In this document: positions 1 through 64,000 of the stretch, in pieces
How positions within the stretch are numbered: the stretch's first letter is position 1
How the letters are laid out: every line of letters begins with the position of its first letter
Assembly (NCBI RefSeq): GCF_032444005.1
Contig: NC_091291.1
Span: 120,900,001 to 120,964,000 of the forward strand
Direction of reading: 5' to 3'
DNA: 64,000 bases
DNA from: Ranitomeya imitator
Lineage: Eukaryota
The notes under the pieces: generated by a model
Seen by the model: the letters and a program-made list of their open reading frames with translations, nothing else
What the model was told of the DNA's origin: nothing
Databases searched by the model: none
Program-made: the position numbers and the translations under genes

Positions 1-691
1 CTCCAGACCCCCCTCCCCCATAGCCTGGAATAATTTTCTGTGCATCTGTAATTAAAAAAATAAATATTATCAGGACGAGGGACTTTTTTTGTGCTACAAA
101 TACCCAAAAAAATAAAACAGAAAATATAGATTTAAATAAATATAAAATATGCAAAATAATAAAAATGTAGTAATATATCACATTATATTATTATATGATT
201 TTTATTATTATATTTTCGTATGATTACATCATTACATTATGTATCATTAAATTATATTATAATATACTATTATATAAACATATAATTCATATTTACTATA
301 GAATAATAATAAATAGATAAACTATAAAAGCAAAAACTGTTATATATTTTGTGCAAAATGAATGGTCCGCGTGCACAAGTTGAAAAATTTGCTGCAGAAA
401 AATGTCAATGAATGACAAAAGATAAAAAAAAAATAAAAAATGGTGACTTATAATTAAATGATGAATTGGGCCATTGGGATGTAGTAGCTGATACAGAAGT
501 TTTGCACATCTTCATTCGTACGAGTCACAGGTTACATTTGGTACAACTTTTTGTTGCCCGAACAACAAATGAAAAGTGATAAGGGACAAAACTAAATTTT
601 TTTTATGGCATTCACTGTGCAGAATAAGTGGGATGATGACTTTATGCTATAGGTCAGTAATCACCATGATGGGTAAGTAGCATAAAGCAAT

Positions 692-1010
692 TAAAGGGAA
701 CCGGTCGTGTCCCTAAATTCAGATATAGGGTTAATCTGAAGGTTAATAGCTGCCTTAATCTGCCTTACTGAAAGCTATCAGGAGCCGCCGGCTTTCAGTT
801 ATGGAGAAGTGCCAGCGCGCCTTCACTCACTGATCCCTACACTGTAAGCAGTTTGATTGACAGCTCGCAGTGCAGCACATCTGTGTACAGCGGGCTGTGA
901 TCATAGCATCTGCTCAGTGTACTAAGCAGTGACTGATGCTGCACTGCCGCGCCTCTATAACTGAAAGCCGGCGGCTCCCGGGAAGAATAACGTGAATTCT
1001 CCCTGTTGTT
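692..1010. mobile_element. T2/Kolobok-type MITE fragment (TTAA-AGGGAACC start, internal inverted repeat)
   Basis: Starts ttaaagggaacc. Internal inverted pair gagccgccggctttcagttat (~781-801) and ataactgaaagccggcggctc (~957-977). Right boundary approximate. Confidence 0.5.
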
Positions 1011-1759
1011 CCTAAAAGAGTCAAATGATAAATTTTTACTAAAAACTCATATTGAAAAGGGCAGGATGGGACTTACTAAGTAGAATGAATTATTAACGCT
1101 GACATACTGCAGGCGGCCGCTGTTACCTTATCCATTGTAGTGTTAGCTCCCGGCTGTCAGGTCTTCATCACAAGGCTCGTCCATAAGAAACGAATGGAGA
1201 GAGCGGACAGATCTCATCATAGTCCATGTGCGGGGATGAGAAGAAGGAAATGCAGGAAGGAGGCAGCACCAAGACATGCGGTGTGAGGAGAAGGAGGGCA
1301 TCTGGAGGTCTTGTCTTTAAGTCAGTGGACCTCTAGTTCTGCTTTAAATCCAATACAAACCATGCTGCCGACCCGGTCAACCTTGAATAGATAAGTCATT
1401 TAATTAAACCATTCCATAAAATAATCTCCTAAAAAGGTTATCAGTATCACCAGGCCATCATCCCCCAGACTGCCCCTAACTGAGGATTCAGTGGTTTCTT
1501 AATGGGATCATGGTGCCAAAAGGATCACTCTTTGTGGTCTCAATGAGGATCGGCCATCATAGTCCCAAAAGAAGAAGGAGAATTTAGGGTTCTGGTATCA
1601 TTTGTCAGCATCCCATATGTGTAATAGGACACAGTCTGAAGATATGATTTACCCTTAAAAGAGCCCCCTGGTACAAAAGGAGTGGATCATCAGTTTCCCA
1701 AAGGAAAGGGTCAACAGAATCCCACAGGGATGCATGTGAAAGGTCCCAAGAAGATGGGT

Positions 1760-2250
1760 CATTAGCTGCTCAAAAGATCGGTCATCATGGTACTAAACCG
1801 ATCGATCATGATGGTACCACAGGGATCTGTGATGGTAGTACTAAAGGGAACAGTCATTGTTGTCCCTAGAGAACTGCTCTCATGGTACCAAAGGCATCTG
1901 TCCTCATGTTCCTAAGGGGATCTGTTCTCGTGGTCACAAAGAGATCGGTCATCGTTATTCCAAAAGCATCGGTCATTGTGGTTCCAAAGGGATCGGTCAT
2001 CGTGGTCCCAATGGGATCGGTAATCGTGGTCCCAATGGGATCGGTAATCGTGGTCCCAATGGGATCGGTTATCCTGGTCCCAAAGGGATCAGTCATCGTG
2101 GTCCCAAAGAGATTGGTCATCATGGTCCCAAAGACATAGGTCATCATGGTCCTAAAGGGATCGGTCATCATGGTCCCAAAGGGATCGGTCATCGTGGTCC
2201 CAAGGGGTGGTCATTATGGTCCCAATGGGATCGGTCATCATGGTCCATAT
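1760..2250. repeat. 24-bp minisatellite (gggatcggtcatcgtggtcccaaa), increasingly degenerate toward ~1500
   Basis: Direct tandem copies visible. An 8-aa period (GIGHRGPK / TDPFGTTM) appears in several frames on both strands. Confidence 0.9.
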
Positions 2251-2825
2251 TGATCAGTTACTTGCGCCCAGCTGTGTCGGTGGTGCCTTAAAGTTATGGG
2301 CAGCAGTGTCACCTGGTGAGTTGTCAGCGGCCCCCGGGTGAGAACTACACCTCCTCCACCCCCCACTCGTCCTGCAGGATATCCAGACACAGAGACCCCA
2401 CTCACACTCACCTGTGTCCCTCCTCACATGCTGATAATCCCTGCGCTGATCCCTGAGCACCAGATCCGCCGCTCCTAGACCCGATCCGTCCTCTACACCG
2501 CGCAGCAGCTCCGATCCACGGGTGACACACGGGTCCGGGACGGGACGGATCCCCGGGGACTAGTCCTGCCCAGTGTGAGGGGGTCTCCCTCCGCCTCCTC
2601 CCTCTGCGATCTACGAGCCACCAGGGAGGGGGGTCGTCGTCATGGTTACAGCTTCCAGCAGACAGTGTTCGCCACAAAATCCTTCCGTCCAGATTAAAAA
2701 AAAAAAAAAAAAGAGTCGGTTAGGAACCAACATTTACTGTCTTGGTTGCTGGAGGGACGATATTTCTTTGCCGGACCGGATGTTGTGTGCACGCGAGCGC
2801 TGAGCCGGGATTACACGGCGGCAGC

Positions 2826-5800
2826 ATGGGGAAGCCTCGGAGGTGAGGAGTGTGGTGTGCGGGGGGCTGGTACATGGCTGCTGGGCGGTATATGGGGGGC
2901 TGTAATGTGCGTGGCCCACATATTAGAGGGTGACTTGTGTACTATGCGGTGACCTGTGACTGCAAACTACAGTGTTAATATCCCAAGAACGGCTGAAAGT
3001 TTCAGTGAGCAGTAAATTCCCAAATGATTGTATTTACCAGCACCATGTGACAGCCCCCAGCTATGGAGAGGGAAAGACCCCTAAGGAGGCAGCTTTTAGG
3101 CCTTCAGGAAGGGCTGGCGGGTTTTGTTTTTTCCATCCTGTCTTCTGAGAGCAATGACTTCTCTTATTTCCCATACATTATATGGGGTTGACAAGTTTGC
3201 AGATTTTAATTGCGTTATTTTGGGGGTATATCATATTTATTTATTTTTTATGGAAGGGGTTAATGAGAATAATTATCCATGCATCTAAAGGATTTAATGG
3301 GTTGTCCATCACTTATAGGCCATGTTCACACGTTCAGTATTTTACATCAGTATTTGTAGCCAAAACCAGGCGTGGAGCATATGCTTCTATTATACTTTTC
3401 CTCTATTTGTTCCACTCCTGGTTTTGGCTACAAATACTGATGTAGAATACTGAATGTGTGACTGTGGCCTTATCCTGATGACCTCTCCTAACACCAGGCC
3501 ATCAATAGAAGATCGGTGAGGTCCCATCACCCTCCACTGATCATCAGTTGTCACCGCCAGTGGCCGGATGTGACTGGTGTATATAGCTGCAGTCTGTGGT
3601 TGCTACCAAGTGCTGCAAATCGGCTCTTACTGGAGAGAGAAAAGGAGGCTGATCTGCAGCACCCGGCAGCAGCCACTACATCTGTACAGAGCAATGCTGC
3701 TTCGTTAAATTCCCTGTAGGGGCTCATAACAGCTGATCTGATATTGATGATCTATCCTGAGGATGAGCCATCAGGAATAGTGATGACATAGGTGGCCAAA
3801 AATATTTGGTCAGTGTGGACGTCTTTACTATTAGTGATTTTTCTCATATGCCAAAAAATAATAACTGCAAAGCTTTTCCTACCTATTGCTATGTTAAAAA
3901 TGGACAGCACTACGACTGCATTTGTGTGCTGTTAGTGAATTTTAACAAATCAATAAAATTGTCCGGGCAAATCTGATGTAAGAAAAATAAATGAGGTACA
4001 CATTTTATCAATCTTTTGCCGACACAGTAAAGGTACCGTCACACTTAGCGACGCTGCAGCGATACCGACAACGATCCGGATCGCTGCAGCGTCGCTGTTT
4101 GGTCGCTGGAGAGCTGTCACACAGACCGCTCTCCAGCGACCAACGATGCCGGTAACCAGGGTAAACATCGGGTAACTAAGCGCAGGGCCGCGCTTAGTAA
4201 CCCGATGTTTACCCTGGTTACCATCCTAAAAGTAAAAAAAAACAAACACTACATACTTACCTACAGCCGTCTGTCCTCCAGCGCTGTGCTCTGCTCTCCT
4301 CCTGTACTGGCTGTGTGAGCACAGCGGCCGGAAAGCAGAGCGGTGTCGTCACCGCTCTGCTTTCCGGCTGACCGACGCTCACAGCCAGTGCAGGAGGAGT
4401 GCAGAGCACAGCGCTGGAGGACAGACGGCTGTAGGTAAGTATGTAGTGTTTGTTTTTTTTTTTACTTTTAGGATGGTAACCAGGGTAAACATCGGGTTAC
4501 TAAGCGCGGCCCTACGCTTAGTTACCCGATGTTTACCCTGGTTACCAGTGAAGACATCGCTGGATCGGTGTCACACACGCCGATCCAGCGATGTCAGCAG
4601 GAGTCCAGCGACGAAATAAAGTTCTGGACTTTATTCAGCGACCAACGATCTCCCAGCAGGGGCCTGATCATTGGTCGCTGTCACACATAACGATTTCATT
4701 AACGATATCGTTGCTACGTCACAAAAAGCAACGATATCATTAACAATATCGTTATGTGTGAAGGTACCTTAATAATAATAATCTTTATTCTTATGTAGCG
4801 CTAACATATTCCGCAGCACTTTACAGTTTGCACACATTATCATCGCTGTCCCGATGGGGCTCACAATCTAAATTCCCTATCAGTATGTCTTTGGAATGTG
4901 GGAGGAAACCGGAGTACCCGGAGGAAACCCATGGGGAGAACATACAAACTCGGTACACAAAAAACACAGACATGATCAGTAGAGATGAGCGGATCGATTC
5001 TCGGGATTCCAGTCCAGCGTCCAGGTTAGTGGTATGCGGTCACACGTCGACCCCGGTGCTGCTTTTGATTAGCCAAGGCTGCTGTGTCGTCAGCTGTGCA
5101 TCACGTCGCATAGATGATGTAGTGCCAGCCCTGACTAATCAAGTGCAATGCCGGAAGGTAAGAGATTTGCTGCCTCCCATCTAGCCACTGCATACCACTA
5201 ACCCGGACGCTGGGCTGGAGTTCCGCGAATCGACCCCCTGATTAGAAGACTGTTTCATGCATCATGTATCAGATACTGTATCAACCAGGTGGGTTAGACT
5301 TTGAAATCCTGCGGCGTTTCAGAGAAAAGGATAGTTTAAAAGCCACCTGGACTGAGCTGCATGGAAGATTAGCCAGACAGGCGGGCCAAAGCTTCTCCCC
5401 ATCACTCCCCTTGTGTGACAGGTCTTTACCTGAGTGTGTATAGGAAGAGACCTGGCAGATGGCTAGGACTCGCTGCCAGGGATCAGCCTATCCGACTAGT
5501 CTAGCCTCTAGTGCGGCTCAGTCCCCTGCAGCTTTTAAAGTATATTTTTCTCTGAAACAGCGCGACTTTTCAGAGTCAACCATACCTGGCTAAGTTCATT
5601 CAGCCAGTGTCTAGTGCAGTGCTCCCCAACTCCGGTCCTCAAGAGCCACCAACAGGTCCTGTTTTCAGGATTTCCTTAGTATTGCACAGGTGATAATTGC
5701 ATCACCTGCACAGGCAATACTTCCATCACCTGTGCAATACTAAGGAAATCCTGAAAACATGACCTGTTGGTGGCTCTTGAGGACTGGAGTTGGGGACCAC

Positions 5801-8800
5801 TGGTCTAGTGCATGATGCCCGCAGATTGTACGGCAGGGGTGTCAAACTGCATTCCTCGAGGGCTGCAAACAGGTCATGTTTTCAGGATTTTCTTGTACTG
5901 CACAGGTGATAATTTAATCACCTACACAAATAATGAGTTGGTGATTAAATTATCACCTGTGCAGTACAAGGAAATCCTGAAAACATGACCTGTTTGCAGC
6001 CCTCGAGGAATGCAGTTTGACACCCCTGTTGTACGGCACTTATTAGCTGTCAGATTACTTTTAAATAGCGAACACAAAGGGTTTGTTCACAGCAGAACAC
6101 AATTTAATCCTCAGATTCGGGTAACTTTCTTCCATTTGTCATGCATTTTAGCAATAATTGTTTTTAGTCCAAATTGTTATAAGGATGCCGTAACCATGAA
6201 TATCCGATTCTTATAGGAACCTAAGACCTAGGACGGAAAAAGCAAATGAAGATGTATATGATGAATCGCTGTCTAAAGCAGACGTTCCGTCGTCTAAAGA
6301 GGTGATTGGCTGAAGGATAACGCAGATTTTCCTTTGAAATCGGATATAATGAATTTCATGAAAGGTTTTGCCTCATCTGCACTACTCACGGTTTTAGGCT
6401 ACGTTCACATTAGCGTTGCGCCGCAGTGCGTCGGCGACGCAACGCGCGCTAAAACGCGCGCAAAAACGCGCGCGTTTTGCGACGCGTGCGTCGTTTTCCG
6501 ACGAAAATCGGACGCACAGAAAATGCTACATGTAGCGTTTTCTTGCGTCCGACGCTAGCGTCGGAAACGACGCATGTGGCGAAAAACGCCACCAAAACGA
6601 CGCACGCGTCCCCTATGTTAAACATAGGGGCGCGTCGCCGCTGCGTCGCCGGCGCAACAGCGACGCACATTGGCGGAACGCCAATGTGAACGTAGCCTAA
6701 CAGCTGCCATATCCTGAGTGGAGCTGTGGGTTCATGTATAATGCAGTAATGCTGCCCTGTAATAATTGTTGCACTGGACCTCTAGGTCAGGATCTCCTCC
6801 TCCCTGACTAATAAAGGGGAATCCATATATTCTCTTTGGACCTACAGATGTTATCCCAATGGGAACATCCCCTTTGAGAGTTTCCTTTTAGAAATTGCTG
6901 CCATGCAAAATTAGCTTAAGTGGGAGGGATAGGGAAATGGAAATAAAAGACCAAGCACTGAACTATTAATTCCCTGCCCTTTCAGCACTGTGGTTCCCCC
7001 GCTGATGCTCGGGTCCTCCCTGCTGGCCGTGGGTTACTGGGCTGCAGCGATGGTTCCCGTCAGTGTCTGCTCCATCCAAGCTCATTGGTGACTGTTCCTA
7101 AAAATCCCTTTAAATGAGATATTTGCAAGCTGAAACATGATGCCTACAATGTTTATTTGGCTACTTAAAGGGATGACCTAACCATTGTCTCTTTTTACAG
7201 TTATCCTCAAATTACTATAATGATGAAATTGATAGATATCACGAGGAGAAGTTTCAGGTAAAGCCATTTCCACTTCTGAGCTCCACTATGAATCTGCACC
7301 GGCTCCTTCTTTCCCATTTATTTTATTCCATCTGTGTTCTCGCTCACCTCTTACCTGTTCTCGGTTGGCCACATTTTATTTTCTTACAATTCTTCACAGA
7401 ACCTGATAGAAAAAGGAGTGAAATTTGACAGCGATGAAGAGCAGTATGACAGCGAGGTATGGAAGCCGCTGTGCGCTTGCAGATATAATCATATCACTTT
7501 GTGGTGCTTAAAAGTCCTGAGTTTTCTTTTATACTTTTTTGCAGGATGAGGTCATGCCTCTTGATATTGAGGATGATGAGGGTGAAGGAGACGAGGATGA
7601 TGATGAAGAGGAAGATGATCACATATCCATGGACAGTGATATAGAAGATCGTGACAAAGATGGTGAGCAAGCATGGCCAAATCCTTACCATAAAGGGGTT
7701 TAGTGATCATACTGTCATCTCTTCCTGAGTATGGGGGGGTCTGACCCCTAGGATCCACCCAATTAAAGGATCAAAGAGGATCGCTTCTTTTTTACCTACT
7801 TTGTAGTCCGTTTATTCTAGAGGTTGGAGTCGGCACCAGGAATTGTCTCCACTATATGCCATCTCTTACTATTTTATCTTATACCTTTGTATGGAATAAT
7901 ATACTATGCTATATTTTTTGGGGTATACTGGCCTGACAGAGGCTAAAAGGACACTTTTGGCATCCATCATGTGAGAAGACGTTGCTTATATATTTAGCAT
8001 GTGCATCATATTGGGAGCGTCTCTATTGTGAAGGGAGCAGGGCCTAAAAATGCAAGTCCCGTACATACAGAAGTCTCTCATTACACCATCCGGATCGTGA
8101 GAGTGGCTTATCCTTACAATTGTATTTCCCTTTACTAAGAGCTGGTTTACCTCCATTCCGGGTGAGTTATTTTGCAGCGAATACTGTGGTCCAAGAACTG
8201 GGAAGAGTTACCTATGTCTTTGTGAACTGTGTGCATGTGATGGGATCAGTGTATGAGTGTGAAATATAGCGGCACCCGGACTTGGAAGATTTTCAGTGTT
8301 GCTGTATCTTGATTGACGATTAGTAATGAGCGAATGTGGTAAGATAAGGTATTATCTGCCATGTTCGGGTGCTAACCAAGCGTCTTTGGCGTGCTTGAAA
8401 AATATGTTCAAGTCCCCGCGGCTGCATGTCTCATGGCTGTTTGACAGCTGCAACACGTGCAGGGATTACCTGTTTGTTAGGCAATCCCTGCATGTGTTGG
8501 TGTTGTCTAACAGCGCAAGACATGCAGCCGCAGGGACTTGAACATATTTTCGAGCACACCAAAGACCCTGTTAGCACCCGACCATGCTCAGATAACACCT
8601 TATTCGAGTATGTTCGCTCATCACTATTGACAATGCCAACGTCTGGTGCAAAGTGAATTTACGGAGATCAGGGCTTCACTGTGATAAGTTGGATTGCTGT
8701 GTCCATATGATACACTGACATAATTGTTTTTTTTACTTCAGGTCTTCCAGATGAAATGGCGTGGGGACTAAGGAAGAAGCTATATTATGACACAGACTAC

Positions 8801-11800
8801 AAAGAACAAAAGAAAAGTAAGGACGGCTTCATGAACTTACATTTGTTGTAGGCTGCATTCACACATCTGTGCGCGGCCCTTTTTATTTCTCAGACAGTAC
8901 ACAGACCCATAGAGTTTCATTGGTCCATACACACATCAGTTTTAAAAACAGATCAGTGTGTCTGGTCCGTGAGACTTTGAGCAGGTCCTATCCTCATCCG
9001 TGTTGTGGATCAAACTCAACCAGTGAAGTGTATGGAATATTCAATGAAAACGGATGAAACATGGAAACTACTTAGTATTTCAGTTCTCCATCCGTGTTTC
9101 ATTGCTCCATTGATGAAAGTGAATGGATAAATAAAAGTTCAGACATTTCACCTGCTTCAGTATTGGAAAACGGATGCACCATGGAGGCAATGCGCATGAA
9201 GCCGGAGAAAAAAATCTGTTTCTCAGGGATGTAGCCATCACCATTATCAGGTACTCGCCCTTCATTGCTATTCTCCTGCCTTCTTGGGTCTGTGACTAAA
9301 GTGGTTATGTCATGTCAGCAGCGCACGTCGCCGCTCAGTGCCTGGGCAGAGGTTGATGGCGACGTAGAGCTGTGATAATTACACAAGTTACACAGTTTGG
9401 TGACAGCTTTATTGAAAATGGATATCCCCTTTTAAGGACTGATTGGAAAAAAAACAAATATGTAGCTTTTAAAACTTGTAAAAAAAAAAAACGTACACCA
9501 TTGGATATTTTATGTAAACTGTAGAAAACTGTCTTTGCCTTCAGTTCATTGGGGGCTTTGTGCGGATTTTGAGATGTATTTAAAAAATAATTAAATATCT
9601 GTCTTGAATCTAAAAGTAGATATCTAATATGTCTATTTTTTTTTAACAGAAGTAAAAAAAACTAAAGAAGAGCTGGAAGCCGAGGCTGAGGATGAGGAGG
9701 AGGAAGCGCAGAATATTCAGAGGCGTTTGGCAAAGACTCTCAATGAAGAAGATTATGGGTTGGATTTCATCCAGGTAAGATTATATTGGTTTTTATTCAT
9801 TTTTCTATAACCACGGGTTGGTAGATGTTTCTACTGCACGCTACTTTGTCAGTGCCAAGCGATAGTCCAATCACATCAGATTTGTGGTGTCTGTTCGGTG
9901 TATGTGCAAGGAAAACTACAGGTGCATTTGCCAAATTATTCATAGGGTCCCGTTCTTCCAACAAATGGCAAAAAAAGTGTTTCTTTATCGCCTCTCATTG
10001 GGGGACACAGGAACCATGGGTGTATGCTGCTGCCACTAGGAGGCTGACACTATGCAAATAAAAAAATTAGCTCCTCCTCTGCAGTGTACACCCCACCGAC
10101 TGGCATTAAACTCTCCAGTTTAGCTTAGTGTCAGTAGGAGGTGGACACGGGTCTTTCATTAGACCCTTATCTACCTCAATGTGCGTCGTTTCTTTTCAGG
10201 CTTTCTTCCAGAGGGATACAGGGTGAGCAGTCACACCTGTAGTCCCACAATACGGACTATGAGTACGGCGTGTACTGCCACCCCGTATCCTCATAGATCC
10301 CTCTCCAGGACCAAGATCCTAGCACAGAAGCGTGCTCAGAAGTCCGGTCCTGGCTCCGTCCCCCACCCACTCGCCCACCAGAGCCTGTCGGTTGTGGAGA
10401 CGAGGACGTCCTTCAGCTCCCTGGACGTCTCATCCCCCTTTTAAGGTTAGTACCGGCGTGGGATTTTTTTGAGGTAAGTATTCCGGCGCCGCGTTTCCCC
10501 CCATCCCTTCCTAGAGTTTTCCTGGGGGTCTTACTAGGGGCTCCCTTATCCCGGGTCACTACTTGCTTGGATTCCCGCAGCACGACCTGGGCTTGCAGTT
10601 TCTGCAGACCTTCTCTTACGGACGCGGGGCCGTTATAGGCTGCCGCGCCGTTTGCCTACCAGTGTGGGCTCCGCGAATTCTCCTACCAGTCCTTCGGTAG
10701 GGGCCACTCTTCTCCCCGCGGCGCACTGCCTCTGCGCTGCGGTTTTCCAGGGTGCACACAGGCGCTGCGGCCCTGTCGGGCCGGCGCACCGCAGTTTTTG
10801 CCGGGGGCTCTCCGGCGCTGCCGCCCTGACAGGACGGCGCGCCGCGATTTCCGGGGGCACTCAGGCGCTGCGGCCCTGACAGACCGGCGCGCCGCTTCTT
10901 CCTGAGGCGCGCTGCTCTGGCGCCGCAGGGGGCTTCTCGGCAGCAGGGTTTCTCTCTAGCGGCGCAGCCTGGTAGGCTGCTGCGCCGCCTTTCCGGCGCA
11001 TCTTTCCGGCGCCGCGTTTTCTCCTCGGCCGCCGGCTTCTACTTTAGGCCCCGGCTTCCTCCGGGGCCTACTTCCGGTTTGCGCGCTCCCTCTCTTCCGG
11101 TCTGCGGGCGGGCTTTTTTTCCCGCCCGACATATTTGTCCTGCCCACCGGCGCCTCCGTGGCTGGCTCCACCCACTTCCTCCAGGGCTGAGTCACTCTTC
11201 TGGTGTGCACTCCGCAGCAGCACCTGCTCAGCCCCGCACGTGTTTTTTTCTGTGAGCTCAGCGATCTGCGCAGAATACGGCCCCTCAGGACAGGAGTCCT
11301 CCGCTGACAAGTGGGACATCTTCCAGGACCGGGTCCGTGAGTAGCTGCACTGCAGTCTGACACCCCCCTCTGCCCTCTGTCCCCTAACCAACTGGCATCT
11401 TCAGGGTCCCTCAAAATGTCTTCCTCTAAAGGGGGCCGCTCTCGCCCCCCTACTTCTTCTTCATCTACTACCTTAGTCACGTACTTTGCATGTTCGTCCT
11501 GTAACAGCAAACTTCCCTCAGGTCAGTCCTCCCCGCTGTGTCAGTCCTGCAGCAACCCGATTGTTCCCACCGCCCAGGATCCCCCGGCTGTTCCGCCCGA
11601 GAGTGATCCCCCCCATCCCAGGCTGGGCCGCTTCTCTGTCACAATCGGTGGCCGATTTAACACGGGTGTCTCAAACCCTGGTGTCCGCGCTGGATCGGTT
11701 ACCCCTGCAGACCCCTGCAGTGGCCAGCGGGTCGCAGGAACCGCCGCCCGAGCCCTCCTTGATTAGCCACAAAAGGTCCAGACAGGAACGTCGGTCTGAG

Positions 11801-14800
11801 TCCTCTTCGCGTTCCATCTCGCCGCACGGCCCTCCCCCGCGGTTGGTGTCGCACCGTTCCTCCTCCCCTGAGTCAGGCGAGGCTTTATCTGATGCGCCCT
11901 CAGAGGAGATGTCGGAGTTGGATCCTAGCCAAATCGCCACCATGAGTGAGTCGGTCCAGAACCTCATTCGGGCTATAAACCAAACCTGTGGCATTAAGGA
12001 TCCCTCTACGGAACCCGCAGATCAGGCGGTTTCGTTTAGACGGGCCAAACCACCTTCAAGATTTTTTGCCCCTCATCCTGAATTCGAGGAAATCCTGGCC
12101 AGAGAGAGAGAGAATCCGACCAGACGTTTTCAGAGGGGAAAACGCCTGGGGGTGTTATATCCTTTTTCACCAGATCTTACCGCCAATTGGACGGTCTCTC
12201 CCTCGGTGGATCCACCTGTGTCCAGGCTGTCCACCAACACGGTGCTCCCACTGTCCGGCGGAGCGTCTCTGAAGGATTCTAACGACAGAGTTATAGAATC
12301 CTTCGCAAAATCTGCCTTCGAAGCGGCTTCAGCAGCGCTATGCCCGGCCTTTGCTTCCACTTGGGCCTCAAAATCCATCTCAAAATGGGCCAAGGATCTG
12401 CGGCGAGGTATCCTGGACGGGGCTCCTCCAGCGCAATTAGCGGAACTTGCCAACCAGATTTCCCACGCTGGTGAATACCTGGTTTCCGCCTCCCTGGATG
12501 TCGCCTCTTGTGCGGCTCAGGCTTCCAGCAATGCCGTTGCCATCCGCCGGACCGTTTGGCTCAAGGCCTGGCAGGCGGACTTGTCCTCCAAAAAGTCCCT
12601 CACTAGTCTGCCCTTCCAGGGCTCTCGTCTCTTTGGTTCCCAGCTGGACCAGATCATTAAGGACGCCACTGGGGGCACAAGTTCCCTTCTCCCCCAGGCT
12701 AAACCTCGTCGCCCTCCTCCTAGACGGCAGTTTCGCTCGTTCCGGCCTTTTCGTCGCTTCGCTGCGTCAAACTCCTTTTCCCAGCAGCAACAGAGGCCAC
12801 AGGCACGTCAAGAGAAGAAGGCGGTGTCCTTCAGGCCCACTCCGTCCTGGCGTCCTCGCTATTCCCAGGGTAGATCGTCCAGGCCCAGGACTGGAAGATC
12901 CACTTCCGCATGACTCTCGGCAAGACTCCAGCCCAACTCCCAGGTTGGGGGGCCGTCTTCTCCTTTTCAGGGACGTCTGGATTTCCGCAGTAGAGGATGC
13001 ATGGGTCAGGGAAGTTGTGTCTTCGGGATACAAAATAGAGTTCGCCTCCCGACCCAGAGATCGTTTCTTCCAATCTCGTCCTCCAAAAGATCCCGCTTTG
13101 GTTCCGGGCTTCTTCGCAGCCATCGCTTCTCTGCTCAAATCCGGGGTAATCGTTCCCGTCCCAGAAAAGGAACGGTACACGGGTTTCTACTCGAACCTCT
13201 TTGTGGTACCGAAAAAAGACGGCAAGGTTCGTCCCATTCTGGACCTCAAATTGTTGAACAGGAGGGTTCGCCTGAGACACTTCAGGATGGAATCCCTTCG
13301 TTCAGTAATTGCTTCCATGGAGGCTCAGGAATTTCTATGCTCTATAGATATCCAGGACGCCTACCTACATGTTCCAATATTTCCCGGACATCACCGTTTC
13401 CTGCGCTTCGCAGTGCAACAAGATCATTTTCAGTTCGTCGCCCTGCCGTTCGGTCTCGCAACCGCGCCAAGGGTGTTCACGAAAATCATGGCGGCGCTGA
13501 TGGCCATTTTGAGAGTCAGAGGCTTGGTTCTGTTTCCATACCTCGACGACATCCTCATCAAGGCTCCGTCCTTTGCTCAGGCCCACGAAAGCTTGTCCAT
13601 TGTTCTCGACACCTTATCCCGTTTCGGATGGCTGGTCAACCGGAAGAAGTCCTGCCTTATTCCTTCTCAGCGCATCATCTTTCTGGGCATGCTCTTCGAC
13701 ACTCGTCAGTCCAGAGTCTTCCTTCCCAAGGACAAGAGATCCACCCTTTGTCGGGACATTCTCTTGCTCCAGGGTCCTCGGCCTCCCTCCCTCCGATCGG
13801 CCATGAAGGTTCTGGGGAGGATGGTAGCTACCTTGGAAGCGATTCCCTTCGCCCAATTCCATTCTCGACCCCTTCAGCAAGCCATTCTGTCTCAGTGGGA
13901 CAGGTCGGTCTTCTCCCTGGATCGGCCGATCAGACTCTCCTTTCGGGTCAAGCGGTCTCTCAACTGGTGGCTGACATCTCCTCTCATCTCCCAGGGCAGG
14001 TCCTTCCTTCCGGTTCACTGGCAGGTGGTGACAACGGATGCCAGCCTGATCGGCTGGGGTGCGGTTTTTCGCCACCTGACGGTTCAGGGCCGTTGGTCGC
14101 TACAGGAGTCCGCGCTGCCGATCAACGTCCTCGAAATTCGGGCCATCTTTCTGTCCCTCCGCCATTGGGAAAGGATTCTCAGGGGCCTTCCAGTCCGGAT
14201 CCAGACGGACAATGCCACGGCTGTGGCATATGTCAACCATCAGGGGGGGACTCGGAGCTCCTTGGCCCTTGCCGAGGTGTCCAAGATCCTCCTTTGGGCA
14301 GAGGCAACGGTTCCGGTGATATCCGCGGTGCATATCCCCGGCGTAGAAAACTGGGCCGCCGACTTCCTCAGCCGCGAGGGTCTCGCGGCGGGGGAATGGT
14401 CCCTGCATCCGGAGGTCTTCCATCAGATTTGTCTTCGATGGGGAACTCCGGATGTGGATCTCACGGCGTCTCGGATCAACAGGAAGGTTCCACAATTCGT
14501 CTCCAGGTCACGCGATCCTCTCGCAGTGGGCGTCGATGCTCTGGCCATTCCTTGGTCACAGTTCGAGATGCCCTATCTGTTCCCACCCCTTCCATTACTT
14601 CCCAAGCTGTTGAAGAAGATCAAAGCGGAAGGGGTGCCGGTCATCCTGATCGCCCCGGATTGGCCCAGGAGAGCTTGGTTCGCGGAGCTCGTCAACCTTC
14701 TCGCGGACGCTCCCTGGTGCCTTCCAGACAGGCCCGATCTGCTGTCCCAGGGTCCGATCTGCCACCCGAATTCTCGGTCGCTCAGTTTAACGGCGTGGCT

Positions 14801-17800
14801 GTTGAGACCGCGGTTCTAAGAGCGTCCGGCCTTTCGGACCGGGTCATTCACACCATGATTCAGGCTCGGAAGCCTTCGTCTTCCAGGATCTACTACCGCA
14901 CCTGGAAGGCCTACTTCCGTTGGTGCGAGTCCAACCGCGTGCCGCCTATGGTTTTTTCCCTGCCTTCTCTTTTGGCCTTCCTTCAGGCAGGACTGGATTC
15001 GGGCCTGGCTCTTAGTTCCCTGAAGGGTCAGGTCTCTGCGCTTTCCATCCTCTTTCAGAAGACCTTGGCCTCTCGGCCACAGGTTAAGACCTTCTTTCAG
15101 GGGGTAGCCCACGCCGTCCCGCCGTACAGGGCCCCTGTGGAGGCATGGGACCTAAACCTGGTACTGGACGTTTTGAAGGTTTCTCCCTTTGAACCTCTTA
15201 GGGAGATTCCTCTATCAGTTTTATCTTGGAAGGTGGCCTTTCTTGTGGCCATCACGTCCATTCGCCGCGTTTCCGAGCTGGCGGCACTGTCTTGCCGCCC
15301 TCCGTTTTTGGTCATTCACCAGGACAAGGTGGTCTTCCGACCTCCACCTTCTTTTCTTCCTAAGGTGGTTTCCACCTTCCACCTCAACGAGGACATCGTT
15401 CTACCTTCCTTTTGTCCAGCTCCGACTCATCCTCTGGAGCGATCGTTGAACAAGCTGGACCTAGTCAGGGCAGTGAGGATTTATCTGGATAGAACATCCT
15501 CTTTCCGGAAGTCGGATTCATTTTTCGTCATTCCGGATGGCACGCGCAGAGGCCAGTCGGCTTCTAAAGCGACTATTGCTCGCTGGATCAGAACGGCAAT
15601 TTTGGAGGCTTACCGGGTCAAGAACAGAGTGCCCCCTCCTGGGATTAAGGCTCACTCTACCCGGGCAGTCGGCGCCTCCTGGGCGGTGCACCACAGGGCT
15701 TCCGCCCTACAGCTTTGCAAAGCGGCAACTTGGTCTTCCATCCACACGTTCGCCAAATTTTACAAGGTCCATACCTACGCATCGGCGGACGCCAGCCTAG
15801 GCAGAAGGATCCTGCAGGCGGCAGTGGTGAGTCCTCTGACCTGATGGAAGTCTGTTTTCCCGCCCTTGGGACTGCTTTGGGACGTCCCATGGTTCCTGTG
15901 TCCCCCAATGAGAGGCGATAAAGAAAACAGGATTTTTGGTTGCTTACCGTAAAATCTGTTTCTTGAAGCCTCCATTGGGGGACACAGCTCCCTCCCAATG
16001 TTTTTGTTATATGTTCTCTGACTGTTCTCACGTTTACAGTTCTCAGGTTTGTGGTTATGGTTTTCAACCTTGTTCTTTCTCCTACTGCTTTCTCACTAAC
16101 TGAAGAGTTTAATGCCAGTCGGTGGGGTGTACACTGCAGAGGAGGAGCTAATTTTTTTATTTGCATAGTGTCAGCCTCCTAGTGGCAGCAGCATACACCC
16201 ATGGTTCCTGTGTCCCCCAATGGAGGCTTCAAGAAACAGATTTTACGGTAAGCAACCAAAAATCCTGTTTCTTGTGACATGTCGAGCTGGTATACTTTAT
16301 GTATTCCTTTCTTTCATCTGGATGGAATAGTATTCTATTGCATTTTTCCATACAGAGACATGCAGTTAAAAAATTGGTATACGTCAGGAACACTACCCTA
16401 TGTGTATACCTTTGACACAGAGGGAGTCACCTACACTGTTTCTTTATAGGAATTTGCAGAAAAGCCTAGCGAAGAGACGCCCGCTGAGCAGAAGATTGTA
16501 AAAGACTTGAATAAGATGTCTGATAAGGAGAAGAGGAAATTATTGAAGAAGGAATCTCCTGAATTGATGGAGCTGGTTCAAGATCTTAAGCAAAAGGTAA
16601 TGTGACTTCTCGCTGATCTCATGTTCAATACTGGCCTCATAAATCCTCTCCTACACAATGGTGGCTCAGTGGTTAGCACTGTTGCTTTGCAGCACTGTAT
16701 GGTGGCTCAGTGGTTAGCACTTGCTTTGCAGCACTGGGGTCCTGGGTTCAAGTCCTGCCAAGGAGAACATCAGCAAGGAGTTTGAATGTGTTCTCCCTGA
16801 GTTTGCGTGGGTTTCTCCGGTTTCCTCCCACATTCCCATACTGATAGGGAATCTAGATTGTGAGCCGCAATGGGGACAGTGATGCTAATATCTGTAAAGT
16901 GCTGCAGAATATGATAGCGATAGATAAGCAAAGCCTAATAAATAATCTCTAGTGCCACATTATATGTACCTGCCCTTTTAAGTTCTTCAATCTGGAGAAT
17001 TATTTTGCATCATTCTCCCCTAAAAATTACCTACCAGCTGGTTGAAAGATTCTGTAGCTTTAATAATCCAGGCTTCTTTTTAATCTTAACTTTTTTCTTT
17101 TCTTCGTGTGTGTGTTTCATAGTTAGCTGAAGTGAAAAATGAATTGCAGCCATTGATCCAAATGATAACAGATGGAATTATCCCTAAAGGAAAGGTAATC
17201 AATGTTGCTGCGAGACTGCTGCTGACATTTTCTCAGTGATTCCTACCTGTAATAGTTATGATAAGCTCTTTGGTTGACATGGCTCTTAAAGTCGTGCTTT
17301 AGGTCAGGCTGTGATCTGAAAAACACAGCTCCCGACGCCTGTGTCTCAACCGACAGAGGCGCTTTATCGTAAGCACACATACTGGTGAGCTGCCAGAGAA
17401 GGGCTGTAATAGGAGAAGAAATAAATCGTCTCAGCTGACCGCACATGGGAGGCTTGAGGCTGATCAGTTTTGCCCGAATTTTTCTTAAAATATCTGTCTA
17501 CTGGTAGTGAACACACATCGTATGTAGTCTCCATAGTCCAGAAACGTGCGTGCGAGCATTGAAAGATTACTTCTCCATCAATGGGTTGCATTGGCCATGA
17601 TTGGGGGCGAGTTCTCAGTGACTGAATCACCACCATTAGTTGAATTAAATGATTTATGGTTGTTCTTTACAGGGCAGCGACTACCTACAGACCAAATACC
17701 AGCTGTACTTAAAGTAAGTATCACCAGGAGGTTTTGCTCTTATTTCTCTGGACCTCACTCTTTGTATAATTATTCTGTTCTCTCATCTCTTATGTATTTA

Positions 17801-20529
17801 TTAGTTATTGCACAAACATTAGTTACTACCTGCTGCTGAAAGCAAAAAGAATACCCATCACCGGCCACCCCGTGATCGAGAGACTGGTCACGTACAGGAA
17901 TGTGAGTCATTTTTTCTCTTCCGGATCACCATCGTCTTCGCCGTTGTCAGTCATCTTGCCTAAACATCTCTTCTCGTCATTTTAGCTGATAAATGACCTA
18001 CTTGTTGTGGATGAAAGGATATCTCCAGAAATTTGCCTGCTGCTCTCTGAAGATTTTCAGAAAAACCTTTCTGAAGGGAAGATTAATGCCAGTCAGCCTA
18101 AACCCTCTAAAAAAGCGGCTACCAAGGTAAGGGGATAAAAACGAAGATTATGTTCAGGTGCGTCTTCTGCCAGCTACAAAATACATTATTCTATGTTGTG
18201 TGAAATGGTAATTGCACCGTATACAACCAATGTGGAAGAATACTGGCTGTATATAGCATTGTACGCCAAATTGAAATCTAGTAGAATGCAATAATTGGCA
18301 TCTCCATCACACTAATATGGTCACGTGCATGCCCTCAACAAACATCCATGGTTATAGTATAGTAGCCATATTACATCTTGATAGTTTTCTCTGCGCAAGC
18401 AACTATTCCAAAGCAGCGACTTCCATCAATCAGTGGGGGACACTAAAAATCAAATTGTCTTTGTGACATACAGAGTTATTTCTGCGACTCTGTATCCAGA
18501 CAGCAGCTGATCCCACTCTTGGTATCATTAGTTTTTCCTATCTTTTGACCCCTCACTGATCAAACTTGGCATATTTAGTGGATATGGCATAAAGGTGGTC
18601 ATAAAAAAATAATTTAAAGCAAAGCCCACGAGCCTAATGCTGCCCAGACCTAACATGTAGGTGGAGTGATGATCTACGGGTGGTAATGCTGGAAATAAAC
18701 CATTATATGGTGAGTTTTGGGGCTCGGTATAGTCCATACCTAACAAGGGTCCTCTATAGTGAGACACACTTTTCGAAGTCGCCTTCCTTGGATAATGGAA
18801 GTGGTATCACTGTCAGGACCCATACCTTCTTGTGGACCTTTAAGACAAAATGGGCAATCCCACTATTGTAAGTCTCTGATGCTACATGTGATCTAGGATT
18901 ACTGTGACATTAGGACACCACATTACAATCATCCGCCTTCTGCTCAGATCTATAATGTATTATTCCTTATGAAATACAGCGCCCCGAGCCTGAAGACGAC
19001 GACAGTGATATGGATGAAGACGATGCTCTCAAATACTACAGAACGATGGAGAACAGATTGCTACAGAAGCGGAAACCTGTAGAAGAGCAGACGATGTACG
19101 TAGTCTTACTGACCATGAGATAATGAGGCTTTAAGTTTCCCAATTCCTCCTTAATACTGCAAATTTGTTGTTTTTTTCTAGTGAGGAGTACCCATCTGAA
19201 GAAACAGATCCCAATGCCAAGAGAGCCATCACTTATCAGGTAATGTGCCAGTGCTGCCAACTAGAAAACAATTATCCCCTAAGAAAAGTGTTTCTAGCAA
19301 TAGAAAGCTCATAAGCAGCGACAAAGATCCACAAGCTTTATAGATCCCATTGATTCTGGGAATCTGTGGTGCTTCGTCATCAATGTGATCATGACCTGTC
19401 GTGAGATCATCCACCTATGACTGAGCAGACCCAAGAAAGGTCCCTGTAGAAAACTTTATTCCTCCTTTTCTCTTATAGTGGTATGTTAGGAATAAACGAA
19501 GGGGAAGGCACTCGGGCTTGACATGAGTCTTTGTTCATTGCAGATTGCTAAGAATAAGGGGCTTACACCGAAAAGAAGGAAGATTGACCGTAACCCAAGG
19601 GTTAAGCACAGAGAGAAGTTCAGGCGTGCCAAGATCCGCAGAAAGGGCCAGGTATGTATCTGTATTCTGCTACATTGATCAGAACCAGCAGATGACTTTG
19701 GTGAACAACTACCTGGAAAGTTCAGATCTGGTCGCCTGTTCACGGTGCAGACATAGGCCAGTGTAAAGGCGAATCATCACACAACAGACATTAATGACAT
19801 CTAATAAGCCCTATGGATTTAGGTTAGGGTTTGATGGATTACAGCAAGGTTTCCATTGTTTTAACGAGAAGAATAGTGCTATTCTTTCCATCAAACATCT
19901 TGGAATCTGTGAGAGACTCCAACACAGATCTAAGCGCCCCCTGAGCAAGCACCGCCTCGCCCCATGGGCTGTCTAGTGCAAAGAGTTGTTTTCATCTGTG
20001 AATGTCTTGAAAGTTTGCCAGTGAAGTCTCCAGCTAAAACTCCCAAGGTGACAGCCTTTGCTTGGTCCAGCAGCCACGTCAGTAATCTGTGGCCATCAGA
20101 CTGGCGCCCAAAGAACTGCCTCCTACGTGCCAGCATCCGCGGTTCTTTTGATTAGCCAGCCAGGACATACTTTCTTCTAAACAAAAAAAATTTAACAAAT
20201 CCTTATTTTAATGTATAAAATGTTTGATCTAGTTGATCAACACTGGGGATCAAGAAGTAAAAACTTGCTTTAGGATGGTCTGGATCATGCATTATGACCA
20301 ATATACCATTTCCTTTTATCCTCTCACCCCTCGGGTGATGGACATGTGCCCTTTTTTGATCCAAAAGTTGGTTGTGATGAAATGCCTAAGAACGGTCTCC
20401 ACGCTTTCCTTCACTGACTTTTGTCTGTGTTAACAACAGGTACGTGAGGTCCGCAAGGAAGAAGCCCGATACTCCGGGGAGGTCTCTGGTATCCGCGCCG
20501 GAGTTAAGAAGAGCATCAAGCTTAAATAA
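2826..20529 (+). CDS. UTP3: UTP3/SAS10 small-subunit processome component, 16 coding exons, 467 aa
   Basis: Exons: 2826-2842, 6217-6301, 7201-7257, 7400-7456, 7545-7662, 8742-8816, 9650-9774, 16450-16596, 17123-17194, 17673-17713, 17805-17901, 17986-18126, 18980-19095, 19182-19239, 19544-19651, 20440-20529. All introns are GT-AG, phases are consistent and the total is 1404 nt. Translation contains hallmark SAS10 segments: AWGLRKKLYYDTDY, KESPELMEL, YCTNISYYLLLKAKRIPITGHPVIERLVTYR, AKRAITYQIAKNKGLTPKRRKIDRNPRVKHREKFRRAKIRRKGQVREVR and the terminal SGIRAGVKKSIKLK*. The two 5' exons are the least certain. Confidence 0.96.
3317..3470. mobile_element. Short palindromic T2-type MITE (AGG...CCT ends)
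   Basis: Arms aggccatgttcacacgttcagtattttacatcagtatttgtagccaaaaccagg and cctggttttggctacaaatactgatgtagaatactgaatgtgtgactgtggcct. Confidence 0.75.
4031..4769. mobile_element. Palindromic T2-type MITE
   Basis: Ends aggtaccgtcacac and gtgtgaaggtacct. Long internal inverted repeat (~4150-4340 versus ~4370-4550). TAA-containing flanks. Confidence 0.85.
4770..4951 (-). mobile_element. 5'-truncated V-SINE with (AAT)n tail
   Basis: Reverse complement matches the SINE at 16658-16946 (gtttcctcccacattcc, ctgataggg, tagattgtgagcc, tgtaaagtgctgc). Tail abuts the MITE end. Confidence 0.8.
5617..5802. mobile_element. hAT-type MITE with 8-bp TSD
   Basis: CAGTG...CACTG ends, near-perfect palindrome, TSD gtctagtg at 5609-5616 and 5803-5810. 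Confidence 0.9.
5834..6028. mobile_element. hAT-type MITE with 8-bp TSD
   Basis: CAGGGGTGTCAAACTGC...GCAGTTTGACACCCCTG ends, TSD ttgtacgg at 5826-5833 and 6029-6036. Internal sequence resembles the neighbouring MITE. Confidence 0.9.
6396..6698. mobile_element. Palindromic T2-type MITE
   Basis: Ends aggctacgttcacatt and aatgtgaacgtagcct. Interior rich in gacgca motifs. Confidence 0.85.
8320..8625. mobile_element. Palindromic MITE (TAGT-ATGAGCGAA termini)
   Basis: Ends tagtaatgagcgaa and ttcgctcatcacta, with inverted arms throughout. Related relics at ~4980-5240 and ~22680-22820. Confidence 0.7.
11416..12913 (+). CDS. DIRS ORF1 (gag-like) with one frameshift in a C7 run at 11608-11614
   Basis: ATG 11416 frame encodes an N-terminal CxxC-x12-CxxC motif (CSSC...CQSC). 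The track ORF 11486-12913 carries the gag body. Removing one C gives DPP-IPGWAASL and a continuous 498-aa ORF. Confidence 0.8.
12447..14819 (+). CDS. DIRS ORF2: reverse transcriptase, RNase H and C-terminal Dam-like methyltransferase domain
   Basis: RT motifs VRPILDL, SIDIQDAY, LPFGLATAPRVF and PYLDD. RNase H residues TDAS, LEIRA, TDN, ADFLSR. MT-like DLTASRINRKVPQF...YLFPP. No stops. True start unknown. Confidence 0.93.
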   Translation: MPTRFPTLVNTWFPPPWMSPLVRLRLPAMPLPSAGPFGSRPGRRTCPPKSPSLVCPSRALVSLVPSWTRSLRTPLGAQVPFSPRLNLVALLLDGSFARSGLFVASLRQTPFPSSNRGHRHVKRRRRCPSGPLRPGVLAIPRVDRPGPGLEDPLPHDSRQDSSPTPRLGGRLLLFRDVWISAVEDAWVREVVSSGYKIEFASRPRDRFFQSRPPKDPALVPGFFAAIASLLKSGVIVPVPEKERYTGFYSNLFVVPKKDGKVRPILDLKLLNRRVRLRHFRMESLRSVIASMEAQEFLCSIDIQDAYLHVPIFPGHHRFLRFAVQQDHFQFVALPFGLATAPRVFTKIMAALMAILRVRGLVLFPYLDDILIKAPSFAQAHESLSIVLDTLSRFGWLVNRKKSCLIPSQRIIFLGMLFDTRQSRVFLPKDKRSTLCRDILLLQGPRPPSLRSAMKVLGRMVATLEAIPFAQFHSRPLQQAILSQWDRSVFSLDRPIRLSFRVKRSLNWWLTSPLISQGRSFLPVHWQVVTTDASLIGWGAVFRHLTVQGRWSLQESALPINVLEIRAIFLSLRHWERILRGLPVRIQTDNATAVAYVNHQGGTRSSLALAEVSKILLWAEATVPVISAVHIPGVENWAADFLSREGLAAGEWSLHPEVFHQICLRWGTPDVDLTASRINRKVPQFVSRSRDPLAVGVDALAIPWSQFEMPYLFPPLPLLPKLLKKIKAEGVPVILIAPDWPRRAWFAELVNLLADAPWCLPDRPDLLSQGPICHPNSRSLSLTAWLLRPRF
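13001..15844 (+). CDS. DIRS ORF3: tyrosine recombinase (domain from ~14800) with a long N-terminal extension overlapping ORF2
   Basis: Catalytic set SIRRVSEL (R), AHSTRA (HxxR), ATWSS (W) and FAKFY (Y). The 947-aa frame is open from ATG 13001. Confidence 0.92.
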   Translation: MGQGSCVFGIQNRVRLPTQRSFLPISSSKRSRFGSGLLRSHRFSAQIRGNRSRPRKGTVHGFLLEPLCGTEKRRQGSSHSGPQIVEQEGSPETLQDGIPSFSNCFHGGSGISMLYRYPGRLPTCSNISRTSPFPALRSATRSFSVRRPAVRSRNRAKGVHENHGGADGHFESQRLGSVSIPRRHPHQGSVLCSGPRKLVHCSRHLIPFRMAGQPEEVLPYSFSAHHLSGHALRHSSVQSLPSQGQEIHPLSGHSLAPGSSASLPPIGHEGSGEDGSYLGSDSLRPIPFSTPSASHSVSVGQVGLLPGSADQTLLSGQAVSQLVADISSHLPGQVLPSGSLAGGDNGCQPDRLGCGFSPPDGSGPLVATGVRAADQRPRNSGHLSVPPPLGKDSQGPSSPDPDGQCHGCGICQPSGGDSELLGPCRGVQDPPLGRGNGSGDIRGAYPRRRKLGRRLPQPRGSRGGGMVPASGGLPSDLSSMGNSGCGSHGVSDQQEGSTIRLQVTRSSRSGRRCSGHSLVTVRDALSVPTPSITSQAVEEDQSGRGAGHPDRPGLAQESLVRGARQPSRGRSLVPSRQARSAVPGSDLPPEFSVAQFNGVAVETAVLRASGLSDRVIHTMIQARKPSSSRIYYRTWKAYFRWCESNRVPPMVFSLPSLLAFLQAGLDSGLALSSLKGQVSALSILFQKTLASRPQVKTFFQGVAHAVPPYRAPVEAWDLNLVLDVLKVSPFEPLREIPLSVLSWKVAFLVAITSIRRVSELAALSCRPPFLVIHQDKVVFRPPPSFLPKVVSTFHLNEDIVLPSFCPAPTHPLERSLNKLDLVRAVRIYLDRTSSFRKSDSFFVIPDGTRRGQSASKATIARWIRTAILEAYRVKNRVPPPGIKAHSTRAVGASWAVHHRASALQLCKAATWSSIHTFAKFYKVHTYASADASLGRRILQAAVVSPLT
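16658..16946 (+). mobile_element. tRNA-derived V-SINE with duplicated 5' head
   Basis: A box TGGCTCAGTGG twice (copies start ~16658 and ~16699), B box GGTTCAAGTCC, V-domain-like gtttgcgtgggtttctccggtttcctcccac, L2-like tail ending aataaataa. Confidence 0.85.
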
Positions 20530-21289
20530 AGTTGGAGACTGTAATTATATTTGTAACTATGTAGATTTTCATGTTATTTTTCACACGTTTTGTTAAAAGT
20601 TCACATTAACAAGATTTTTTTCATTGCTGGAATTTTCTGTTTGTCTTTGTTATTCAATGGGGACTCCTCACTATTTATTTATTTTTTTACAATCCCGTGA
20701 CTCATAACAATGGATCATTTAAAAACATATCAAAATCGGATGGAAACGTGAAATACAATGTTTTTAATTTTCCATCCATTTTATACGGATCTTTTATAGA
20801 CTTGAATGGCCAATTCTGATCTGCAAAATTAAGACCTGCTTGGAGTCTCATGGACATAACACACAAATCTGTTTTTAAATCAGAGGTGCGTATGAGTCAG
20901 TGAAACTCTACAGGTCTACGTGCTGTCCGAGAAAAAAAAAAAACGGGCAGTCCTAAGACCTATCGCACTGATGTGTGTATGCAGCCTGCGGCACATCCCA
21001 CATGCCCACAACTGAACTAGACAAAAAAAAAATTCTTCCAAACTATTTCCAGAAAACATGACGTGAGACGTATTGAAAAGATCTAATCCATATCTTACAT
21101 TCAATGCAAAGATTACAGCAGATGGTCAGATACCAAGAACTGAATCCATGGCCATAATGGTCTAATTATTACTCCAGAAGACAGATTTGGGGAAGATTAT
21201 GAGAACTGATGCATAAAATGGAACTACACTAATACAGTGTAACGTATTGCAGTTGTGAGAAAGTCAGACTAAAGTTCGGACTAGTTCTC

Positions 21290-22566
21290 TTCATGGTTCT
21301 ATCCCTTGGCATCGCAGACTTGGCCCTATCCTGGATCTCATCATACTTAACAGACCGGACATTCAGCGTCTCCCACTCACACACCACCTCCTCACCTCGC
21401 CCCCCATCTGTCGGAGTCCCGCAAGGTTCAGTCCTTGGGCCCCTGCTCTTCTCCATTTACACCTTTGGCCTGGGACAGCTCATAGAATCTCATGGCTTTC
21501 AGTATCACCTCTATGCTGATGACACACAGATCTTCATCTCTGGACCAGATATCACCTCCCTTCTAACCAGAATCCCTCAATGTCTGTCCACTATTTCATC
21601 CTTCTTCTCCGCTAGATTTCTGAAACTTAACATGGACAAAACAGAATTCATCATCTTTCCCCCTTCTCACACGACCCCCCCACCGAACCTATCCATTACA
21701 GTAAATGGCTGCCCACTCTGCCCAGTCCCACAAGCTCACTGTCTCTAGGTAATCCTTGACGCTGATCTCTCCTTCAAACCACATATCCAAGCCCTTTCCA
21801 CTTCAACTCAAAAATATTTCACGAATCCGTTCATTCCTCAACCATGAATCTGCAAAAACCCTAGTCCATGCCCTCATCATCTCTCGCCTTGACTACTGCA
21901 ACATCCTGCTCTGTGGCCTCCCCTCGTCCACTCTCGCACCCCTCCAATCTATTCTAAACTCTGCTGCCCGACTAATCCACCTGTCCCCCCGCTATTCCTC
22001 GGCCTCTCCCCTCTGTCAATCCCTTCACTGGCTCCCCATCACCCAGAGACTCCAGTACAAAAGCCTAACCATGACCTACAAAGCCATCCACAACCTGTCT
22101 CCTCCATACATCTGTGACCTCGTCTCCCGGTACTTACCTACATGCAACCTCCGATCCTCACAAGATCTCCTTCTCTACTCCCCTCTTATCTCCTCTTCCC
22201 ACAATCGTATACAAGATTTCTCTTGCGTATCACCCCTACTCTGGAACCCTCTACCACAACACATCAGACTCTCGCCTACCATCGAAACCTTCAAAAAGAA
22301 CCTGAAGACCCACCTCTTCCGACAAGCCTACAACCTGCAGTAACCACCGATCAACCAAACCGCTGCACGACCAGCTCTATCCTCACCTACTGTATCCTCA
22401 CCCATCCCTTGTAGATTGTGAGCCCTCGCGGGTAGGGTCCTCTCTCCTCCTGTACCAGTCGTGACTTGTATTGTTTAAGATTATTGTACTTGTTTTTATT
22501 ATGTATACCCCTCCTCACATGTAAAGCGCCATGGAATAAATGGCGCTATAACAATAAATAATAATA
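21290..22566 (+). mobile_element. 5'-truncated L2/CR1-clade LINE, defective (stop and frameshift near 21746-21800)
   Basis: RT motifs [13 protein letters not shown] and LYADD. Downstream ALIISRLDYCN and LHWLPI. 3' UTR ends aataaataataatag. Confidence 0.92.
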
Positions 22567-24051
22567 GTGGGAATTCTAGCAGCATGATAAAATACACAGA
22601 CCTACAGGCGACCCCTAACACACTACGTCTGACTTACTGGGCTAATAGAGGTTCAGTTATTGCAGACACCTGCAGAGTGATGAGGTGTTATCTGAGCATG
22701 CTCAAAAAATATGTTTGAGTCCCCGTGGCTGTATGTGTTGCGGCTGTCAAACAGTCGCGAGACATGCAGCTGCAAGGGATTAACAATTTTAGAGCACGCC
22801 GAAGACACTCATCACTACACCTGCACAACCCCTACAGGGCTCCAACAGATGCCCATAAATCTAGATAATCTCACCTAAAAGTAATGCTTGTAGGGAAGAA
22901 CACCTCTGTGGTATCCGCCGTCAGATGCTGTACATACAATGTCTATTTTATAAAGTCCCAAAAGTACAGTAAAAACACCACGTGCCTCTTTAGCAGCAAA
23001 ACAGACATGAACAAGTACAGTTTTTTCCCTGTATAAGGCATATGTGCATAAGGTGAAGGGGCAGGCTATTTCAATAGCAAAGCCAGCTCCCTCAAATTTC
23101 AATAGATGTTTTCCCTTTACTCTAAGCTGCGGTAGTCTTAAAAAATACATAAGACGAGTATCACACACCCTCCCTGGGTCTAGCGAGGACTCTCCGCTGC
23201 TGCCAGTCTCATCGACAGATCAACATTCAGTCCGTGAGGTGAGCGGCTATTCAGAACCCCCTGAACTCAGTGATTGGCTGTTATAATGCAGACAAGACAG
23301 GTAGCAGCGGAGAGCCGGCGTTGGACCAGGCAAGGCAAAGTGCGGTAATACTTAGTTTGCACTTTTATGGCTACCACATCTTATAGCAAAAGTTTTCAAA
23401 ACCTTTTTAAATTAGCTCTTTGGCCGTGATAGATGGGGGACAGTTTAACTTTTTTAAGCTAGCAGTTAGCCAGCCCCCTTCACAAGCAGTTTTGGTAATG
23501 TGCATAAACCAAAAGTACCTCCCTGGCCGGAGCTAAGGATCGGAGCATGGAGTACATTAGTTTGCTGTATAAATTCTCAGTAATCGTACACAGACAGTAC
23601 TGATCATTAAGTCTGCAGGAAGAGTATCCATAGGAGTCAAGGAGAGAGACTTCCATCTGAATGCCTTTCGCCTGGTTTAGGCCCCGATTATTGGTTGCAT
23701 GAACATCGCTTAGCTGTATGAACTCTTCATTCTAGACTGAGTCATGAATATTAAAGTATATTCACTTACATCGGGTGTCAGATCTTCCCCCATTTTGTAG
23801 GAGAAAAGCAAGGAACCTGACATTTTCTTTAGGAACCTTTTCCTAACACAACAGCACAATGCCAAAGATGGTGTAGAAGCATCTACAGCACGTTGGATGG
23901 TCAGGAATAACCCTAAAACTGGACGTGAAGCAGAGCAGTACTGGGGGTCCAAGACCAGACATCCAAAGTTCAACGCAGTCTGCAAAACCCCTCATCACAG
24001 AGGTAACACCATAGTAGTCCCCTACTTTATACTGGGCCTGGAGGATGGCGG

Positions 24052-27000
24052 CTAATTGACTTCATTCCTTTTCATAAATTGTGTGTGACGTAAGGTCAGA
24101 TCGTTGATGATCTTATCTTCTATCTCCACCCCGGAGCGGTCTTCTTCATCAGATACGGACAGTTTTGACTCTTCTGTGCTGGTCACGACCACCACGTACG
24201 CTCTCCGCGTGTCTAGGATATTCGCCACCACCACCTGATGCCGGTAAGTCTCCAACGCTTTCCGCGCTTTCTCAATTAGGATTTCTGTATCCGTTTCTAA
24301 TTTAAAAGAAATAACAAAGGCTTTGGGAGCCCAGTCCTTCACTAAGGGGGACAGCATTTTGGGAACCATCTTCATTGTGATCTGAAATTAATAAAAAAAA
24401 AAAAGGGACAGGTATTACAGACTAACAGCTAACTAAACTGGGGTAAATCAACCAGTGGCTTCTGTGGCAAATAAATGGGATACATGGAATACTACATTTT
24501 GCTTGCAGACTTATTAGAAGACTACAAATAGACAACAATCCAAGTTTTTTGCAAAAAGTTGTATTAGTCCAACATGTGGTATTTCACCCAGAACGTTAGC
24601 CCTTCTGCACGCGTGGACATTTCACCCAGAAAATTAGCCCTTCTGCACGCGTGGACATTTCACCCAGAACATTAGCCCTTCTGCACGCTTGGGCTTTTCA
24701 CCCAGAACATTAGCCCTTCTGCACGCTTGGGCTTTTCACCCAGAACATTAGCCCTTCTGCACGCTTGGGCTTTTCACCCAGAACATTAGCCCTTCTGCAC
24801 GCGTGGACATTTCACCCAGAACATTAGCCCTTCTGCACGCTTGGGCTTTTCACCCAGAACATTAGCCCTTCTGCACGCTTTGGCTTTTCACCCAGAACAT
24901 TAGCCCTTCTGCACGCTTGGGCTTTTCACCCAGAACATTAGCCCTTCTGCACGCGTGGACATTTCACCCAGAACATTAGCCCTTCTGCACGCTTGGGCTT
25001 TTCACCCAGAACATTAGCTCTTCTGCACGCTTGGACATTTCACCCAGAACATTAGCTCTTCTGCACGCTTGGACATTTCACCCAGAACATTAGCCCTTCT
25101 GCACGCTTGGACACTTCACCCAGAACATTAGCCTTTCTGCACGCTTGGACATTTCACCCAGAACATTAGCCTTTCTGCACGCTTGGACACTTCACCCAGA
25201 ACATTAGCCTTTCTGCACGCTTGGACACTTCACCCAGCACATTAGCCCTTCTGCACGCTTGGACATTTCACCCAGAACATTAGCCCTTCTGCACGCTTGG
25301 ACACTTCACCCAGAACATTAGCCTTTCTGCACGCTTGGACACTTCACCCAGAACATTAGCCTTTCTGCACGCTTGGACACTTCACCCAGCACATTAGCCC
25401 TTCTGCACGCTTGGACACTTCACCCAGCACATTAGCCTTTCTGCACGCTTGGACATTTCACCCAGAGCATTAGCCCTTCTGCACGCTTGGACACTTCACC
25501 CAGAACATTAGCCCTTCTGCACGCTTGGACACTTCACCCAGAACATTAGCCTTTCTGCACGCTTGGACACTTCACCCAGCACATTAGCCCTTCTGCACGC
25601 TTGGACACTTCACCCAGAACATTAGCCTTTCTGCACGCTTGGACATTTCACCCAGAACATTAGCCCTTCTGCACGCTTGGACATTTCACCCAGAACATTA
25701 GCCCTTCTGCACGCTTGGGCTTTTCACCCAGAACATTAGCCTTTCTGCACGCTTGGACACTTCACCCAGAACATTAGCCTTTCTGCACGCTTGGACACTT
25801 CACCCAGAACATTAGCCTTTCTGCACGCTTGGACACTTCACCCAGAACATTAGCCTTTCTGCACGCTTGGACATTTCACCCAGAACATTAGCCCTTCTGC
25901 ACGCTTGGACACTTCACCCAGAACATTAGCCTTTCTGCACGCTTGGACATTTCACCCAGAGCATTAGCCCTTCTGCACGTTGGACATTTCACCCAGAACA
26001 TTAGCCCTTCTGCACGCTTGGACATTTCACCCAGAACATTAGCCCTTCTGCACGCTTGGACATTTCACCCAGAACATTAGCCCTTCTGCACGCTTGGACA
26101 TTTCACCCAGAACATTAGCCCTTCTGCACGCTTGGACATTTCACCCAGAACATTAGCCCTTCTGCACGCTTGGACATTTCACCCAGAACATTAGCCCTTC
26201 TGCACGCTTGGACATTTCACCCAGAACATTAGCCCTTCTGCACGCTTGGACATTTCACCCAGAACATTAGCCCTTCTGCACGCTTGGACACTTCACCCAG
26301 CACATTAGCCTTTCTCAAGCGTGCAGAAAGGCTAATGTTCTATCCAAATCATCACATGTTGGACTAATGCACTTTTTTTTTGCAACAAAATGCAGTGTAA
26401 CTCCTGCTTACAATATTTCTGCTCTTGTATGGTTCACAAGCCAGGACTTGGAGTTCTGTTCGTACCGATAACTTTATTAAACGGGTATTCAGGTCTAATG
26501 TTAACACTTATCCACGAGAGTTGTAATAATTGTTTGATCGATGGTGTTTCACCCATCATTCTCCCCTTGTCACAAAACCATGACCACGGGTGACAATCGA
26601 ACAATTGATCGTGCATGCCTCCCACAGTTCCATCTATGGTACTAAAAATGGTGCGGGCGCCACTCTCTGCCATGGATGTAACTGGAGCAGCAGGGCACAT
26701 GCAGGCTGAGATCATACAACAGGGGACACTGGTGTGGGCTCCCAGTGTTGTGAGATGGTATTTTTGGTGCATTGTGAATTGAAGCACCTGTAAGGGACCG
26801 CTGGATGACTGGATCTTGTGCTCCGGTATCTCAGACGCTGGGATGTAGAAGTCCGATACGGCCGCAGCCAGGTAGAACATGGCACTGGATCCTGGTGGGA
26901 AGAAAACAAACGACATTGGATGGTACGATACATATATGTAACATGGCAGCTAAAGATCAACTATCAGTTATTATACGAAACACCCGAGTGCGCGGCCATT

Positions 27001-28878
27001 CTTCACTATACTTTCCAGCAACGCGAAAACCATTATGGTGCCAACCAAAAATGCACTTCTGGAATGTCTTGATCATAAGAGTATTCAACATCTGGAAAGG
27101 CAGCGTGTGGCTCTCCATCTCCAGAGGAAATATTAGTGCTTACTCACTGGTCTACATTACCCTTATCAGACCATATTCTGGGCTGTGGGCAGCTGAGTAC
27201 CCATGTTCTATACCCTAAAGGCAGGACTGGCATCAGCACCTAGCCAATCCGGGGTCTGCCCAGCTTACAGTACCATTAGTAACATCCACCATACATGTAG
27301 AGTACATAGGATAAACGCACCGCTGCGTGTGTGAGGCGCTCAGGAGCTGATCCCCCTTCATACAGCCTGTGCCAGCTGTGTTATACAGCCAGCACTGGAT
27401 TCTACAGCCTTAAACCAGGGATGCACAACGTGGATCCACATGGTCAGATTGAACCATGTTTGTACGCTTTATGAATCCCAGACTGCGGCGGTACTTGTAC
27501 TATTAAACGTCCTGCAGTGCTGAGTACAAACCTTCATCTAAGTTCAGGTACAAGTAAAAAAAAAAAAAAAAAAAAAGAAAATGCAGAAATCAATGCAAAA
27601 TATTTGAAAAAAGAAATGTAATATAAAATAAAATGTAATATATAAATAATAAAATACATAAATGTAATACATTTTATTTATTTTAATATTTATATATTTT
27701 ACTTATTTATTTTTATATATTTTATATATATTACATTTTATTTATTTTAATATTTATAATAAAATATATAAAAATACATATATAAGTATAAAATATATAA
27801 ATATTAAAATAAATAAAATGTATTTTACTGATATATTTTTATATATTTTATTTATTTTAATATTTATATAATATAAAATATATAATAAATAAATATATAA
27901 GTAAAATATAAAAATAATGCAATATATAAATAATGTAATATATCAATAAATACTGTAATATATAAATATATGTATAAATATTATATATAAAATATAATAT
28001 ATATAAATAATGTAATATATAAATAATGTAATAAATATATATATATATATATATATAATGTAATATATATATTTTTCTATTTATATATAATTCTATTTTA
28101 ATTCAGCCTTTTCAGGGAAAGTAAAGTGACAAAAAAATTATATTTGTCACTTTGCTGACATGAAAAAGCTGAATCAAAATAGAATCAGAAAGTTAAGAAA
28201 AAGAAAAAAAAAAGTTAGAGCTATTGACAAAAAATGCCTTATTAGAGGAGAAACATTTGTGACGGTGGGCAATGACACGCATGAGACCCCATTGATGTGA
28301 AGCGGGCCCTCCCCAGCATGTAGCCCCCCATCCTGCGTCTTGCACACACCCAGAGGGCAGAGCGCCTGCGCGGCGGCCAGCAGCAGGTGCAGGTAGTCGG
28401 ACAGCGTGCTGAAGTCTATGGGCAGCAGGCGGCCGGACGCCTTCATGCTGCTGTAGTCCTGCAGGATCTGCACGATCCCGGGCAGCAGGCTCTGCTCGGC
28501 CTCCACTCTGGGAGCGTTGTCCCCGGGGGCGCTGGGAAGGTGCAGCCGTAGGACATCCAGCCAGTTGGTGGCAGCATAGCGCCGGCTGTACGGGTACATG
28601 GAGCGGTGTCTGTGCAGGAAGATCACGGCGTAGCCCGCCTGCAGGAAGTACTCTGCCGATGCTGCCCCCCTGCGGCCGCTGCTGAAATTATCCAGGAAGC
28701 GCACAGTGCGGGACTCCAGCGGGACCTTGGTGCCCCCGGAGGTGATTAGCACCACTCTGCGCCCCTCAGCGTGGTGACCCCGGGCAAAGGCTTCCATCGC
28801 CCGGGCGGCGTCCTCCACCGGGGCCTGTGGGGGAGCGAAGTCCTGGCGGATCTGTTCTGTGGGGTTGGGCTCGGCCAT
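24052..28878 (-). CDS. PPCS: Phosphopantothenate--cysteine ligase, 3 exons, 320 aa
   Basis: Exons 28878-28350, 26891-26788 and 24381-24052, GT-AG and in phase (963 nt). Motifs [63 protein letters not shown] and HQVVVANIL. Confidence 0.97.
24581..26316. repeat. 38-bp minisatellite (~45 copies, atttcacccagaacattagcccttctgcacgcttggac) in PPCS intron 2
   Basis: Period measured directly (agccc at 26041 and 26079). Flanked by an inverted-repeat pair at 24545-24612 and 26318-26390. Confidence 0.97.
27590..28100. repeat. Extremely AT-rich low-complexity tract in PPCS intron 1
   Basis: Almost only A/T with TA runs. A similar tract lies at ~100-350. Confidence 0.85.
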
Positions 28879-28879
28879 A

Positions 28880-29000
28880 GTGTGCGCGTCTTATGGGGAA
28901 CTTCAGGACGGCGCTGTCACTAGTATGCAGCGGACTTAGGTTTACGTCACGTCCGCCCGCCCGCGACGGAAGTGCAGGGGCCGCCATCTTGGAATAGGGC
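28880..29000. promoter_or_regulatory. Probable bidirectional CpG-type promoter for PPCS and the + strand CARF-like gene
   Basis: CRE/ATF-like TTACGTCA 28942-28949, GC box ccgccc ~28953, ETS CGGAAGTG 28967-28974 and YY1-type CCGCCATCTT 28981-28990, all directly upstream of the PPCS ATG. Confidence 0.7.
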
Positions 29001-29447
29001 ATTTCCGAGAGGAGAAGGGTAAAGTATAGAAGGTCCCGTGGGGGGCGACCACCAGTGCGCCACGTGTTTGTGGAAAGCTTTGGGGGAATCGTGGTGGGCT
29101 GTCTGTGTGTTGTGCTCTGGGTTCTCTATGGGAGCCGAGCCTATGGTCTGGGGTCTGCACTGATCGTGGTAATGGTCTGTATTGCGAGGGTCTGAAGTAA
29201 ATCAAGGTCTGGATTTCTTAGGGGGTCTTTTCTGAGAACTGTTTTTATGAAGTGTAGCCAGGTATTTGTCTTATTACATGACTTTTAGACCAACTCGCTT
29301 CCTCCATATTCAGTGCCTGTCTGTAGGGCGTCACAACCAGCTGATCGCCTGCAGCGGTGTCATTTTGTATGAACAGAATTCTCATCTTCTTATGCTCAGA
29401 CAATATACTGCAGCCGAACAGCAGCCACTGATTGGCTGTGGCACCTA

Positions 29448-29870
29448 AGGCTCCTTTCACACTAGCGTCGGAATCTCCCCGTCGCAATGCGTCGGGCAGA
29501 GATTCCGACGCTAGCGTTTAGCGCATTGCACAATGGAGGCAGCGGATGCATTTTTCCGGCGCATCCGCTGCCCCATTGTAAGGTGCAGGGAGTTGGGGGC
29601 GGAGTTCCGGCCGCGCATGCGCGGTCGGAAAAAGCGGTCCGTCAGGAGAAGAAAACGTTACATGTAGCGTTTTTTTCTCCCGACGGTCCGCAAAAGCACG
29701 ACGCATCCGTCGCTCGATGGATGCGACGTGTGGCAATCCGTCGCAAATGCGTCATCAATGCAAGTCTATGGGGAAAAAACGCATCCTGCAAGCACTTTTG
29801 CAGGATGCGTTTTTTCTGCAAAACGACGCATTGTGACGGATTGCAGAAAACGCTAGTGTGAAAGTAGCCT
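29448..29870. mobile_element. Palindromic T2-type MITE
   Basis: Ends aggctcctttcacactagcgt and acgctagtgtgaaagtagcct. Confidence 0.85.
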
Positions 29871-30070
29871 TAGCCGGATGTTGGTCCCAGCAGACCGACG
29901 GGGGACACATTACTGAGTATGGAGGAGCAGTTCGGTCCAGAAGGTGAACAGCAATTTACTTTATAGTCTTTTTCTCCTCCCTGAGCCCATTAGTAAGGAG
30001 TTTACTGCAGTGAACAACCCCTTTAAGTACAATAGCATCACACCGACAGGTTAGAATAGATACAATCGAG

Positions 30071-30158
<88 letters not shown>
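30071..30158. repeat. (TA)n(CA)n microsatellite
   Basis: Direct reading. Confidence 0.98.
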
Positions 30159-30160
<2 letters not shown>

Positions 30161-30239
30161 AACTACAAATGTATGGGCCCCAGTGCGAACTTTCAAATGG
30201 GCCCCCTCTGCCAAAATATTTTCAACCCAAATCCACATC

Positions 30240-30602
30240 CTGCCCATGATTCTGCCCCATCTGTCTCCACATTCTGCCCCATCTGACTCCACATTCTGCC
30301 CCATCTGTCTCCACATTCTGCCCCACCTGTCTCCACATTCTGCTCCACCTGACTCCACATTCTGCCCCATCTGTCTCCACATTCTGCCCCACCTGTCTCC
30401 ACATTCTGCCCCATCTGACTCCACATTCTGCCCCATCTGACTCCACATTCTGCCCCATCTGTCTCCACATTCTGCCCCACCTGTCTCCACATTCTGCCCC
30501 ATCTGACTCCACATTCTGCCCCATCTGTCTCCACATTCTGCCCCACCTGTCTCCACATTCTGCCCCATCTGACTCCACATTCTGCCCCATCTGTCTCCAC
30601 AT
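30240..30602. repeat. 22-bp minisatellite (ccacattctgccccatctgtct)
   Basis: Tandem copies. The 22-aa period in the track ORFs equals three units. Confidence 0.93.
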
Positions 30603-31465
30603 CTCACCGGAACAGCAGGAACCGGAAATCTGCTGCTGGCTGATACCAGAGAACACGAGCTGCACACAACCAGGACTGGGCTGCTGCTGAGAGCTGAAGG
30701 ACCCATGGTGACGTCATCGTCATGTGATCAGGAGGAGGAGCTGATAAATGGTGAAGGACCTATGATAATGATGACGTCACCACAAGTTCTTCAGCTCTTC
30801 CTTTCTAACAGTTCAGGTGTCGGCTGCTGGGTTGATGTGTGCGCTCGGCAGGTCAGGTGGAGGGCAGGTCTGTCTTTTGCAGTGCGGGAGGAATCACCTG
30901 CGCGGCAACAGTTTTGAACTTTTTGCTGATGTCGGCGTGCATCTGACCTCCCGGGCCCCTGACTCCACCGGGCCCGGTCGCAGTGGCGACTGCTGCGACC
31001 GTGGTAGTTACGCCCCTGTATATATACACAGACACACTTATGTGTCGTGTGCTGTAAATTCACAGCAGGAGCCAACAGGAGAAGAGATGGATTACATGCA
31101 GTATATTCACATAGAATATGTAGATATATAGATGTGTGTGACAAATACAATTAGTACAGTGTGTGTGCAGCTTACTGTACATGTATTTAATTAATAAAAG
31201 ATTATTTTTTGGAAAAAAATGGCGTGGGCTCCCTCTCAATTTTCATAACCAGCAGAGGGAAAGCTGATGGCTGGGGGTCGATGGTTATAGCCAGGGAAGG
31301 AGGTAATACCCATGCAGCTTCCCAGGCTGTTAATATCAGCTCACAGCTGTATATTTAGTCTTTACTGGCTATTAAAATGGGGGACCTGCCCAAAAAAATG
31401 ACAAAGGGTCCCCCTATAGTTAATAACCAGCAAAGGCTATGCAGACAGCTGCAGGCTGATATTAA

Positions 31466-32722
31466 CCCCTTCATGACCAGGGGATTTTTCGTTTTTCCGT
31501 GTTCGTTTTTCGCTCCCCTCCTTCCCAGAGCCATAACTTTTTTATTTTTCCGTCAATTTGGCCATGTGAGGGCTTATTTTTTGCGGGACGAGTTGTACTT
31601 TTGAACGACATCATTGGTTTTAGCATGTCGTGTACTAGAAAACGGGAAAAAAATTCCAAGTGCGGTGAAATTGCAAAAAAAGTGCAATCCCACACTTGTT
31701 TTTTGTTTGGCTTTTTTGCTAGGTTCACTAAATGCTAAAACTGACCTGCCATTATGATTCTCCAGGTCATTACGAGTTCATAGACACCAAACATGACTAG
31801 GTTATTTTTTATCTAAGTGGTGAAAAAAAATTCCAAACTTTGCTAAAAAAAAAAAAAAAATTGCGCCATTTTTCGTGATCTGGGGTCGGTTGAGGGCTTA
31901 TTTTTTGCGTGCCGAGATGACGTTTTTAATGATAGCATTTCGGTGCAGATACGTTCTTTTGATCGCCCGTTATTGCATTTTAATGCAATGTCGCGGCGAC
32001 CAAAAAAACGTAATTCTGGCGTTTCGAATTTTTTTCCCGCTACGCTGTTTAGCGATCAGGTTAATACTTTTTTTTAATTGATAGATCGGGCGATTCTGAG
32101 CGCGGCGATACCAAATATGCGTAGATTTGATATTTTTTTTATTGATTTATTTTGATTGGGGCGAAAGGGGGGTGATTTAAACTTTTATGTTTTTTTTTAT
32201 TTTTTTCACATTTTTTTAAACTTTTTTTTTTTACTTTTGCAATGCTTCAATAGCCTCCATGAGAGGCTAGAAGCAGGCATAGCACGATCGGCTCTGCTAC
32301 ATAGCAGCGATCTGCTGATCGCTGCTATGTAGCAGAATTGCACGTGTGCTGTGAGCGCCGACCACAGGGTGGCGCTCACAGCGACGGGCAATCAGTAACC
32401 ATAGAGGTCTCAAGGACCTCTATGGTTACCATTCACAAGCATCGCCGACCCCCGATCATGTGACGGGGGTCGGCGATGACGTCATTTCCGGCCGCCAGGC
32501 CGGAAGCGGTAGTTAAATGCCGCTGTCTGCGTTTGACAGCGGCATTTAACTAGTTAATAGGTGCGGGCAGATCGCGATTCTGCCCGCGCCTATTACGGGC
32601 ACATGTCAGCTGTTCAAAACAGCTGACATGTCCCGGCTTTGGTGCGGGCTCACCGCGGAGCCCTGCATCAAAGCAGGGGAGCCGGCATCGGACGGTATAG
32701 TACGTCCGATGCCGGTAAGGGG
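31466..32722 (+). mobile_element. Non-autonomous piggyBac-type element with TTAA TSD
   Basis: TTAA at 31462-31465 and 32723-32726, ends CCCCTT...AAGGGG. Interrupts an older repeat. A second copy lies inverted at 50254-51528. Strand label is arbitrary. Confidence 0.88.
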
Positions 32723-33476
32723 TTAATAACCTAGGAAGGGGTTATGGATACTGTCCTCCCTGGCTAAAAACATCAGCTCTCAGCTGCCCCAGAAAAGGTG
32801 CATCTCTAAGATGTGCCAATTCCGGCACTAAGCCTCGCTCTTCCCACTTTCCCTGTAGCGGTGGCAAGTGTTGTGATAGTTGGGGGGGTTGATGTCACCT
32901 TTGTATTGTCAGGTGACATCAAGCCCTGAGGTTAGTAGTGGAAAGGCATCAATAAGACGCCTCCATTTTTAACCCCATAGTCGCATTGTAAGAAAACACA
33001 GACACCCAGAAAAAAGTCCTTTAATTGAAAGAAGACAAAGACTTCTTTAATATTCTTAATTAATCCATACTTACGACCTCGCCCATTCCCCCGATGCCCT
33101 TGTCTTCTGCAAAAGAGTTAAAAAAACAAACAAAAAACAACAATATTCCTCACCCTTCTCCAGAGATGCTGCTAATCCATTTGTCCCACAACGGGTCCAG
33201 CTCTGCTACATCTAGATGGCAAGCTGCATGGTTGCATGATGCGGCAATACAGCCTGTCATCCAGCAGAGACGCTGAGCACCGTGTGCTCAGTGTCTTTCT
33301 GTGAACTCCTATTACCTATCTGACGGCACCACGAGGCGGTTACATTGTGCAACAAACCTACATGTGACTGTACCCCGAGTGTTGTCTGCTCTGGCATCAC
33401 ATGTGTAAACTACCGGTCATTTGTAGCCAGGCCCGTCTCACCAGGATCTTGTCACTTATTTTCCAGGTTTTCTACT

Positions 33477-36400
33477 ATGGAGCAAATTGTTGTCCAGGAT
33501 CTTGAGTTTTTGTATGAAGAAATCAGTTCTACTGTGAGGATCGAAAGTGCACCCGATGTGGTACAGTATGCCGTTTTCATGTCCGGTCTTACCCTTTCCC
33601 ATGGTGCACATTTATAACTCCGTGTCCTCCACATAGGAGCTCCGCTTGTGTCATAATGTACAGCCGGCACTGGAAATTACCCCAAGGGGGTAGAAATAGT
33701 GACATTTACGTGGTCACTGTTGTTTTAGAAAACTTTCCACAAATGACTATGCTCAATAAAATAGAAGACACTTTCTCCTTCGCCTCATTGGGGGACACAG
33801 ACCATGGGTGTATGCTGCTGCCACCAGGAGGCTGACACTAAGTAATACAAAGAAAAAGTTAGCTCCTCCCCTGCAGTATACACCCTCCTGCTGGCTCCCA
33901 GCTCCTCCCCTGCAGTATACACCCTCCTGCTGGCTCCCAGCTCCTCCCCTGCAGTATACACCCCCCTGCTGGCTCTCAGCTCCTCCCCTGCAGTATACAC
34001 CCTCCTGCTGGCTCCCAGCTCCTCCCCTGCAGTATACACCCTCCTGCTGGCTCCCAGCTCCTCCCCTGCAGTATACACCTCCTGCTGGCTCTCAGCTCCT
34101 CCCCTGCAGTATACACCTCCTGCTGGCTCTCAGCTCCTCCCCTGCAGTATACACCTCCTGCTGGCTCTCAGCTCCTCCCCTGCAGTATACACCCTCCTGC
34201 TGGCTCTCAGCTCCTCCCCTGCAGTATACACCTCCTGCTGGCTCTCAGCTGCTCCCCTGCAGTATACACCTCCTGCTGGCTCTCAGCTCCTCCCCTGCAG
34301 TATACAGCCTCCTGCTGGCTCTCAGCTCCTCCCCTGCAGTATATACCCTCCTGCTGGCTCTCAGCTCCTCCCCTGCAGTATACACCCTCCTGCTGGCTCT
34401 CGGCTCCTCCCCTGCAGTATACACCTCCTGCTGGCTCTCAGCTCCTCCCCTGCAGTATACACCCTCCTGCTGGCTCTCAGCTCCTCCCCTGCAGTATACA
34501 CCCTCCTGCTGGCTCTCAGCTCCTCCCCTGCAGTATACACCCTCCTGCTGGCTCTCAGCTCCTCCCCTGCAGTATACACCCTCCTGCTGGCTCTCAGCTC
34601 CTCCCCTGCAGTATACACCCTCCTGCTGGCTCTCAGCTCCTCCCCTGCAGTATACACCTCCTGCTGGCTCTCAGCTCCTCCCCTGCAGTATACACCCTCC
34701 TGCTGGCTCTCAGCTCCTCCCCTGCAGTATACACCCTCCTGCTGGCTCTCAGCTCCTCCCCTGCAGTATACACCTCCTGCTGGCTCTCAGCTCCTCCCCT
34801 GCAGTATACACCCTCCTGCTGGCTCTCAGCTCCTCCCCTGCAGTATACACCCTCCTGCTGGCTCTCAGCTCCTCCCCTGCAGTATACACCCTCCTGCTGG
34901 CTCTCAGCTCCTCCCCTGCAGTATACACCTCCTGCTGGCTCTCAGCTCCTCCCCTGCAGTATACACCCTCCTGCTGGCTCTCAGCTCCTCCCCTGCAGTA
35001 TACACCCTCCTGCTGGCTCTCAGCTCCTCCCCTGCAGTATATACCCTCCTGCTGGCTCTCAGCTCCTCCCCTGCAGTATACACCCTCCTGCTGGCTCTCG
35101 GCTCCTCCCCTGCAGTATACACCTCCTGCTGGCTCTCAGCTCCTCCCCTGCAGTATACACCCTCCTGCTGGCTCTCAGCTCCTCCCCTGCAGTATACACC
35201 CTCCTGCTGGCTCTCAGCTCCTCCCCTGCAGTATACACCCTCCTGCTGGCTCTCAGCTCCTCCCCTGCAGTATACACCCTCCTGCTGGCTCTCAGCTCCT
35301 CCCCTGCAGTATACACCCTCCTGCTGGCTCTCAGCTCCTCCCCTGCAGTATACACCTCCTGCTGGCTCTCAGCTCCTCCCCTGCAGTATACACCCTCCTG
35401 CTGGCTCTCAGCTCCTCCCCTGCAGTATACACCCTCCTGCTGGCTCTCAGCTCCTCCCCTGCAGTATACACCTCCTGCTGGCTCTTAGCTCCTCCCCTGC
35501 AGTATACACCTCCTGCTGGCTCTCAGCTCCTCCCCTGCAGTATACACCTCCTGCTGGCTCTCAGCTCCTCCCCTGCAGTATACACCTCCTGCTGGCTCTC
35601 AGCTCCTCCCCTGCAGTATACACCTCCTGCTGGCTCTCAGCTCCTCCCCTGCAGTATACACCTCCTGCTGGCCCCCAGCTAACCAGTTCTTGCTTAGTGT
35701 CCGTAGGAGGCACACGGACGGGTCTGCTATTCAGACCCAAAGAACTCTTTTTTACCGTTTTTTACTTTTTACTACGGTCGAATGGGGCGACGGATTCTTT
35801 CATGTTCCGATCTCCTCGAACCATCAACAGGCGAACACGGGAGTTTCACCTCTCCGTATCCTCTCCTGCGACGTGGGAAGCCACTGCCTGAGCTGATTTT
35901 AGGGGCGACGGGCCCCTTCATGGGCACCGATCTCCCCCTCCCTTATCAGACGAGCACTGGAGTTTCACCTTCAGTATCCTCTTCTGCAGCCAGGCCTATT
36001 GCCGGACATTCAGCCCTGTCCACCAGGTTTTACCCTCGGCTGTACAGAGGCACCTTCCAGCGTGGCGTCCGAGCAGCCCCCACTGCATCACCACTGAAAA
36101 AGCGGATGATGGAAGGAGGCAGACGGTTCCTCTCCACCCCTCTTCTGCAGGGATGGTGGATGGAGGCTCCCCAACCCTGCACCGTCCTATCTACCCGGGC
36201 ACAGCTCCTACCTGCAGCATCTGCCACCCCCTCCATATTGGGGTAAGTGCTCCGTGAGATTTGGGTTTTCCGGCGGTCAGAGGAGGGCTCCATAGCGACT
36301 GGGTCCCCACAGAGCTTCGCGGCACTTTTCCCCTCAGTCTGCGGGTGCGCGCCGGCCGAAGCCATAAATTTAGTCCCCGGCTTCGGCCCTGTTTAGGCTG

Positions 36401-39400
36401 CATCCCGGGAAGCCCCGCCCACCGCTTGCTCCCTTCTAGCGGCTCCGCCCCCCTATTCAGGCGCTTCTCGTTCCAGACGAGATCTCGGCGGCCATCTTCT
36501 TCCTCCTCCATTGCGGTCACTATTTCTTCTGGAGGGGGCTGCGGCCGGCGGTTTTTCAGCGCTGAAGTCAGCGCTATTCCAGACGGGGGACTCAGAACCT
36601 GAGTAAGATGAATCGCCCCAATATCCCCCCCTCCCCCCGGCACGCATCCCGGCAGCATTAAGGGACTAGCTTTCCCTGTTTTTTATATACTTAAGGCTGC
36701 AATCTCTGGTGCTCCTGCAACTACAGAATGTATAGTACAGTGTGCAGGCTTGCAAACAGAGAGCTGTGAGTTCCCAGCAATGAAGCTCTGGTGACTCGTT
36801 CCCTGGTGACTCGTTCCCTGGTGACTCGTTCCCTGGTGACTCGTTCCCTGGTGACTGGTTCCCTGGTGACTGGTTCCCTGGTGACTCGTTCCCTGGTGAC
36901 TGGTTCCCTGGTGACTGGTTCCCTGGTGACTGGTTCCCTGGTGACTCGTTCCCTGGTGACTCGTTCCCTGGTGACTCGTTCCCTGGTGACTGGTTCCCTG
37001 GTGACTGGTTCCCTGGTGACTGGTTCCCTGGTGACTGGTTCCCTGGTGACTGGTTCCCTGGTGACTGGTTCCCTGGTGACTCGTTCCCTGGTGACTCGTT
37101 CCCTGGTGACTGGTTCCCTGGTGACTGGTTCCCTGGTGACTCGTTCCCTGGTGACTCGTTCCCTGGTGACTCGTTCCCTGGTGACTCGTTCCCTGGTGAC
37201 TGGTTCCCTGGTGACTCATTCCCTGGTATTTAATACTCTGCCCGGTAGTCGCTGGGCCCATAGGTGCATCCCCAGCTCTCCATGCCTTTTTATTAAACCC
37301 AGGACCAGCATTCCCTGGTCTTAAGGGTCCCCTAGTTTTAAAAGGGTCACATCCCCAGCATTCTCTGCTCTGCCAGAAGCCGGTCTCCTTTTCCTTAGTA
37401 CTAAATCAGGCCAGTATGCCCTGGTCTTAAAGGCACAGGGCCAGTAGGCACTGGTCTTAAAGGCACATGGCAAGTATGCCCTCGTCTTAAAGGCACATGA
37501 CCAGCATCCCTGGTCTTAAAGGAGCATGACCAGCATTCTTGTTCTTAAAGGCACATTACCAGCTTTGCTGGTCTTTAAGGCACTTGTTCCAACATTCCTT
37601 TCATGACCAGTATTCCTGGTCTTAAAGGCACGTGACCAGCATGCCCTGGTCTTATAGACTCGTGACCAGTATCCCCTGGTCTTAAAGACACGTGTCCAGT
37701 ATACCCTGGTCTTAAAGGCACATGACCAGTATGCCCTTGTCTTAAAGGCACGTGACCAGTATTTCCTGGTCTTAAAGGCACATGACCAGTATGCCCTGGT
37801 CTTAAAGGCACGTGACCAGTATCCCCTGGTCTTAAACGCTATAACCAGTAGGCCCTGGTCTTAAAGGCACATGACCATTATGCCCTGGACTTAAAGGCTC
37901 AGGACCAGTACGCCCTGGTCTTAAACGCAAATGACCAGCATACCCTGGTTTTAAGGGCACATGACCATTATCTCCTGGATTTCAGCATGCCCTGCTTTTA
38001 AAGGCACATGAACAGTATGTCATCTTACAAAAGGCACAAGACCAGTATTCCCTGGTCTTAAAGGCTCAGGGCCAGTAACCCCTAGCCTTAACGGCGCATG
38101 ACCAGTATTTAGTGGTCTTAAGGGCACATCATCTATCCTAAGCTGGTCACCCTAACTGAGCTCTGGAGCACTCACATGCTCCCTCTCCTACAATGGGAGC
38201 CTTCGGCTAGCAGGGGCCCAAGTATTCTAGAAAAACGTACAGGTTCTAGAAAATCTCCATCAAGATTTGACGGTGATGCACTGGAAGACCTCTAAGTAGG
38301 ATACCATACCTGGTCGGAATTTTATGGGCGACGGGTCCCTTAAAGGGCTCCGATTTCCCCCCACACCTTCAAGAGACGAGCACACGGAGTGTCGCCTCCA
38401 TGTATCTTCTTCTGCATCCAGGTCTATCGCCACAACCTGCCCTGTCCACTCGGAAACCTCAATTCTGGGGATGTGGCGTCCACATTTGTGGCGTCCCAAC
38501 AAGGAGGTTTCCCCCCCTTTGTATCAGATGCAAGAAAGTGGACGATTCCTCTCCACTTCCCTGTTAAGAAGATGGTGGATCGAGGTTTTTCCTTATTTTC
38601 TTCTCTGCACGACGATGGCAGAGACCTGCTGGTTACAGTCCCGCATTCTGTCACTTGGCAGACTCGCCGGGCAGAATTTCTTGCGGTATTCCTACCAGTA
38701 TCCTGGCCGGTGTATCATCAATTAAGATTCCACAGACAGTCGGATAGCAAATCTAGTTCGTTCCGTCTTGTGGTTTCGGGTTCAGCGCTCTACCCTTCCT
38801 TAGCCGCATGGGTTGCTTGACCAAAGGGAGAGAATGAAAGTCTCCGGGTCCCAGACCTTATCTACTTCGTTCCACAGTATAGCTGGCCAATCAGATCTTC
38901 TGAGCGGGAGACTAGCAAGGGATCGTATCTCTTCTTCAGGCTCAACCAGCAGTGGAAGCATTGGCCAGGACAGTCTAGATCTAAGGGATCTTGGTTCCAA
39001 AATGGAGGGAATGAAAAGTATCTCCATTCCTGGACCCCAAACTTCTAACAACCTTTAACAGGGCCCTTTCATTTTTCGGATGGAGTTCCTCCGCTCAGCC
39101 ACTACTTCAACAGAGAAACGTGGTTGTTTTCTGGCATCCATCGTCATTCGGGATTCTTACCCTCACATACCTATTTCTCCTCTCTACTATAATCTCTTCG
39201 CCTTTCCATTCGCGAACAGTATTTTCACGACCTGGCCCTTCTGCCTGGCTACGACACCAGAGTGGTCGCAAGGGTCATGACGGTTGTCATGTTCTTCTTG
39301 CACCTTAGAAGCATGGTCGTCCTTCCTCTATTTGGTCGACTTTGTAGCCGCTCTCCTAGGACTACGCTGAGTCGTCCATATCACTTGCAATTACCTCTCT

Positions 39401-42400
39401 ATTGGGCTAGCAGCTAAACTTAGACAAGTTTTTTTCCTCATTCTCAGCCCAGCAGATCCTCTTTGAGGATGATCCTGCCCAAGAAGGATGGTTATTCTCT
39501 CTCGGGTCTAGGTCGTGGCCCTTCTACAGGGAGCTTGCGCACTCGATCTCTCATTCCCTCGGTTCTTTCAATTCACTAGGAGGGTTCTGAGGGAAAGGAC
39601 GTCTACGGAAGCAGTTTCCTTCGCTGTGCTCGTTTTCTGCAAGTCAATCAGGCTCTCAAAGGGTAGTCTCTGAGCTCCTTTCTCTTCCAGAGCCTTCTCC
39701 TGGCCCAAGGGCTATTGGGAGATACCATTGCCAGTTTTCTTCTCCCGATCATCTCTCTGTAGAACCGAACGGTACGGCTATTCCTTCAGCAGGCCCTCTG
39801 CCTTCTGGCGGGTCTTCAGTTGGATAATGCCTCGGCTGTGCCCCAAGTTAGCCATCTAGCAAGTACCCTCAGTCAAGCGCCATGGCTAAGGTACCTCGCA
39901 CTCTCTGATGGGCCGAGTTCTATCTTCGGTGATCTCAACAGTACATTCCCTGGAGTAGTACACTGGGCGGCAGACATATTCAGCCGTCCGGGGTTTTTCC
40001 TCAAGTGAGTGGGAACTTCACTCGGAAATCTTCCATCGGACCTGCCTTCACTGGAGTACTCCAGAGGTAGTTCGGATGGCGTCCAAGCTGAACGCCAATG
40101 TACTCCAGTTCATGGTTTGGCCTCGCGATCCAGGACCATTGCAGTGCATGATCTATTCTTCCATGGTACCAATTTCCATAACCCCTCTTCCACTACGTCT
40201 GAAACCTTTTCGGAAGCGGGTAGGGCCCCAGTGATCCCGGGAGACCCGCACTGACCATGTCAGGTTTTTTTCTCGCTTGCGGTACTAGTATTTTTCCGGC
40301 TTATTGTCTCAAGCTGGAAATATGGTCTTTCTTGCAGGCCTCAACCTGTAGTTCTTCCCTACCACGTACCGTTAAATCCGTGGGACCTTAATGGTCTTGG
40401 GCATCTTACAGTGGACTCCTTTTCTGATCCGGATAGACTTTTCTATCAGGGAGGGTCTCTCCCCTTCTTTCTCTGCGTTCTTGTCCTCCTGATGAGTCTT
40501 CAGATCTCGACGCTCTGTTCTTTATCTTTTTTCCTTATTACCTTCAAGGCAAGGTTGCCCTCTAGCCATCCTATTCCCTCGTTGCCAAGGGGTATTATAT
40601 CTCCACTGTTGCAGGGGCATCGTCCTCTCATCTCCTTCGGCTCTAGTCCACAAAGCGGAATGGGTTCTCCATAATCTGGAAGAAGCGAGTGCTCCGAGTG
40701 GGTACGTATCGAGGACGATGTCCTTCCAAAGGTTGGACATTTTACTCGGGTTTTTCGATGGTAAGTAGGCTTCCTGACGGTCGCAGGAAGGGTTTAGCCG
40801 TTTTTCTTCGGCGAGGTTAGCCTGGTGGATTCTTTTCTCCATCCAGGAGTGCTTTCGCGCTAGATGCCAGCCTATCTCCCTGTCTGAGGGCTCTAGGCGC
40901 CAGACGTCGGCAAGCACGACCGCAGGCTTGCGAATTTCTCCAGGCCGCATGCATTCTTGAAGCACTATATTTCACTCACTTCCACAGATGTGAGTCTGGG
41001 CAGGTGGACTTTGCAGGCCGCGGTGGCGCACTTGTAAGTAGCGGCTACACGGCCTGAAGTGATGTTGTCCCCACCCAGGGACTGCTTTGGGACGTCCTAT
41101 GGTCTGTGTCCCCCAATGAGGCGAAGGAGAAATAGGGATTTTTGTGTACTCACCGTAAAATCCTTTTCTCCGAGCCATTCATTGGGGGACACAGCTCCCA
41201 CCCTATTATTAGCTTATGCTTTGTTTTTATCTTTTGATATGTTATACTCTTATATATAATGTGACATGCTTTACGCTTATATGTCGTTATTGATCTCCTA
41301 CTGCTTTTGCACCGAACTGGTTAGCTGGGAGCCAGCAGGAGGGTGTATACTGCAGGGGAGGAGCTAACTTTTTCTTTGTATTACTTAGTGTCAGCCTCCT
41401 GGTGGCAGCAGCATACACCCATGGTCTGTGTCCCCCAATGAATGGCTCGGAGAAAAGGATTTTACGGTGAGTACACAAAAATCCCTATTTGTAATGCATC
41501 TTATCAGAGAGATATGCTTTGTTCTCCACTTATGAGCCACTTCTATCCTTCTGCCTACTGAACTCATCCATTCACAACTGGGGAATTCCTTCTTGGTTAA
41601 AGCAAAACAGACCCTCCCCATTCACTGAGAGATCAGATTACAGCTGCCTATTGATGTCTATGAAGGAAGGAGGAGTACTCTGCACAATCAGAGGCCAGGT
41701 AGAGAGGCAGGCTGATCCTGCTGCAACTTATAAGAAATGGTGCTGAATTCACAGCCACACAGCTCAGTAATGCTTCAGTTGCAATCACAATGATTTAACC
41801 CCCATTTACAAACATTCTGCTGTTTGCCATAAACCAATGAAATGGATATATTGTCTTGAACTATTTACATTGTAACAAGGTTTCTTCTAATTTATAACAA
41901 AATGCCACTTTTACTGACTACTGAATTCCCAGAATTATTCACATCCTTCATGACATGCATCTTCACTACTTAGAGCCTCTCTGGCTGTTATAACCTGCTG
42001 CAAACATGATCCATAGTCAGACAACCGCTTCTGGCAGTGTTCCTTAGAAATATTAGCCCATTCCTCATGGACAATGGCCTTCAGCTCACTAATATTCTTA
42101 GGTTTGTGTGATGCAACTGCAAATCCTATCAAGTATTTTTTTTATGAGAGTCAATTCGGGTGAGTGACAGACGTTGAAAAATCTACCAGGACGTTTTCTG
42201 AAACCAAATATTGTGGTATGCTTGGGATCGTTGTCCAGTTGGAAGGTCCAATGACACTCAAACTTTAGCCTCCTCAAGGGAGGTATGAAGATTCCTCCTA
42301 AGGTTTCTTGATATCTGATTAAATCGATCTTTACTGCTTCATTGTTGGCATCACCAAGCCAATGCTATGTGTCATTGTAGGCATCATTGCGCCAGCATGC

Positions 42401-45400
42401 TTATCTGTAGGCATCACTGGTCACCACAACGCTTCACTGTAGGTGTTAATGAGCCACCACCATGCTTCACTGTAGGCAGGATATTCTTTTCAATGTATGC
42501 TTCATCCTTCCTCCTCCAGACATACCGCTTATCCGTAGGCCCAAGAAGTTCCAGTTTTGTTTCTGTTCTCTATAAAGGCACGGATGATTGACCTCGTGGA
42601 GACCAAAACATCTAACACCGCGGAGACACCATCACGTGTTTCTCAACGCAGTGATCCAGAACACTGCCCCCAAATATGCAAATGCAAGTAGACGAGCTGC
42701 GGAGACACCATCACATGTTTCTCAACGCAGGCAGTGAATAGCCAGGCCTTTCCCCGGGAAGGAACAACCAAGGGAAGGGCAGCATCCAATAAAGGAAAAA
42801 ATCCAATAAAGGAAAACCACCTATGCCAAGCATGGTATCCATCCACAGACAGCTGTTTCGGGGTTTTTGCCCCTCATCAGTGTGGAGTAGGAAACTGGCT
42901 ATCAGGAGCAGTGCCTAGTAGAAAGTCTATAAAGGCACTGATGATTGACCTCGTGGAGACCAAAACATCCAACACCGCGGAGACACCATCACGTGTTTCT
43001 CAACGCAGTGATCCAGAACACTGCCCCCAAATATGCAAATGCAAGTAGAGGAGCTGCGGAGACACCATCACATGTTTCTCAACTCAGGCAGTGAATAGCC
43101 AGGCCTTTCCCCGGGAAGGAACAACCAAGGGAAGGACAGCATCCAATAAAGGAAAACATCCAATAAAGGAAAACCACCTATGCCAAGCATGGTATCCATC
43201 CACAGACAGCTGTTTCGGGGTTTTTGCCCCTCATCAGTGTGGAGTAGGAAACTGGCTATCAGGAGCAGTGCCTAGTAGAAAGGCTATAAAGGCACGGATG
43301 ATTGACCTTGGCCTGGCTATTCACTTATAGACTTTCTACTAGGCACTGCTCCTGATAGCCAGTTTCCTACTCCACACTGATGAGGGACAAAAACCCCGAA
43401 ACAGCTGTCTGTGGATGGATACCATGCTTGGCATAGGTGGTTTTCCTTTATTGGATGTTTTCCTTTATTGGATGCTGCCCTTCCCTTGGTTGTTCCTTCC
43501 CGGGGAAAGGCCTGGCTATTCACTGCCTGCGTTGAGAAACATGTGATGGTGTCTCCGCAGCTCCTCTACTTGTTTCTGTTCTCTACAGAACAGAATCTCA
43601 GAACCTCTTTACATTATTTATATGGGTTTGAGCATATTGGAGACGTCTTTTCTTATTCTTTTGGGTCAGTAGAGGCGAAGTCTTGGAGTTCGGTCGTGGA
43701 GACATTCAGTCTGCGTCTGCGGCCACTACATCTTTCTGCAAGTTTTTTTTTTTTTTGCAGACATTCAAGGATTGTAATGAGCGGTTGACACCATGAAACG
43801 CCCAATGGTATTGGAGCAGTTGACACCATTTGGTCCCACTATTGCTCATTGTTTCCTTCCTTCACAGGCCAGAGCGTGTACTCCGATCCATGTTTTCTCA
43901 TCGTGTGCACTGTACGCCCCTATACGTTTTGTTTCCAGTACATTATGTTTTGTTTTACATTTTTGCACCAAAAAGTATCTGTGTATGCAATGTTTATATC
44001 ATAAGTCTTTTTATCTATATTACTTTGCATATTTCCCCTCTTTTTATCTATATTACTTTGCATATTTCCCCTTTAGGTGTTGATGCCCTCACCCGAAATC
44101 TGCCAGTTGAAAACTTTGGATTCCTTGGAGGCTGCCATGCAGGCCATTAATGAGTTTGAGGAAAGCACCATCTCAAATTATACTGTTGTAGAGAAAAAAA
44201 AAGATTTTGGAAATGAAGGTAATCTTAACTGTTGGTTTTCATGAACATTAATTCTAAAGGGTTATTTTAGCCTTTTAGACTGATTTTAGGTCCCACCGAT
44301 CACCAGAACTGGGGACTAGTGTGCTCCATTCTCTATTGGCCTCCATACTGCATAGATTGGCCGGTCGCACATGCATGGAAGAAGCTTTTTACTCCTCTAT
44401 AGTACTGAAAATAACCTGATATAGCCCAGCACTGCACAGCACTCTGCTATATTTGTGAGTGCCATTGAATTAAATATTGCCTCAGGTCGCATATGCGACC
44501 TGACACTCATTGCATCTCCTCCTTGTCACGTTCTTGCTTGCCCCCGCTCAAGTAGTCATCTGGGGTCCAATACCAATCTCAGAGGATAGGGTATAACTTA
44601 TTTAGGTTATAATTCCCATTGCTGTTTTTGTGAAACCTGTGATGTCCATGATGATTTTATATAATGACTTTTTCATAGAGAAAATGATCCTTTGTTTTGG
44701 GAAGTCGGGAGAGATGGTTATTGGCCGGACCACCATTCTGACAACACCTATCTAATGTGTATGGCCGGCTTGTGTCTATATGATCCCTCCACCTACAGAG
44801 ATCAATAGATTGCCAGTCGTTCTTTATTCCATGAGCTCTCTTATTTAAAGGGGTTTCCAGTTTCAGGGGAAAAAAAGTCCCCGGTTGCAGTTTAAAAAAA
44901 AAAAAAAAAACCTCCTCGGGTCCACTGCTGAGTCTCCACCACTTATCCTGGTGTCTCTTACTGTCTGCAGCGCTGACGTTACAGCAACAGCGCTGCAAAC
45001 AATCACTGTGGTCAGCAGCTCTGCCAAATTGAAAGCATGAGCCGCTTAGCTTACTGATTGGCTGCAGCGCTGTCCAAGTGACATTAATGCTACAGACAAC
45101 GGAAAAAAGCAGCGGAGACTCAGCGCTGGACCCAGAGACGGTGAATAAAGCAAAGTAGTAAATGATTTTGTGGTAATTTTTTTTTTTTCTACTTTGATAT
45201 TTTTAAAGCATTCAAGCCGACGTCGAAGCTTACCTTGCACTGGGAAGGACCGTTCATTAATAACGTTTCGCTGAATGAGTACTCAGGAGTTCCCTTCATG
45301 ATTGTTGGAAGAAAGGTTTTAGGTTGCCATCTTGGTAGGGACAAGGCACTAGCCCAGAAAAGGAAATATGCCGAGTCTATAAGTCAGAGAGAGGTAAAAC

Positions 45401-48400
45401 CTTTTGATTCTAGATAATTTATTGAACGATTTAGACTATGTGTATTATTAATGGTGTGTACGTCTTTACATAGTTGCTCCATACATACCGTATAGTAAAA
45501 TAAAGCACCTACAGGAATGGTAGTGACCGAAAATACTAATTTGGAGCACTGATGACAGTGACATAGTATTCTGCTTATGAAAACAATCTCCTGCAGCAGC
45601 CTATCCCCAAAGTTAGTGAGCCCCAGGTGCTGAGCTCACCCATCACTGCCATCAACTGTACTCCAAATGACTACATTCTGATTATTAATGTAGCTGAAAG
45701 CAAATAGTTTGGGGGAAAGCCAGGGTTTGGAAGTCACTTATGTGCAGTTTATTTCCATGAAAGAATTCATATCCTTTAATATAGTGATTTGCACACAAAT
45801 ATATAAATATAAATATGAACGTTTAGTTACTCTTCAACATTGAAAAGTCATTTTCTCCTTCGCCTCATTGGGGGCCACAGCCCGTGGTGTTTGCTGCTGA
45901 CACTAAGTGATACAAAGAAAGTTCTCTCCTCCCCTGCAGTATACACCTCCTGCCGGCTCTCAGCTCCTCCCCCGCAGTATACACCTCCTGCTGGTTCTCA
46001 GCTCCTCCCCTGCAGTATACACCCTCCTGCTGGCTCTCGGCTCCTCCCCTGCAGTATACACCCTCCTGCTGGCTCTCAGCTCCTCTCCTGCAGTATACAC
46101 CTCCTGCTGGCTCTCAGCTCCTCCCCTGCAGTGTACACCCTCCTGCTGGCTCTCAGCTCCTCCCCTGCAGTATACACCTCCTGCTGGCTCTCAGCTCCTC
46201 CCCTGCAGTGTACACCCTCCTGCTGGCTCTCAGCTCCTCCCCTGCAGTATACACCTCCTGCTGGCTCTCAGCTCCTCCCCTGCAGTGTACACCCTCCTGC
46301 TGGCTCTCAGCTCCTCTCCTGCAGTATACACCTCCTGCTGGCTCTCAGCTCCTCCCCTGCAGTGTACACCCTCCTGCTGGCTCTCAGCTCCTCCCCTGCA
46401 GTATACACCTCCTGCTGGCTCTCCGCTCCTCCCCTGCAGTATACACCCTCCTGCTGGCTCTCAGCTCCTCCCCTGCAGTGTACACCTCCTGCTGGCTCTC
46501 CGCTCCTCCCCTGCAGTATACACCTCCTGCTGGCTCTCAGCTCCTCCCCTGCAGTATACACCTCCTGCTGGCTCTCAGCTCCTCCCCTGCAGTATACACC
46601 TCCTGCTGGCTCTCAGCTCCTCTCCTGCAGTATACACCTCCTGCTGGCTCTCAGCTCCTCCCCTGCAGTGTACACCTCCTGCTGGCTCTCCGCTCCTCCC
46701 CTGCAGTATACACCTCCTGCTGGCTCTCAGCTCCTCTCCTGCAGTATACACCTCCTGCTGGCTCTCAGCTCCTCTCCTGCAGTATACACCTCCTGCTGGC
46801 TCTCAGCTCCTCCCCTGCAGTGTACACCTCCTGCTGGCTCTCCGCTCCTCCCCTGCAGTATACACCTCCTGCTGGCTCTCAGCTCCTCTCCTGCAGTATA
46901 CACCTCCTGCTGGCTCTCAGCTCCTCTCCTGCAGTATACACCTCCTGCTGGCTCTCCGCTCCTCCCCTGCAGTATACACCTCCTGCTGGCTCTCAGCTCC
47001 TCCCCTGCAGTATACACCCTCCTGCTGGCTCTCAGCTCCTCCCCTGCAGTATACACCCTCCTGCTGGCTCTCAGCTCCTCCCCTGCAGTATACACCTCCT
47101 GCTGGCTCTCAGCTCCTCCCCTGCAGTATACACCCTCCTGCTGGCTCTCAGCTCCTCCCCTGCAGTATACACCCTCCTGCTGGCTCTCAGCTCCTCCCCT
47201 GCAGTATACACCCTCCTGCTGGCTCTCAGCTCCTCCCCTGCAGTATTCACCCTCCTGCTGGCTCTCAGCTCCTCCTCTGCAGTATACACCTCCTGCTGGC
47301 TCTCAGCTCCTCCCCTGCAGTGTACACCTCCTGCTGGCTCTCAGCTCCTCCCCTGCAGTATACACCTCCTGCTGGCTCTCAGCTCCTCCCCTGCAGTATA
47401 CACCCTCCTGCTGGCTCTCAGCTCCTCCCCTGCAGTATACACCCTCCTGCTGGCTCTCAGCTCCTCCCCTGCAGTGTACACCCTCCTGCTGGCTCTCAAC
47501 TCCTCCCCTGCAGTATACAGCCTCCTGCTGGCTCTCAGCTCCTCCCCTGCAGTATACACCCTCCTGCTGGCTCTCAGCTCCTCCCCTGCAGTATACACCT
47601 CCTGCTTCCTCTCAGCGCCTCCCCTGCAGTATACACCTCCTGCTGGCTCTCAGCTCCTCCCCTGCAGTATACACCTCCTGCTGGCTCTCAGCTCCTCCCC
47701 TGCAGTATACACCCTCCTGCTTCCTCTCAGCTCCTCCCCTGCAGTATACACCTCCTGCTGGCTCTCAGCTCCTCTCCTGCAGTATACACCTCCTGCTGCT
47801 CTCAGCTCCTCCCCTGCAGTATACACCTCCTGCTGGCTCTCAGCTCCTCCCCTGCAGTATACACCCTCCTGCTGGCTCTCAGCTCCTCCCCTGCAGTATA
47901 CACCTCCTGCTGGCTCTCGGCTCCTCCCCTGCAGTATACACTTTCCTGCTGGCTCTCGGCTCCTCCCCTGCAGTATACACCTCCTGCTGGCTCTCGGCTC
48001 CTCCTTTGCAGTATACACCTCCTGCTGGCTCTCGGCTCCTCCTTTGCAGTATACACCTCCTGCTGGCTCTCGGCTCCTCCCCTGCAGTATACACCCTCCT
48101 GCTGGCTCTCAGCTCCTCCCCTGCAGTATACACCCTCCTGCTGGCTCTCGGCTCCTCCTTTGCAGTATACACCTCCTGCTGGCTCTCGGCTCCTCCCCTG
48201 CAGTATACACCTCCTGCTGGCTCTCGGCTCCTCCCCTGCAGTATACACCCTCCTGCTGGCTCTCAGCTCCTCCCCTGCAGTATACACCCTCCTGCTGGCT
48301 CTCGGCTCCTCCCCTGCAGTATTCACCCTCCTGCTGGCTCTCGGCTCCTCCCCTGCAGTATACACCCTCCTGCTGGCTCTCGGCTCCTCCCCTGCAGTGT

Positions 48401-51400
48401 ACACCCCCCTGCTGGCTCTCAGCTCCTCCCCTGCAGTATACACCCTCCTGCTGGCTCTCAGCTCCTCCCCTGCAGTATACACCCTCCTGCCGGCTCTCAG
48501 CTCCTCCCCTGCAGTATACACCTCCTGCTGGCTCTCGGCTCCTCCCCTGCAGTATACACCCTCCTGCTGGCTCTCAGCTCCTCCCCTGCAGTATACACCT
48601 CCTGCTGGCTCTCGGCTCCTCCCCTGCAGTATACACCTCCTGCTGTCTCTCGGCTCCTCCCCTGCAGTATACACCTCCTGCTGGCTCTCGGCTCCTCCCC
48701 TGCAGTATACACCTCCTGCTGGCTCTCAGCTCCTCCCCTGCAGTATACACCTCCTGCTGGCTCTCAGCTCCTCCCCTGCAGTATATACCTCCTGCTGGCT
48801 CTCGGCTCCTCCCCTGCAGTATACACCCTCCTGCTGGCTCTCAGCTCCTCCCCTGCAGTATACACCCTCCTGCTGGCTCTCGGCTCCTCCCCTGCAGTAT
48901 TCACCCTCCTGCTGGCTCTCGGCTCCTCCCCTGCAGTATACACCCTCCTGCTGGCTCTCGGCTCCTCCCCTGCAGTATTCACCCTCCTGCTGGCTCTCGG
49001 CTCCTCCCCTGCAGTATACACCCTCCTGCTGGCTCTCAGCTCCTCCCCTGCAGTATACACCTCCTGCTGGCTCTCAGCTCCTCCCCTGCAGTATACACCT
49101 CCTGCTGGCTCTCAGCTCCTCCCCTGCAGTATACACCCTCCTGCTGGCTCTCAGCTCCTCCCCTGCAGTATACACCCTCCTGCCGGCTCTCAGCTCCCCT
49201 GCAGTATACACCTCCTGCTGGCTCTCGGCTAACCAGTTCTTGCTTAGTGCCTGTAGGAGGCACATGGGTCTGTTTCAGACCCCAACGTTTTTATTTTACT
49301 TTTCTGTAAATTTGTATTTTGTAATTAACGGAGTGAAGGGGGTGACGGATCCTTTCAAGGTTCCGATCTTCCCCGAACCATCAACAGGCGAGCACGGCGA
49401 GTATACCTCCCCGTACCCTCTCCTGTGACGTGGGAAGCCATGCCTGAGCTCACTTCAGGGGCGACGGTTCCTTTCATGGTCCCGATCTCCCCACACCAGC
49501 AGCAGGCTACCACATGGAGTGTCACCTCCATGTATCCTCTCCTGGAGCCAGGCCTAATGCCGGACAACTGGCCCTGTTCACCTGGCGACTGAACTCCGTG
49601 GATGTACAGAGGCCCCTCTCTATGGCGTCCGAGCAGCCCCCACTGTCCCACCACTGTGAAAGCGGATGGCACAAGGAGGCGGACGGGTCCTCTCCACCTC
49701 CCTAACAAACGGATGGTGGATTGAGGTTTATCCCTGCACCGTCCACACTGCAATACCCGACCTGCAGTCATCCGCGGCGGCTCCATGCCGGGACGCGCAC
49801 CGATGGTGAGTGGATCCAGTCAGCGGTGGGCCTCTGCAGCGGGATATTCACATGCTGACAGGCAGCCTCAGCTTCCCTGTGGCCCACCTCCCTGAGGTAA
49901 CGCTCCAGCCGGCTGCAAAAATTTAGCCCCCGGCTTCGGCCGATGTGTAGGCCGCAACCCAGAAGCGCACTATGGCGCCCTAAGATGGTTCCGCCCGCTT
50001 TTCTTGCGCTTCTCGCCTGGCACGGAAGCGCTCAATTTTCTCGGCCACAACGCCCCTCACTTCTACCGCTGGTATCGCTCCCGCAGGTGCAGGAATTTAG
50101 GCCCCGGCTTGGGCCTGTTCATGGAAGTCTCGAGGCTCCACCCCCCCGAATTGGCGCTTCTCGCCCTCTGCAAGATTTTATCACCTCTGCAACTCCCAGT
50201 GGCCATCTTGGTCCACCCGGCCGGCTCACACAGGGGCGACGACTTTGTATTAACCCCTTTCTGACCTCGGACGGGATAGTACATCCGAGGTCAGAAGCCC
50301 CGCTTTGATGTGGGCTCCGGCGGTGAGCCCGCATCAAAGCCGGGACATGTCAGCTGTTTTGAACAGCTGACATGTGCCCGTAATAGGCGCAGGCAGAATC
50401 GCGATCCACCCGCCGCTATTAACTAGTTAAATGCCGCTGTCAAACGCAGACAGCGGCATTTAACTACCGCTTCCGGCCGGGCGGCCGGAAATGATCGTAT
50501 CGCCGACCCCCGTCACATGATCGGAGGTCGGCGATGCTTGTACATTGTAACCATAGAGGTCCTTGAGACCTCTATGGTTACTGATCACCGGCAGCTGTGA
50601 GCACCACCCTGTGGTCGGCGCTCACAGCACACCTGCAATTCTGCTACATAGCAGCGAACATCAGATCGCTTCTATGTAGCAGAGGCGATCGAGTTGTGCC
50701 TGCTTCTAGCCTCCTATGGAGGCTATTGAAGCATGACAAAAGTAAAAAAAAATAATAAAAAAAAATGTGAAAAAAATAAAATATAAAAGTTTAAATCACC
50801 CCCCTTTCGCCCCAGTCAAAATAAGTCAATAAAAAAAATCAATCTTACAAATATTTGGTATCGCCGCGTTCAGAATCGCCCGATCTATCAATAAAAAAAA
50901 AGCATTAACCTGATCGCTAAACGGCGTAGCGAGAAAAAAATTCGAAACGCCAGAATTCCTTTTTTTTGGTCGCTGCGACATTGCATTAAAATGCAATAAT
51001 GGGCGATCAAAAGAACGTATCTGCACTGAAGTGGTATAATTAAAAACTCCAGCTCGGAACGCAAAAAATAAGCCCTCAACCGACCCAGATCATGAAAAAT
51101 GGAGACGCTACGAGTATCGGAAAATGGCGCAATTTTTTTTTTTTTTTTAGCAAAGTTTGGAATTTTTTTTCACCACTTAGATAAAAAATAACCTAGACAT
51201 GTTTGGTGTCTATGAACTCGTACTGACCTGGAGAATCACAATGGCAGCTCAGTTTTAGCAGTTAGTGAACCTAGCAAAAAAGCCAAACAAAAAACAAGTG
51301 TGGGATTGCACTTTTTTTTGCAATTTCACTGCACTTGGAATTTTTTTCCCGTTTTCTAGTACATGACATGGTAAAACCAATGGTGTTGTTCAAAAGTACA

Positions 51401-54400
51401 ACTCGTCCCGCAAAAAATAAGCCCTCACATGACCATATTGACGAAAAAATAAAAAAATTATGGCTCTGGGAAGGAGGGGAGTGAAACATGAACACGGAAA
51501 AACGGAAAATCCCAATGTCATGAAGGGGTTAAAGGAGCACAACGACTCTGCACATGGCATGATTAAGGCATGACCCTGGTCTTAAAGGCACATGACCAGT
51601 ATTCTCTGGTCTTAAAGGCACATAACCAGTATTCCCTGGTCTCAAAGGCACACGACCAGTATTCCCTGGTCTTAGAGGCACACGACCAGTATTCCCTGGT
51701 CTTAAAGGCACACGACCAGTATTCCCTGGTCTTAAAGGCACACGACCAGTATTCCCTGGTCTTAAAGGCACACGACCAGTATTCCCTGGTCTTAAAGGCA
51801 CACGACCAGTATTCCCTGGTCACATGACCAATCCGAAGCCGGTCACCCTAAATGAGTTCAGGAGCCCTCTGCCACTGATCCCAGTTTTTCCCAGTGTACC
51901 TAGTTCCCTCAGGACTTCATCACTGCCGCAACCCATGGTTTCTCTGACCAAGAGATTGAAACCCTCCGTGGCTCGGAGTGCTCGCAGGACCGATATACAT
52001 GGTCCCTCTCCTACATGGGATCCGTCGGGTACCAGGGGCCGCAAGTATTCTAGAAACGTACAGGCATCTAGAAAAAGAAAGTTTTCATTTCATGATCTCT
52101 CTCTCCAAGGATTTGCTGAGGGATGTACAAAGGCAACATGGATCGGATATTGCCTTGGACCTGGACTTGCCAGAGCTTCAGTAAATGATGAACGCTCCTA
52201 TTTATATCATCAACCAATCTCTGTACATTGACGAGGACTCCGGTTCTGCTCTACACTACGCAGTGTCCCTCATAAGGAGACTAAACTCCCTCGTAGAGCA
52301 TTTGCCATTCAGTCCAGATATGCGATTCACTGGACAGAAGCCTCTACGTGGGATGCCATGCCTGGTCTGATTTTTAAGAGCGACGGGTCCTTTAAAGGGC
52401 TCCAATCTCCCCACACTATCAACAGACGAGCACACGGAGTGTCGCCTCCATGTATCCTCTTCTGCATCCAGACCTAACGCCAGACAACCTGTCCTGTCCA
52501 CCCGGAGACCTGAACTCTGTGGATGTACAGAGGCACCCTTTTCAGGCGTCTGAGCACCCCCTCTGCATCACCACTATTTAGCAGAAGATGCAAGAAGGCG
52601 GACAATCCCTCTCCACTTCCCTGTTAAGAGGATGATGGATCGAGGGTTCCTAATTTTTATCTGCACCGTCAAAAGAGAGCGGCGATGGCAAGAGACTATG
52701 ACCTGCTGGATGCAGCCGCACATTCTGCCACTTGGCAGATTAATCGGGTAGAATCTCCTGTTGTATACCTACCAATATACCTGCCTGATGTGTCATCAAT
52801 TGAAAATACCACAGACTGTCAAATAGCATCTGGTTCGTTCCATTTTGCGGCTTCGGGCCCAGAGCTCTACCCTCCCTAGCCGCCGCATGGATTGCTAGAG
52901 CAATGGTCTCCTGGCTGGAGACCTTAACTACTTTGATTCACACCAGTAACCTTTTCCTGAAGACAGTACAACTGGCCAATCAAATCTTTTGAGCGGGAGA
53001 CTAACAAAGGATCGTACGTCCCTACAGCCCCAACCGGCAGTGGAAGGGTTGTCTAGAACAGTCTAGATCTAAGGGATCTTGATTCCAAAAAGGGGAACGA
53101 AAAGTAAGACCGATCCTGGACCTCAAACTTCTAACAACCTTTGACATGGTCCTCCTTCTTCGAATGGAATTCCTCTGCTCAGCCATTACTTCAACAGAAA
53201 AAGGTGGAGTTTCTGGCATCCATCGACATTCGGGATGCTTACCCTCTTCAAAAATTTCCTTCGCTTTTCCATTCGTGAACAGCATTTTCAAGTCACGACC
53301 TTGTCCTTCGGCTTTGCTACCGCACCCAGAGTGTTCGCAAGACTCATGGTGGCTGTCATGTTCCTGTTGCACCCTAGAGGCGTGCTCGTCCTGCCCTGTT
53401 TGGCCGACTGTCTTGACGCCCTTCCAGGACTACACTGAGTCATCTATATCACTTGCGATACCCTCTCACCTGGGCTGGCATCTAAACTTAGACAAGTTCT
53501 CCTCATTTCCAGCCCAGCAGATATCCTTTTTGAGGATGATCCTGCACACTTCTAGAAGGATGGTAATCCTCCCTCGAGATAAGGTCATGGCCCTTCAACA
53601 TGGAGCTCGCGCATGTGATCACTCACCTCCTCATTTCATTCGATTTGCTGGGAGGGTTCTGAGGAAAAATGGTGACGACAATGGAAGCGGTTTCCTTCGC
53701 TCCATTCGTTTTCAGCAAGTCAAACAGACTTTCAGACGATAGTCTCTGAGCTCCTTCTTCATCCAGGGCCTTTCTCCTGGTTCCATGGTTATTAGTAACT
53801 ACCAATGCCAGTCTTCTTCTCCTGATCATTGCTCTGGAGATCTCAATGGTAGTCCTACAGCAGGTCCACTGCCTTCTGGCGGGTCAACCCATCCGAATTC
53901 AATTGGACAATGCCACGGCTGTGCCATACGTCAATCATCTAGCAGGTACTCACGGTCAGGCGCCATGGCCGAGGTACCTCACATTCTCTGATGGGCCGAG
54001 ACCTATCATTTGGTGATCTCGGCAGTACATATCCCAGGAGTAGAACTCTGGGCGGCGAACACATTCAGCCGTCAGGGTTTCGCCTCAAGTGAGTGGGAAC
54101 TTCACCCGGAGGTCTTCCATCAGACCTGCCTTCACTGGAGCTCTCCAGTTGTAGATCGGAGGGCGTCCAGATTGATCGCCAATGTACTTGAGTTCGTGGT
54201 TCGACCTCAAGATCCAAGAGCCATCGCACTGCATGCTCTGGTTCTTCCGTGGCACCAGTTTCCATAACTCCCCTTCCACTACTTCCGAAAGCCTTTCAGA
54301 AACAGAAAGGGCCCCAGTGATCCTCGGAAATCCGCACTGACCACGTCAGTTGTTTGCTTGCGGAGCTGGTAGCTTTCCGCCTTTCTGCAACAAAACTGCA

Positions 54401-57400
54401 AGTAGGGACTTTCTCGCAGGGAGTCTTCACACATAGTTCTTCTCTATCACATACCGTTAGATCATTGGGACCTTAATGGTCCTAGGAGTCTTACTGTAGA
54501 CTCCTTTTTGATCCGGACAAACTTTACTATCAGGGAAGGTCCCCCTTTTTTCCTCTGCAATATCCTCATCCTGACGAGTCTTCAGAGCTAGCTGCTCAGT
54601 TCTTTCAGACCTTTTTCCCTTATTTCCTTCAAGGCAAGGTTGTCCTCAGGCCATCCCCGTCCCTTGTTACCAAGGTGGTATTGTATGACCACTCTTATGA
54701 GGGCATAGTTCTTCCCTCATCTCTTTCTGCACCAGTCCACAAGATGGAATGAGTTCCCCATATTCCGGTCAAAGTGAGTGCTCTGAGTAGGTACGTCTCA
54801 AGGACAGCGTCCTTCCGAAGGTTGGACACTTTAACTTGGACTTCCTGACATTTACAGGAAGTGTTAGCCGTTTCACGGCCATGTTAGCCTGGTGGATTCC
54901 TTTCACCATCCTGGAGTCCTTCCGTGTTAGATGTCAGGCTATCTCCCTGTCTCTCGTGGGTTCTAGGCACCAGGCGTCGACAAGGCACACCTGCAAGCTT
55001 GCAGATTCGTCCAGTCCGCATGCATTCTTGAAGCACTATAATTCCCACACTTTCACAGATGGGAGTCTGGGCAGGCGGACTCTGCAGGCCGTGGTTGCGC
55101 ACTTGTAAGTAGCGGTTACACAGGGCCTGATCTGATGTTGTCCCCACCCAGGGACTGCTTTGGGACGTCCCACGGTCTGTGTCCCCCAATGAGGCGAATG
55201 AGAAATAGGGATTTTTGTGTACTCACCGTAAAATCCTTTTCTCCGAGCCATTCATTGGGGGACACAGCTCCCACCCTGGTATTAGCTTATGCTTGTTTTA
55301 TAATTGGATATGCTATACTCTCATATATAATATGACATGCTGTAAGCTCAATCTGATATGCTATACTCTCATATATAATATGACATGCTGTGAGCTCATA
55401 TGTTGTTATTGATCTACTGCTTTTGCACCAAACTGGTTAGCTGAGAGCCAGCAGGAGGGTGTATACTGCAGAGGAGGAGCGAACTTTCTTAGTATCACTT
55501 AGTGTCAGCATCCTAGTGGCAGCAGCATACACCCACGGTCCTGTGTCCACCAATGAATGGCTCGGAGAAAAGGATTTTATGGTGAGTACACAAAAATCCC
55601 TATTCATTACATTCAAACTTTTCTGATTTTCTTTTTTTTCTTCAAATATTTATTAATCTCTGCATGAAAACCTGTTGATCACATGGAGACACTCAGCCGA
55701 CTCTTCTCCCCATGCTCGGCTCAGTTTTCTGAATATTTTTTTTTTTAATAAGAGAACAAATCTAGATTCTGTGCTTCGGCCGATGTAAAACTGTTAGTCA
55801 TTTTCCTTTAAACACCATAAATAAATGTCTTTTCAAGATAATTGATGAATAAAATAACGATTTCATTTTTCTTTTCTCACTCAGATTGAATTAATGCGAA
55901 ATGCACAGAATAACTGTCCAGCCAAAATCTATGTGTATCATATATTGAAATTTCCAGACTTTCAGGTATATTAATCTGCCGGACAGCACTGGTGTAATTT
56001 GTACTTCCATTTTTGCTTGATGCTACTAAATGGGAGCCAGTAATAGTAGGATCCTAGCCCTCAGACCCTCTGCAATTTGCAAGGTATCCCGTGCATGATG
56101 ATCGTGCAGTTGTTTTTGCTTTCATCCTTTGTGTGTGAGCATTGTGCTCTGATCTTCAGTCAGAGCATCAATACACACTAGTGACCCGGTGCCATTGGAA
56201 GCCATGAAAATGCCACACCTGGAATCCGCTCCAGACCTTTTACCTACTCAATTGATTATAGATTAACAAGGGACTAGCCCAGGCAGCCCACTAAAAAGCT
56301 TTTGAGATACCGTAATTGTCCAATTACTTTTGGTCCCTTTTAAAAAGAGGCAGCTACATATTAAAGAGCTGTAGTTCCTAAACCCTTACTCCAATTACAA
56401 TGCTAATATCCCCCCAAAAAACCTTAGTGTCTGCATTTTAAGCCCTTATTGATTACTTAAATGTATCTTGAATATGTTTTGGTAAACGGGTGAAATACAA
56501 AAACTTTTGTCACAGTCCAGATATTTCTAGACCTAAGGCCCTGGCCTGGTCCGCTTGCCATAGGATGTTAATATTGTATAACTTTTTAATGATTAGCTAA
56601 TCATTCTTAATAAGGGATTATTCTTTTTGTAATTTTTGATATTATGTTTTTTGTTGTTGTTGTGGTTCTTTGGTACAGCTTTTTTGCATTGATTTATGAT
56701 CCCAAACCCTACAATGCTCTTTTATATTAGGCATTTTCTTCTCAAATCGGTGTTCAAAAGTTTTATTTTTTAATTCAATATGGAGGTAATTTAAATTTGT
56801 ATTATTTTTTTTTTAATTATCATTATTTTTATTAATAATTCTTCCTATATAATCTATGTATTTTTATGTTTTAGATTGCAAAGAAGACAAGAAGGCAAAT
56901 GAAAGAGGCATCAAGAAAAATCAGAGATTCATTAGAGCAAAATTCCAAGTTGAACCACAGTTACATAATTCTTTTTCCACAGTTATCGCCCCATGAGAAC
57001 CATCCTGTAGATGAGGAGGTAAGTTATGTTTTCCAAATTATTTGTAGCAGAACGTGTAATGAACTCCGTGTGCAATCTTTAACCTGATCCCTGTCGTCTT
57101 TAATCACCCCAATCATCTACTTATGATCCCGGTCCTGAGTTATGGTTATTATTCACATTCATATATAACTCATCCCACAGTAATAATGCTGGGTTCCCGG
57201 TGCGGCAAGAAATGGTCCTTTTTTCCTTTTTAACCGTGATTAAAAAAAAAAAAAAAAACAGTACTTATTGTGCTCAAGCATGAAAGGTTGATACTCCTCC
57301 ATTAAGTGTTCCTCTGCCTGTGACCACGTGCATTTTGTCTCCTTGTTCATCCAGACAGCATCACCTCATCACGAGGAAAGATCCTAAACCAGTAGTGCAA

Positions 57401-58594
57401 TAATATATAAGGCCAACAGGAGTGTATTTACCCATTTTAATTTCAGGCCCCAGATGAAGCCAGTTTAGGCGAAACTCTTGTTGGGCAGATGAAGACTTTT
57501 TTTTTTTTTTTCCTTCAATTTATTGATGTAATAAAAGTTAATGGTTTCAGCCCTCTCTGCTTAAATATTTTGTTATTTTCATGGTGGCTTTTTTAATCAT
57601 TATTTGACTTCTTATGCCTACAACTCCGGTCATGCTTATTAAAGAAATTGCACATGAAAGGATATTTTTCAGCGCCAATATCTTAAGCTTCTAACCTGTC
57701 TTATGAGGGTTGTCCAGGTGTTGAGCCAAACTGTCTGCTATTGATTACCTATATCCCTGAAAACCCTTTTTAATTATTTCCACCTACAATGATATTAGGC
57801 TTAATTTTACTTTTCAAGATGTAATTGTTGCCGGCTGAAATATTCAGTTGCTGTTGCTTGCTGCTGCAGTTATGTTCCATTATTCCTCATTTTCCTTTTA
57901 TTTTGTCATAAACCAGTGTGATAATCAACATCTTCTCACCACGAAGATCATTTATCAATATTAAAGGGAATCTACCACCAGGTTTTTGCTACTCTATCTG
58001 AGAGCCGCATGATGTAGAGACAGAGAGCCTGATTCCGGCAATGTGTCACTTACTCGACTGCTTGCTGCAATTTTGCTTAAAATTTTTTTCTCTGATACAG
58101 ATCTAGTGGTTCTCTGAATGCTGAGCCCTGTATAACTGTGCATAGGCAGAAAGCTGTCAATAAGTGATGGAGGGTGTGGCTGGACTGCCTGGCAAGTAAA
58201 GTAGTCCACTAGTGATAATCTCCTGCTGATAAAAGTTTGATTTTATTAAAAAAAAAAAAAAAAAGTACAACATGCGGCCTAGTAAGTGATACATTGCTGT
58301 AATCAGGGTCTCGGCCCCTACATCATGCTTGATGATAGATTCCGTGTAAGTCTGTATGTTTTTTACATTCTCCATTCCTACTTGCATGACTTCTGTATAC
58401 AATGTTAATATACTCTTTATTTTCTCTTTTCCTATGTATATTTCTCTTTTAGGAGATGATGCTCTCTCATGAATCCTACCAGCCAGAAATGTTCCATTCC
58501 TTAGAGAACGCTTTGCAGGCCATTAGTGAGTTTGAAGAAAGTACAACTTCCAATTATATAGTTCTAGAAAAGCAGAAAGACTTTGGGGATGAAG
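33477..58594 (+). CDS. Unnamed multi-exon gene with tandem CARF/ALS2CR8-like modules (3' part beyond window)
   Basis: Coding exons 33477-33560 (tentative first), 44077-44218, 45209-45393, 55885-55965, 56875-57018 and 58453-58594, all GT-AG and in phase. Peptides EYSGVPFMIVGRKVLGCHLG, NCPAKIYVYHILKFPDF and HENHP resemble recalled CARF motifs (YDGIPFV..., ECQYG, TCPARIYIKKVQKFPEY). Exon 58453-58594 is a paralogue of 44077-44218, with the same length and phases. Confidence 0.8.
33861..35680. repeat. 39/38-bp satellite (~47 copies, agctcctcccctgcagtatacacc(c)tcctgctggctctc) inside the left ITR of DIRS A
   Basis: Unit equals the single-copy segment in the right ITR (reverse complement at ~41320-41370). 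Confidence 0.97.
36790..37226. repeat. 15-bp minisatellite (ggtgact[c/g]gttccct, ~29 copies) inside DIRS A
   Basis: Direct reading. Confidence 0.96.
37290..38130. repeat. Degenerate 30-bp minisatellite (ccctggtcttaaaggcacatgaccagtatg) inside DIRS A
   Basis: Same unit occurs more homogeneously in DIRS B at 51565-51825. Confidence 0.9.
42842..42886 (-). ncRNA. Minimal type I hammerhead ribozyme, copy 1
   Basis: Minus strand reads UCCACA CUGAUGA GGGG caaaaa CCCC GAAA C-AGCU-G UC/ UGUGGA. Complete catalytic core, 6-bp helix I, 4-bp helix II, palindromic helix III. Confidence 0.92.
43199..43243 (-). ncRNA. Minimal type I hammerhead ribozyme, copy 2
   Basis: Identical to copy 1, offset by 357 bp. 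Confidence 0.92.
43371..43415 (+). ncRNA. Minimal type I hammerhead ribozyme, copy 3 (inverted, one helix II mismatch)
   Basis: TCCACA CTGATGA GGGA CAAAAA CCCC GAAA CAGCTGTC TGTGGA. Predicted cleavage after C43409. Confidence 0.85.
45923..49230. repeat. 39/38-bp satellite (~86 copies) inside the left ITR of DIRS B
   Basis: Same unit as the array in DIRS A. Single copy in the right ITR at ~55437-55482. Confidence 0.97.
50254..51528 (-). mobile_element. Non-autonomous piggyBac-type element with TTAA TSD, nested in DIRS B
   Basis: TTAA at 50250-50253 and 51529-51532, CCCCTT...AAGGGG ends, reverse complement of 31466-32722. Confidence 0.88.
51565..51825. repeat. 30-bp minisatellite (ccctggtcttaaaggcacacgaccagtatt, ~8 copies) inside DIRS B
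   Basis: Direct reading. Confidence 0.93.
57447..57486 (+). ncRNA. Degenerate minimal hammerhead (Penelope-type relic)
   Basis: GCCC CAGATGA A GCC agttta GGC GAAAC tctt GTT GGGC. Core has U4 to A, so it is probably inactive. Confidence 0.5.
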
Positions 58595-59149
58595 GTAATT
58601 TCACTGCAGAGGTTTCTGTGACTGTTCGCGTCTTTATTCCTATGACTTTTTGGCATAAAATTCTGTAATGTCGACGAGTTGGGGCTTATTCCCAAGCTGT
58701 GAAGAATGTGATCTTTAAGCAATGTGTGGATGCGTCCGCAGGGCGACGTGTTGCGCGACAGTGCTATGTTACATCTAATGATTGCCAATGGGGTCATCTT
58801 GAAACCCGCAACTTCGAAATCCAGCCTTGCAGCCAATTCTGAGCACAGTTGGGGCACCCAGAAATGGCCACTGCGCGGTGGACGGAGATGTGGGGTTACA
58901 GATCTCTATACTTTTGCATTTCCAGCAGTCACGGCACCAGGGGTCAACGAATCTGAGGGGGTCGGATCCACACCGATCAGATATTGATGATCTGTAATAA
59001 ACTGCAAGCGCCTTACTCCACATGTGGCCCGATTCTAATGTTTTACTGTTTTTAAAAAGCATAAAAATGGCGAAACCTTTGAATCGGGATGGACAGGTAG
59101 TAAGGATCAACCTCTATTCCCCGGGGCAAGAAGAAGAGCAGGACTGCAG

Positions 59150-59740
59150 CTTACTGTATTTTTCAGGCTATAAGATGCTCTTTTTTCACCTCAAATTTGG
59201 AAGGAAAATTGAGGGGGGCACCTTATAGTCCGAATGCAGGCTTACTTGGTTTGCGGCGGTGGTGGAGCAGGATCCCTTCCTTAGTGGCAGAAGTGTGGCT
59301 ATGCTGCGGGCCCGGTATCAGCGGTGAGCAGAGCAGAGTGCATGAATGCTTTCCCGGCAGCCATTTTCCTAAAGCTGTGGCCGCTAGAGGCGGCACGTGC
59401 ACAGATTGGGATCTCAGCTTATCTGACATCTCAATGTGCGCACGTGTCCCTGGAGGCAGCCATTTTCCTGAGCCTGTGGGACCCTGCACCACACAAAGTA
59501 CTCTTCTCTGCCTAACCGCCGACATCGGGCCCGCAGCATCGCACCGGTATCCCACCCAGGGCCCACAGCAGCGCCCCACTTCTGCCACCGCCAGCTTCCT
59601 GAAGAAGAGACCGTGCCTCCTGTGACCCTGCTCCACCGGCCCCCAGGAAAGATGCCTTAAATTCGGACTATAATATGGACACCCATCTTATAAAAATGCT
59701 TTTTTTTTTTATTTTGCACCCCAAAATTTGGGGTGCGTCT
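59150..59740. mobile_element. Pogo/Tc2-like MITE fragment
   Basis: tactgtatttttcaggctataagatgc at the left end, then ttcggactata and gcaccccaaaatttggggtgcgtct. Truncated by a T2-MITE start at taagg. Confidence 0.55.
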
Positions 59741-59754
59741 AAGGCTAAGTGCAC

Positions 59755-62639
59755 TTGTACTATGGAAAATGCTTGTTGCAGGTGAAAAAGTTTATTGAAA
59801 CCAGTGTTGCAGTAAAATACAGAGGTGAAGCGATAGGCATAAGACGTTTCGGCCAACTCGTGGCCTTGATCACAGTATCGCTGAAATAAATGACATAAAA
59901 ACAAACGAGTAACTATATACAGATCATATTTACATATATACAATTCGGTGAAACAATGTCAGAAAACCAAGTCAAAACAAGTTGAAAATGGAACAAATGA
60001 TGTCAGTGCTCCTAAGATTTGAGGACAAAAGAAACAAACAATCGGGAGGTATGGAGATAGGTACGGCATGCGATGGAGCTAGAGGATGAGACGATAAAGA
60101 TGCTAAAACATACCCTAGTGGGAAGTTCCTAGTTTACTGCTGCACTACAGTGTTGCTGAGGATATCAGCCAGAAATAAATGTCCTGAAAGAATGATGGGA
60201 CATGGAAGGTAATGAGAGATAATTAAGAATATCACCAATGGCTACAACGTATCTAGGTGGAAAAAGGCTATAACATACTTGCCAACCTATGTTTTTACTG
60301 TTAATCATAAGAGTATAGGGAACCAATTGTCGCCGTATCGTGGAGCATGCATATAGGTGTGGCTGTAGGAATAGATAAAAGTGAGTTATATGTTAAGTCT
60401 GTATGGGGTGGGTGGTAGAAAGTTGGACTGTGTTATACTTGCCAGTTTAGTATTTCCGTTGTACAAAGTGTGCCAGGCCCGTCGGCGTAGTATGGAGCGC
60501 ACATATAAGACTAGCTAAAGGAGATATTTGAAATAGATCTATGAGTTAAATCTATATAGAGTCCATATATAGTATAACCAGGTAACCAAAATATACTTGC
60601 CGATTTGAATGTAGTACTAATCAAGCAAAAATACACCAAATGTCCCCAGAATGTGGATGGTGCATATGGATATAACTGTGGGAACAGACGTATATAGGGT
60701 AAGTAGATTGCCAGGTAGGTCTATAGTGGGTAATTTTGTAATGGATGCGCTACCTGCCAGTGTGTAGATACAGTCCCAATATAGCTATACAGGTCCAGTA
60801 TTCTAGATGTAATGAGGGCAGTGGTGTACCAAGGTTTAACTGAAAAAGAAACTGGTGTAAAGATAAAGTATGATGGGGACGCTGAGTCACTTATCTGATA
60901 GATGGTGTTCTCACATCCGCAGTCTGCTGGTAGCGTTCCATGGGTCTTTTAGTAACGCTAAGGCGCTCTCTTTTTCTATAACGCTTATGCGTCCCTTCTA
61001 CCTAGAGAGGTAGAATTTGAACGCACATTTCACTACGCTGCTATGCTGGGTATCTGTCCAGCTCCATTGCGCATGCCTGGGCGCCATCTTGCGGGTCCGA
61101 TGCACACAGCATAGACGCTGATGTCGGCATCGTATGTGGGCGCACACAGGTCCTTCAGGCACTACGCATGCGTCGGCATTTGTGGACTCTCCACACCGAC
61201 TGCGCAGGTGCGGGCGTCCTGCATCACATCCGGTCACCTGACCGGCCGGGGCTTTATACAGCGCTGCTATTATTGTCATGGCAGCCGCTCCTTTAGCAAA
61301 GACACGGTGTGTGTCTGCTTCTACCACTTGGCCACCAACGCCGGCCCCCCAACCACGTACGCTACCAGCAGACTGCGGATGTGAGAACACCATCTATCAG
61401 ATAAGTGACTCAGCTTCCCCATCATACTTTATCTTTACACCAGTTTCTTTTTCAGTTAAACCTTGGTACACCACTGCCCTCATTACATCTAGAATACTGG
61501 ACCTGTATAGCTATATTGGGACTGTATCTACACACTGGCAGGTAGCGCATCCATTACAAAATTACCCACTATAGACCTACCTGGCAATCTACTTACCCTA
61601 TATACGTCTGTTCCCACAGTTATATCCATATGCACCATCCACATTCTGGGGACATTTGGTGTATTTTTGCTTGATTAGTACTACATTCAAATCGGCAAGA
61701 ATATTTTGTTACCTGGTTATACTATATATGGACTCTATATAGATTTAACTCATAGATCTATTTCAAATATCTCCTTTAGCTAGTCTTATATGTGCGCTCC
61801 ATACTACGCCGACGGGCCTGGCACACTTTGTACAACGGAAATACTAAACTGGCAAGTATAACACAGTCCAACTTTCTACCACCCACCCCATACAGACTTA
61901 ACAGATAACTCACTTTTATCTATTCCTACAGCCACACCTATATGCATGCTCCACGATACGGCGACAATTGGTTCCCTATACTCTTATGATTAACAGTAAA
62001 AACATAGGTTGGCAAGTATGTTATAGCCTTTTTCCACCTAGATACGTTGTAGCCATTGGTGATATTCTTAATTATCTCTCATTACCTTCCATGTCCCATC
62101 ATTCTTTCAGGACATTTATTTCTGGCTGATATCCTCAGCAACACTGTAGTGCAGCAGTAAACTAGGAACTTCCCACTAGGGTATGTTTTAGCATCTTTAT
62201 CGTCTCATCCTCTAGCTCCATCGCATGCCGTACCTATCTCCATACCTCCCGATTGTTTGTTTCTTTTGTCCTCAAATCTTAGGAGCACTGACATCATTTG
62301 TTCCATTTTCAACTTGTTTTGACTTGGTTTTCTGACATTGTTTCACCGAATTGTATATATGTAAATATGATCTGTATATAGTTACTCATTTGTTTTTATG
62401 TCATTTATTTCAGCGATACTGTGATCAAGGCCACGAGTTGGCCGAAACGTCTTATGCCTATCGCTTCACCTCTGTATTTTACTGCAACACTGGTTTCAAT
62501 AAACTTTTTCACCTGCAACAAGCATTTTCCATAGTACGAGTGCAGTGATTTATATCTGGATATTGCATGGGACTATTGGTTCCGTTCACTTGCACCGTCA
62601 TACCCTCGAATAGTCGAGTGCTAGCCTTCGTATTCTCTA
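59755..62639 (+). mobile_element. Penelope-like non-coding insertion with ~1.19-kb inverted arms and 15-bp TSD
   Basis: Arms ~59751-60938 and ~61360-62543 are near-identical reverse complements. TSD taaggctaagtgcac at 59740-59754 and 62640-62654. Hammerhead-like motif near the 3' end. No ORF recognised. Confidence 0.8.
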
Positions 62640-62640
62640 T

Positions 62641-63496
62641 AAGGCTAAGTGCACACGTTGCAGAATTGCTGCGGAAATATCCGCGGCAATTCTGCAACTC
62701 CTGCCGCGGGTATATCGCATGCGGAATTGGCATGTGTATTCCCGCTAAACACTAGCGTTTTACAAGCGTTTTTAGCTTGCAGAATGCTAGCGTTTTCCAA
62801 GCGATCTGTAGCATCGCTTGGAAAACTGATTGACAGGTTGGTCACACTTGTCAAACATAGTGTTTGACAACTGTGACCAACTTTTTTACTATTGATGCTG
62901 CCTATGCAGCATCAATAGTAAAAAGATCTAATGTTAAAAATGATTTAAAAAAATGGTTATTCTCACCTTCCGACGGCCCCGGATTTCCTCAGCGGTGCAG
63001 GCGGCGGCTTCCGTTCCCAGGGATGCTGTGTGCGAAGGACCTGGCATGATGTCACGGTCACGTGACCGCGACGTCATCCCAGGTCCTTCGCACAAAGCAT
63101 CCCTGGGAACGTAAGCCTCCGCGTGCACCGCTGAGAGGCGGGAGGTCTCCGGGGGCCATCGGAAGGTGAGTATATCCTTATTTTTTATTTTAATTCTTTT
63201 TTTTTTTTTTTTTTTTTTAAACAATTATATGGTGCCCAGTCCATGGAGGAGAGTCTTCTCTCCTCCACCTGGGTACCATTTGTACATGATCCGCTTACTT
63301 CCCGCATGGTGGGCATAGCCACATGAGGGAAGTAAGCGGATCAATGCATTCCTATGTGTGCAGAATCCCCGCGATTCCGCAAATTATCGAACATACTTCG
63401 TTTTTTTCCGGAATACGTTTCTGCACCGGAAAAAAATGCAGCATGTGCATACAAAATGCTGATTGCATTTTATTAATGGGATGCTTAATGTGAGCG
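62641..63496. mobile_element. T2-type MITE (AGGCTAAGTGCACACG start), interrupted by a DIRS at 63497
   Basis: Family-typical terminus and internal inverted repeats. Right end not seen. Confidence 0.7.
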
Positions 63497-64000
63497 TTTA
63501 CTCTGTCGCCTCATTGGGGACACAGGACCATGGGTGTTATGCTGCTGTCCACTAGGAGGCGACACTATGCATAATCTGAAAAAGATTAACTGTGGCTCCT
63601 CCTCTGCAGTATACACCCCTGGACGGCGTCGGCCTTCTCCAGTTTTTGCTTCGTGTCGCATAGGAGGCACACCTAAAAAATTTTTTACTCCATTTTTTTC
63701 CGACGGATTACAGATGAAGAAAAGTGGGTCTCCTGTGAGACTCCCGGCATGGCTCCTTCCTCGGCCCCCTATTATGGGGTGCCCGGTTGAAGTCGAGATG
63801 GCTTTCTCCCCATGTCGCTCCTTCCCCAGTCCCTTGTGTACTGGTTCGAAGTCGAGACCCCCCCTCCTTCCCCAATTCCTTTTGGTTTCTGGGTTGAGGT
63901 TGAGGTGAGGATAAAGCCCCCTGATGGTGACAGCAGCACCCTCCCTATTCCCCCTCTGGGGGCATTAGGTTGAGACGCCTCAGGTAGGGCCTGTACAGGC
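63497..64000 (+). mobile_element. Left end of a fourth DIRS element (third family), continuing beyond window
   Basis: TTTACTCTGTCGCCTCATTGGGGACACAGGACCATGGGTGTTATGCTGCTG...ctcctcctctgcagtatacacccc matches the DIRS left ITR pattern of the other copies. Confidence 0.85.

What the first reader, a model, noticed from the sequence alone, without database searches (positions are those of the whole stretch)
33477..58594. Uncharacterised gene built from tandem CARF/ALS2CR8-like modules
Seen: four exons (142, 185, 81, 144 nt) encode a ~184-aa module: VLMPSPEICQLKTLDSLEAAMQAINEFEESTISNYTVVEKKKDFGNE-AFKPTSKLTLHWEG...EYSGVPFMIVGRKVLGCHLGRDK...NCPAKIYVYHILKFPDFQ-IAKK...HENHP. The next exon restarts the module (SLENALQAISEFEESTTSNYIVLEKQKDFGDE) with identical length and phases. 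The C...C...HxxHP pattern suggests a zinc-binding DNA-binding fold. Established: CARF has one such domain. Inference: a multi-domain transcription-factor-like paralogue made by exon-block duplication, possibly of transposon ancestry. The frame stayed intact despite ~20 kb of intronic insertions. The ORF track misses most of it.
Basis: partly seen in the sequence, partly recalled or inferred. Interest (0 to 1): 0.8.

Follow-up and report, generated by a model that had tools for sequence, protein, structure and literature searches.

The report
Poison-frog gene with doubled CARF-type domain
The window holds the first six coding exons of an annotated but unstudied poison-frog gene whose protein carries two tandem copies of the DNA-binding domain of the transcription factor CARF; the gene descends from a Mutator-like transposase gene that lost its enzyme part.

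Summary
Exons of 84, 142, 185, 81, 144 and 142 nt, all with AG/GT borders, splice into an open frame. Its 259 residues are identical to residues 1-259 of RefSeq XP_069597048, an "uncharacterized protein" of 495 aa from Ranitomeya imitator.

The gene lies head to head with PPCS. It runs about 11 kb past the window end, so only module 1 and the first exon of module 2 are inside.

Each module matches Pfam ALS2CR8 positions ~5-143. Both keep a family-wide Cys, Cys, His-x2-His signature.

Exon lengths and phases match the single-module gene of Eleutherodactylus (139/185/111/144) and the Xenopus laevis gene (130/185/111/150). The Xenopus gene still carries MULE transposase and PHD domains. Eleutherodactylus keeps a decayed MULE remnant just past its stop codon.

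A module tree puts the duplication in Dendrobatoidea. dN/dS against Eleutherodactylus is about 0.24.

ALS2CR8 is the N-terminal domain of a MULE clade found in many animal phyla. A confident AlphaFold model (pLDDT 91) has no Foldseek match in the PDB.

The most likely role is a catalytically dead, DNA-binding regulator with two binding domains. This is a new variant of a known family and is of moderate interest.

The parts
33477..33560 (+). First coding exon (ATG at 33477, 84 nt, 28 codons, ends in phase 0). An AG acceptor 10 nt upstream suggests a further 5'-UTR exon.
   Evidence: Identical to P0044 residues 1-28. The same 84-nt exon is present in E. coqui.
44077..44218 (+). Module 1, exon 1 (142 nt). 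Encodes the N-terminal strand-helix-strand (LKTLDSLEAAMQAINEFEESTISNYTVVEK).
   Evidence: AF2 elements E10-14, H17-31 and E35-40.
45209..45393 (+). Module 1, exon 2 (185 nt). Holds the conserved W, the GVPF motif and the first conserved Cys (LGCHLG).
   Evidence: (PF15299 positions 10-49, 27.2 bits). The 185-nt length is identical in E. coqui and X. laevis.
55885..55965 (+). Module 1, exon 3 (81 nt). Holds the second conserved Cys (NCPAKIYVYHI). It is 30 nt shorter than in E. coqui and X. laevis (111 nt), so the basic RRxxxQxTKK loop is missing.
   Evidence: (PF15299 69-88).
56875..57018 (+). Module 1, exon 4 (144 nt). Encodes a helix and the last strand, and holds the conserved P and H-x2-H (FPQLSPHENHP). 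Ends in phase 0.
   Evidence: (PF15299 91-141).
58453..58594 (+). Module 2, exon 1 (142 nt; same length and phase as 44077-44218). The remaining exons of module 2 and the tail exon lie beyond the window end.

Best explanation
This is the 5' two-thirds of a single-copy host gene of the poison frog Ranitomeya imitator. It is RefSeq XP_069597048, 495 aa, and lies head to head with PPCS.

The protein has four parts:
- a 28-aa leader;
- ALS2CR8 (CaRF-type) module 1, about 186 aa;
- ALS2CR8 module 2, about 194 aa;
- an 87-aa helical tail that completes the ALS2CR8 domain of module 2.

Shown here:
- The gene descends from an intron-bearing anuran gene that encoded a Mutator-like (MULE) transposase-type protein, with an ALS2CR8 N-terminal domain followed by MULE/RNaseH-like and PHD domains. 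X. laevis still has that form.
- In hyloid frogs the enzyme part decayed. E. coqui keeps a remnant with an in-frame stop.
- In Dendrobatoidea the phase-0-to-phase-0 block of four exons that encodes the strand-rich, Cys/His-bearing half of the domain was duplicated in tandem. There are two copies in Ranitomeya and Dendrobates and three in Anomaloglossus.

Inferred:
- Each module is a zinc-stabilised DNA-binding unit like the CaRF DNA-binding domain, which binds DNA directly and sequence-specifically (PMC2877716).
- The protein has no transposase core and no recognisable activation domain. It would act as a non-catalytic, two-headed DNA-binding regulator, able to read a longer or bipartite site or to bridge two sites.
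- Module 1 has lost the basic loop and a near-invariant Lys, so the two heads are probably not equivalent.
For: Exons and identity to P0044.

Pfam ALS2CR8: 205 bits in two stretches for P0044 and 74.5 bits for module 1 alone.

Synteny: PPCS lies upstream on the opposite strand in R. imitator, R. variabilis and Anomaloglossus.

Module exon lengths:
- R. imitator 142/185/81/144;
- E. coqui 139/185/111/144;
- X. laevis 130/185/111/150, with the same phases.

Transposase ancestry:
- X. laevis P0202 has ALS2CR8, RNaseH-like, MULE and PHD domains.
- E. coqui has a MULE remnant with an in-frame stop and deletions at L001 47263-47490, overlapping the last codons of the annotated CDS in another frame and running 203 nt past its stop.

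Trees:
- The nine dendrobatoid modules form one clade (96/94, and 99/95 in the larger tree).
- That clade sits inside an anuran clade (99/98).
- MULE-bearing Xenopus and Dendropsophus branch below the domain-only genes.

Constraint:
- dN/dS is 0.24 against E. coqui over 210 codons.
- 16 of 17 signature residues are kept in module 1 and 17 of 17 in module 2.
- The frame is open in four species.

Conserved Cys, Cys, His, His.

The module plus tail folds as one confident domain: pLDDT 91.2, pTM 0.83.
Against: - No expression or splice-junction data could be examined. The gene model is a computational RefSeq prediction.
- DNA binding and zinc binding are inferred from CaRF and from conservation, not tested.
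- No true vertebrate CARF could be retrieved, so I could not map the experimentally defined CaRF DNA-binding segment onto the module.
- Module 2 evolves faster than module 1 among dendrobatids (82-93% against 92-97% identity).
- D. tinctorius module 2 has Ser in place of the first Cys, so not every module need be functional in every species.
- dS against E. coqui is near saturation (1.0), so the dN/dS value is rough.
- PPCS was not seen within 10 kb of the gene in E. coqui or Bufo, nor in the about 3 kb upstream of the X. laevis gene. One-to-one orthology outside Dendrobatoidea rests on the tree and exon structure only.
Confidence: 0.7

Rival explanations
1. The protein is a transposon-control factor rather than a gene-regulatory transcription factor. 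As a domain-only derivative of a MULE transposase, it would occupy the terminal repeats of related MULE elements and block or titrate their transposase. This is how truncated P-element (KP-type) repressors work.
For: It keeps only the transposase's N-terminal domain. Frogs still hold MULE-bearing relatives (Xenopus P0202, Dendropsophus P0059) and multi-copy short ALS2CR8 genes (Phyllobates, Bufo bufo). This reading shares every shown step with the best explanation and differs only in the target.
Against: No MULE-bearing copy from a dendrobatid turned up in any search. No terminal repeats or target sites were examined. The syntenic position and long-term constraint fit either role.
Confidence: 0.15
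2. It is a decaying relic. The gene would be a transcribed or merely predicted remnant of a dead transposase gene with no current function, whose open frame has survived by chance or through annotation bias.
For: The enzyme part has been lost. Module 2 diverges faster than module 1, and D. tinctorius module 2 lacks the first Cys. Module 1 lost the basic loop. No expression data were available.
Against: A 495-codon frame split over about 10 exons is open in R. imitator, R. variabilis and D. tinctorius, and a 718-codon frame is open in Anomaloglossus. All splice sites in the window are canonical. dN/dS is about 0.24. Signature residues are kept in both R. imitator modules.
Confidence: 0.1
3. It is part of a still-mobile Mutator-like element, autonomous or not, that happens to lie in this window.
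For: ALS2CR8+MULE+SWIM proteins are multi-copy in Hydra and some fishes.
Against: P0044 has no MULE or SWIM domain. The coding exons are spread over 42 kb with 10-kb introns full of other repeats. The position next to PPCS is the same in three species of two families.
Confidence: 0.02
4. It is the frog orthologue of CARF itself.
For: It shares the Pfam family, and NCBI names some relatives 'calcium-responsive transcription factor-like'.
Against: The protein ends 87 aa after the second module, with no long C-terminal activation region. It has two modules where CARF has one. Its nearest relatives outside the domain-only frog genes are MULE-bearing genes of frogs and fishes. No vertebrate CARF was similar enough to be retrieved in any search.
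Confidence: 0.02

Closest known systems
CARF / CaRF (calcium-response factor, ALS2CR8), Pfam PF15299
   Same: It has the same Pfam domain, well above threshold. CaRF's domain binds DNA directly and sequence-specifically, and it was described as unlike any known DNA-binding domain (PMC2877716). Both are non-catalytic proteins built on this domain.
   Different: CARF has one domain plus a long C-terminal activation region. This protein has two N-terminal half-domains and one tail and nothing else. It is restricted to frogs, lies next to PPCS, and groups with MULE-bearing genes. Pfenning et al. reported only one CaRF-like gene per species, and the searches here show many.
FHY3 / FAR1 of plants (domesticated MULE transposases acting as transcription factors)
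   Same: The evolutionary logic is the same: a Mutator-like transposase gene becomes an immobile host gene that uses the N-terminal DNA-binding domain. The ancestral architecture here (N-terminal domain, then MULE, then SWIM) parallels that of FHY3.
   Different: FHY3 and FAR1 keep the MULE and SWIM domains, whereas this frog gene lost them. The N-terminal domain here is ALS2CR8, not Pfam FAR1. Only one weak, non-significant FAR1 hit was seen.
FLYWCH1 and other multi-FLYWCH proteins
   Same: These are tandem arrays of a Mutator-related Cys/His DNA-binding module within one non-catalytic protein (PMC1702500, PMC10027918).
   Different: The domain family is different. No sequence or Foldseek similarity was shown here. 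The array here was made by duplicating a four-exon block and has only 2-3 units.
Metazoan ALS2CR8-MULE-SWIM proteins (e.g. Hydra LOC105844598, teleost si:dkey-31c13.1, X. laevis XELAEV_18028457mg)
   Same: These are direct relatives. They share the N-terminal domain, and in X. laevis they share intron positions and phases.
   Different: They have one module and keep the RNaseH-like MULE core, with or without SWIM, C48 peptidase or PHD domains. The Ranitomeya gene has two modules and no core.

Membership tests
Pfam ALS2CR8 (PF15299) / CaRF-type domain family | HMM score above the curated gathering threshold (28.9 bits) | tested here: met
   P0044 scores 205.4 bits, E=1.6e-60, in two stretches. 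Module 1 alone scores 74.5 bits. The window exon pieces hit profile positions 10-49, 69-88 and 91-141 in order.
Pfam ALS2CR8 (PF15299) / CaRF-type domain family | Family-wide conserved residues (W, GxP, Cys, GxD, KK-x2-Cys-P-A, P-x-F, P-x4-His-x2-His) | tested here: met
   These residues are invariant or at least 90% conserved in A1 (30 sequences) and A2 (74 sequences). R. imitator module 1 keeps 16 of 17 (K117Q) and module 2 keeps 17 of 17.
CARF orthologue | Single DNA-binding domain followed by an intermediate domain and a C-terminal activation domain, as described for CaRF in PMC2877716 | tested here: not met
   The protein has two modules and ends 87 aa after module 2. No other Pfam domain is present.
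CARF orthologue | Groups with vertebrate CARF in a tree, or shares CARF synteny | not tested
   No vertebrate CARF was retrieved by any search. The neighbours here are PPCS and a protein kinase gene.
MULE (Mutator-like) transposase | RNaseH-like DDE core (PF10551 / PF21056) | tested here: not met
   The core is absent from P0044, P0002, P0056 and P0043. It is present in relatives P0060, P0059 and P0202. It survives as a broken remnant after the E. coqui stop codon.
MULE (Mutator-like) transposase | Terminal inverted repeats, target-site duplications and multiple copies | not tested
   The 3' end of the gene lies outside the window. The single syntenic position in three species argues against mobility.
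WRKY-GCM1 zinc-finger superfamily (includes FAR1-type and MULE DNA-binding domains) | Four-stranded sheet with a Cys dyad and a His dyad that chelate zinc (PMC1702500) | tested here: inconclusive
   The order of elements is compatible: Cys at the end of a strand, Cys just before the next strand, and His-x2-His after the last strand. Foldseek against the PDB gave nothing (best E 0.085 and 0.11, TM at most 0.26). A profile search of PDB sequences gave nothing. Pfam FAR1 gave one member at E=2.4, plus one hit at E=0.029.
Tandem exon-block duplication | The duplicated unit has symmetric phases and the copies are each other's closest relatives | tested here: met
   The block is phase 0 to phase 0 and 552-579 nt long. 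The first exon of copy 2 has the same 142-nt length. The dendrobatoid modules are monophyletic at 96/94 and 99/95.

The most novel reading that the evidence does not exclude
The CaRF/ALS2CR8 domain was long described as an orphan DNA-binding domain with no relatives. On this reading it is the N-terminal DNA-binding domain of a pan-metazoan clade of Mutator-like transposases and has a fold with no solved counterpart. CARF and this frog gene would be independent domestications of it. In poison frogs the binding head was then multiplied by exon-block duplication, making a new two- or three-headed DNA-binding regulator with a longer or bipartite target site. The association of ALS2CR8 with MULE and SWIM domains is shown here. 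I found no paper that states it, although domain databases display it implicitly. The functional part, meaning two active heads and a new specificity, is untested.
Probability: 0.35. Interest if true: 0.6.

Novelty: new variant of a known kind. Interest (0 to 1): 0.45.

Why it matters
The finding gives a dated, stepwise example of how a transposase gene becomes a host DNA-binding protein. The steps are a full MULE-type gene (Xenopus), a decayed enzyme part (Eleutherodactylus), a clean domain-only gene (Bufo), and a multiplied binding head (poison frogs), all with the same intron positions.

It also ties CARF's 'orphan' DNA-binding domain to a large transposase family. That link suggests where the domain came from. 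It also supplies hundreds of natural variants for working out its structure and DNA code.

For genome annotation, it explains why 'calcium-responsive transcription factor-like' genes are numerous in many animals: most of the relatives retrieved here carry a MULE transposase core.

Tried and rejected
- Foldseek with the module-1 model (pLDDT 78) against the PDB and BFVD, and with the module-2-plus-tail model (pLDDT 91) against the PDB, gave no match with E below 0.07. A WRKY/GCM/FAR1 fold could be neither confirmed nor excluded.
- A profile search of PDB sequences gave nothing.
- A Pfam scan of all 30 modules at E up to 10 gave only ALS2CR8 consistently.
- Orthologous DNA for dN/dS among dendrobatids could not be fetched. 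The files for R. imitator, R. variabilis, D. tinctorius and Anomaloglossus were too large or the gene range too long. I used E. coqui instead.
- True vertebrate CARF could not be retrieved. The amphioxus 'CARF' query returned only MULE-type relatives.
- PPCS synteny outside Dendrobatoidea was not seen within the flanks available for B. bufo, E. coqui or X. laevis. The teleost si:dkey-31c13.1 gene has other neighbours.
- tblastn found no further module exons or MULE remnants between 58595 and 64000.
- Literature searches linking CARF or ALS2CR8 to transposases or WRKY found nothing relevant.
- I considered that the long ORFs at 33808-35682 and 45840-49428 might be coding. I rejected this because they are read-throughs of 38-39-bp minisatellites.
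Full report
**1. What is in the window**

| Exon | Coordinates | Length |
|---|---|---|
| Module 1, exon 1 | 44077-44218 | 142 nt |
| Module 1, exon 2 | 45209-45393 | 185 nt |
| Module 1, exon 3 | 55885-55965 | 81 nt |
| Module 1, exon 4 | 56875-57018 | 144 nt |
| Module 2, exon 1 | 58453-58594 | 142 nt |

Each is preceded by a pyrimidine tract and AG and followed by GT. A start exon lies at 33477-33560 (84 nt from the ATG). The six exons splice into one open frame.

The four-exon block is 552 nt, or 184 codons, and it starts and ends in phase 0. The next exon repeats the first exon of the block at 61% amino-acid identity, with the same length and phase.

The introns measure 10.5, 1.0, 10.5, 0.9 and 1.4 kb. 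They are filled with minisatellites and retroelement fragments. An intact frame across such introns is ordinary.

**2. Which gene it is**

I searched the 61 residues of exon 2 against 1.84 billion representative proteins. There were 41 hits at E up to 0.001. The best were a 698-aa protein matched in three stretches and a 495-aa protein matched in two.

Cluster look-ups name them as 'uncharacterized protein' models:
- Anomaloglossus baeobatrachus (three modules);
- Ranitomeya variabilis and R. imitator (two modules).

The 259 residues encoded in the window are identical to residues 1-259 of the R. imitator protein XP_069597048, P0044. The window is therefore from R. imitator.

In that assembly the CDS spans 41,882 bp. 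PPCS (DFP domain) lies 4.6 kb upstream on the other strand, and a protein kinase gene lies downstream. The PPCS first exon is in the window at 28174-28878, minus strand. By offset, the gene ends near window-equivalent 75,358. The window therefore holds the leader, module 1 and only the first exon of module 2, and tblastn finds nothing more up to 64000.

PPCS is also the upstream neighbour in R. variabilis and Anomaloglossus.

**3. Domain identity**

The exon pieces hit Pfam ALS2CR8 (PF15299) collinearly, at profile positions 10-49, 69-88 and 91-141. Module 1 alone scores 74.5 bits against a cut-off of 28.9. The whole protein scores 205 bits in two stretches.

A module covers the first ~143 of the 235 profile positions. 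Only the last module is followed by the 87-aa tail that completes the Pfam domain.

In an alignment of 30 modules, C120, H176, H179, P76 and P171 (module-1 numbering) are invariant and C87 is at least 90% conserved. In a 74-sequence alignment reaching cnidarians, molluscs, echinoderms and fishes, the same Cys, Cys, His and His stay at 90% or above.

Both R. imitator modules keep the 17 signature residues, with one exception: K117Q in module 1. Module 1 also lacks the 10-12-residue basic loop (consensus RRxxxQxTKK) because its third exon is 81 nt instead of 111.

**4. How the two-module gene arose**

The E. coqui relative (P0057, single module) could be mapped exactly onto its locus. Its exons are 84/139/185/111/144/372 nt.

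In X. laevis, two adjacent gene models (P0011 and P0202) are one gene. Its module exons are 130/185/111/150 nt, with the same phases.

The module has therefore been a four-exon, phase-0-to-phase-0 block since early anuran history. Duplicating such a block keeps the frame.

Maximum-likelihood trees of modules give this picture:
- All nine dendrobatoid modules form one clade (96/94, and 99/95 in the larger tree).
- That clade is sister to the single-module Bufo genes, followed by E. coqui.
- Module 1 is orthologous across Ranitomeya, Dendrobates and Anomaloglossus (91-92/96).

The duplication therefore happened in the stem of Dendrobatoidea, with a further copy in Anomaloglossus.

Independent tandem duplications exist in the frog Pseudophryne, the crayfish Cherax and the crinoid Anneissia. 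None occurs among about 80 MULE-bearing relatives.

**5. Transposase ancestry**

Relatives carry ALS2CR8 followed by a MULE/RNaseH-like core:
- Hydra P0060 has ALS2CR8 + ZSWIM1-3 RNaseH-like/MULE + SWIM.
- X. laevis P0202 has ALS2CR8 + RNaseH-like/MULE + PHD.
- Dendropsophus P0059 has ALS2CR8 + MULE.

Searching with the MULE half of the Hydra protein returned 110 proteins. They come from cnidarians, a priapulid, a brachiopod, molluscs, echinoderms, tunicates, amphioxus, teleosts, an insect, a spider and bryozoans. Most have PF15299 + PF10551 + PF21056, with or without SWIM, C48 peptidase or PHD. None has Pfam FAR1. A second search gave the same picture for fishes, amphioxus and lungfish.

In the E. 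coqui locus the start of the MULE core is still recognisable at L001 47263-47490. It overlaps the last codons of the annotated CDS in another frame and runs 203 nt past its stop. It reads HGSSITLLDATQ*TTKYALPL..., in another frame, with an in-frame stop and deletions.

In the tree, MULE-bearing Xenopus and Dendropsophus branch below the domain-only genes inside one anuran clade (99/98).

The gene is thus a domain-only descendant of a MULE-type gene. It is not itself mobile: it has no core domain, it spans 42 kb, and it has the same neighbour in three species.

**6. Constraint**

Nei-Gojobori dN/dS between R. imitator exons 1-5 and E. coqui is 0.24 (dN 0.24, dS 1.0, near saturation).

The first exons of modules 1 and 2 give 0.12 on only 47 codons.

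Among dendrobatids, identity to R. imitator is as follows:

| Region | R. variabilis | D. tinctorius |
|---|---|---|
| Module 1 | 97% | 92% |
| Module 2 | 93% | 83% |
| Tail | 97% | 93% |

D. tinctorius module 2 has Ser at the first Cys position.

The gene is under purifying selection overall. Module 2 may be less constrained in some species.

**7. Structure**

AlphaFold2 on module 1 with 30 sequences gave pLDDT 78 and pTM 0.72. On module 2 plus tail with 74 sequences it gave pLDDT 91.2 and pTM 0.83.

The predicted order of elements is strand, helix, strand, long strand, helix, strand, helix, strand, then five helices. The long strand ends at the first Cys. The second Cys sits just before the next strand. 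His-x2-His follows the last strand.

Foldseek found no solved structure that resembles either model (best E 0.085 and 0.11, TM at most 0.26). BFVD gave nothing either, and no PDB sequence matches the profile.

The placement of the four ligands is compatible with the 'insert-containing' FAR1-type version of the WRKY-GCM1 fold that Babu et al. described for MULE transposases (PMC1702500). That is a lead and not a result. Pfam FAR1 gave only non-significant hits, and I had no model coordinates to check the metal-site geometry.

**8. Likely mechanism**

CaRF binds DNA directly and sequence-specifically through this region, and it was reported to have no relatives (PMC2877716).

By homology, each module here is most likely a zinc-stabilised DNA-binding head. 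The protein has two heads, one helical tail, no enzyme core and no recognisable effector domain.

I therefore rate a non-catalytic, two-headed DNA-binding regulator as most likely. A transposon-control role is the main functional rival, and a functionless relic is a minor rival. The steps that are shown and those that are inferred are listed separately in the best explanation.

**9. Novelty**

The gene is already a RefSeq model, and its domain is a known Pfam family. Three things are new:
- the tandem-module architecture and its dating to poison frogs;
- the stepwise loss of the MULE core with intron positions conserved;
- the explicit link of the CaRF domain to a pan-metazoan MULE clade.

I found that link stated in no paper, including a 2023 survey of transposon-derived transcription factors.

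Noticed in passing
window 24052-28878 (minus strand); exon ORFs 26434-26916 and 28174-28878: This is the PPCS gene (phosphopantothenoylcysteine synthetase, DFP domain), head to head with the ALS2CR8 gene. The two CDS starts are 4.6 kb apart, so a shared bidirectional promoter region is possible.
   Followed up: partly
window 11416-15844 (+): A DIRS-like retroelement. Its gag-like ORF has a LAP2alpha-type domain (11486-12913). It also has RT and RNaseH (12447-14819) and a 947-aa ORF with no Pfam hit (13001-15844). Related fragments lie in intron 3 (about 52.2-55.3 kb).
   Followed up: partly
window 33861-35680 and 45926-49230: The same 38-39-bp GC-rich minisatellite (47 and 86 copies) sits in two different introns of the gene. 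It creates spurious ORFs of up to 1,173 aa on both strands.
   Followed up: partly
window 59750-60936 and 61359-62544: A near-perfect inverted repeat with 1.19-kb arms (99-100% complementary, 422-nt spacer) lies in the intron after module 2 exon 1. It is either a very young foldback insertion or a palindromic long-read assembly artefact.
   Followed up: partly
window 21293-22343 (+): A LINE-type reverse-transcriptase fragment (RVT_1) split over two ORFs.
   Followed up: partly
L001 35381-35491 (E. coqui); P0004 vs P0057; P0042 vs P0043: The 111-nt exon that carries the second conserved Cys is skipped in annotated isoforms of E. coqui and Anomaloglossus. Skipping is in frame and would remove a core strand and a putative zinc ligand. 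The equivalent exon in the window is 55885-55965.
   Followed up: no
L001 47263-47490 (E. coqui): A decayed MULE transposase core with an in-frame stop lies at the end of the annotated ALS2CR8 gene, overlapping its last codons in another frame and running 203 nt past the stop.
   Followed up: yes
L005 3152-16383 (X. laevis): Two adjacent gene models (XELAEV_18028458mg, 133 aa, and XELAEV_18028457mg, 961 aa) are parts of one ALS2CR8-MULE-PHD gene. Part of the 111-nt exon (9947-10000) is in neither model.
   Followed up: yes
proteins P0007, P0047-P0054 (Phyllobates terribilis) and P0009 (Bufo bufo): Several near-identical short ALS2CR8 genes lie on different chromosomes in these frogs. This hints at recent dispersal or segmental duplication of truncated family members.
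   Followed up: no
window 30038-30706: A tandem repeat of about 63 bp next to a (GT)n tract gives repetitive ORFs on the minus strand, between PPCS and the ALS2CR8 gene.
   Followed up: no

Follow-up and report, generated by a model that had tools for sequence, protein, structure and literature searches.

A left-sided minisatellite in two non-coding DIRS-type retroelements of a poison frog, and its possible inheritance within their lineage

Introduction

A large part of the genome of poison frogs, and of other amphibians with giant genomes, consists of DIRS elements, and, to our knowledge, their replication has been tested only in Dictyostelium. Among other retroelements, mouse L1 carries tandem promoter monomers at its 5' end, and SVA, a non-autonomous hominid element that is mobilised in trans by L1, contains a GC-rich VNTR of 35-50-bp units, whose length shifts both between retrotransposition generations and in place.

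According to the summary that PMC7192593 gives of the model of Cappello et al., the right LTR serves to rebuild most of the left LTR of DIRS-1, and restoration by the ICR is limited to the extreme termini. Tandem repeats in the inverted terminal repeats (ITRs) are not mentioned in the survey of Xenopus DIRS elements (PMC9210276) or in the DIRS overview.

Here we describe two DIRS1-type copies, A and B, within a 64-kb stretch of the genome of a Ranitomeya-like poison frog (the window). Their left ITRs reach 1.9-3.5 kb, owing to one inner segment that is repeated 47-86 times, and their right ITRs hold a single unit. Like LINE promoter monomers, these units form a head-to-tail 5' array, consist of a segment resembling core-promoter sequence and vary in number between copies; however, LINE monomers measure 126-200 bp as opposed to 38/39 bp, and the best initiator-like motif, CCAGTT, follows the array and does not lie within each unit. 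The VNTR of SVA, in turn, is internal and fully transcribed, whereas the array of A and B lies in a terminal repeat which, according to the model, is not copied from RNA.

With the anuran DIRS1-like elements (the Xenopus DIRS-like families; PMC9210276) and Dictyostelium DIRS-1 (PMC7192593), A and B share ITRs of about 120-140 bp (the array being collapsed to one unit), an ICR that lies by the right ITR and complements both termini, a TTT at the circle junction and RT/RNase H, of which they retain remnants; copy C of the same window has a LAP2alpha-like gag. They differ from them in the great length of the left ITR beside a one-unit right ITR, and in the complete loss of coding capacity. In the Tetris foldback transposon of Drosophila virilis (PMC4079207) and in MITEs such as DTC84 (PMC3879986), tandem repeats likewise lie in or beside the terminal inverted repeats, in unit numbers that differ among copies, and such elements have been proposed as sources of satellite DNA. 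Yet these are DNA transposons, which move as DNA and carry such arrays trivially, whereas A and B are retroelements; foldback elements, moreover, bear repeats in both arms, while A and B bear them on one side only, where the replication model predicts a reset.

Results

Two insertions of one non-coding DIRS lineage

The window contains four DIRS copies, of which A and B belong to the same lineage. The features of A are:

33772..41490, plus strand: element A, a young, non-coding DIRS-type copy
33772..33860, plus strand: left terminus and ITR core (outer left ITR); 33785-33899 is the exact reverse complement of 41441-41327
33861..35680, plus strand: array A, 47 units (31 of 39 bp, 16 of 38 bp), then a closing AGCT
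35677..35688, plus strand: inner end of the left ITR, AGCTAACCAGTT; the GTATAC of the last unit precedes an initiator-like CCAGTT by 30-31 nt
36788..37227, plus strand: internal array, 15 bp x 29 (Tandem Repeats Finder), with no counterpart in B
37409..38128, plus strand: 30-bp internal arrays, 75-87% identical to 51574-51821 of B
39074..40132, plus strand: degenerate RT/RNase H remnants, three short pieces in changing frames (tblastn with the RT ORF of copy C)
41101..41194, plus strand: ICR, the complement of the left terminus and then of the right terminus
41315..41490, minus strand: right ITR, with its single unit at 41327-41365

Those of B, and the two comparison copies, are:

45852..55604, plus strand: element B, non-coding like A and of its lineage but older; the two are collinear at about 77% identity
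45924..49230, plus strand: array B, 86 units (39 of 39 bp, 45 of 38 bp, 2 odd), then a closing GGCT
50248..51532, minus strand: unrelated 1.3-kb repeat inside B, inverted, 89% identical to 31462-32728
51574..51821, plus strand: 30-bp x 8.3 array, homologous to the 30-bp arrays of A
53089..55087, plus strand: degenerate RT/RNase H/ORF3 remnants, with frames shifting between pieces and 26-35 stops per frame
55174..55267, plus strand: ICR, complementary to the termini
55431..55604, minus strand: right ITR, with its single unit at 55443-55481
9980..16272, plus strand: copy C, a coding DIRS of another family with one unit per ITR
63498..64000, plus strand: copy D, another DIRS, of which only the left end falls within the window, with one unit

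Both A and B show the hallmarks of DIRS1-like elements, namely inverted terminal repeats and an ICR beside the right ITR that matches both termini. The ICR junction reads ...CCCTATTT/CTCCTTCGCC, and A starts with TTTCTCC and ends with CCCTATTT, which places a TTT trinucleotide at the circle junction. As is typical of DIRS elements, A has no target-site duplication, there being no duplicated flank. Copy C has ORFs of 475, 790 and 947 aa, with Pfam matches to a LAP2alpha-like gag, RVT_1 and RT_RNaseH; no recombinase domain scored above the Pfam threshold in this copy. In A and B, there is no match to gag, and all that remains are short RT/RNase H/ORF3-like stretches whose frame shifts from one to the next; stops number 19-35 per frame (19-32 in A). 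A and B are non-autonomous derivatives without DIRS coding capacity.

The flanks of A and B have no mutual homology. This rules out a segmental duplication as the source of the pair and, judging from these flanks, A and B are independent insertions. A is young, because its ITRs are identical at 115/115 positions (33785-33899 versus 41441-41327) and its termini match the ICR at 32/32 (33772-33803 versus 41101-41132) and 65/65 positions (41426-41490 versus 41130-41194), so that not a single ITR or ICR difference is found over 212 paired bases. The corresponding values for B are 90/97 identical positions plus 17 gap columns for the ITRs, and 29/32 and 62/64 for the termini and the ICR.

Protein searches with the gag of copy C yielded matches in Ranitomeya imitator, R. 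variabilis, Dendrobates tinctorius and Anomaloglossus, on long contigs. A 624-aa ORF running through array A gave no match, not even to the window itself, probably owing to composition filters, and none was obtained in the same kind of search with the 154-aa ORF of A just inside the left ITR. Metagenome scans with the unit-unit junction and with the conserved ITR motif returned no match, nor did Rfam for the whole window at gathering thresholds.

Kilobase arrays at one position of the left ITR

Tandem Repeats Finder describes array A (33861-35680) with a period of 39, 47.1 copies, 97% matches and a score of 3423, and array B (45926-49230) with a period of 38, 86.1 copies, 95% matches and a score of 5734. 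Together with the splitting into 47 and 86 units, this bears out the original prediction of a roughly 47-fold and 86-fold amplification in the left ITRs. Being head-to-tail and of kilobase length (1.8 and 3.3 kb), both arrays qualify as minisatellites. The core motif of the unit, CTGCAGTATACACC, occurs 138 times in the 64-kb window with at most one mismatch, against 0.03 expected occurrences. It is found once in the right ITR of A (41342-41355) and of B (55458-55471), on the minus strand in both, once in each ITR of copy C (10079 and 16126) and once in copy D (63604); the right ITRs and the DIRS at 9980 and 63497 are therefore unamplified, as had been claimed.

The unit represents the best-conserved inner segment of the ITR (CTCCTCCYCTGCAGTRTACACC...). 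In the right ITR of A, the single unit is flanked by AGCT...AGCT; the direct AGCT repeats that were thought to bound the unit in general hold for this ITR but not for the right ITR of B, where the first repeat is CGCT. Both arrays occupy the same ITR position in the same phase, starting directly after ...AAGTT and stopping before (A/G)GCTAACCAGTT. They lie between the ITR core and the inner ITR edge of the left end, which is the 5' end in sense orientation, upstream of the body. At the left inner junction of A, AGCTAACCAGTT is followed by CTTGCTTAGTG; ITR homology ends here (35677..35688), with the left side going on as cttgcttag and the right side as cggtgcaaa. In all seven ITRs of the window, GT(A/G)TAC lies 30-32 nt upstream of an initiator-like (C/T)CAGTT at the inner edge, a spacing computed for five ITRs and counted by eye for D and the right ITR of C. 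No initiator motif as good as CCAGTT was found within the units. Another kilobase array of 36-39-bp units is located at 24581-26315 (Tandem Repeats Finder).

Could the arrays be absent from the genome, or could their lengths have been inflated or collapsed by the assembler? The lengths given are those of the assembly, and the k=31 Logan contigs that we consulted cannot span a 39-bp repeat. Yet the window has no runs of N, both arrays have unique, clean junctions on either side, their 1.8 and 3.3 kb are well inside long-read lengths, and each has an ordered internal structure of private variants, duplications and higher-order blocks; two different structured arrays are not what an artefact is expected to produce. 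We consider this explanation very improbable. When 35372-36250 was compared with four runs of k=31 contigs, which do not distinguish one 39-bp unit from many, the 5' region was multi-copy in two organisms and weaker in two others. In run X1, the summed unit depth was about 1.4-4.3 times that of the inner ITR junction, where depth is not copy number and the contigs do not link units. T at 35673 and 35675 is the majority base of the family, accounting for 86% of contig depth at 35675 in this run.

Unit types and the history of the arrays

The two arrays have their dominant units in common. The main 39-bp type is represented by 22 units in A and 15 in B, the main 38-bp type, which lacks one C of ACACCCTCC, by 12 and 16, and a third type by 2 and 4. 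In total, 38-bp variants make up 34% of array A and 52% of array B; no comparable length variant is seen in the longer C4 run of the unit. Other variants are largely private to B: G at unit position 1 is present in about 24 of its 86 units and in 2 of the 47 units of A, while none of the 47 carries the G at position 18, the T at position 9 or the C at position 1 that mark 11, 8 and 5 units of B, respectively.

Position 38 separates the array of A from its own ITR. It is a C in the right-ITR unit and in array units 1, 2, 4, 5 and 47, and a T in 41 of the 47 units (units 6-46), and most of the array thus does not resemble an amplified form of the unit in A's own ITR. Slippage of the right-ITR unit during retrotransposition is rejected as the sole source, since most units of A differ from it. 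Superimposed on these types are larger repeats: units 13-21 of array A recur as units 31-39, and array B has a dimer block in units 6-13, blocks of three to four units that recur within units 15-28 and, over units 53-81, blocks in which the G variant at position 1 is frequent.

These larger repeats (in A a duplication of 18 units, in B blocks of two and more units) document clear in-place dynamics. They are compatible with two independent expansions of a slippage-prone ITR segment, each arising after insertion from a single unit with AGCT...AGCT microhomology and with nothing transmitted between copies. Such a course would fit the canonical DIRS-1 model, where the left LTR is derived anew from the right (PMC7192593), as well as a start of transcription at the inner ITR edge; minisatellites of this kind abound in the genome, and the edge units of A keep the state of their own ITR, as expected for unhomogenised array ends. 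However, it requires that the same 39-bp segment was chosen twice in the same phase and that the same 1-bp deletion variant rose to its high share in both arrays, although neither right ITR, nor C, nor D was expanded. Furthermore, the young array A would need an early change of position 38 back to the family-majority base and then a sweep through the interior, with no change meanwhile in the 424 bases of its ITR and ICR repeats. If two of the seven ITR units in the window expanded at random, the chance of hitting exactly the left pair of A and B, the only expanded ones, would be 1 in 21. We think it quite improbable that the arrays arose separately.

Alternatively, the array of B may have arisen once in place, and A may have arrived with one unit, to which gene conversion or unequal recombination later added units from B or a different copy with an array, followed by local expansion. 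A and B are neighbours with the same orientation and 10 kb between them, and the edges of array A in their own ITR state (units 1, 2, 4, 5 and 47) around a B-like interior resemble foreign units placed within a single original one. The longest exact stretch common to the arrays is 289 bp (from 34636 in A and 46958 in B), which exceeds all of 300 unit-order shuffles (mean 169, maximum 269). This match corresponds to the pattern 8-9-9-8-9-9-9 within runs of pure units, for which we estimate a chance of about one in three in A; the shuffle test thus overstates the match, and we do not count it as strong evidence of exchange. Against exchange stand the near absence of B's frequent private variants from A, where only G at position 1 occurs, twice, and the very little time available to A, given that its 212 paired ITR and ICR bases show no difference. 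On this evidence, DNA-level exchange between the neighbours appears unlikely.

Discussion

The reading that we favour is that A and B represent a non-autonomous, non-coding DIRS1-type lineage whose 38/39-bp minisatellite in the left ITR was inherited and then further remodelled in place; from the sequence comparisons at hand, we hold it to be about evenly poised between right and wrong. It would explain why independent insertions have an array in the same position and phase with the same dominant 39-bp and 38-bp types, and it is consistent with the right-ITR-type units (1, 2, 4 and 5) lying at the outer edge, beside an ITR core with 100% identity to the right ITR. Likewise, the 30-bp array at homologous positions of A and B indicates that arrays within the transcribed body are inherited in this lineage. 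Of the two options in the original prediction, shared phase, 38/39-bp dimorphism and a bulk of A that is not of its own ITR type thus favour a family that carries the array and disfavour two slippage events, with two copies as the sample. These comparisons bear on carriage of the array and do not extend to satellite seeding in the sense of free arrays elsewhere in the genome.

In mechanistic terms, at least some template RNAs may start inside the array or at its outer edge, so that the units downstream would be copied through RNA. During cDNA completion, rebuilding from the single-unit right ITR would then be limited to the ITR core and the outermost one or more units, and the ICR would supply the extreme termini. 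Such rebuilding would keep the right ITR at one unit and the ITR core identical on both sides, and would leave the array with right-ITR-type units along its outer edge. Once inserted, arrays would keep changing in place by unequal exchange or slippage, which could account for the internal duplications, the higher-order blocks and probably part of the present lengths. The original prediction had one ITR copied from the other via the ICR, which roughly corresponds to the model of Cappello et al. (PMC7192593) but merges two steps, the rebuilding from the right LTR and the restoration of the termini by the ICR.

Three parts of this scheme are what we infer here: the transit of the units through RNA, the place where transcription starts and any role of the units as promoters. 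The full scheme is more doubtful than the inheritance of the array as such. We regard it as a tentative proposal, less probable than not, that the array passes through DIRS retrotransposition, with transcription starting in it or at its outer edge, the units serving as weak TATA-like promoter modules, only the core and the outermost unit being rebuilt from the right ITR, and a 4-nt priming at AGCT perhaps adding one right-type unit per cycle.

Several points speak against inheritance. Canonical rebuilding of the left LTR from the right would reset the array and, if the CCAGTT at the inner ITR edge were the main start, the array would not be transcribed. Unit 47 of A also has a C at position 38, so that both edges are of A's own type and the interior differs, which is the classic picture of in-place growth or of foreign units. 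Kilobase arrays of 36-39-bp units elsewhere in the genome (for example at 24581-26315 in this window) show that in-place expansion is common, and the proximity and shared orientation of A and B make an exchange between their arrays possible. The case for inheritance draws on two copies, and what these suggest is to be read at that scale.

A one-sided ITR array is a built-in marker for the DIRS replication mechanism. If the array is inherited, the transcript of a vertebrate DIRS must begin well inside the left ITR, with repair from the right ITR confined to the outer part; failing inheritance, the repeated segment of the ITR is a hotspot at which minisatellites arise again and again. Should retrotransposition indeed transmit the array, the C/T boundary at position 38 in A would mark where the RNA-copied part of the left end of a vertebrate DIRS meets the part copied from the right ITR, and the non-autonomous lineage would be a disperser of minisatellite seeds. 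DIRS-order retroelements would then join the mobile elements that carry, and maybe spread, the seeds of tandem repeats.

Anatomy of the array-bearing elements

The tandem arrays described here are a genuine one-sided minisatellite, located in the left inverted terminal repeat (ITR) of two non-coding DIRS-type elements, A and B. Self-comparison and a reading of the element ends give the same order of parts for both: a left terminus with a 76-bp ITR core, one or more copies of a 38/39-bp inner ITR segment (the unit), a 12-nt inner ITR end, the body, an internal complementary region (ICR), a spacer and the inverted right ITR. This layout is the DIRS1 architecture known from Xenopus (PMC9210276) and Dictyostelium (PMC7192593). 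The 12-nt inner end is AGCTAACCAGTT in A and GGCTAACCAGTT in the left ITR of B; the left inner junction reads AGCTAACCAGTT then CTTGCTTAGTG, the right one AGCTAACCAGTT then YGGTGCAAAAGC. A TTT at the ICR junction is common to both element ends, and no target duplication was seen in the end sequences of A and B.

Features of elements A and B (forward-strand positions)
33772-41490, element A, DIRS-type, same orientation as B
33861-35680, array A, period 39, 47.1 copies, 97% matches
36788-37227, 15-bp array of 29 copies, 97% matches, in A and absent from B
41101-41194, ICR of A, complement of the left terminus, then of the right terminus
41327-41365, right-ITR unit of A, exactly one, ITR inverted
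45852-55604, element B, DIRS-type, same orientation as A
45926-49230, array B, period 38, 86.1 copies, 95% matches
55174-55267, ICR of B, complement of the left terminus, then of the right terminus
55443-55481, right-ITR unit of B, exactly one, ITR inverted

Comparison copies
9980-16272, copy C, from a different DIRS family and coding (LAP2alpha-like gag, RT, RNase H), one unit per ITR
from 63498, copy D, left end of a fourth DIRS, one unit

Of the units in array A, 31 are 39 bp long and 16 are 38 bp; in array B, these two lengths account for 39 and 45 units respectively, and two further units are odd. The window contains 138 occurrences of the unit's core motif (0.03 expected); beyond the two arrays it is present only once per ITR, in five other ITRs. 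The original prediction of one-sided arrays was correct as written, with 47 and 86 units on the left and a single unit in each right ITR, and the motif search likewise confirmed its unamplified segment in C and D. That the arrays were created by misassembly is very unlikely: the window contains no N bases, the junctions are clean, and the arrays are internally structured and differ from each other, their lengths being given as assembled.

The gag of C (11486-12913) matches Pfam LAP2alpha (E 4e-13), and in a protein search it was 96-98% identical to Ranitomeya imitator proteins. Gag of this type is fused into many annotated 'proteins' of this species (CCT, WASH5, CDC27, Piwi and others); these look like chimeric gene models that include intronic DIRS copies.

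Kinship and age of A and B

A and B are collinear at about 77% identity. Their flanks are unrelated, other repeats excepted, so that they represent independent insertions; a segmental duplication is thereby ruled out. Neither matches gag or has any coding capacity: only short RT, RNase H and ORF3-like pieces are present, in shifting frames, and each frame is interrupted by 19-35 stops across 2.8 kb. In A, the paired repeats are identical (ITR 115/115; termini against ICR 32/32 and 65/65), while in B they have diverged (ITR 90/97 plus 17 gap columns; termini against ICR 29/32 and 62/64). Judged by these repeats, A is young and B older. Being young yet gene-less, A can only have been mobilised in trans, and A and B are therefore representatives of a non-autonomous lineage.

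Both elements contain a homologous 30-bp internal array (A 37409-38128, B 51574-51821). In each element, the leader segment next to the inner end of the left ITR is followed about 2.5 kb later by a related segment (A 35784-36187 and 38297-38600; B 49458-49744 and 52346-52653) at 69-74% identity, and the lineage might be chimeric, with two DIRS internal parts joined inside a single ITR/ICR frame. B also carries a 1.3-kb foreign repeat (50248-51532), 89% identical to an inverted copy just left of A (31462-32728).

With the 15-bp array of A and further arrays at 1776-2246 and 30249-30602, the sequence is generally rich in minisatellites. Another, at 24581-26315 (38 bp, 45.7 copies, 95% matches), is unrelated in sequence to arrays A and B; it has short flanking inverted repeats (ATTAGTCCAACATGTG / CACATGTTGGACTAAT), ends with its own unit in inverted orientation and resembles a foldback or hairpin element. 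A 357-bp repeat stands in tandem at 42569-43572 (2.1 copies) and has an inverted arm of 248 nt with 98-99% complementarity; there, as anywhere in the window, Rfam gave no match at gathering thresholds.

Unit variants and the origin of the arrays

The arrays share their main unit types. The 39-bp consensus accounts for 22 units in A and 15 in B, a 38-bp type that is one C short in ACACCCTCC for 12 and 16, and a third common type for two and four. Superimposed on this is an internal duplication in A (units 13-21 repeated as 31-39). In B, units 6-13 form a dimer block, units 15-28 consist of repeats of three- to four-unit blocks, and blocks across units 53-81 are enriched for G at unit position 1. 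Both arrays have therefore undergone remodelling in place. Measured against the two consensus types, array A has 23 substitutions over 1817 bp and array B 89 over 3304 bp, a higher load that fits B as the older copy.

The right-ITR unit of A ends in GGCTCCC, with C at unit position 38; in array A, this C is confined to the edges, namely units 1, 2, 4 and 5 on the outer side and unit 47 on the inner side, and units 6-46 carry T. T is the family majority state, with 86% of contig depth at 35675 (run X1, k=31 Logan contigs).

The original prediction left open whether the arrays had expanded after insertion or were carried by the family. The second alternative is the one we prefer, with about an even chance that the array is passed on within the lineage by retrotransposition, in addition to growth and loss in place. 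Two separate expansions from single units are decidedly improbable, since an identical segment would have to be picked twice, in the same phase, and an identical 1-bp deletion would have to reach 34% of units in A and 52% in B. Moreover, in the very young A, position 38 would have had to switch early to the majority base of the family and this base then to sweep through the interior, with no change in the 424 bases that make up the ITR and ICR repeats. Exchange of array sequence between A and its neighbour B would account for the units of A's own type at both array edges, and an exact 289-bp stretch common to both arrays was reached in none of 300 shuffles of unit order. However, this stretch is a seven-unit pattern of the two pure types, with an estimated chance of about one in three in A, and the frequent private variants of B are nearly missing from A, which makes exchange unlikely as well.

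Compatibility with DIRS replication

In the replication model for Dictyostelium DIRS-1, the right LTR templates the left LTR and the ICR repairs the extremities (PMC7192593). On this model, an array upstream of the transcription start would vanish. In all seven ITRs of the window (D and the right ITR of C by eye), a palindromic GT(A/G)TAC lies 30-32 nt before (C/T)CAGTT, which coincides with the inner edge of the ITR; the stretch separating the motifs differs across families.

Positions of the motif pair
A, 35650-35688 and 41315-41353
B, 49200-49238 and 55431-55469
C, about 10080-10120 and 16090-16140
D, about 63605-63645

The pair looks like a TATA-like box with an initiator and gives each ITR a candidate core promoter, which points in the sense direction in the left ITR and antisense in the right one. 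The main start would then be predicted after the array, with CCAGTT at about 35686 and 49236, which counts against transmission: some template RNAs would have to start within the array, as it would otherwise be lost. GTATAC is repeated in every unit, and some RNAs might begin there or, alternatively, read through from upstream. On the cDNA, the complement of the 5'-most unit could then pair with the single unit of the right-ITR copy, from where extension would run across the ITR core. Such a scheme would predict the pattern of A: core and outermost units identical to the right ITR, a differing interior and one unit on the right.

Distribution and implications

Contigs covering 35372-36250 show a multi-copy leader region in organisms A and B, with weaker representation in organisms C and D (not to be confused with elements A-D); units cannot be linked in Logan contigs, and summed depth is not a copy number. 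Protein searches with the array and leader ORFs and metagenome scans for the array and ITR sequence gave no matches, and the literature on DIRS elements and repeat-bearing transposons describes no ITR array in a DIRS element.

Like A and B, the L1 elements with their promoter monomers and SVA with its VNTR are mobile elements that carry tandem repeats. The same is true of Tetris (PMC4079207) and repeat-bearing MITEs (PMC3879986). Tandem repeats on mobile elements are thus a known theme; what is new here is their bearing on how DIRS ends are rebuilt. Most likely, the minisatellite is a trait of the A/B lineage that is also remodelled in place, and this lineage might, hypothetically, seed satellites.

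What the first reader, a model, noticed from the sequence alone, without database searches (positions are those of the whole stretch)
42573..43569. Tandem hammerhead-ribozyme repeat (357-nt monomer): a retrozyme-like mobile RNA
Seen: three minimal type I hammerheads with a full CUGAUGA/GAAA core and GUC site. Two are in direct repeat exactly 357 bp apart and one is inverted. No ORF was recognised. The insertion has a 16-bp TSD and a 5' inversion. Helix III closes on the palindrome AGCU. Established: minimal hammerheads with palindromic helix III occur in Penelope-like pLTRs, newt satellite 2 and animal non-LTR retrozymes, and cleave as dimers of adjacent copies. Inference: minus-strand transcription would release a 357-nt monomer able to circularise and be retrotransposed by a Penelope RT. 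The inverted copy is sense to the host CARF-like pre-mRNA and has a helix II mismatch, which may limit cleavage of the host transcript.
Basis: partly seen in the sequence, partly recalled or inferred. Interest (0 to 1): 0.87.

Follow-up and report, generated by a model that had tools for sequence, protein, structure and literature searches.

The report
Hammerhead retrozyme insertion in frog intron
A 1-kb insertion in an intron of a poison-frog-like genome carries 2.07 tandem copies plus one inverted partial copy of a 357-nt non-coding unit with a hammerhead ribozyme: a clean but ordinary example of the "non-LTR retrozymes" already described in amphibians.

Summary
There are three hammerhead (HHR) motifs. 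Two are identical on the - strand, exactly 357 nt apart, and one lies on the + strand. They sit in a 997-bp insertion flanked by a perfect 16-bp target-site duplication (TSD). Removing the insertion and one TSD copy restores a continuous, decayed Tc1-like transposase frame, so it is a real insertion. It has no coding capacity.

The ribozymes are not "minimal" PLE-type motifs. They are canonical metazoan type I HHRs: a 6-bp helix I with an internal loop, a 4-bp helix II, and a 2-bp helix III capped by the palindromic loop AGCU. This is the architecture known to need dimerisation.

The layout is a partial tandem, an adjacent head-to-head inverted truncated copy, junction microhomologies and a 16-nt template-switch filler. 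This is the published signature of Penelope-like element (PLE) integration, and it fits twin-primed reverse transcription of an HHR-sense RNA at least 2.07 units long or circular.

The host is an ALS2CR8/CARF-domain gene on the + strand. The insertion lies in intron 1.

This locus is probably a dead copy. The inverted arm sequesters one tandem HHR and the host-sense HHR in a ~248-bp duplex. The helix II mismatch is one of eight private post-insertion changes.

Verdict: a new member of a known kind. Genome-wide dispersal, expression and the PLE partner could not be tested.

The parts
42557..42572 (.). Left copy of the 16-bp target-site duplication TTGTTTCTGTTCTCTA. Its last 3-4 nt (TCTA) are also the start of the repeat unit, giving microhomology at the junction.
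   Evidence: family D5, 100% identity; sequence
42569..42925 (-). Retrozyme unit 1 (357 nt; HHR-sense strand is -). This is the 3'-most unit of the sense strand and abuts the left TSD.
42826..42898 (-). Hammerhead 1, canonical type I. Core 42848-42880; predicted cleavage after C at 42848, between 42848 and 42847 on the - strand.
   Evidence: (HH9, 26.1 bits, full model)
42926..43282 (-). Retrozyme unit 2 (357 nt), 98.3% identical to unit 1.
43183..43255 (-). Hammerhead 2, identical to hammerhead 1. Core 43205-43237; predicted cleavage after C at 43205. Cleavage at hammerheads 2 and 1 would release - strand 43204..42848, which is 357 nt.
43283..43308 (-). Partial third unit (about 25 nt), the 5' end of the tandem block in the sense orientation. 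The block therefore has 2.07 copies.
   Evidence: (family D2)
43310..43325 (+). 16-nt filler at the head-to-head junction. It is an exact extra copy of 43509-43524 (GGCCTGGCTATTCACT) and is read as a template switch during cDNA synthesis.
   Evidence: D6, I9, I10; the template-switch interpretation is inference
43325..43572 (+). Inverted, truncated copy (248 nt, HHR-sense on +). It sits head to head with the tandem block, and its last 3 nt (TTG) overlap the right TSD (microhomology).
   Evidence: (I1 99%, I2 98%)
43359..43431 (+). Hammerhead 3, sense to the host gene. Core 43377-43409. A private G>A change gives an A.C mismatch at the top of helix II, leaving 3 bp.
   Evidence: (22.1 bits)
43570..43585 (.). 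Right copy of the 16-bp target-site duplication.
   Evidence: D5
41700..43760 (-). Insertion target: a decayed Tc1-like DNA transposon on the - strand, interrupted by the insertion. After deleting 42573-43585 in silico, the transposase-like frame reads straight through the site (...DSVL*RTETKLELLGPTDKRYVWRRK...). The FQLDNDPKHT motif follows further on.
   Evidence: Calling it Tc1-like rests on my knowledge of Tc1 transposase motifs; Pfam gave no hit at E<=0.01.
33477..58605 (+). Host gene with an ALS2CR8/CARF domain. Exons by tblastn: 33477-33563, 44077-44220, 45205-45399, 55882-55968, 56869-57018, 58453-58605. The insertion lies in intron 1, with its right TSD ending 491 bp upstream of the exon 2 acceptor.
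   Evidence: (Pfam ALS2CR8, 26.9 bits against a cutoff of 28.9 on one exon), (86-97% identity to Ranitomeya P0122; splice signals; the orthologue is annotated with PF15299 and has the same PPCS neighbour)

Best explanation
This is one insertion of a non-autonomous, non-coding 'non-LTR retrozyme' in an anuran genome. The host-gene exons are 86-97% identical to the Ranitomeya (poison frog) protein.

Shown by the sequence:
- A 357-nt unit carries a canonical type I hammerhead. It is present as 2.07 head-to-tail copies plus a 248-nt inverted copy placed head to head.
- The whole is bounded by a 16-bp TSD and nested in an old Tc1-like transposon inside intron 1 of an ALS2CR8/CARF-domain gene.

Inferred mechanism of insertion:
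- Integration was by target-primed reverse transcription with twin priming.
- A nick on the + strand after 42572 primed cDNA1 (42573 to 43308) on an HHR-sense RNA that was either circular (rolling-circle copying) or multimeric.
- A second nick 16 nt away on the - strand primed cDNA2 (43569 to 43325) at an internal site on the same RNA.
- The two cDNAs were joined after a 16-nt template switch.
- Both arms have their sense 3' ends pointing outward, as this model requires.
- The partial tandem plus adjacent inverted 5'-truncated copy is the published hallmark of Penelope-like element (PLE) integration, so a PLE RT/GIY-YIG endonuclease acting in trans is the most likely mobiliser.

Inferred family life cycle (from the literature): tandem transcripts self-cleave after GUC through a dimeric hammerhead whose helix III is the 8-bp palindrome ACAGCUGU. 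The 357-nt monomer is circularised by a host tRNA ligase and then serves as RT template.

This particular copy is probably inert. It is antisense to the host gene, no promoter was identified, and its inverted arm sequesters one tandem HHR and the host-sense HHR in a ~248-bp duplex.
For: - The HHR core and spacing cannot be chance: 3 matches against 0 in 100 shuffles. All three align over the full length of Rfam HH9.
- The architecture matches the published 'canonical metazoan type I' definition: helix I 6 bp, helix II 4 bp, helix III 1-2 bp with a 2-4-nt palindromic loop (PMC4209133).
- The tandem, the inverted copy, the TSD and the filler are all present.
- The reconstructed empty site restores a continuous Tc1-like frame.
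- There is no coding capacity.
- All 8 differences among the copies are singletons, so a single template sequence was copied and the copies then decayed independently.
- The dimer cofold forms the intermolecular 8-bp helix III at -55.5 kcal/mol, against -50.0 for two monomers.
- The monomer fold keeps helices I and II and brings the cleaved ends together; z = -2.3.
- Unit length (357 nt), GC (49%) and a TSD longer than 4 bp fit the published description of metazoan retrozymes. The axolotl families are 330 and 350 nt and need dimers (PMC7229834).
- Retrozymes were found in all seven amphibians sampled and are phylogenetically tied to PLE pLTRs (bioRxiv 10.64898/2026.07.22.740005).
- The PLE insertion signature is described in PMC8557442.
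- There is no poly(A) or A-rich 3' end, and the nick site CTCTA/CAGA is not the L1-type TTTT/AA site (L1 site preference from my knowledge).
Against: - Only one locus was seen. There is no second copy in the window, none in metagenome contigs and no relative of its longest open frame in the protein collection. 'Mobile family' is therefore inferred from one insertion footprint.
- No PLE RT or GIY-YIG gene is in the window. The only RVT_1 hits are a DIRS-like element and a LINE-like fragment.
- The HHRs score about half the Rfam gathering threshold, and no cleavage, expression or circle data exist.
- In Xenopus, 8 of 9 predicted retrozyme dimers did not cleave in vitro.
- Twin priming with 7-20-bp TSDs is also typical of L1.
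- A circular template cannot be told apart from a homogeneous multimeric one.
Confidence: 0.72

Rival explanations
1. It is a heavily 5'-truncated copy of an autonomous Penelope-like element. On this reading the 357-nt unit is a tandemly repeated terminal (pLTR) segment of a coding PLE, not a separate non-autonomous family.
For: The insertion architecture is exactly that described for PLEs. PLE termini carry tandem HHRs. In Xenopus, 24 of 57 retrozyme families match PLE termini. Most PLE insertions are 5'-truncated.
Against: The HHR is the canonical loop-bearing type found in retrozymes. PLE min-HHRs have a helix II of 7-8 bp, a helix I of 4-5 bp and no helix III loop. More than two full 357-nt periods are present, with no trace of RT/EN sequence. 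No PLE is in the window.
Confidence: 0.15
2. It is the same retrozyme RNA, but it was mobilised in trans by a LINE (L1- or L2-type) reverse transcriptase rather than a PLE. The 5' inversion would then be classical L1-style twin priming.
For: A 16-bp TSD and a 5' inversion with junction microhomology are classic L1 features (my knowledge). A LINE-type RT fragment is in the window at 21233-21745. PMC7229834 leaves 'LINEs or PLEs' open.
Against: There is no poly(A) or A-rich tail at the sense 3' end, and the nick site is not TTTT/AA-like. The tandem-plus-inverted layout and the co-distribution and phylogeny of retrozymes with PLEs favour PLEs.
Confidence: 0.08
3. It is a DNA-level event: local tandem duplication plus inversion, or a foldback-type DNA element or nascent satellite, with no RNA intermediate.
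For: Li et al. discuss local amplification of retrozyme units into satellites by unequal crossover. Inverted repeats can arise from replication errors.
Against: A precise 16-bp TSD and clean restoration of the interrupted Tc1 frame show that foreign sequence was inserted as one event. No source copy lies nearby. The outward-pointing sense 3' ends, the microhomologies and the templated filler are RT footprints.
Confidence: 0.03
4. It is a co-opted intronic element. On this reading the host-sense hammerhead, or the 248-bp hairpin, regulates processing of the ALS2CR8-like pre-mRNA, as proposed for the amniote intronic HH9/HH10 ribozymes.
For: The + strand HHR is sense to the host gene and lies about 670 nt upstream of exon 2. 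Its best Rfam match is the intronic HH9 family. The hairpin scores as miRNA-precursor-like.
Against: The copies are young and decaying neutrally: 8 singletons in about 990 nt, one of them inside this HHR. The lone HHR has a weak helix III and is buried in the duplex in the MFE fold. Retrozymes are depleted from introns genome-wide in Xenopus. There is no conservation evidence.
Confidence: 0.02

Closest known systems
Axolotl non-LTR retrozymes Rtz_331 / Rtz_353 (Cervera & de la Pena 2020, PMC7229834)
   Same: Amphibian host. Non-coding tandem unit of 330-350 nt (here 357). One canonical type I HHR per unit with a very short helix III capped by a palindromic tetraloop, cleaving efficiently only as a dimer. 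The predicted monomer is highly self-paired with the HHR free to form.
   Different: The axolotl families form long arrays, with about 120,000 motifs. Here a single 2.07-copy insertion is seen. No sequence comparison was possible, and expression and circles were not shown here.
Xenopus non-LTR retrozyme families, including REP4_XT (Li, Clavereau & Pollet 2026, bioRxiv 10.64898/2026.07.22.740005)
   Same: Anuran host. Mean consensus length in Amphibia is 316 bp. Most families have few repeat units (dimers are common). About 43% of copies are intronic. The families derive from PLE pLTRs.
   Different: That study does not describe insertion-level anatomy (TSD, inverted 5' copy), which this locus shows clearly.
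Newt satellite 2 'extended hammerhead' (Epstein & Gall 1987; Forster et al. 1988; reviewed in PMC6155905)
   Same: About 330-nt tandem unit. Type I HHR with an internally looped helix I, a specific loop 2 and GAAAC-palindromic tetraloop-GUC. Dimeric cleavage.
   Different: Satellite 2 is a high-copy satellite with its own promoter (from memory: snRNA type). Here there is a solitary TSD-bounded insertion.
Penelope-like element insertions and their pLTR min-HHRs (PMC4209133; PMC8557442)
   Same: Partial tandem plus an adjacent inverted 5'-truncated copy, variable junction extras, and HHRs that act as dimers through a palindromic helix III.
   Different: There is no RT/GIY-YIG ORF. The HHR is canonical (helix I 6 bp with a loop, helix II 4 bp with a loop). 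PLE min-HHRs have a long helix II, a short helix I and no loop-loop contacts.
Rfam Hammerhead_HH9 (RF02275), amniote intronic ribozyme
   Same: It is the best-scoring Rfam model, with a full-length alignment. Both have a 6-bp helix I, a UAC-containing loop 1 and a helix II capped by an A-rich loop. Here too, one copy is intronic and sense.
   Different: The score is 22-26 bits against a gathering score of 52. HH9 has a stable helix III and is an ultraconserved single-copy motif. This one is a young repeat copy.
L1 twin-priming 5' inversions
   Same: Head-to-head inverted 5' segment, microhomology at the junctions, and a TSD in the 7-20 bp range.
   Different: There is no poly(A) tail and no L1-type nick site. 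The template is a repeated or circular non-coding RNA.

Membership tests
Hammerhead ribozyme, canonical metazoan type I | Conserved core CUGANGA ... GAAA with A15.1-U16.1 and an NUH cleavage triplet | tested here: met
   CUGAUGA, GAAA and GUC are present in all three copies. No shuffle matched.
Hammerhead ribozyme, canonical metazoan type I | Type I topology: helix I (about 6 bp) open-ended with loop 1, helix II (about 4 bp) with loop 2, and helix III of 1-2 bp capped by a 2-4-nt palindromic loop (PMC4209133) | tested here: met
   Helix I is UCCACA/UGUGGA, followed by a UAC/U internal loop and a distal stem. Helix II is GGGG/CCCC with loop CAAAAA. Helix III is AC/GU with loop AGCU.
Hammerhead ribozyme, canonical metazoan type I | Reaches the curated Rfam gathering score of a hammerhead model | tested here: not met
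   Best score is 26.1 bits against 52 for RF02275. No hit at gathering thresholds. The deficit lies in the short helix III and the distal helix I.
Hammerhead ribozyme, canonical metazoan type I | Site-specific self-cleavage | not testable with these tools
   Needs in vitro transcription of monomer and dimer. In Xenopus only 1 of 9 predicted dimers cleaved.
Metazoan non-LTR retrozyme | Head-to-tail repeats of about 170-400 bp, each with a type I HHR | tested here: met
   357 nt x 2.07 copies, with an HHR in each full unit.
Metazoan non-LTR retrozyme | Non-coding and without LTRs | tested here: met
   No Pfam hit and no protein relative. There are 1-7 stops per unit in each of the six frames. 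The unit is a plain tandem. PBS and PPT motifs were not searched for specifically.
Metazoan non-LTR retrozyme | GC below 50% and, when present, a TSD longer than 4 bp | tested here: met
   GC is 49.3%, which is borderline. The TSD is 16 bp. The published definition is quoted.
Metazoan non-LTR retrozyme | Multiple dispersed copies in the genome (a mobile family) | not testable with these tools
   The source genome is not searchable. There is one locus in the window, and nothing in the metagenome or protein collections.
Metazoan non-LTR retrozyme | Expressed as linear and circular monomer RNA | not testable with these tools
   No transcriptome access. Folding shows only that the cleaved ends are brought together by helix I.
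Penelope-like element (autonomous) / pLTR | ORF with a PLE-type RT and a GIY-YIG endonuclease | tested here: not met
   No ORF lies in the insertion. The window's RVT_1 hits are a DIRS-like element and a LINE-like fragment.
Penelope-like element (autonomous) / pLTR | min-HHR architecture: long helix II, short helix I, no loop-loop contacts and no helix III loop | tested here: not met
   Canonical architecture instead.
Penelope-like element (autonomous) / pLTR | Insertion layout: partial tandem plus an adjacent inverted 5'-truncated copy | tested here: met
   against the description in PMC8557442. This supports 'integrated like a PLE', not 'is a PLE'.
Satellite DNA (newt satellite 2 type) | Long homogeneous arrays | tested here: not met
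   Only 2.07 copies, bounded by a TSD.

The most novel reading that the evidence does not exclude
The locus preserves, almost undecayed, the footprint of one retrozyme integration: outward-facing sense 3' ends, a 16-bp staggered cut, 3-4-nt primer microhomologies, a templated 16-nt switch, more than two unit lengths copied from one template sequence, and ends that do not coincide with the HHR cleavage site. Read this way, it would be direct locus-level evidence that animal retrozyme RNA, most simply a circle copied by rolling-circle reverse transcription, is integrated by the twin-primed, tandem/inverted mechanism peculiar to Penelope-like elements. That link has so far been argued only from co-occurrence and phylogeny.
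Probability: 0.4. Interest if true: 0.45.

Novelty: new member of a known kind. Interest (0 to 1): 0.3.

Why it matters
Hammerhead retrozymes are a second, ribozyme-based route to abundant circular RNAs in animals, and how they are mobilised is still inferred rather than shown. This copy adds no new kind of element. It is, however, a tidy specimen. It has a precise TSD and an empty site verifiable from the interrupted Tc1 frame. It has the PLE-style tandem/inverted layout. All of its variants are private, so it was copied from a single template sequence (a circle, or a multimer of identical units). Collected genome-wide, such loci could test the PLE-mobilisation and rolling-circle models. The locus also places a ~248-bp near-perfect hairpin and a sense ribozyme about 0.5 kb upstream of an exon, a natural case for asking how introns tolerate such insertions.

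Tried and rejected
1. Rfam at gathering thresholds over the whole window gave nothing. Only the permissive search showed the HH9 alignments. The stronger 'miRNA' hits (MIR5229, mir-550, E about 1e-9) and the IRES_Cx43 hit are artefacts of the 248-bp inverted repeat and were rejected.

2. Looking for other copies:
- blastn of the unit against the window found only the three known copies and an internal 32-nt repeat.
- An exact 26-mer scan of the metagenome contigs gave 0 hits.
- A degenerate HHR pattern gave 4 loci. L002 and L004 carry HHR-like motifs (L002 shares GAAACAGCUGUC), but their flanks are unrelated to the unit.
- The unit's longest open frame, searched against 5.8 billion proteins as a proxy for transcripts in public assemblies, gave no candidate.

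3. Fetching the orthologous Ranitomeya loci to look for an empty site: the gene neighbourhoods came back but no DNA, because the files are too large.

4. The supplement of the 2026 preprint was read for consensus sequences. The one table read (supplementary file 1) is only an oligo order form.

5. The bacterial promoter/terminator scan is irrelevant to a eukaryotic locus and was ignored.

6. An octamer-plus-TATA 'snRNA-type promoter' idea was considered. ATGCAAAT occurs once per unit, but window-wide it is not above chance (4 observed, 3.3 expected). It would also drive the strand antisense to the tandem HHRs. It is kept only as a passing note.

7. Covariation analysis was not attempted. The three copies come from one event and differ only by singletons.

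8. Papers PMC2933863 and PMC5785218 are not held.
Full report
**What is in the sequence**

The stretch 42573-43569 is 997 bp of foreign sequence between two perfect copies of TTGTTTCTGTTCTCTA, at 42557-42572 and 43570-43585. Inside it, Tandem Repeats Finder reports a 357-nt period with 2.1 copies at 42569-43308, 97% matches. blastn of unit 1 against the window finds unit 2 (98.3%), a 25-nt third start, an inverted partial copy at about 99% identity and nothing else in 64 kb. That inverted copy is 248 nt at 43325-43572 by the repeat finder. The finder also shows a 16-nt stretch at the head-to-head junction (43310-43325) that is an exact extra copy of 43509-43524.

A hammerhead pattern (core, CGAAAC, GUC) matches three times. 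None of 100 dinucleotide shuffles gave a match. The matches are - strand 42848-42880 and 43205-43237, which are identical and 357 nt apart, and + strand 43377-43409, which has one G>A change.

**The ribozyme type**

Rfam gives no hit at gathering thresholds. In the permissive search all three motifs align end to end with Hammerhead_HH9, at 26.1, 26.1 and 22.1 bits against a gathering score of 52.

The alignment and direct reading show the following:
- helix I of 6 bp (UCCACA/UGUGGA), followed by an internal loop (UAC opposite U) and a distal stem;
- helix II of 4 bp (GGGG/CCCC) capped by CAAAAA;
- helix III of only two pairs capped by AGCU.

This is word for word the 'canonical' metazoan type I hammerhead defined by Cervera and de la Pena (PMC4209133). 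It is not the 'min-HHR' of PLE pLTRs, which has a long helix II, a short helix I and no loop contacts.

ACAGCUGU is an 8-nt palindrome. Cofolding two 81-nt hammerhead domains gives an intermolecular 8-bp helix III with both helices II intact, at -55.5 kcal/mol against -50.0 for two separate monomers. This agrees with the dimeric mechanism established for newt and axolotl motifs.

The 357-nt product of two cleavages (- strand 43204..42848) folds with helix I closing its two ends. The linear MFE is -122.1 kcal/mol, z = -2.3. As a circle it is 66% paired with helices I and II retained.

**It is a true insertion**

Deleting 42573-43585 in silico and translating the - strand gives a continuous, stop-riddled Tc1-like transposase frame across the junction (...DSVL*RTETKLELLGPTDKRYVWRRKDEAYIEKNILPTVKHGGGS...). 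The FQLDNDPKHT motif follows further on. Calling this Tc1-like rests on my knowledge of Tc1 transposase motifs, because Pfam found nothing at E<=0.01 in these fragments. The insertion is thus nested in an old DNA transposon, and the 16-bp repeat is a genuine TSD.

**No coding capacity**

Every frame has at least one stop per unit. The 118-codon open frame has no Pfam match and no relative among 5.8 billion proteins.

**How it got there (inference)**

In the tandem block the HHR-sense strand is -. In the inverted arm it is +. Both sense strands therefore run 5' to 3' outward towards the flanks. This is the geometry expected if two cDNAs grew inward from the two staggered nicks of one target site.

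- The + strand 3'-OH after 42572 shares TCTA with the unit. It would have primed cDNA1 through 2.07 unit lengths.
- The - strand 3'-OH 16 nt away shares CAA/TTG. It would have primed cDNA2 at an internal position.
- cDNA2 ran 248 nt, switched template for 16 nt, and was joined to cDNA1.

A template of at least 2.07 units is needed, so the RNA was circular or multimeric. The insertion ends do not coincide with the GUC cleavage site, which excludes a cleaved linear monomer. All eight differences among the copies are private to one copy. Hence one template sequence was copied and the copies then decayed independently, about 0.8% in total. That suggests a few million years at typical vertebrate neutral rates, which is a rough estimate from my own knowledge.

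Partial tandems with an immediately adjacent inverted 5'-truncated copy and odd junction extras are the published hallmark of PLE insertions (PMC8557442). There is no poly(A) tail and the nick site is not L1-like. I therefore favour a PLE enzyme acting in trans. This agrees with the co-distribution and phylogenetic evidence of Li et al. 2026 and the suggestion of Cervera and de la Pena 2020. No PLE gene is in the window, so the partner remains unidentified.

**Host and context**

PPCS lies on the - strand with exons between about 24.0 and 28.9 kb. Its best matches are anuran, mostly hyloid, proteins.

An exon-like ORF at 45166-45414 hits Pfam ALS2CR8 (the CARF family) at 26.9 bits against a cutoff of 28.9. 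It has a polypyrimidine-AG acceptor and a GTAAAA donor. Searching the exon against 1.84 billion representatives found frog proteins, which are named 'uncharacterized' in Anomaloglossus, Ranitomeya, Bufo and Eleutherodactylus.

tblastn of the 495-aa Ranitomeya protein maps six exons on the + strand at 86-97% identity: 33477-33563, 44077-44220, 45205-45399, 55882-55968, 56869-57018 and 58453-58605. In both Ranitomeya assemblies the gene is annotated with PF15299 and has PPCS as its divergent neighbour, as here.

The insertion is therefore in intron 1, and its right TSD ends 491 bp upstream of the exon 2 acceptor.

**Consequences for this copy**

The two tandem hammerheads are antisense to the host transcript. 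In the MFE fold of a transcript of either strand across the locus, the inverted arm pairs over its whole length with a tandem unit. This buries the + strand hammerhead and one of the two - strand hammerheads. Release of a 357-nt monomer from this locus is thus doubtful.

The host pre-mRNA is more likely to carry a ~248-bp hairpin than an active ribozyme. That hairpin is the source of the spurious miRNA-like Rfam hits.

The helix II G>A change is one of eight singleton changes and the only one in that arm. About a quarter of the arm is hammerhead, so its position is unremarkable. Nothing suggests selection to spare the host RNA.

**Comparison with what is known**

Unit length, GC (49.3%), lack of coding capacity, one canonical dimer-dependent type I hammerhead per unit, a long TSD and an amphibian host all match the metazoan non-LTR retrozymes of PMC7229834. 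They also match the vertebrate survey of Li et al. 2026. That survey found retrozymes in all seven amphibians sampled, a mean unit length of 316 bp, mostly few units per locus, about 43% of copies intronic, and derivation from PLE pLTRs.

The defining features I could test are met. Dispersal, expression, circles and cleavage could not be tested with these tools. The element is not itself a PLE, because it has no ORF and a non-minimal HHR. It is not a satellite array either.

**Verdict**

This is a real, well-preserved and correctly spotted feature, but it belongs to a published class: a new member of a known kind. Its modest extra value is as a textbook-quality insertion footprint linking retrozymes to PLE-style twin-primed integration. 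Interest 0.3.

Noticed in passing
window 33477-58605 (+): The ALS2CR8/CARF-domain host gene is built from an internally repeated module of exons. Exon 2 (44077-44220) and the exon at 58453-58605 are paralogous, about 74% identical in DNA. The Anomaloglossus homologue matches the 61-aa exon three times. NCBI names the frog orthologues only 'uncharacterized'.
   Followed up: partly
window 24055-28890 (-) and 33477 (+): PPCS (phosphopantothenate-cysteine ligase; exons about 28177-28890, 26437-26949 and 24055-24387) lies head to head with the ALS2CR8-like gene, about 4.6 kb apart. The same neighbourhood is annotated in Ranitomeya variabilis and R. imitator.
   Followed up: partly
window 11477-15841 (+): A GC-rich (55-61%) DIRS-like retroelement with a LAP2alpha-like domain, RVT_1 and RNase H, and long overlapping open frames. 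One 947-aa ORF has no Pfam hit. DIRS-like fragments also lie at about 39.0-40.3 kb and 52.6-55.1 kb, inside introns of the host gene.
   Followed up: partly
window 33861-35680 and 45926-49230: Two related, strongly C/T-skewed 38/39-nt minisatellites (47 and 86 copies, 95-97% matches) lie in introns 1 and 3 of the host gene. They produce kilobase-long spurious ORFs. Another 38-nt array of 46 copies lies at 24581-26315 in a PPCS intron.
   Followed up: no
window 42676-42683 and 43033-43040 (+): A canonical octamer ATGCAAAT occurs once per retrozyme unit, about 250 nt upstream of a TATAAAG at the next unit boundary. This recalls the snRNA-type promoter reported (from my memory) for newt satellite 2. 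However, it is on the strand antisense to the tandem hammerheads, and the window-wide count is not above chance.
   Followed up: partly
window 42620-42651 / 42699-42730 (and the same in unit 2): Each unit contains an internal 32-nt direct repeat (GCGGAGACACCATCAC[G/A]TGTTTCTCAACGCAG, 79 nt apart) and a 17-nt tandem duplication (ATCCAATAAAGGAAAA[A]). The unit itself therefore grew by internal duplications.
   Followed up: no
window 21233-21745 (+): A LINE-type reverse transcriptase fragment (RVT_1, E = 1.5e-17), unrelated to the retrozyme.
   Followed up: no
L002:155-182 (+) and L004:705-732 (-): Two metagenome contigs carry hammerhead-like motifs with palindromic helix III loops. L002 shares the exact GAAACAGCUGUC with this element but has different flanks. 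They are presumably from eukaryotic DNA in those samples.
   Followed up: no
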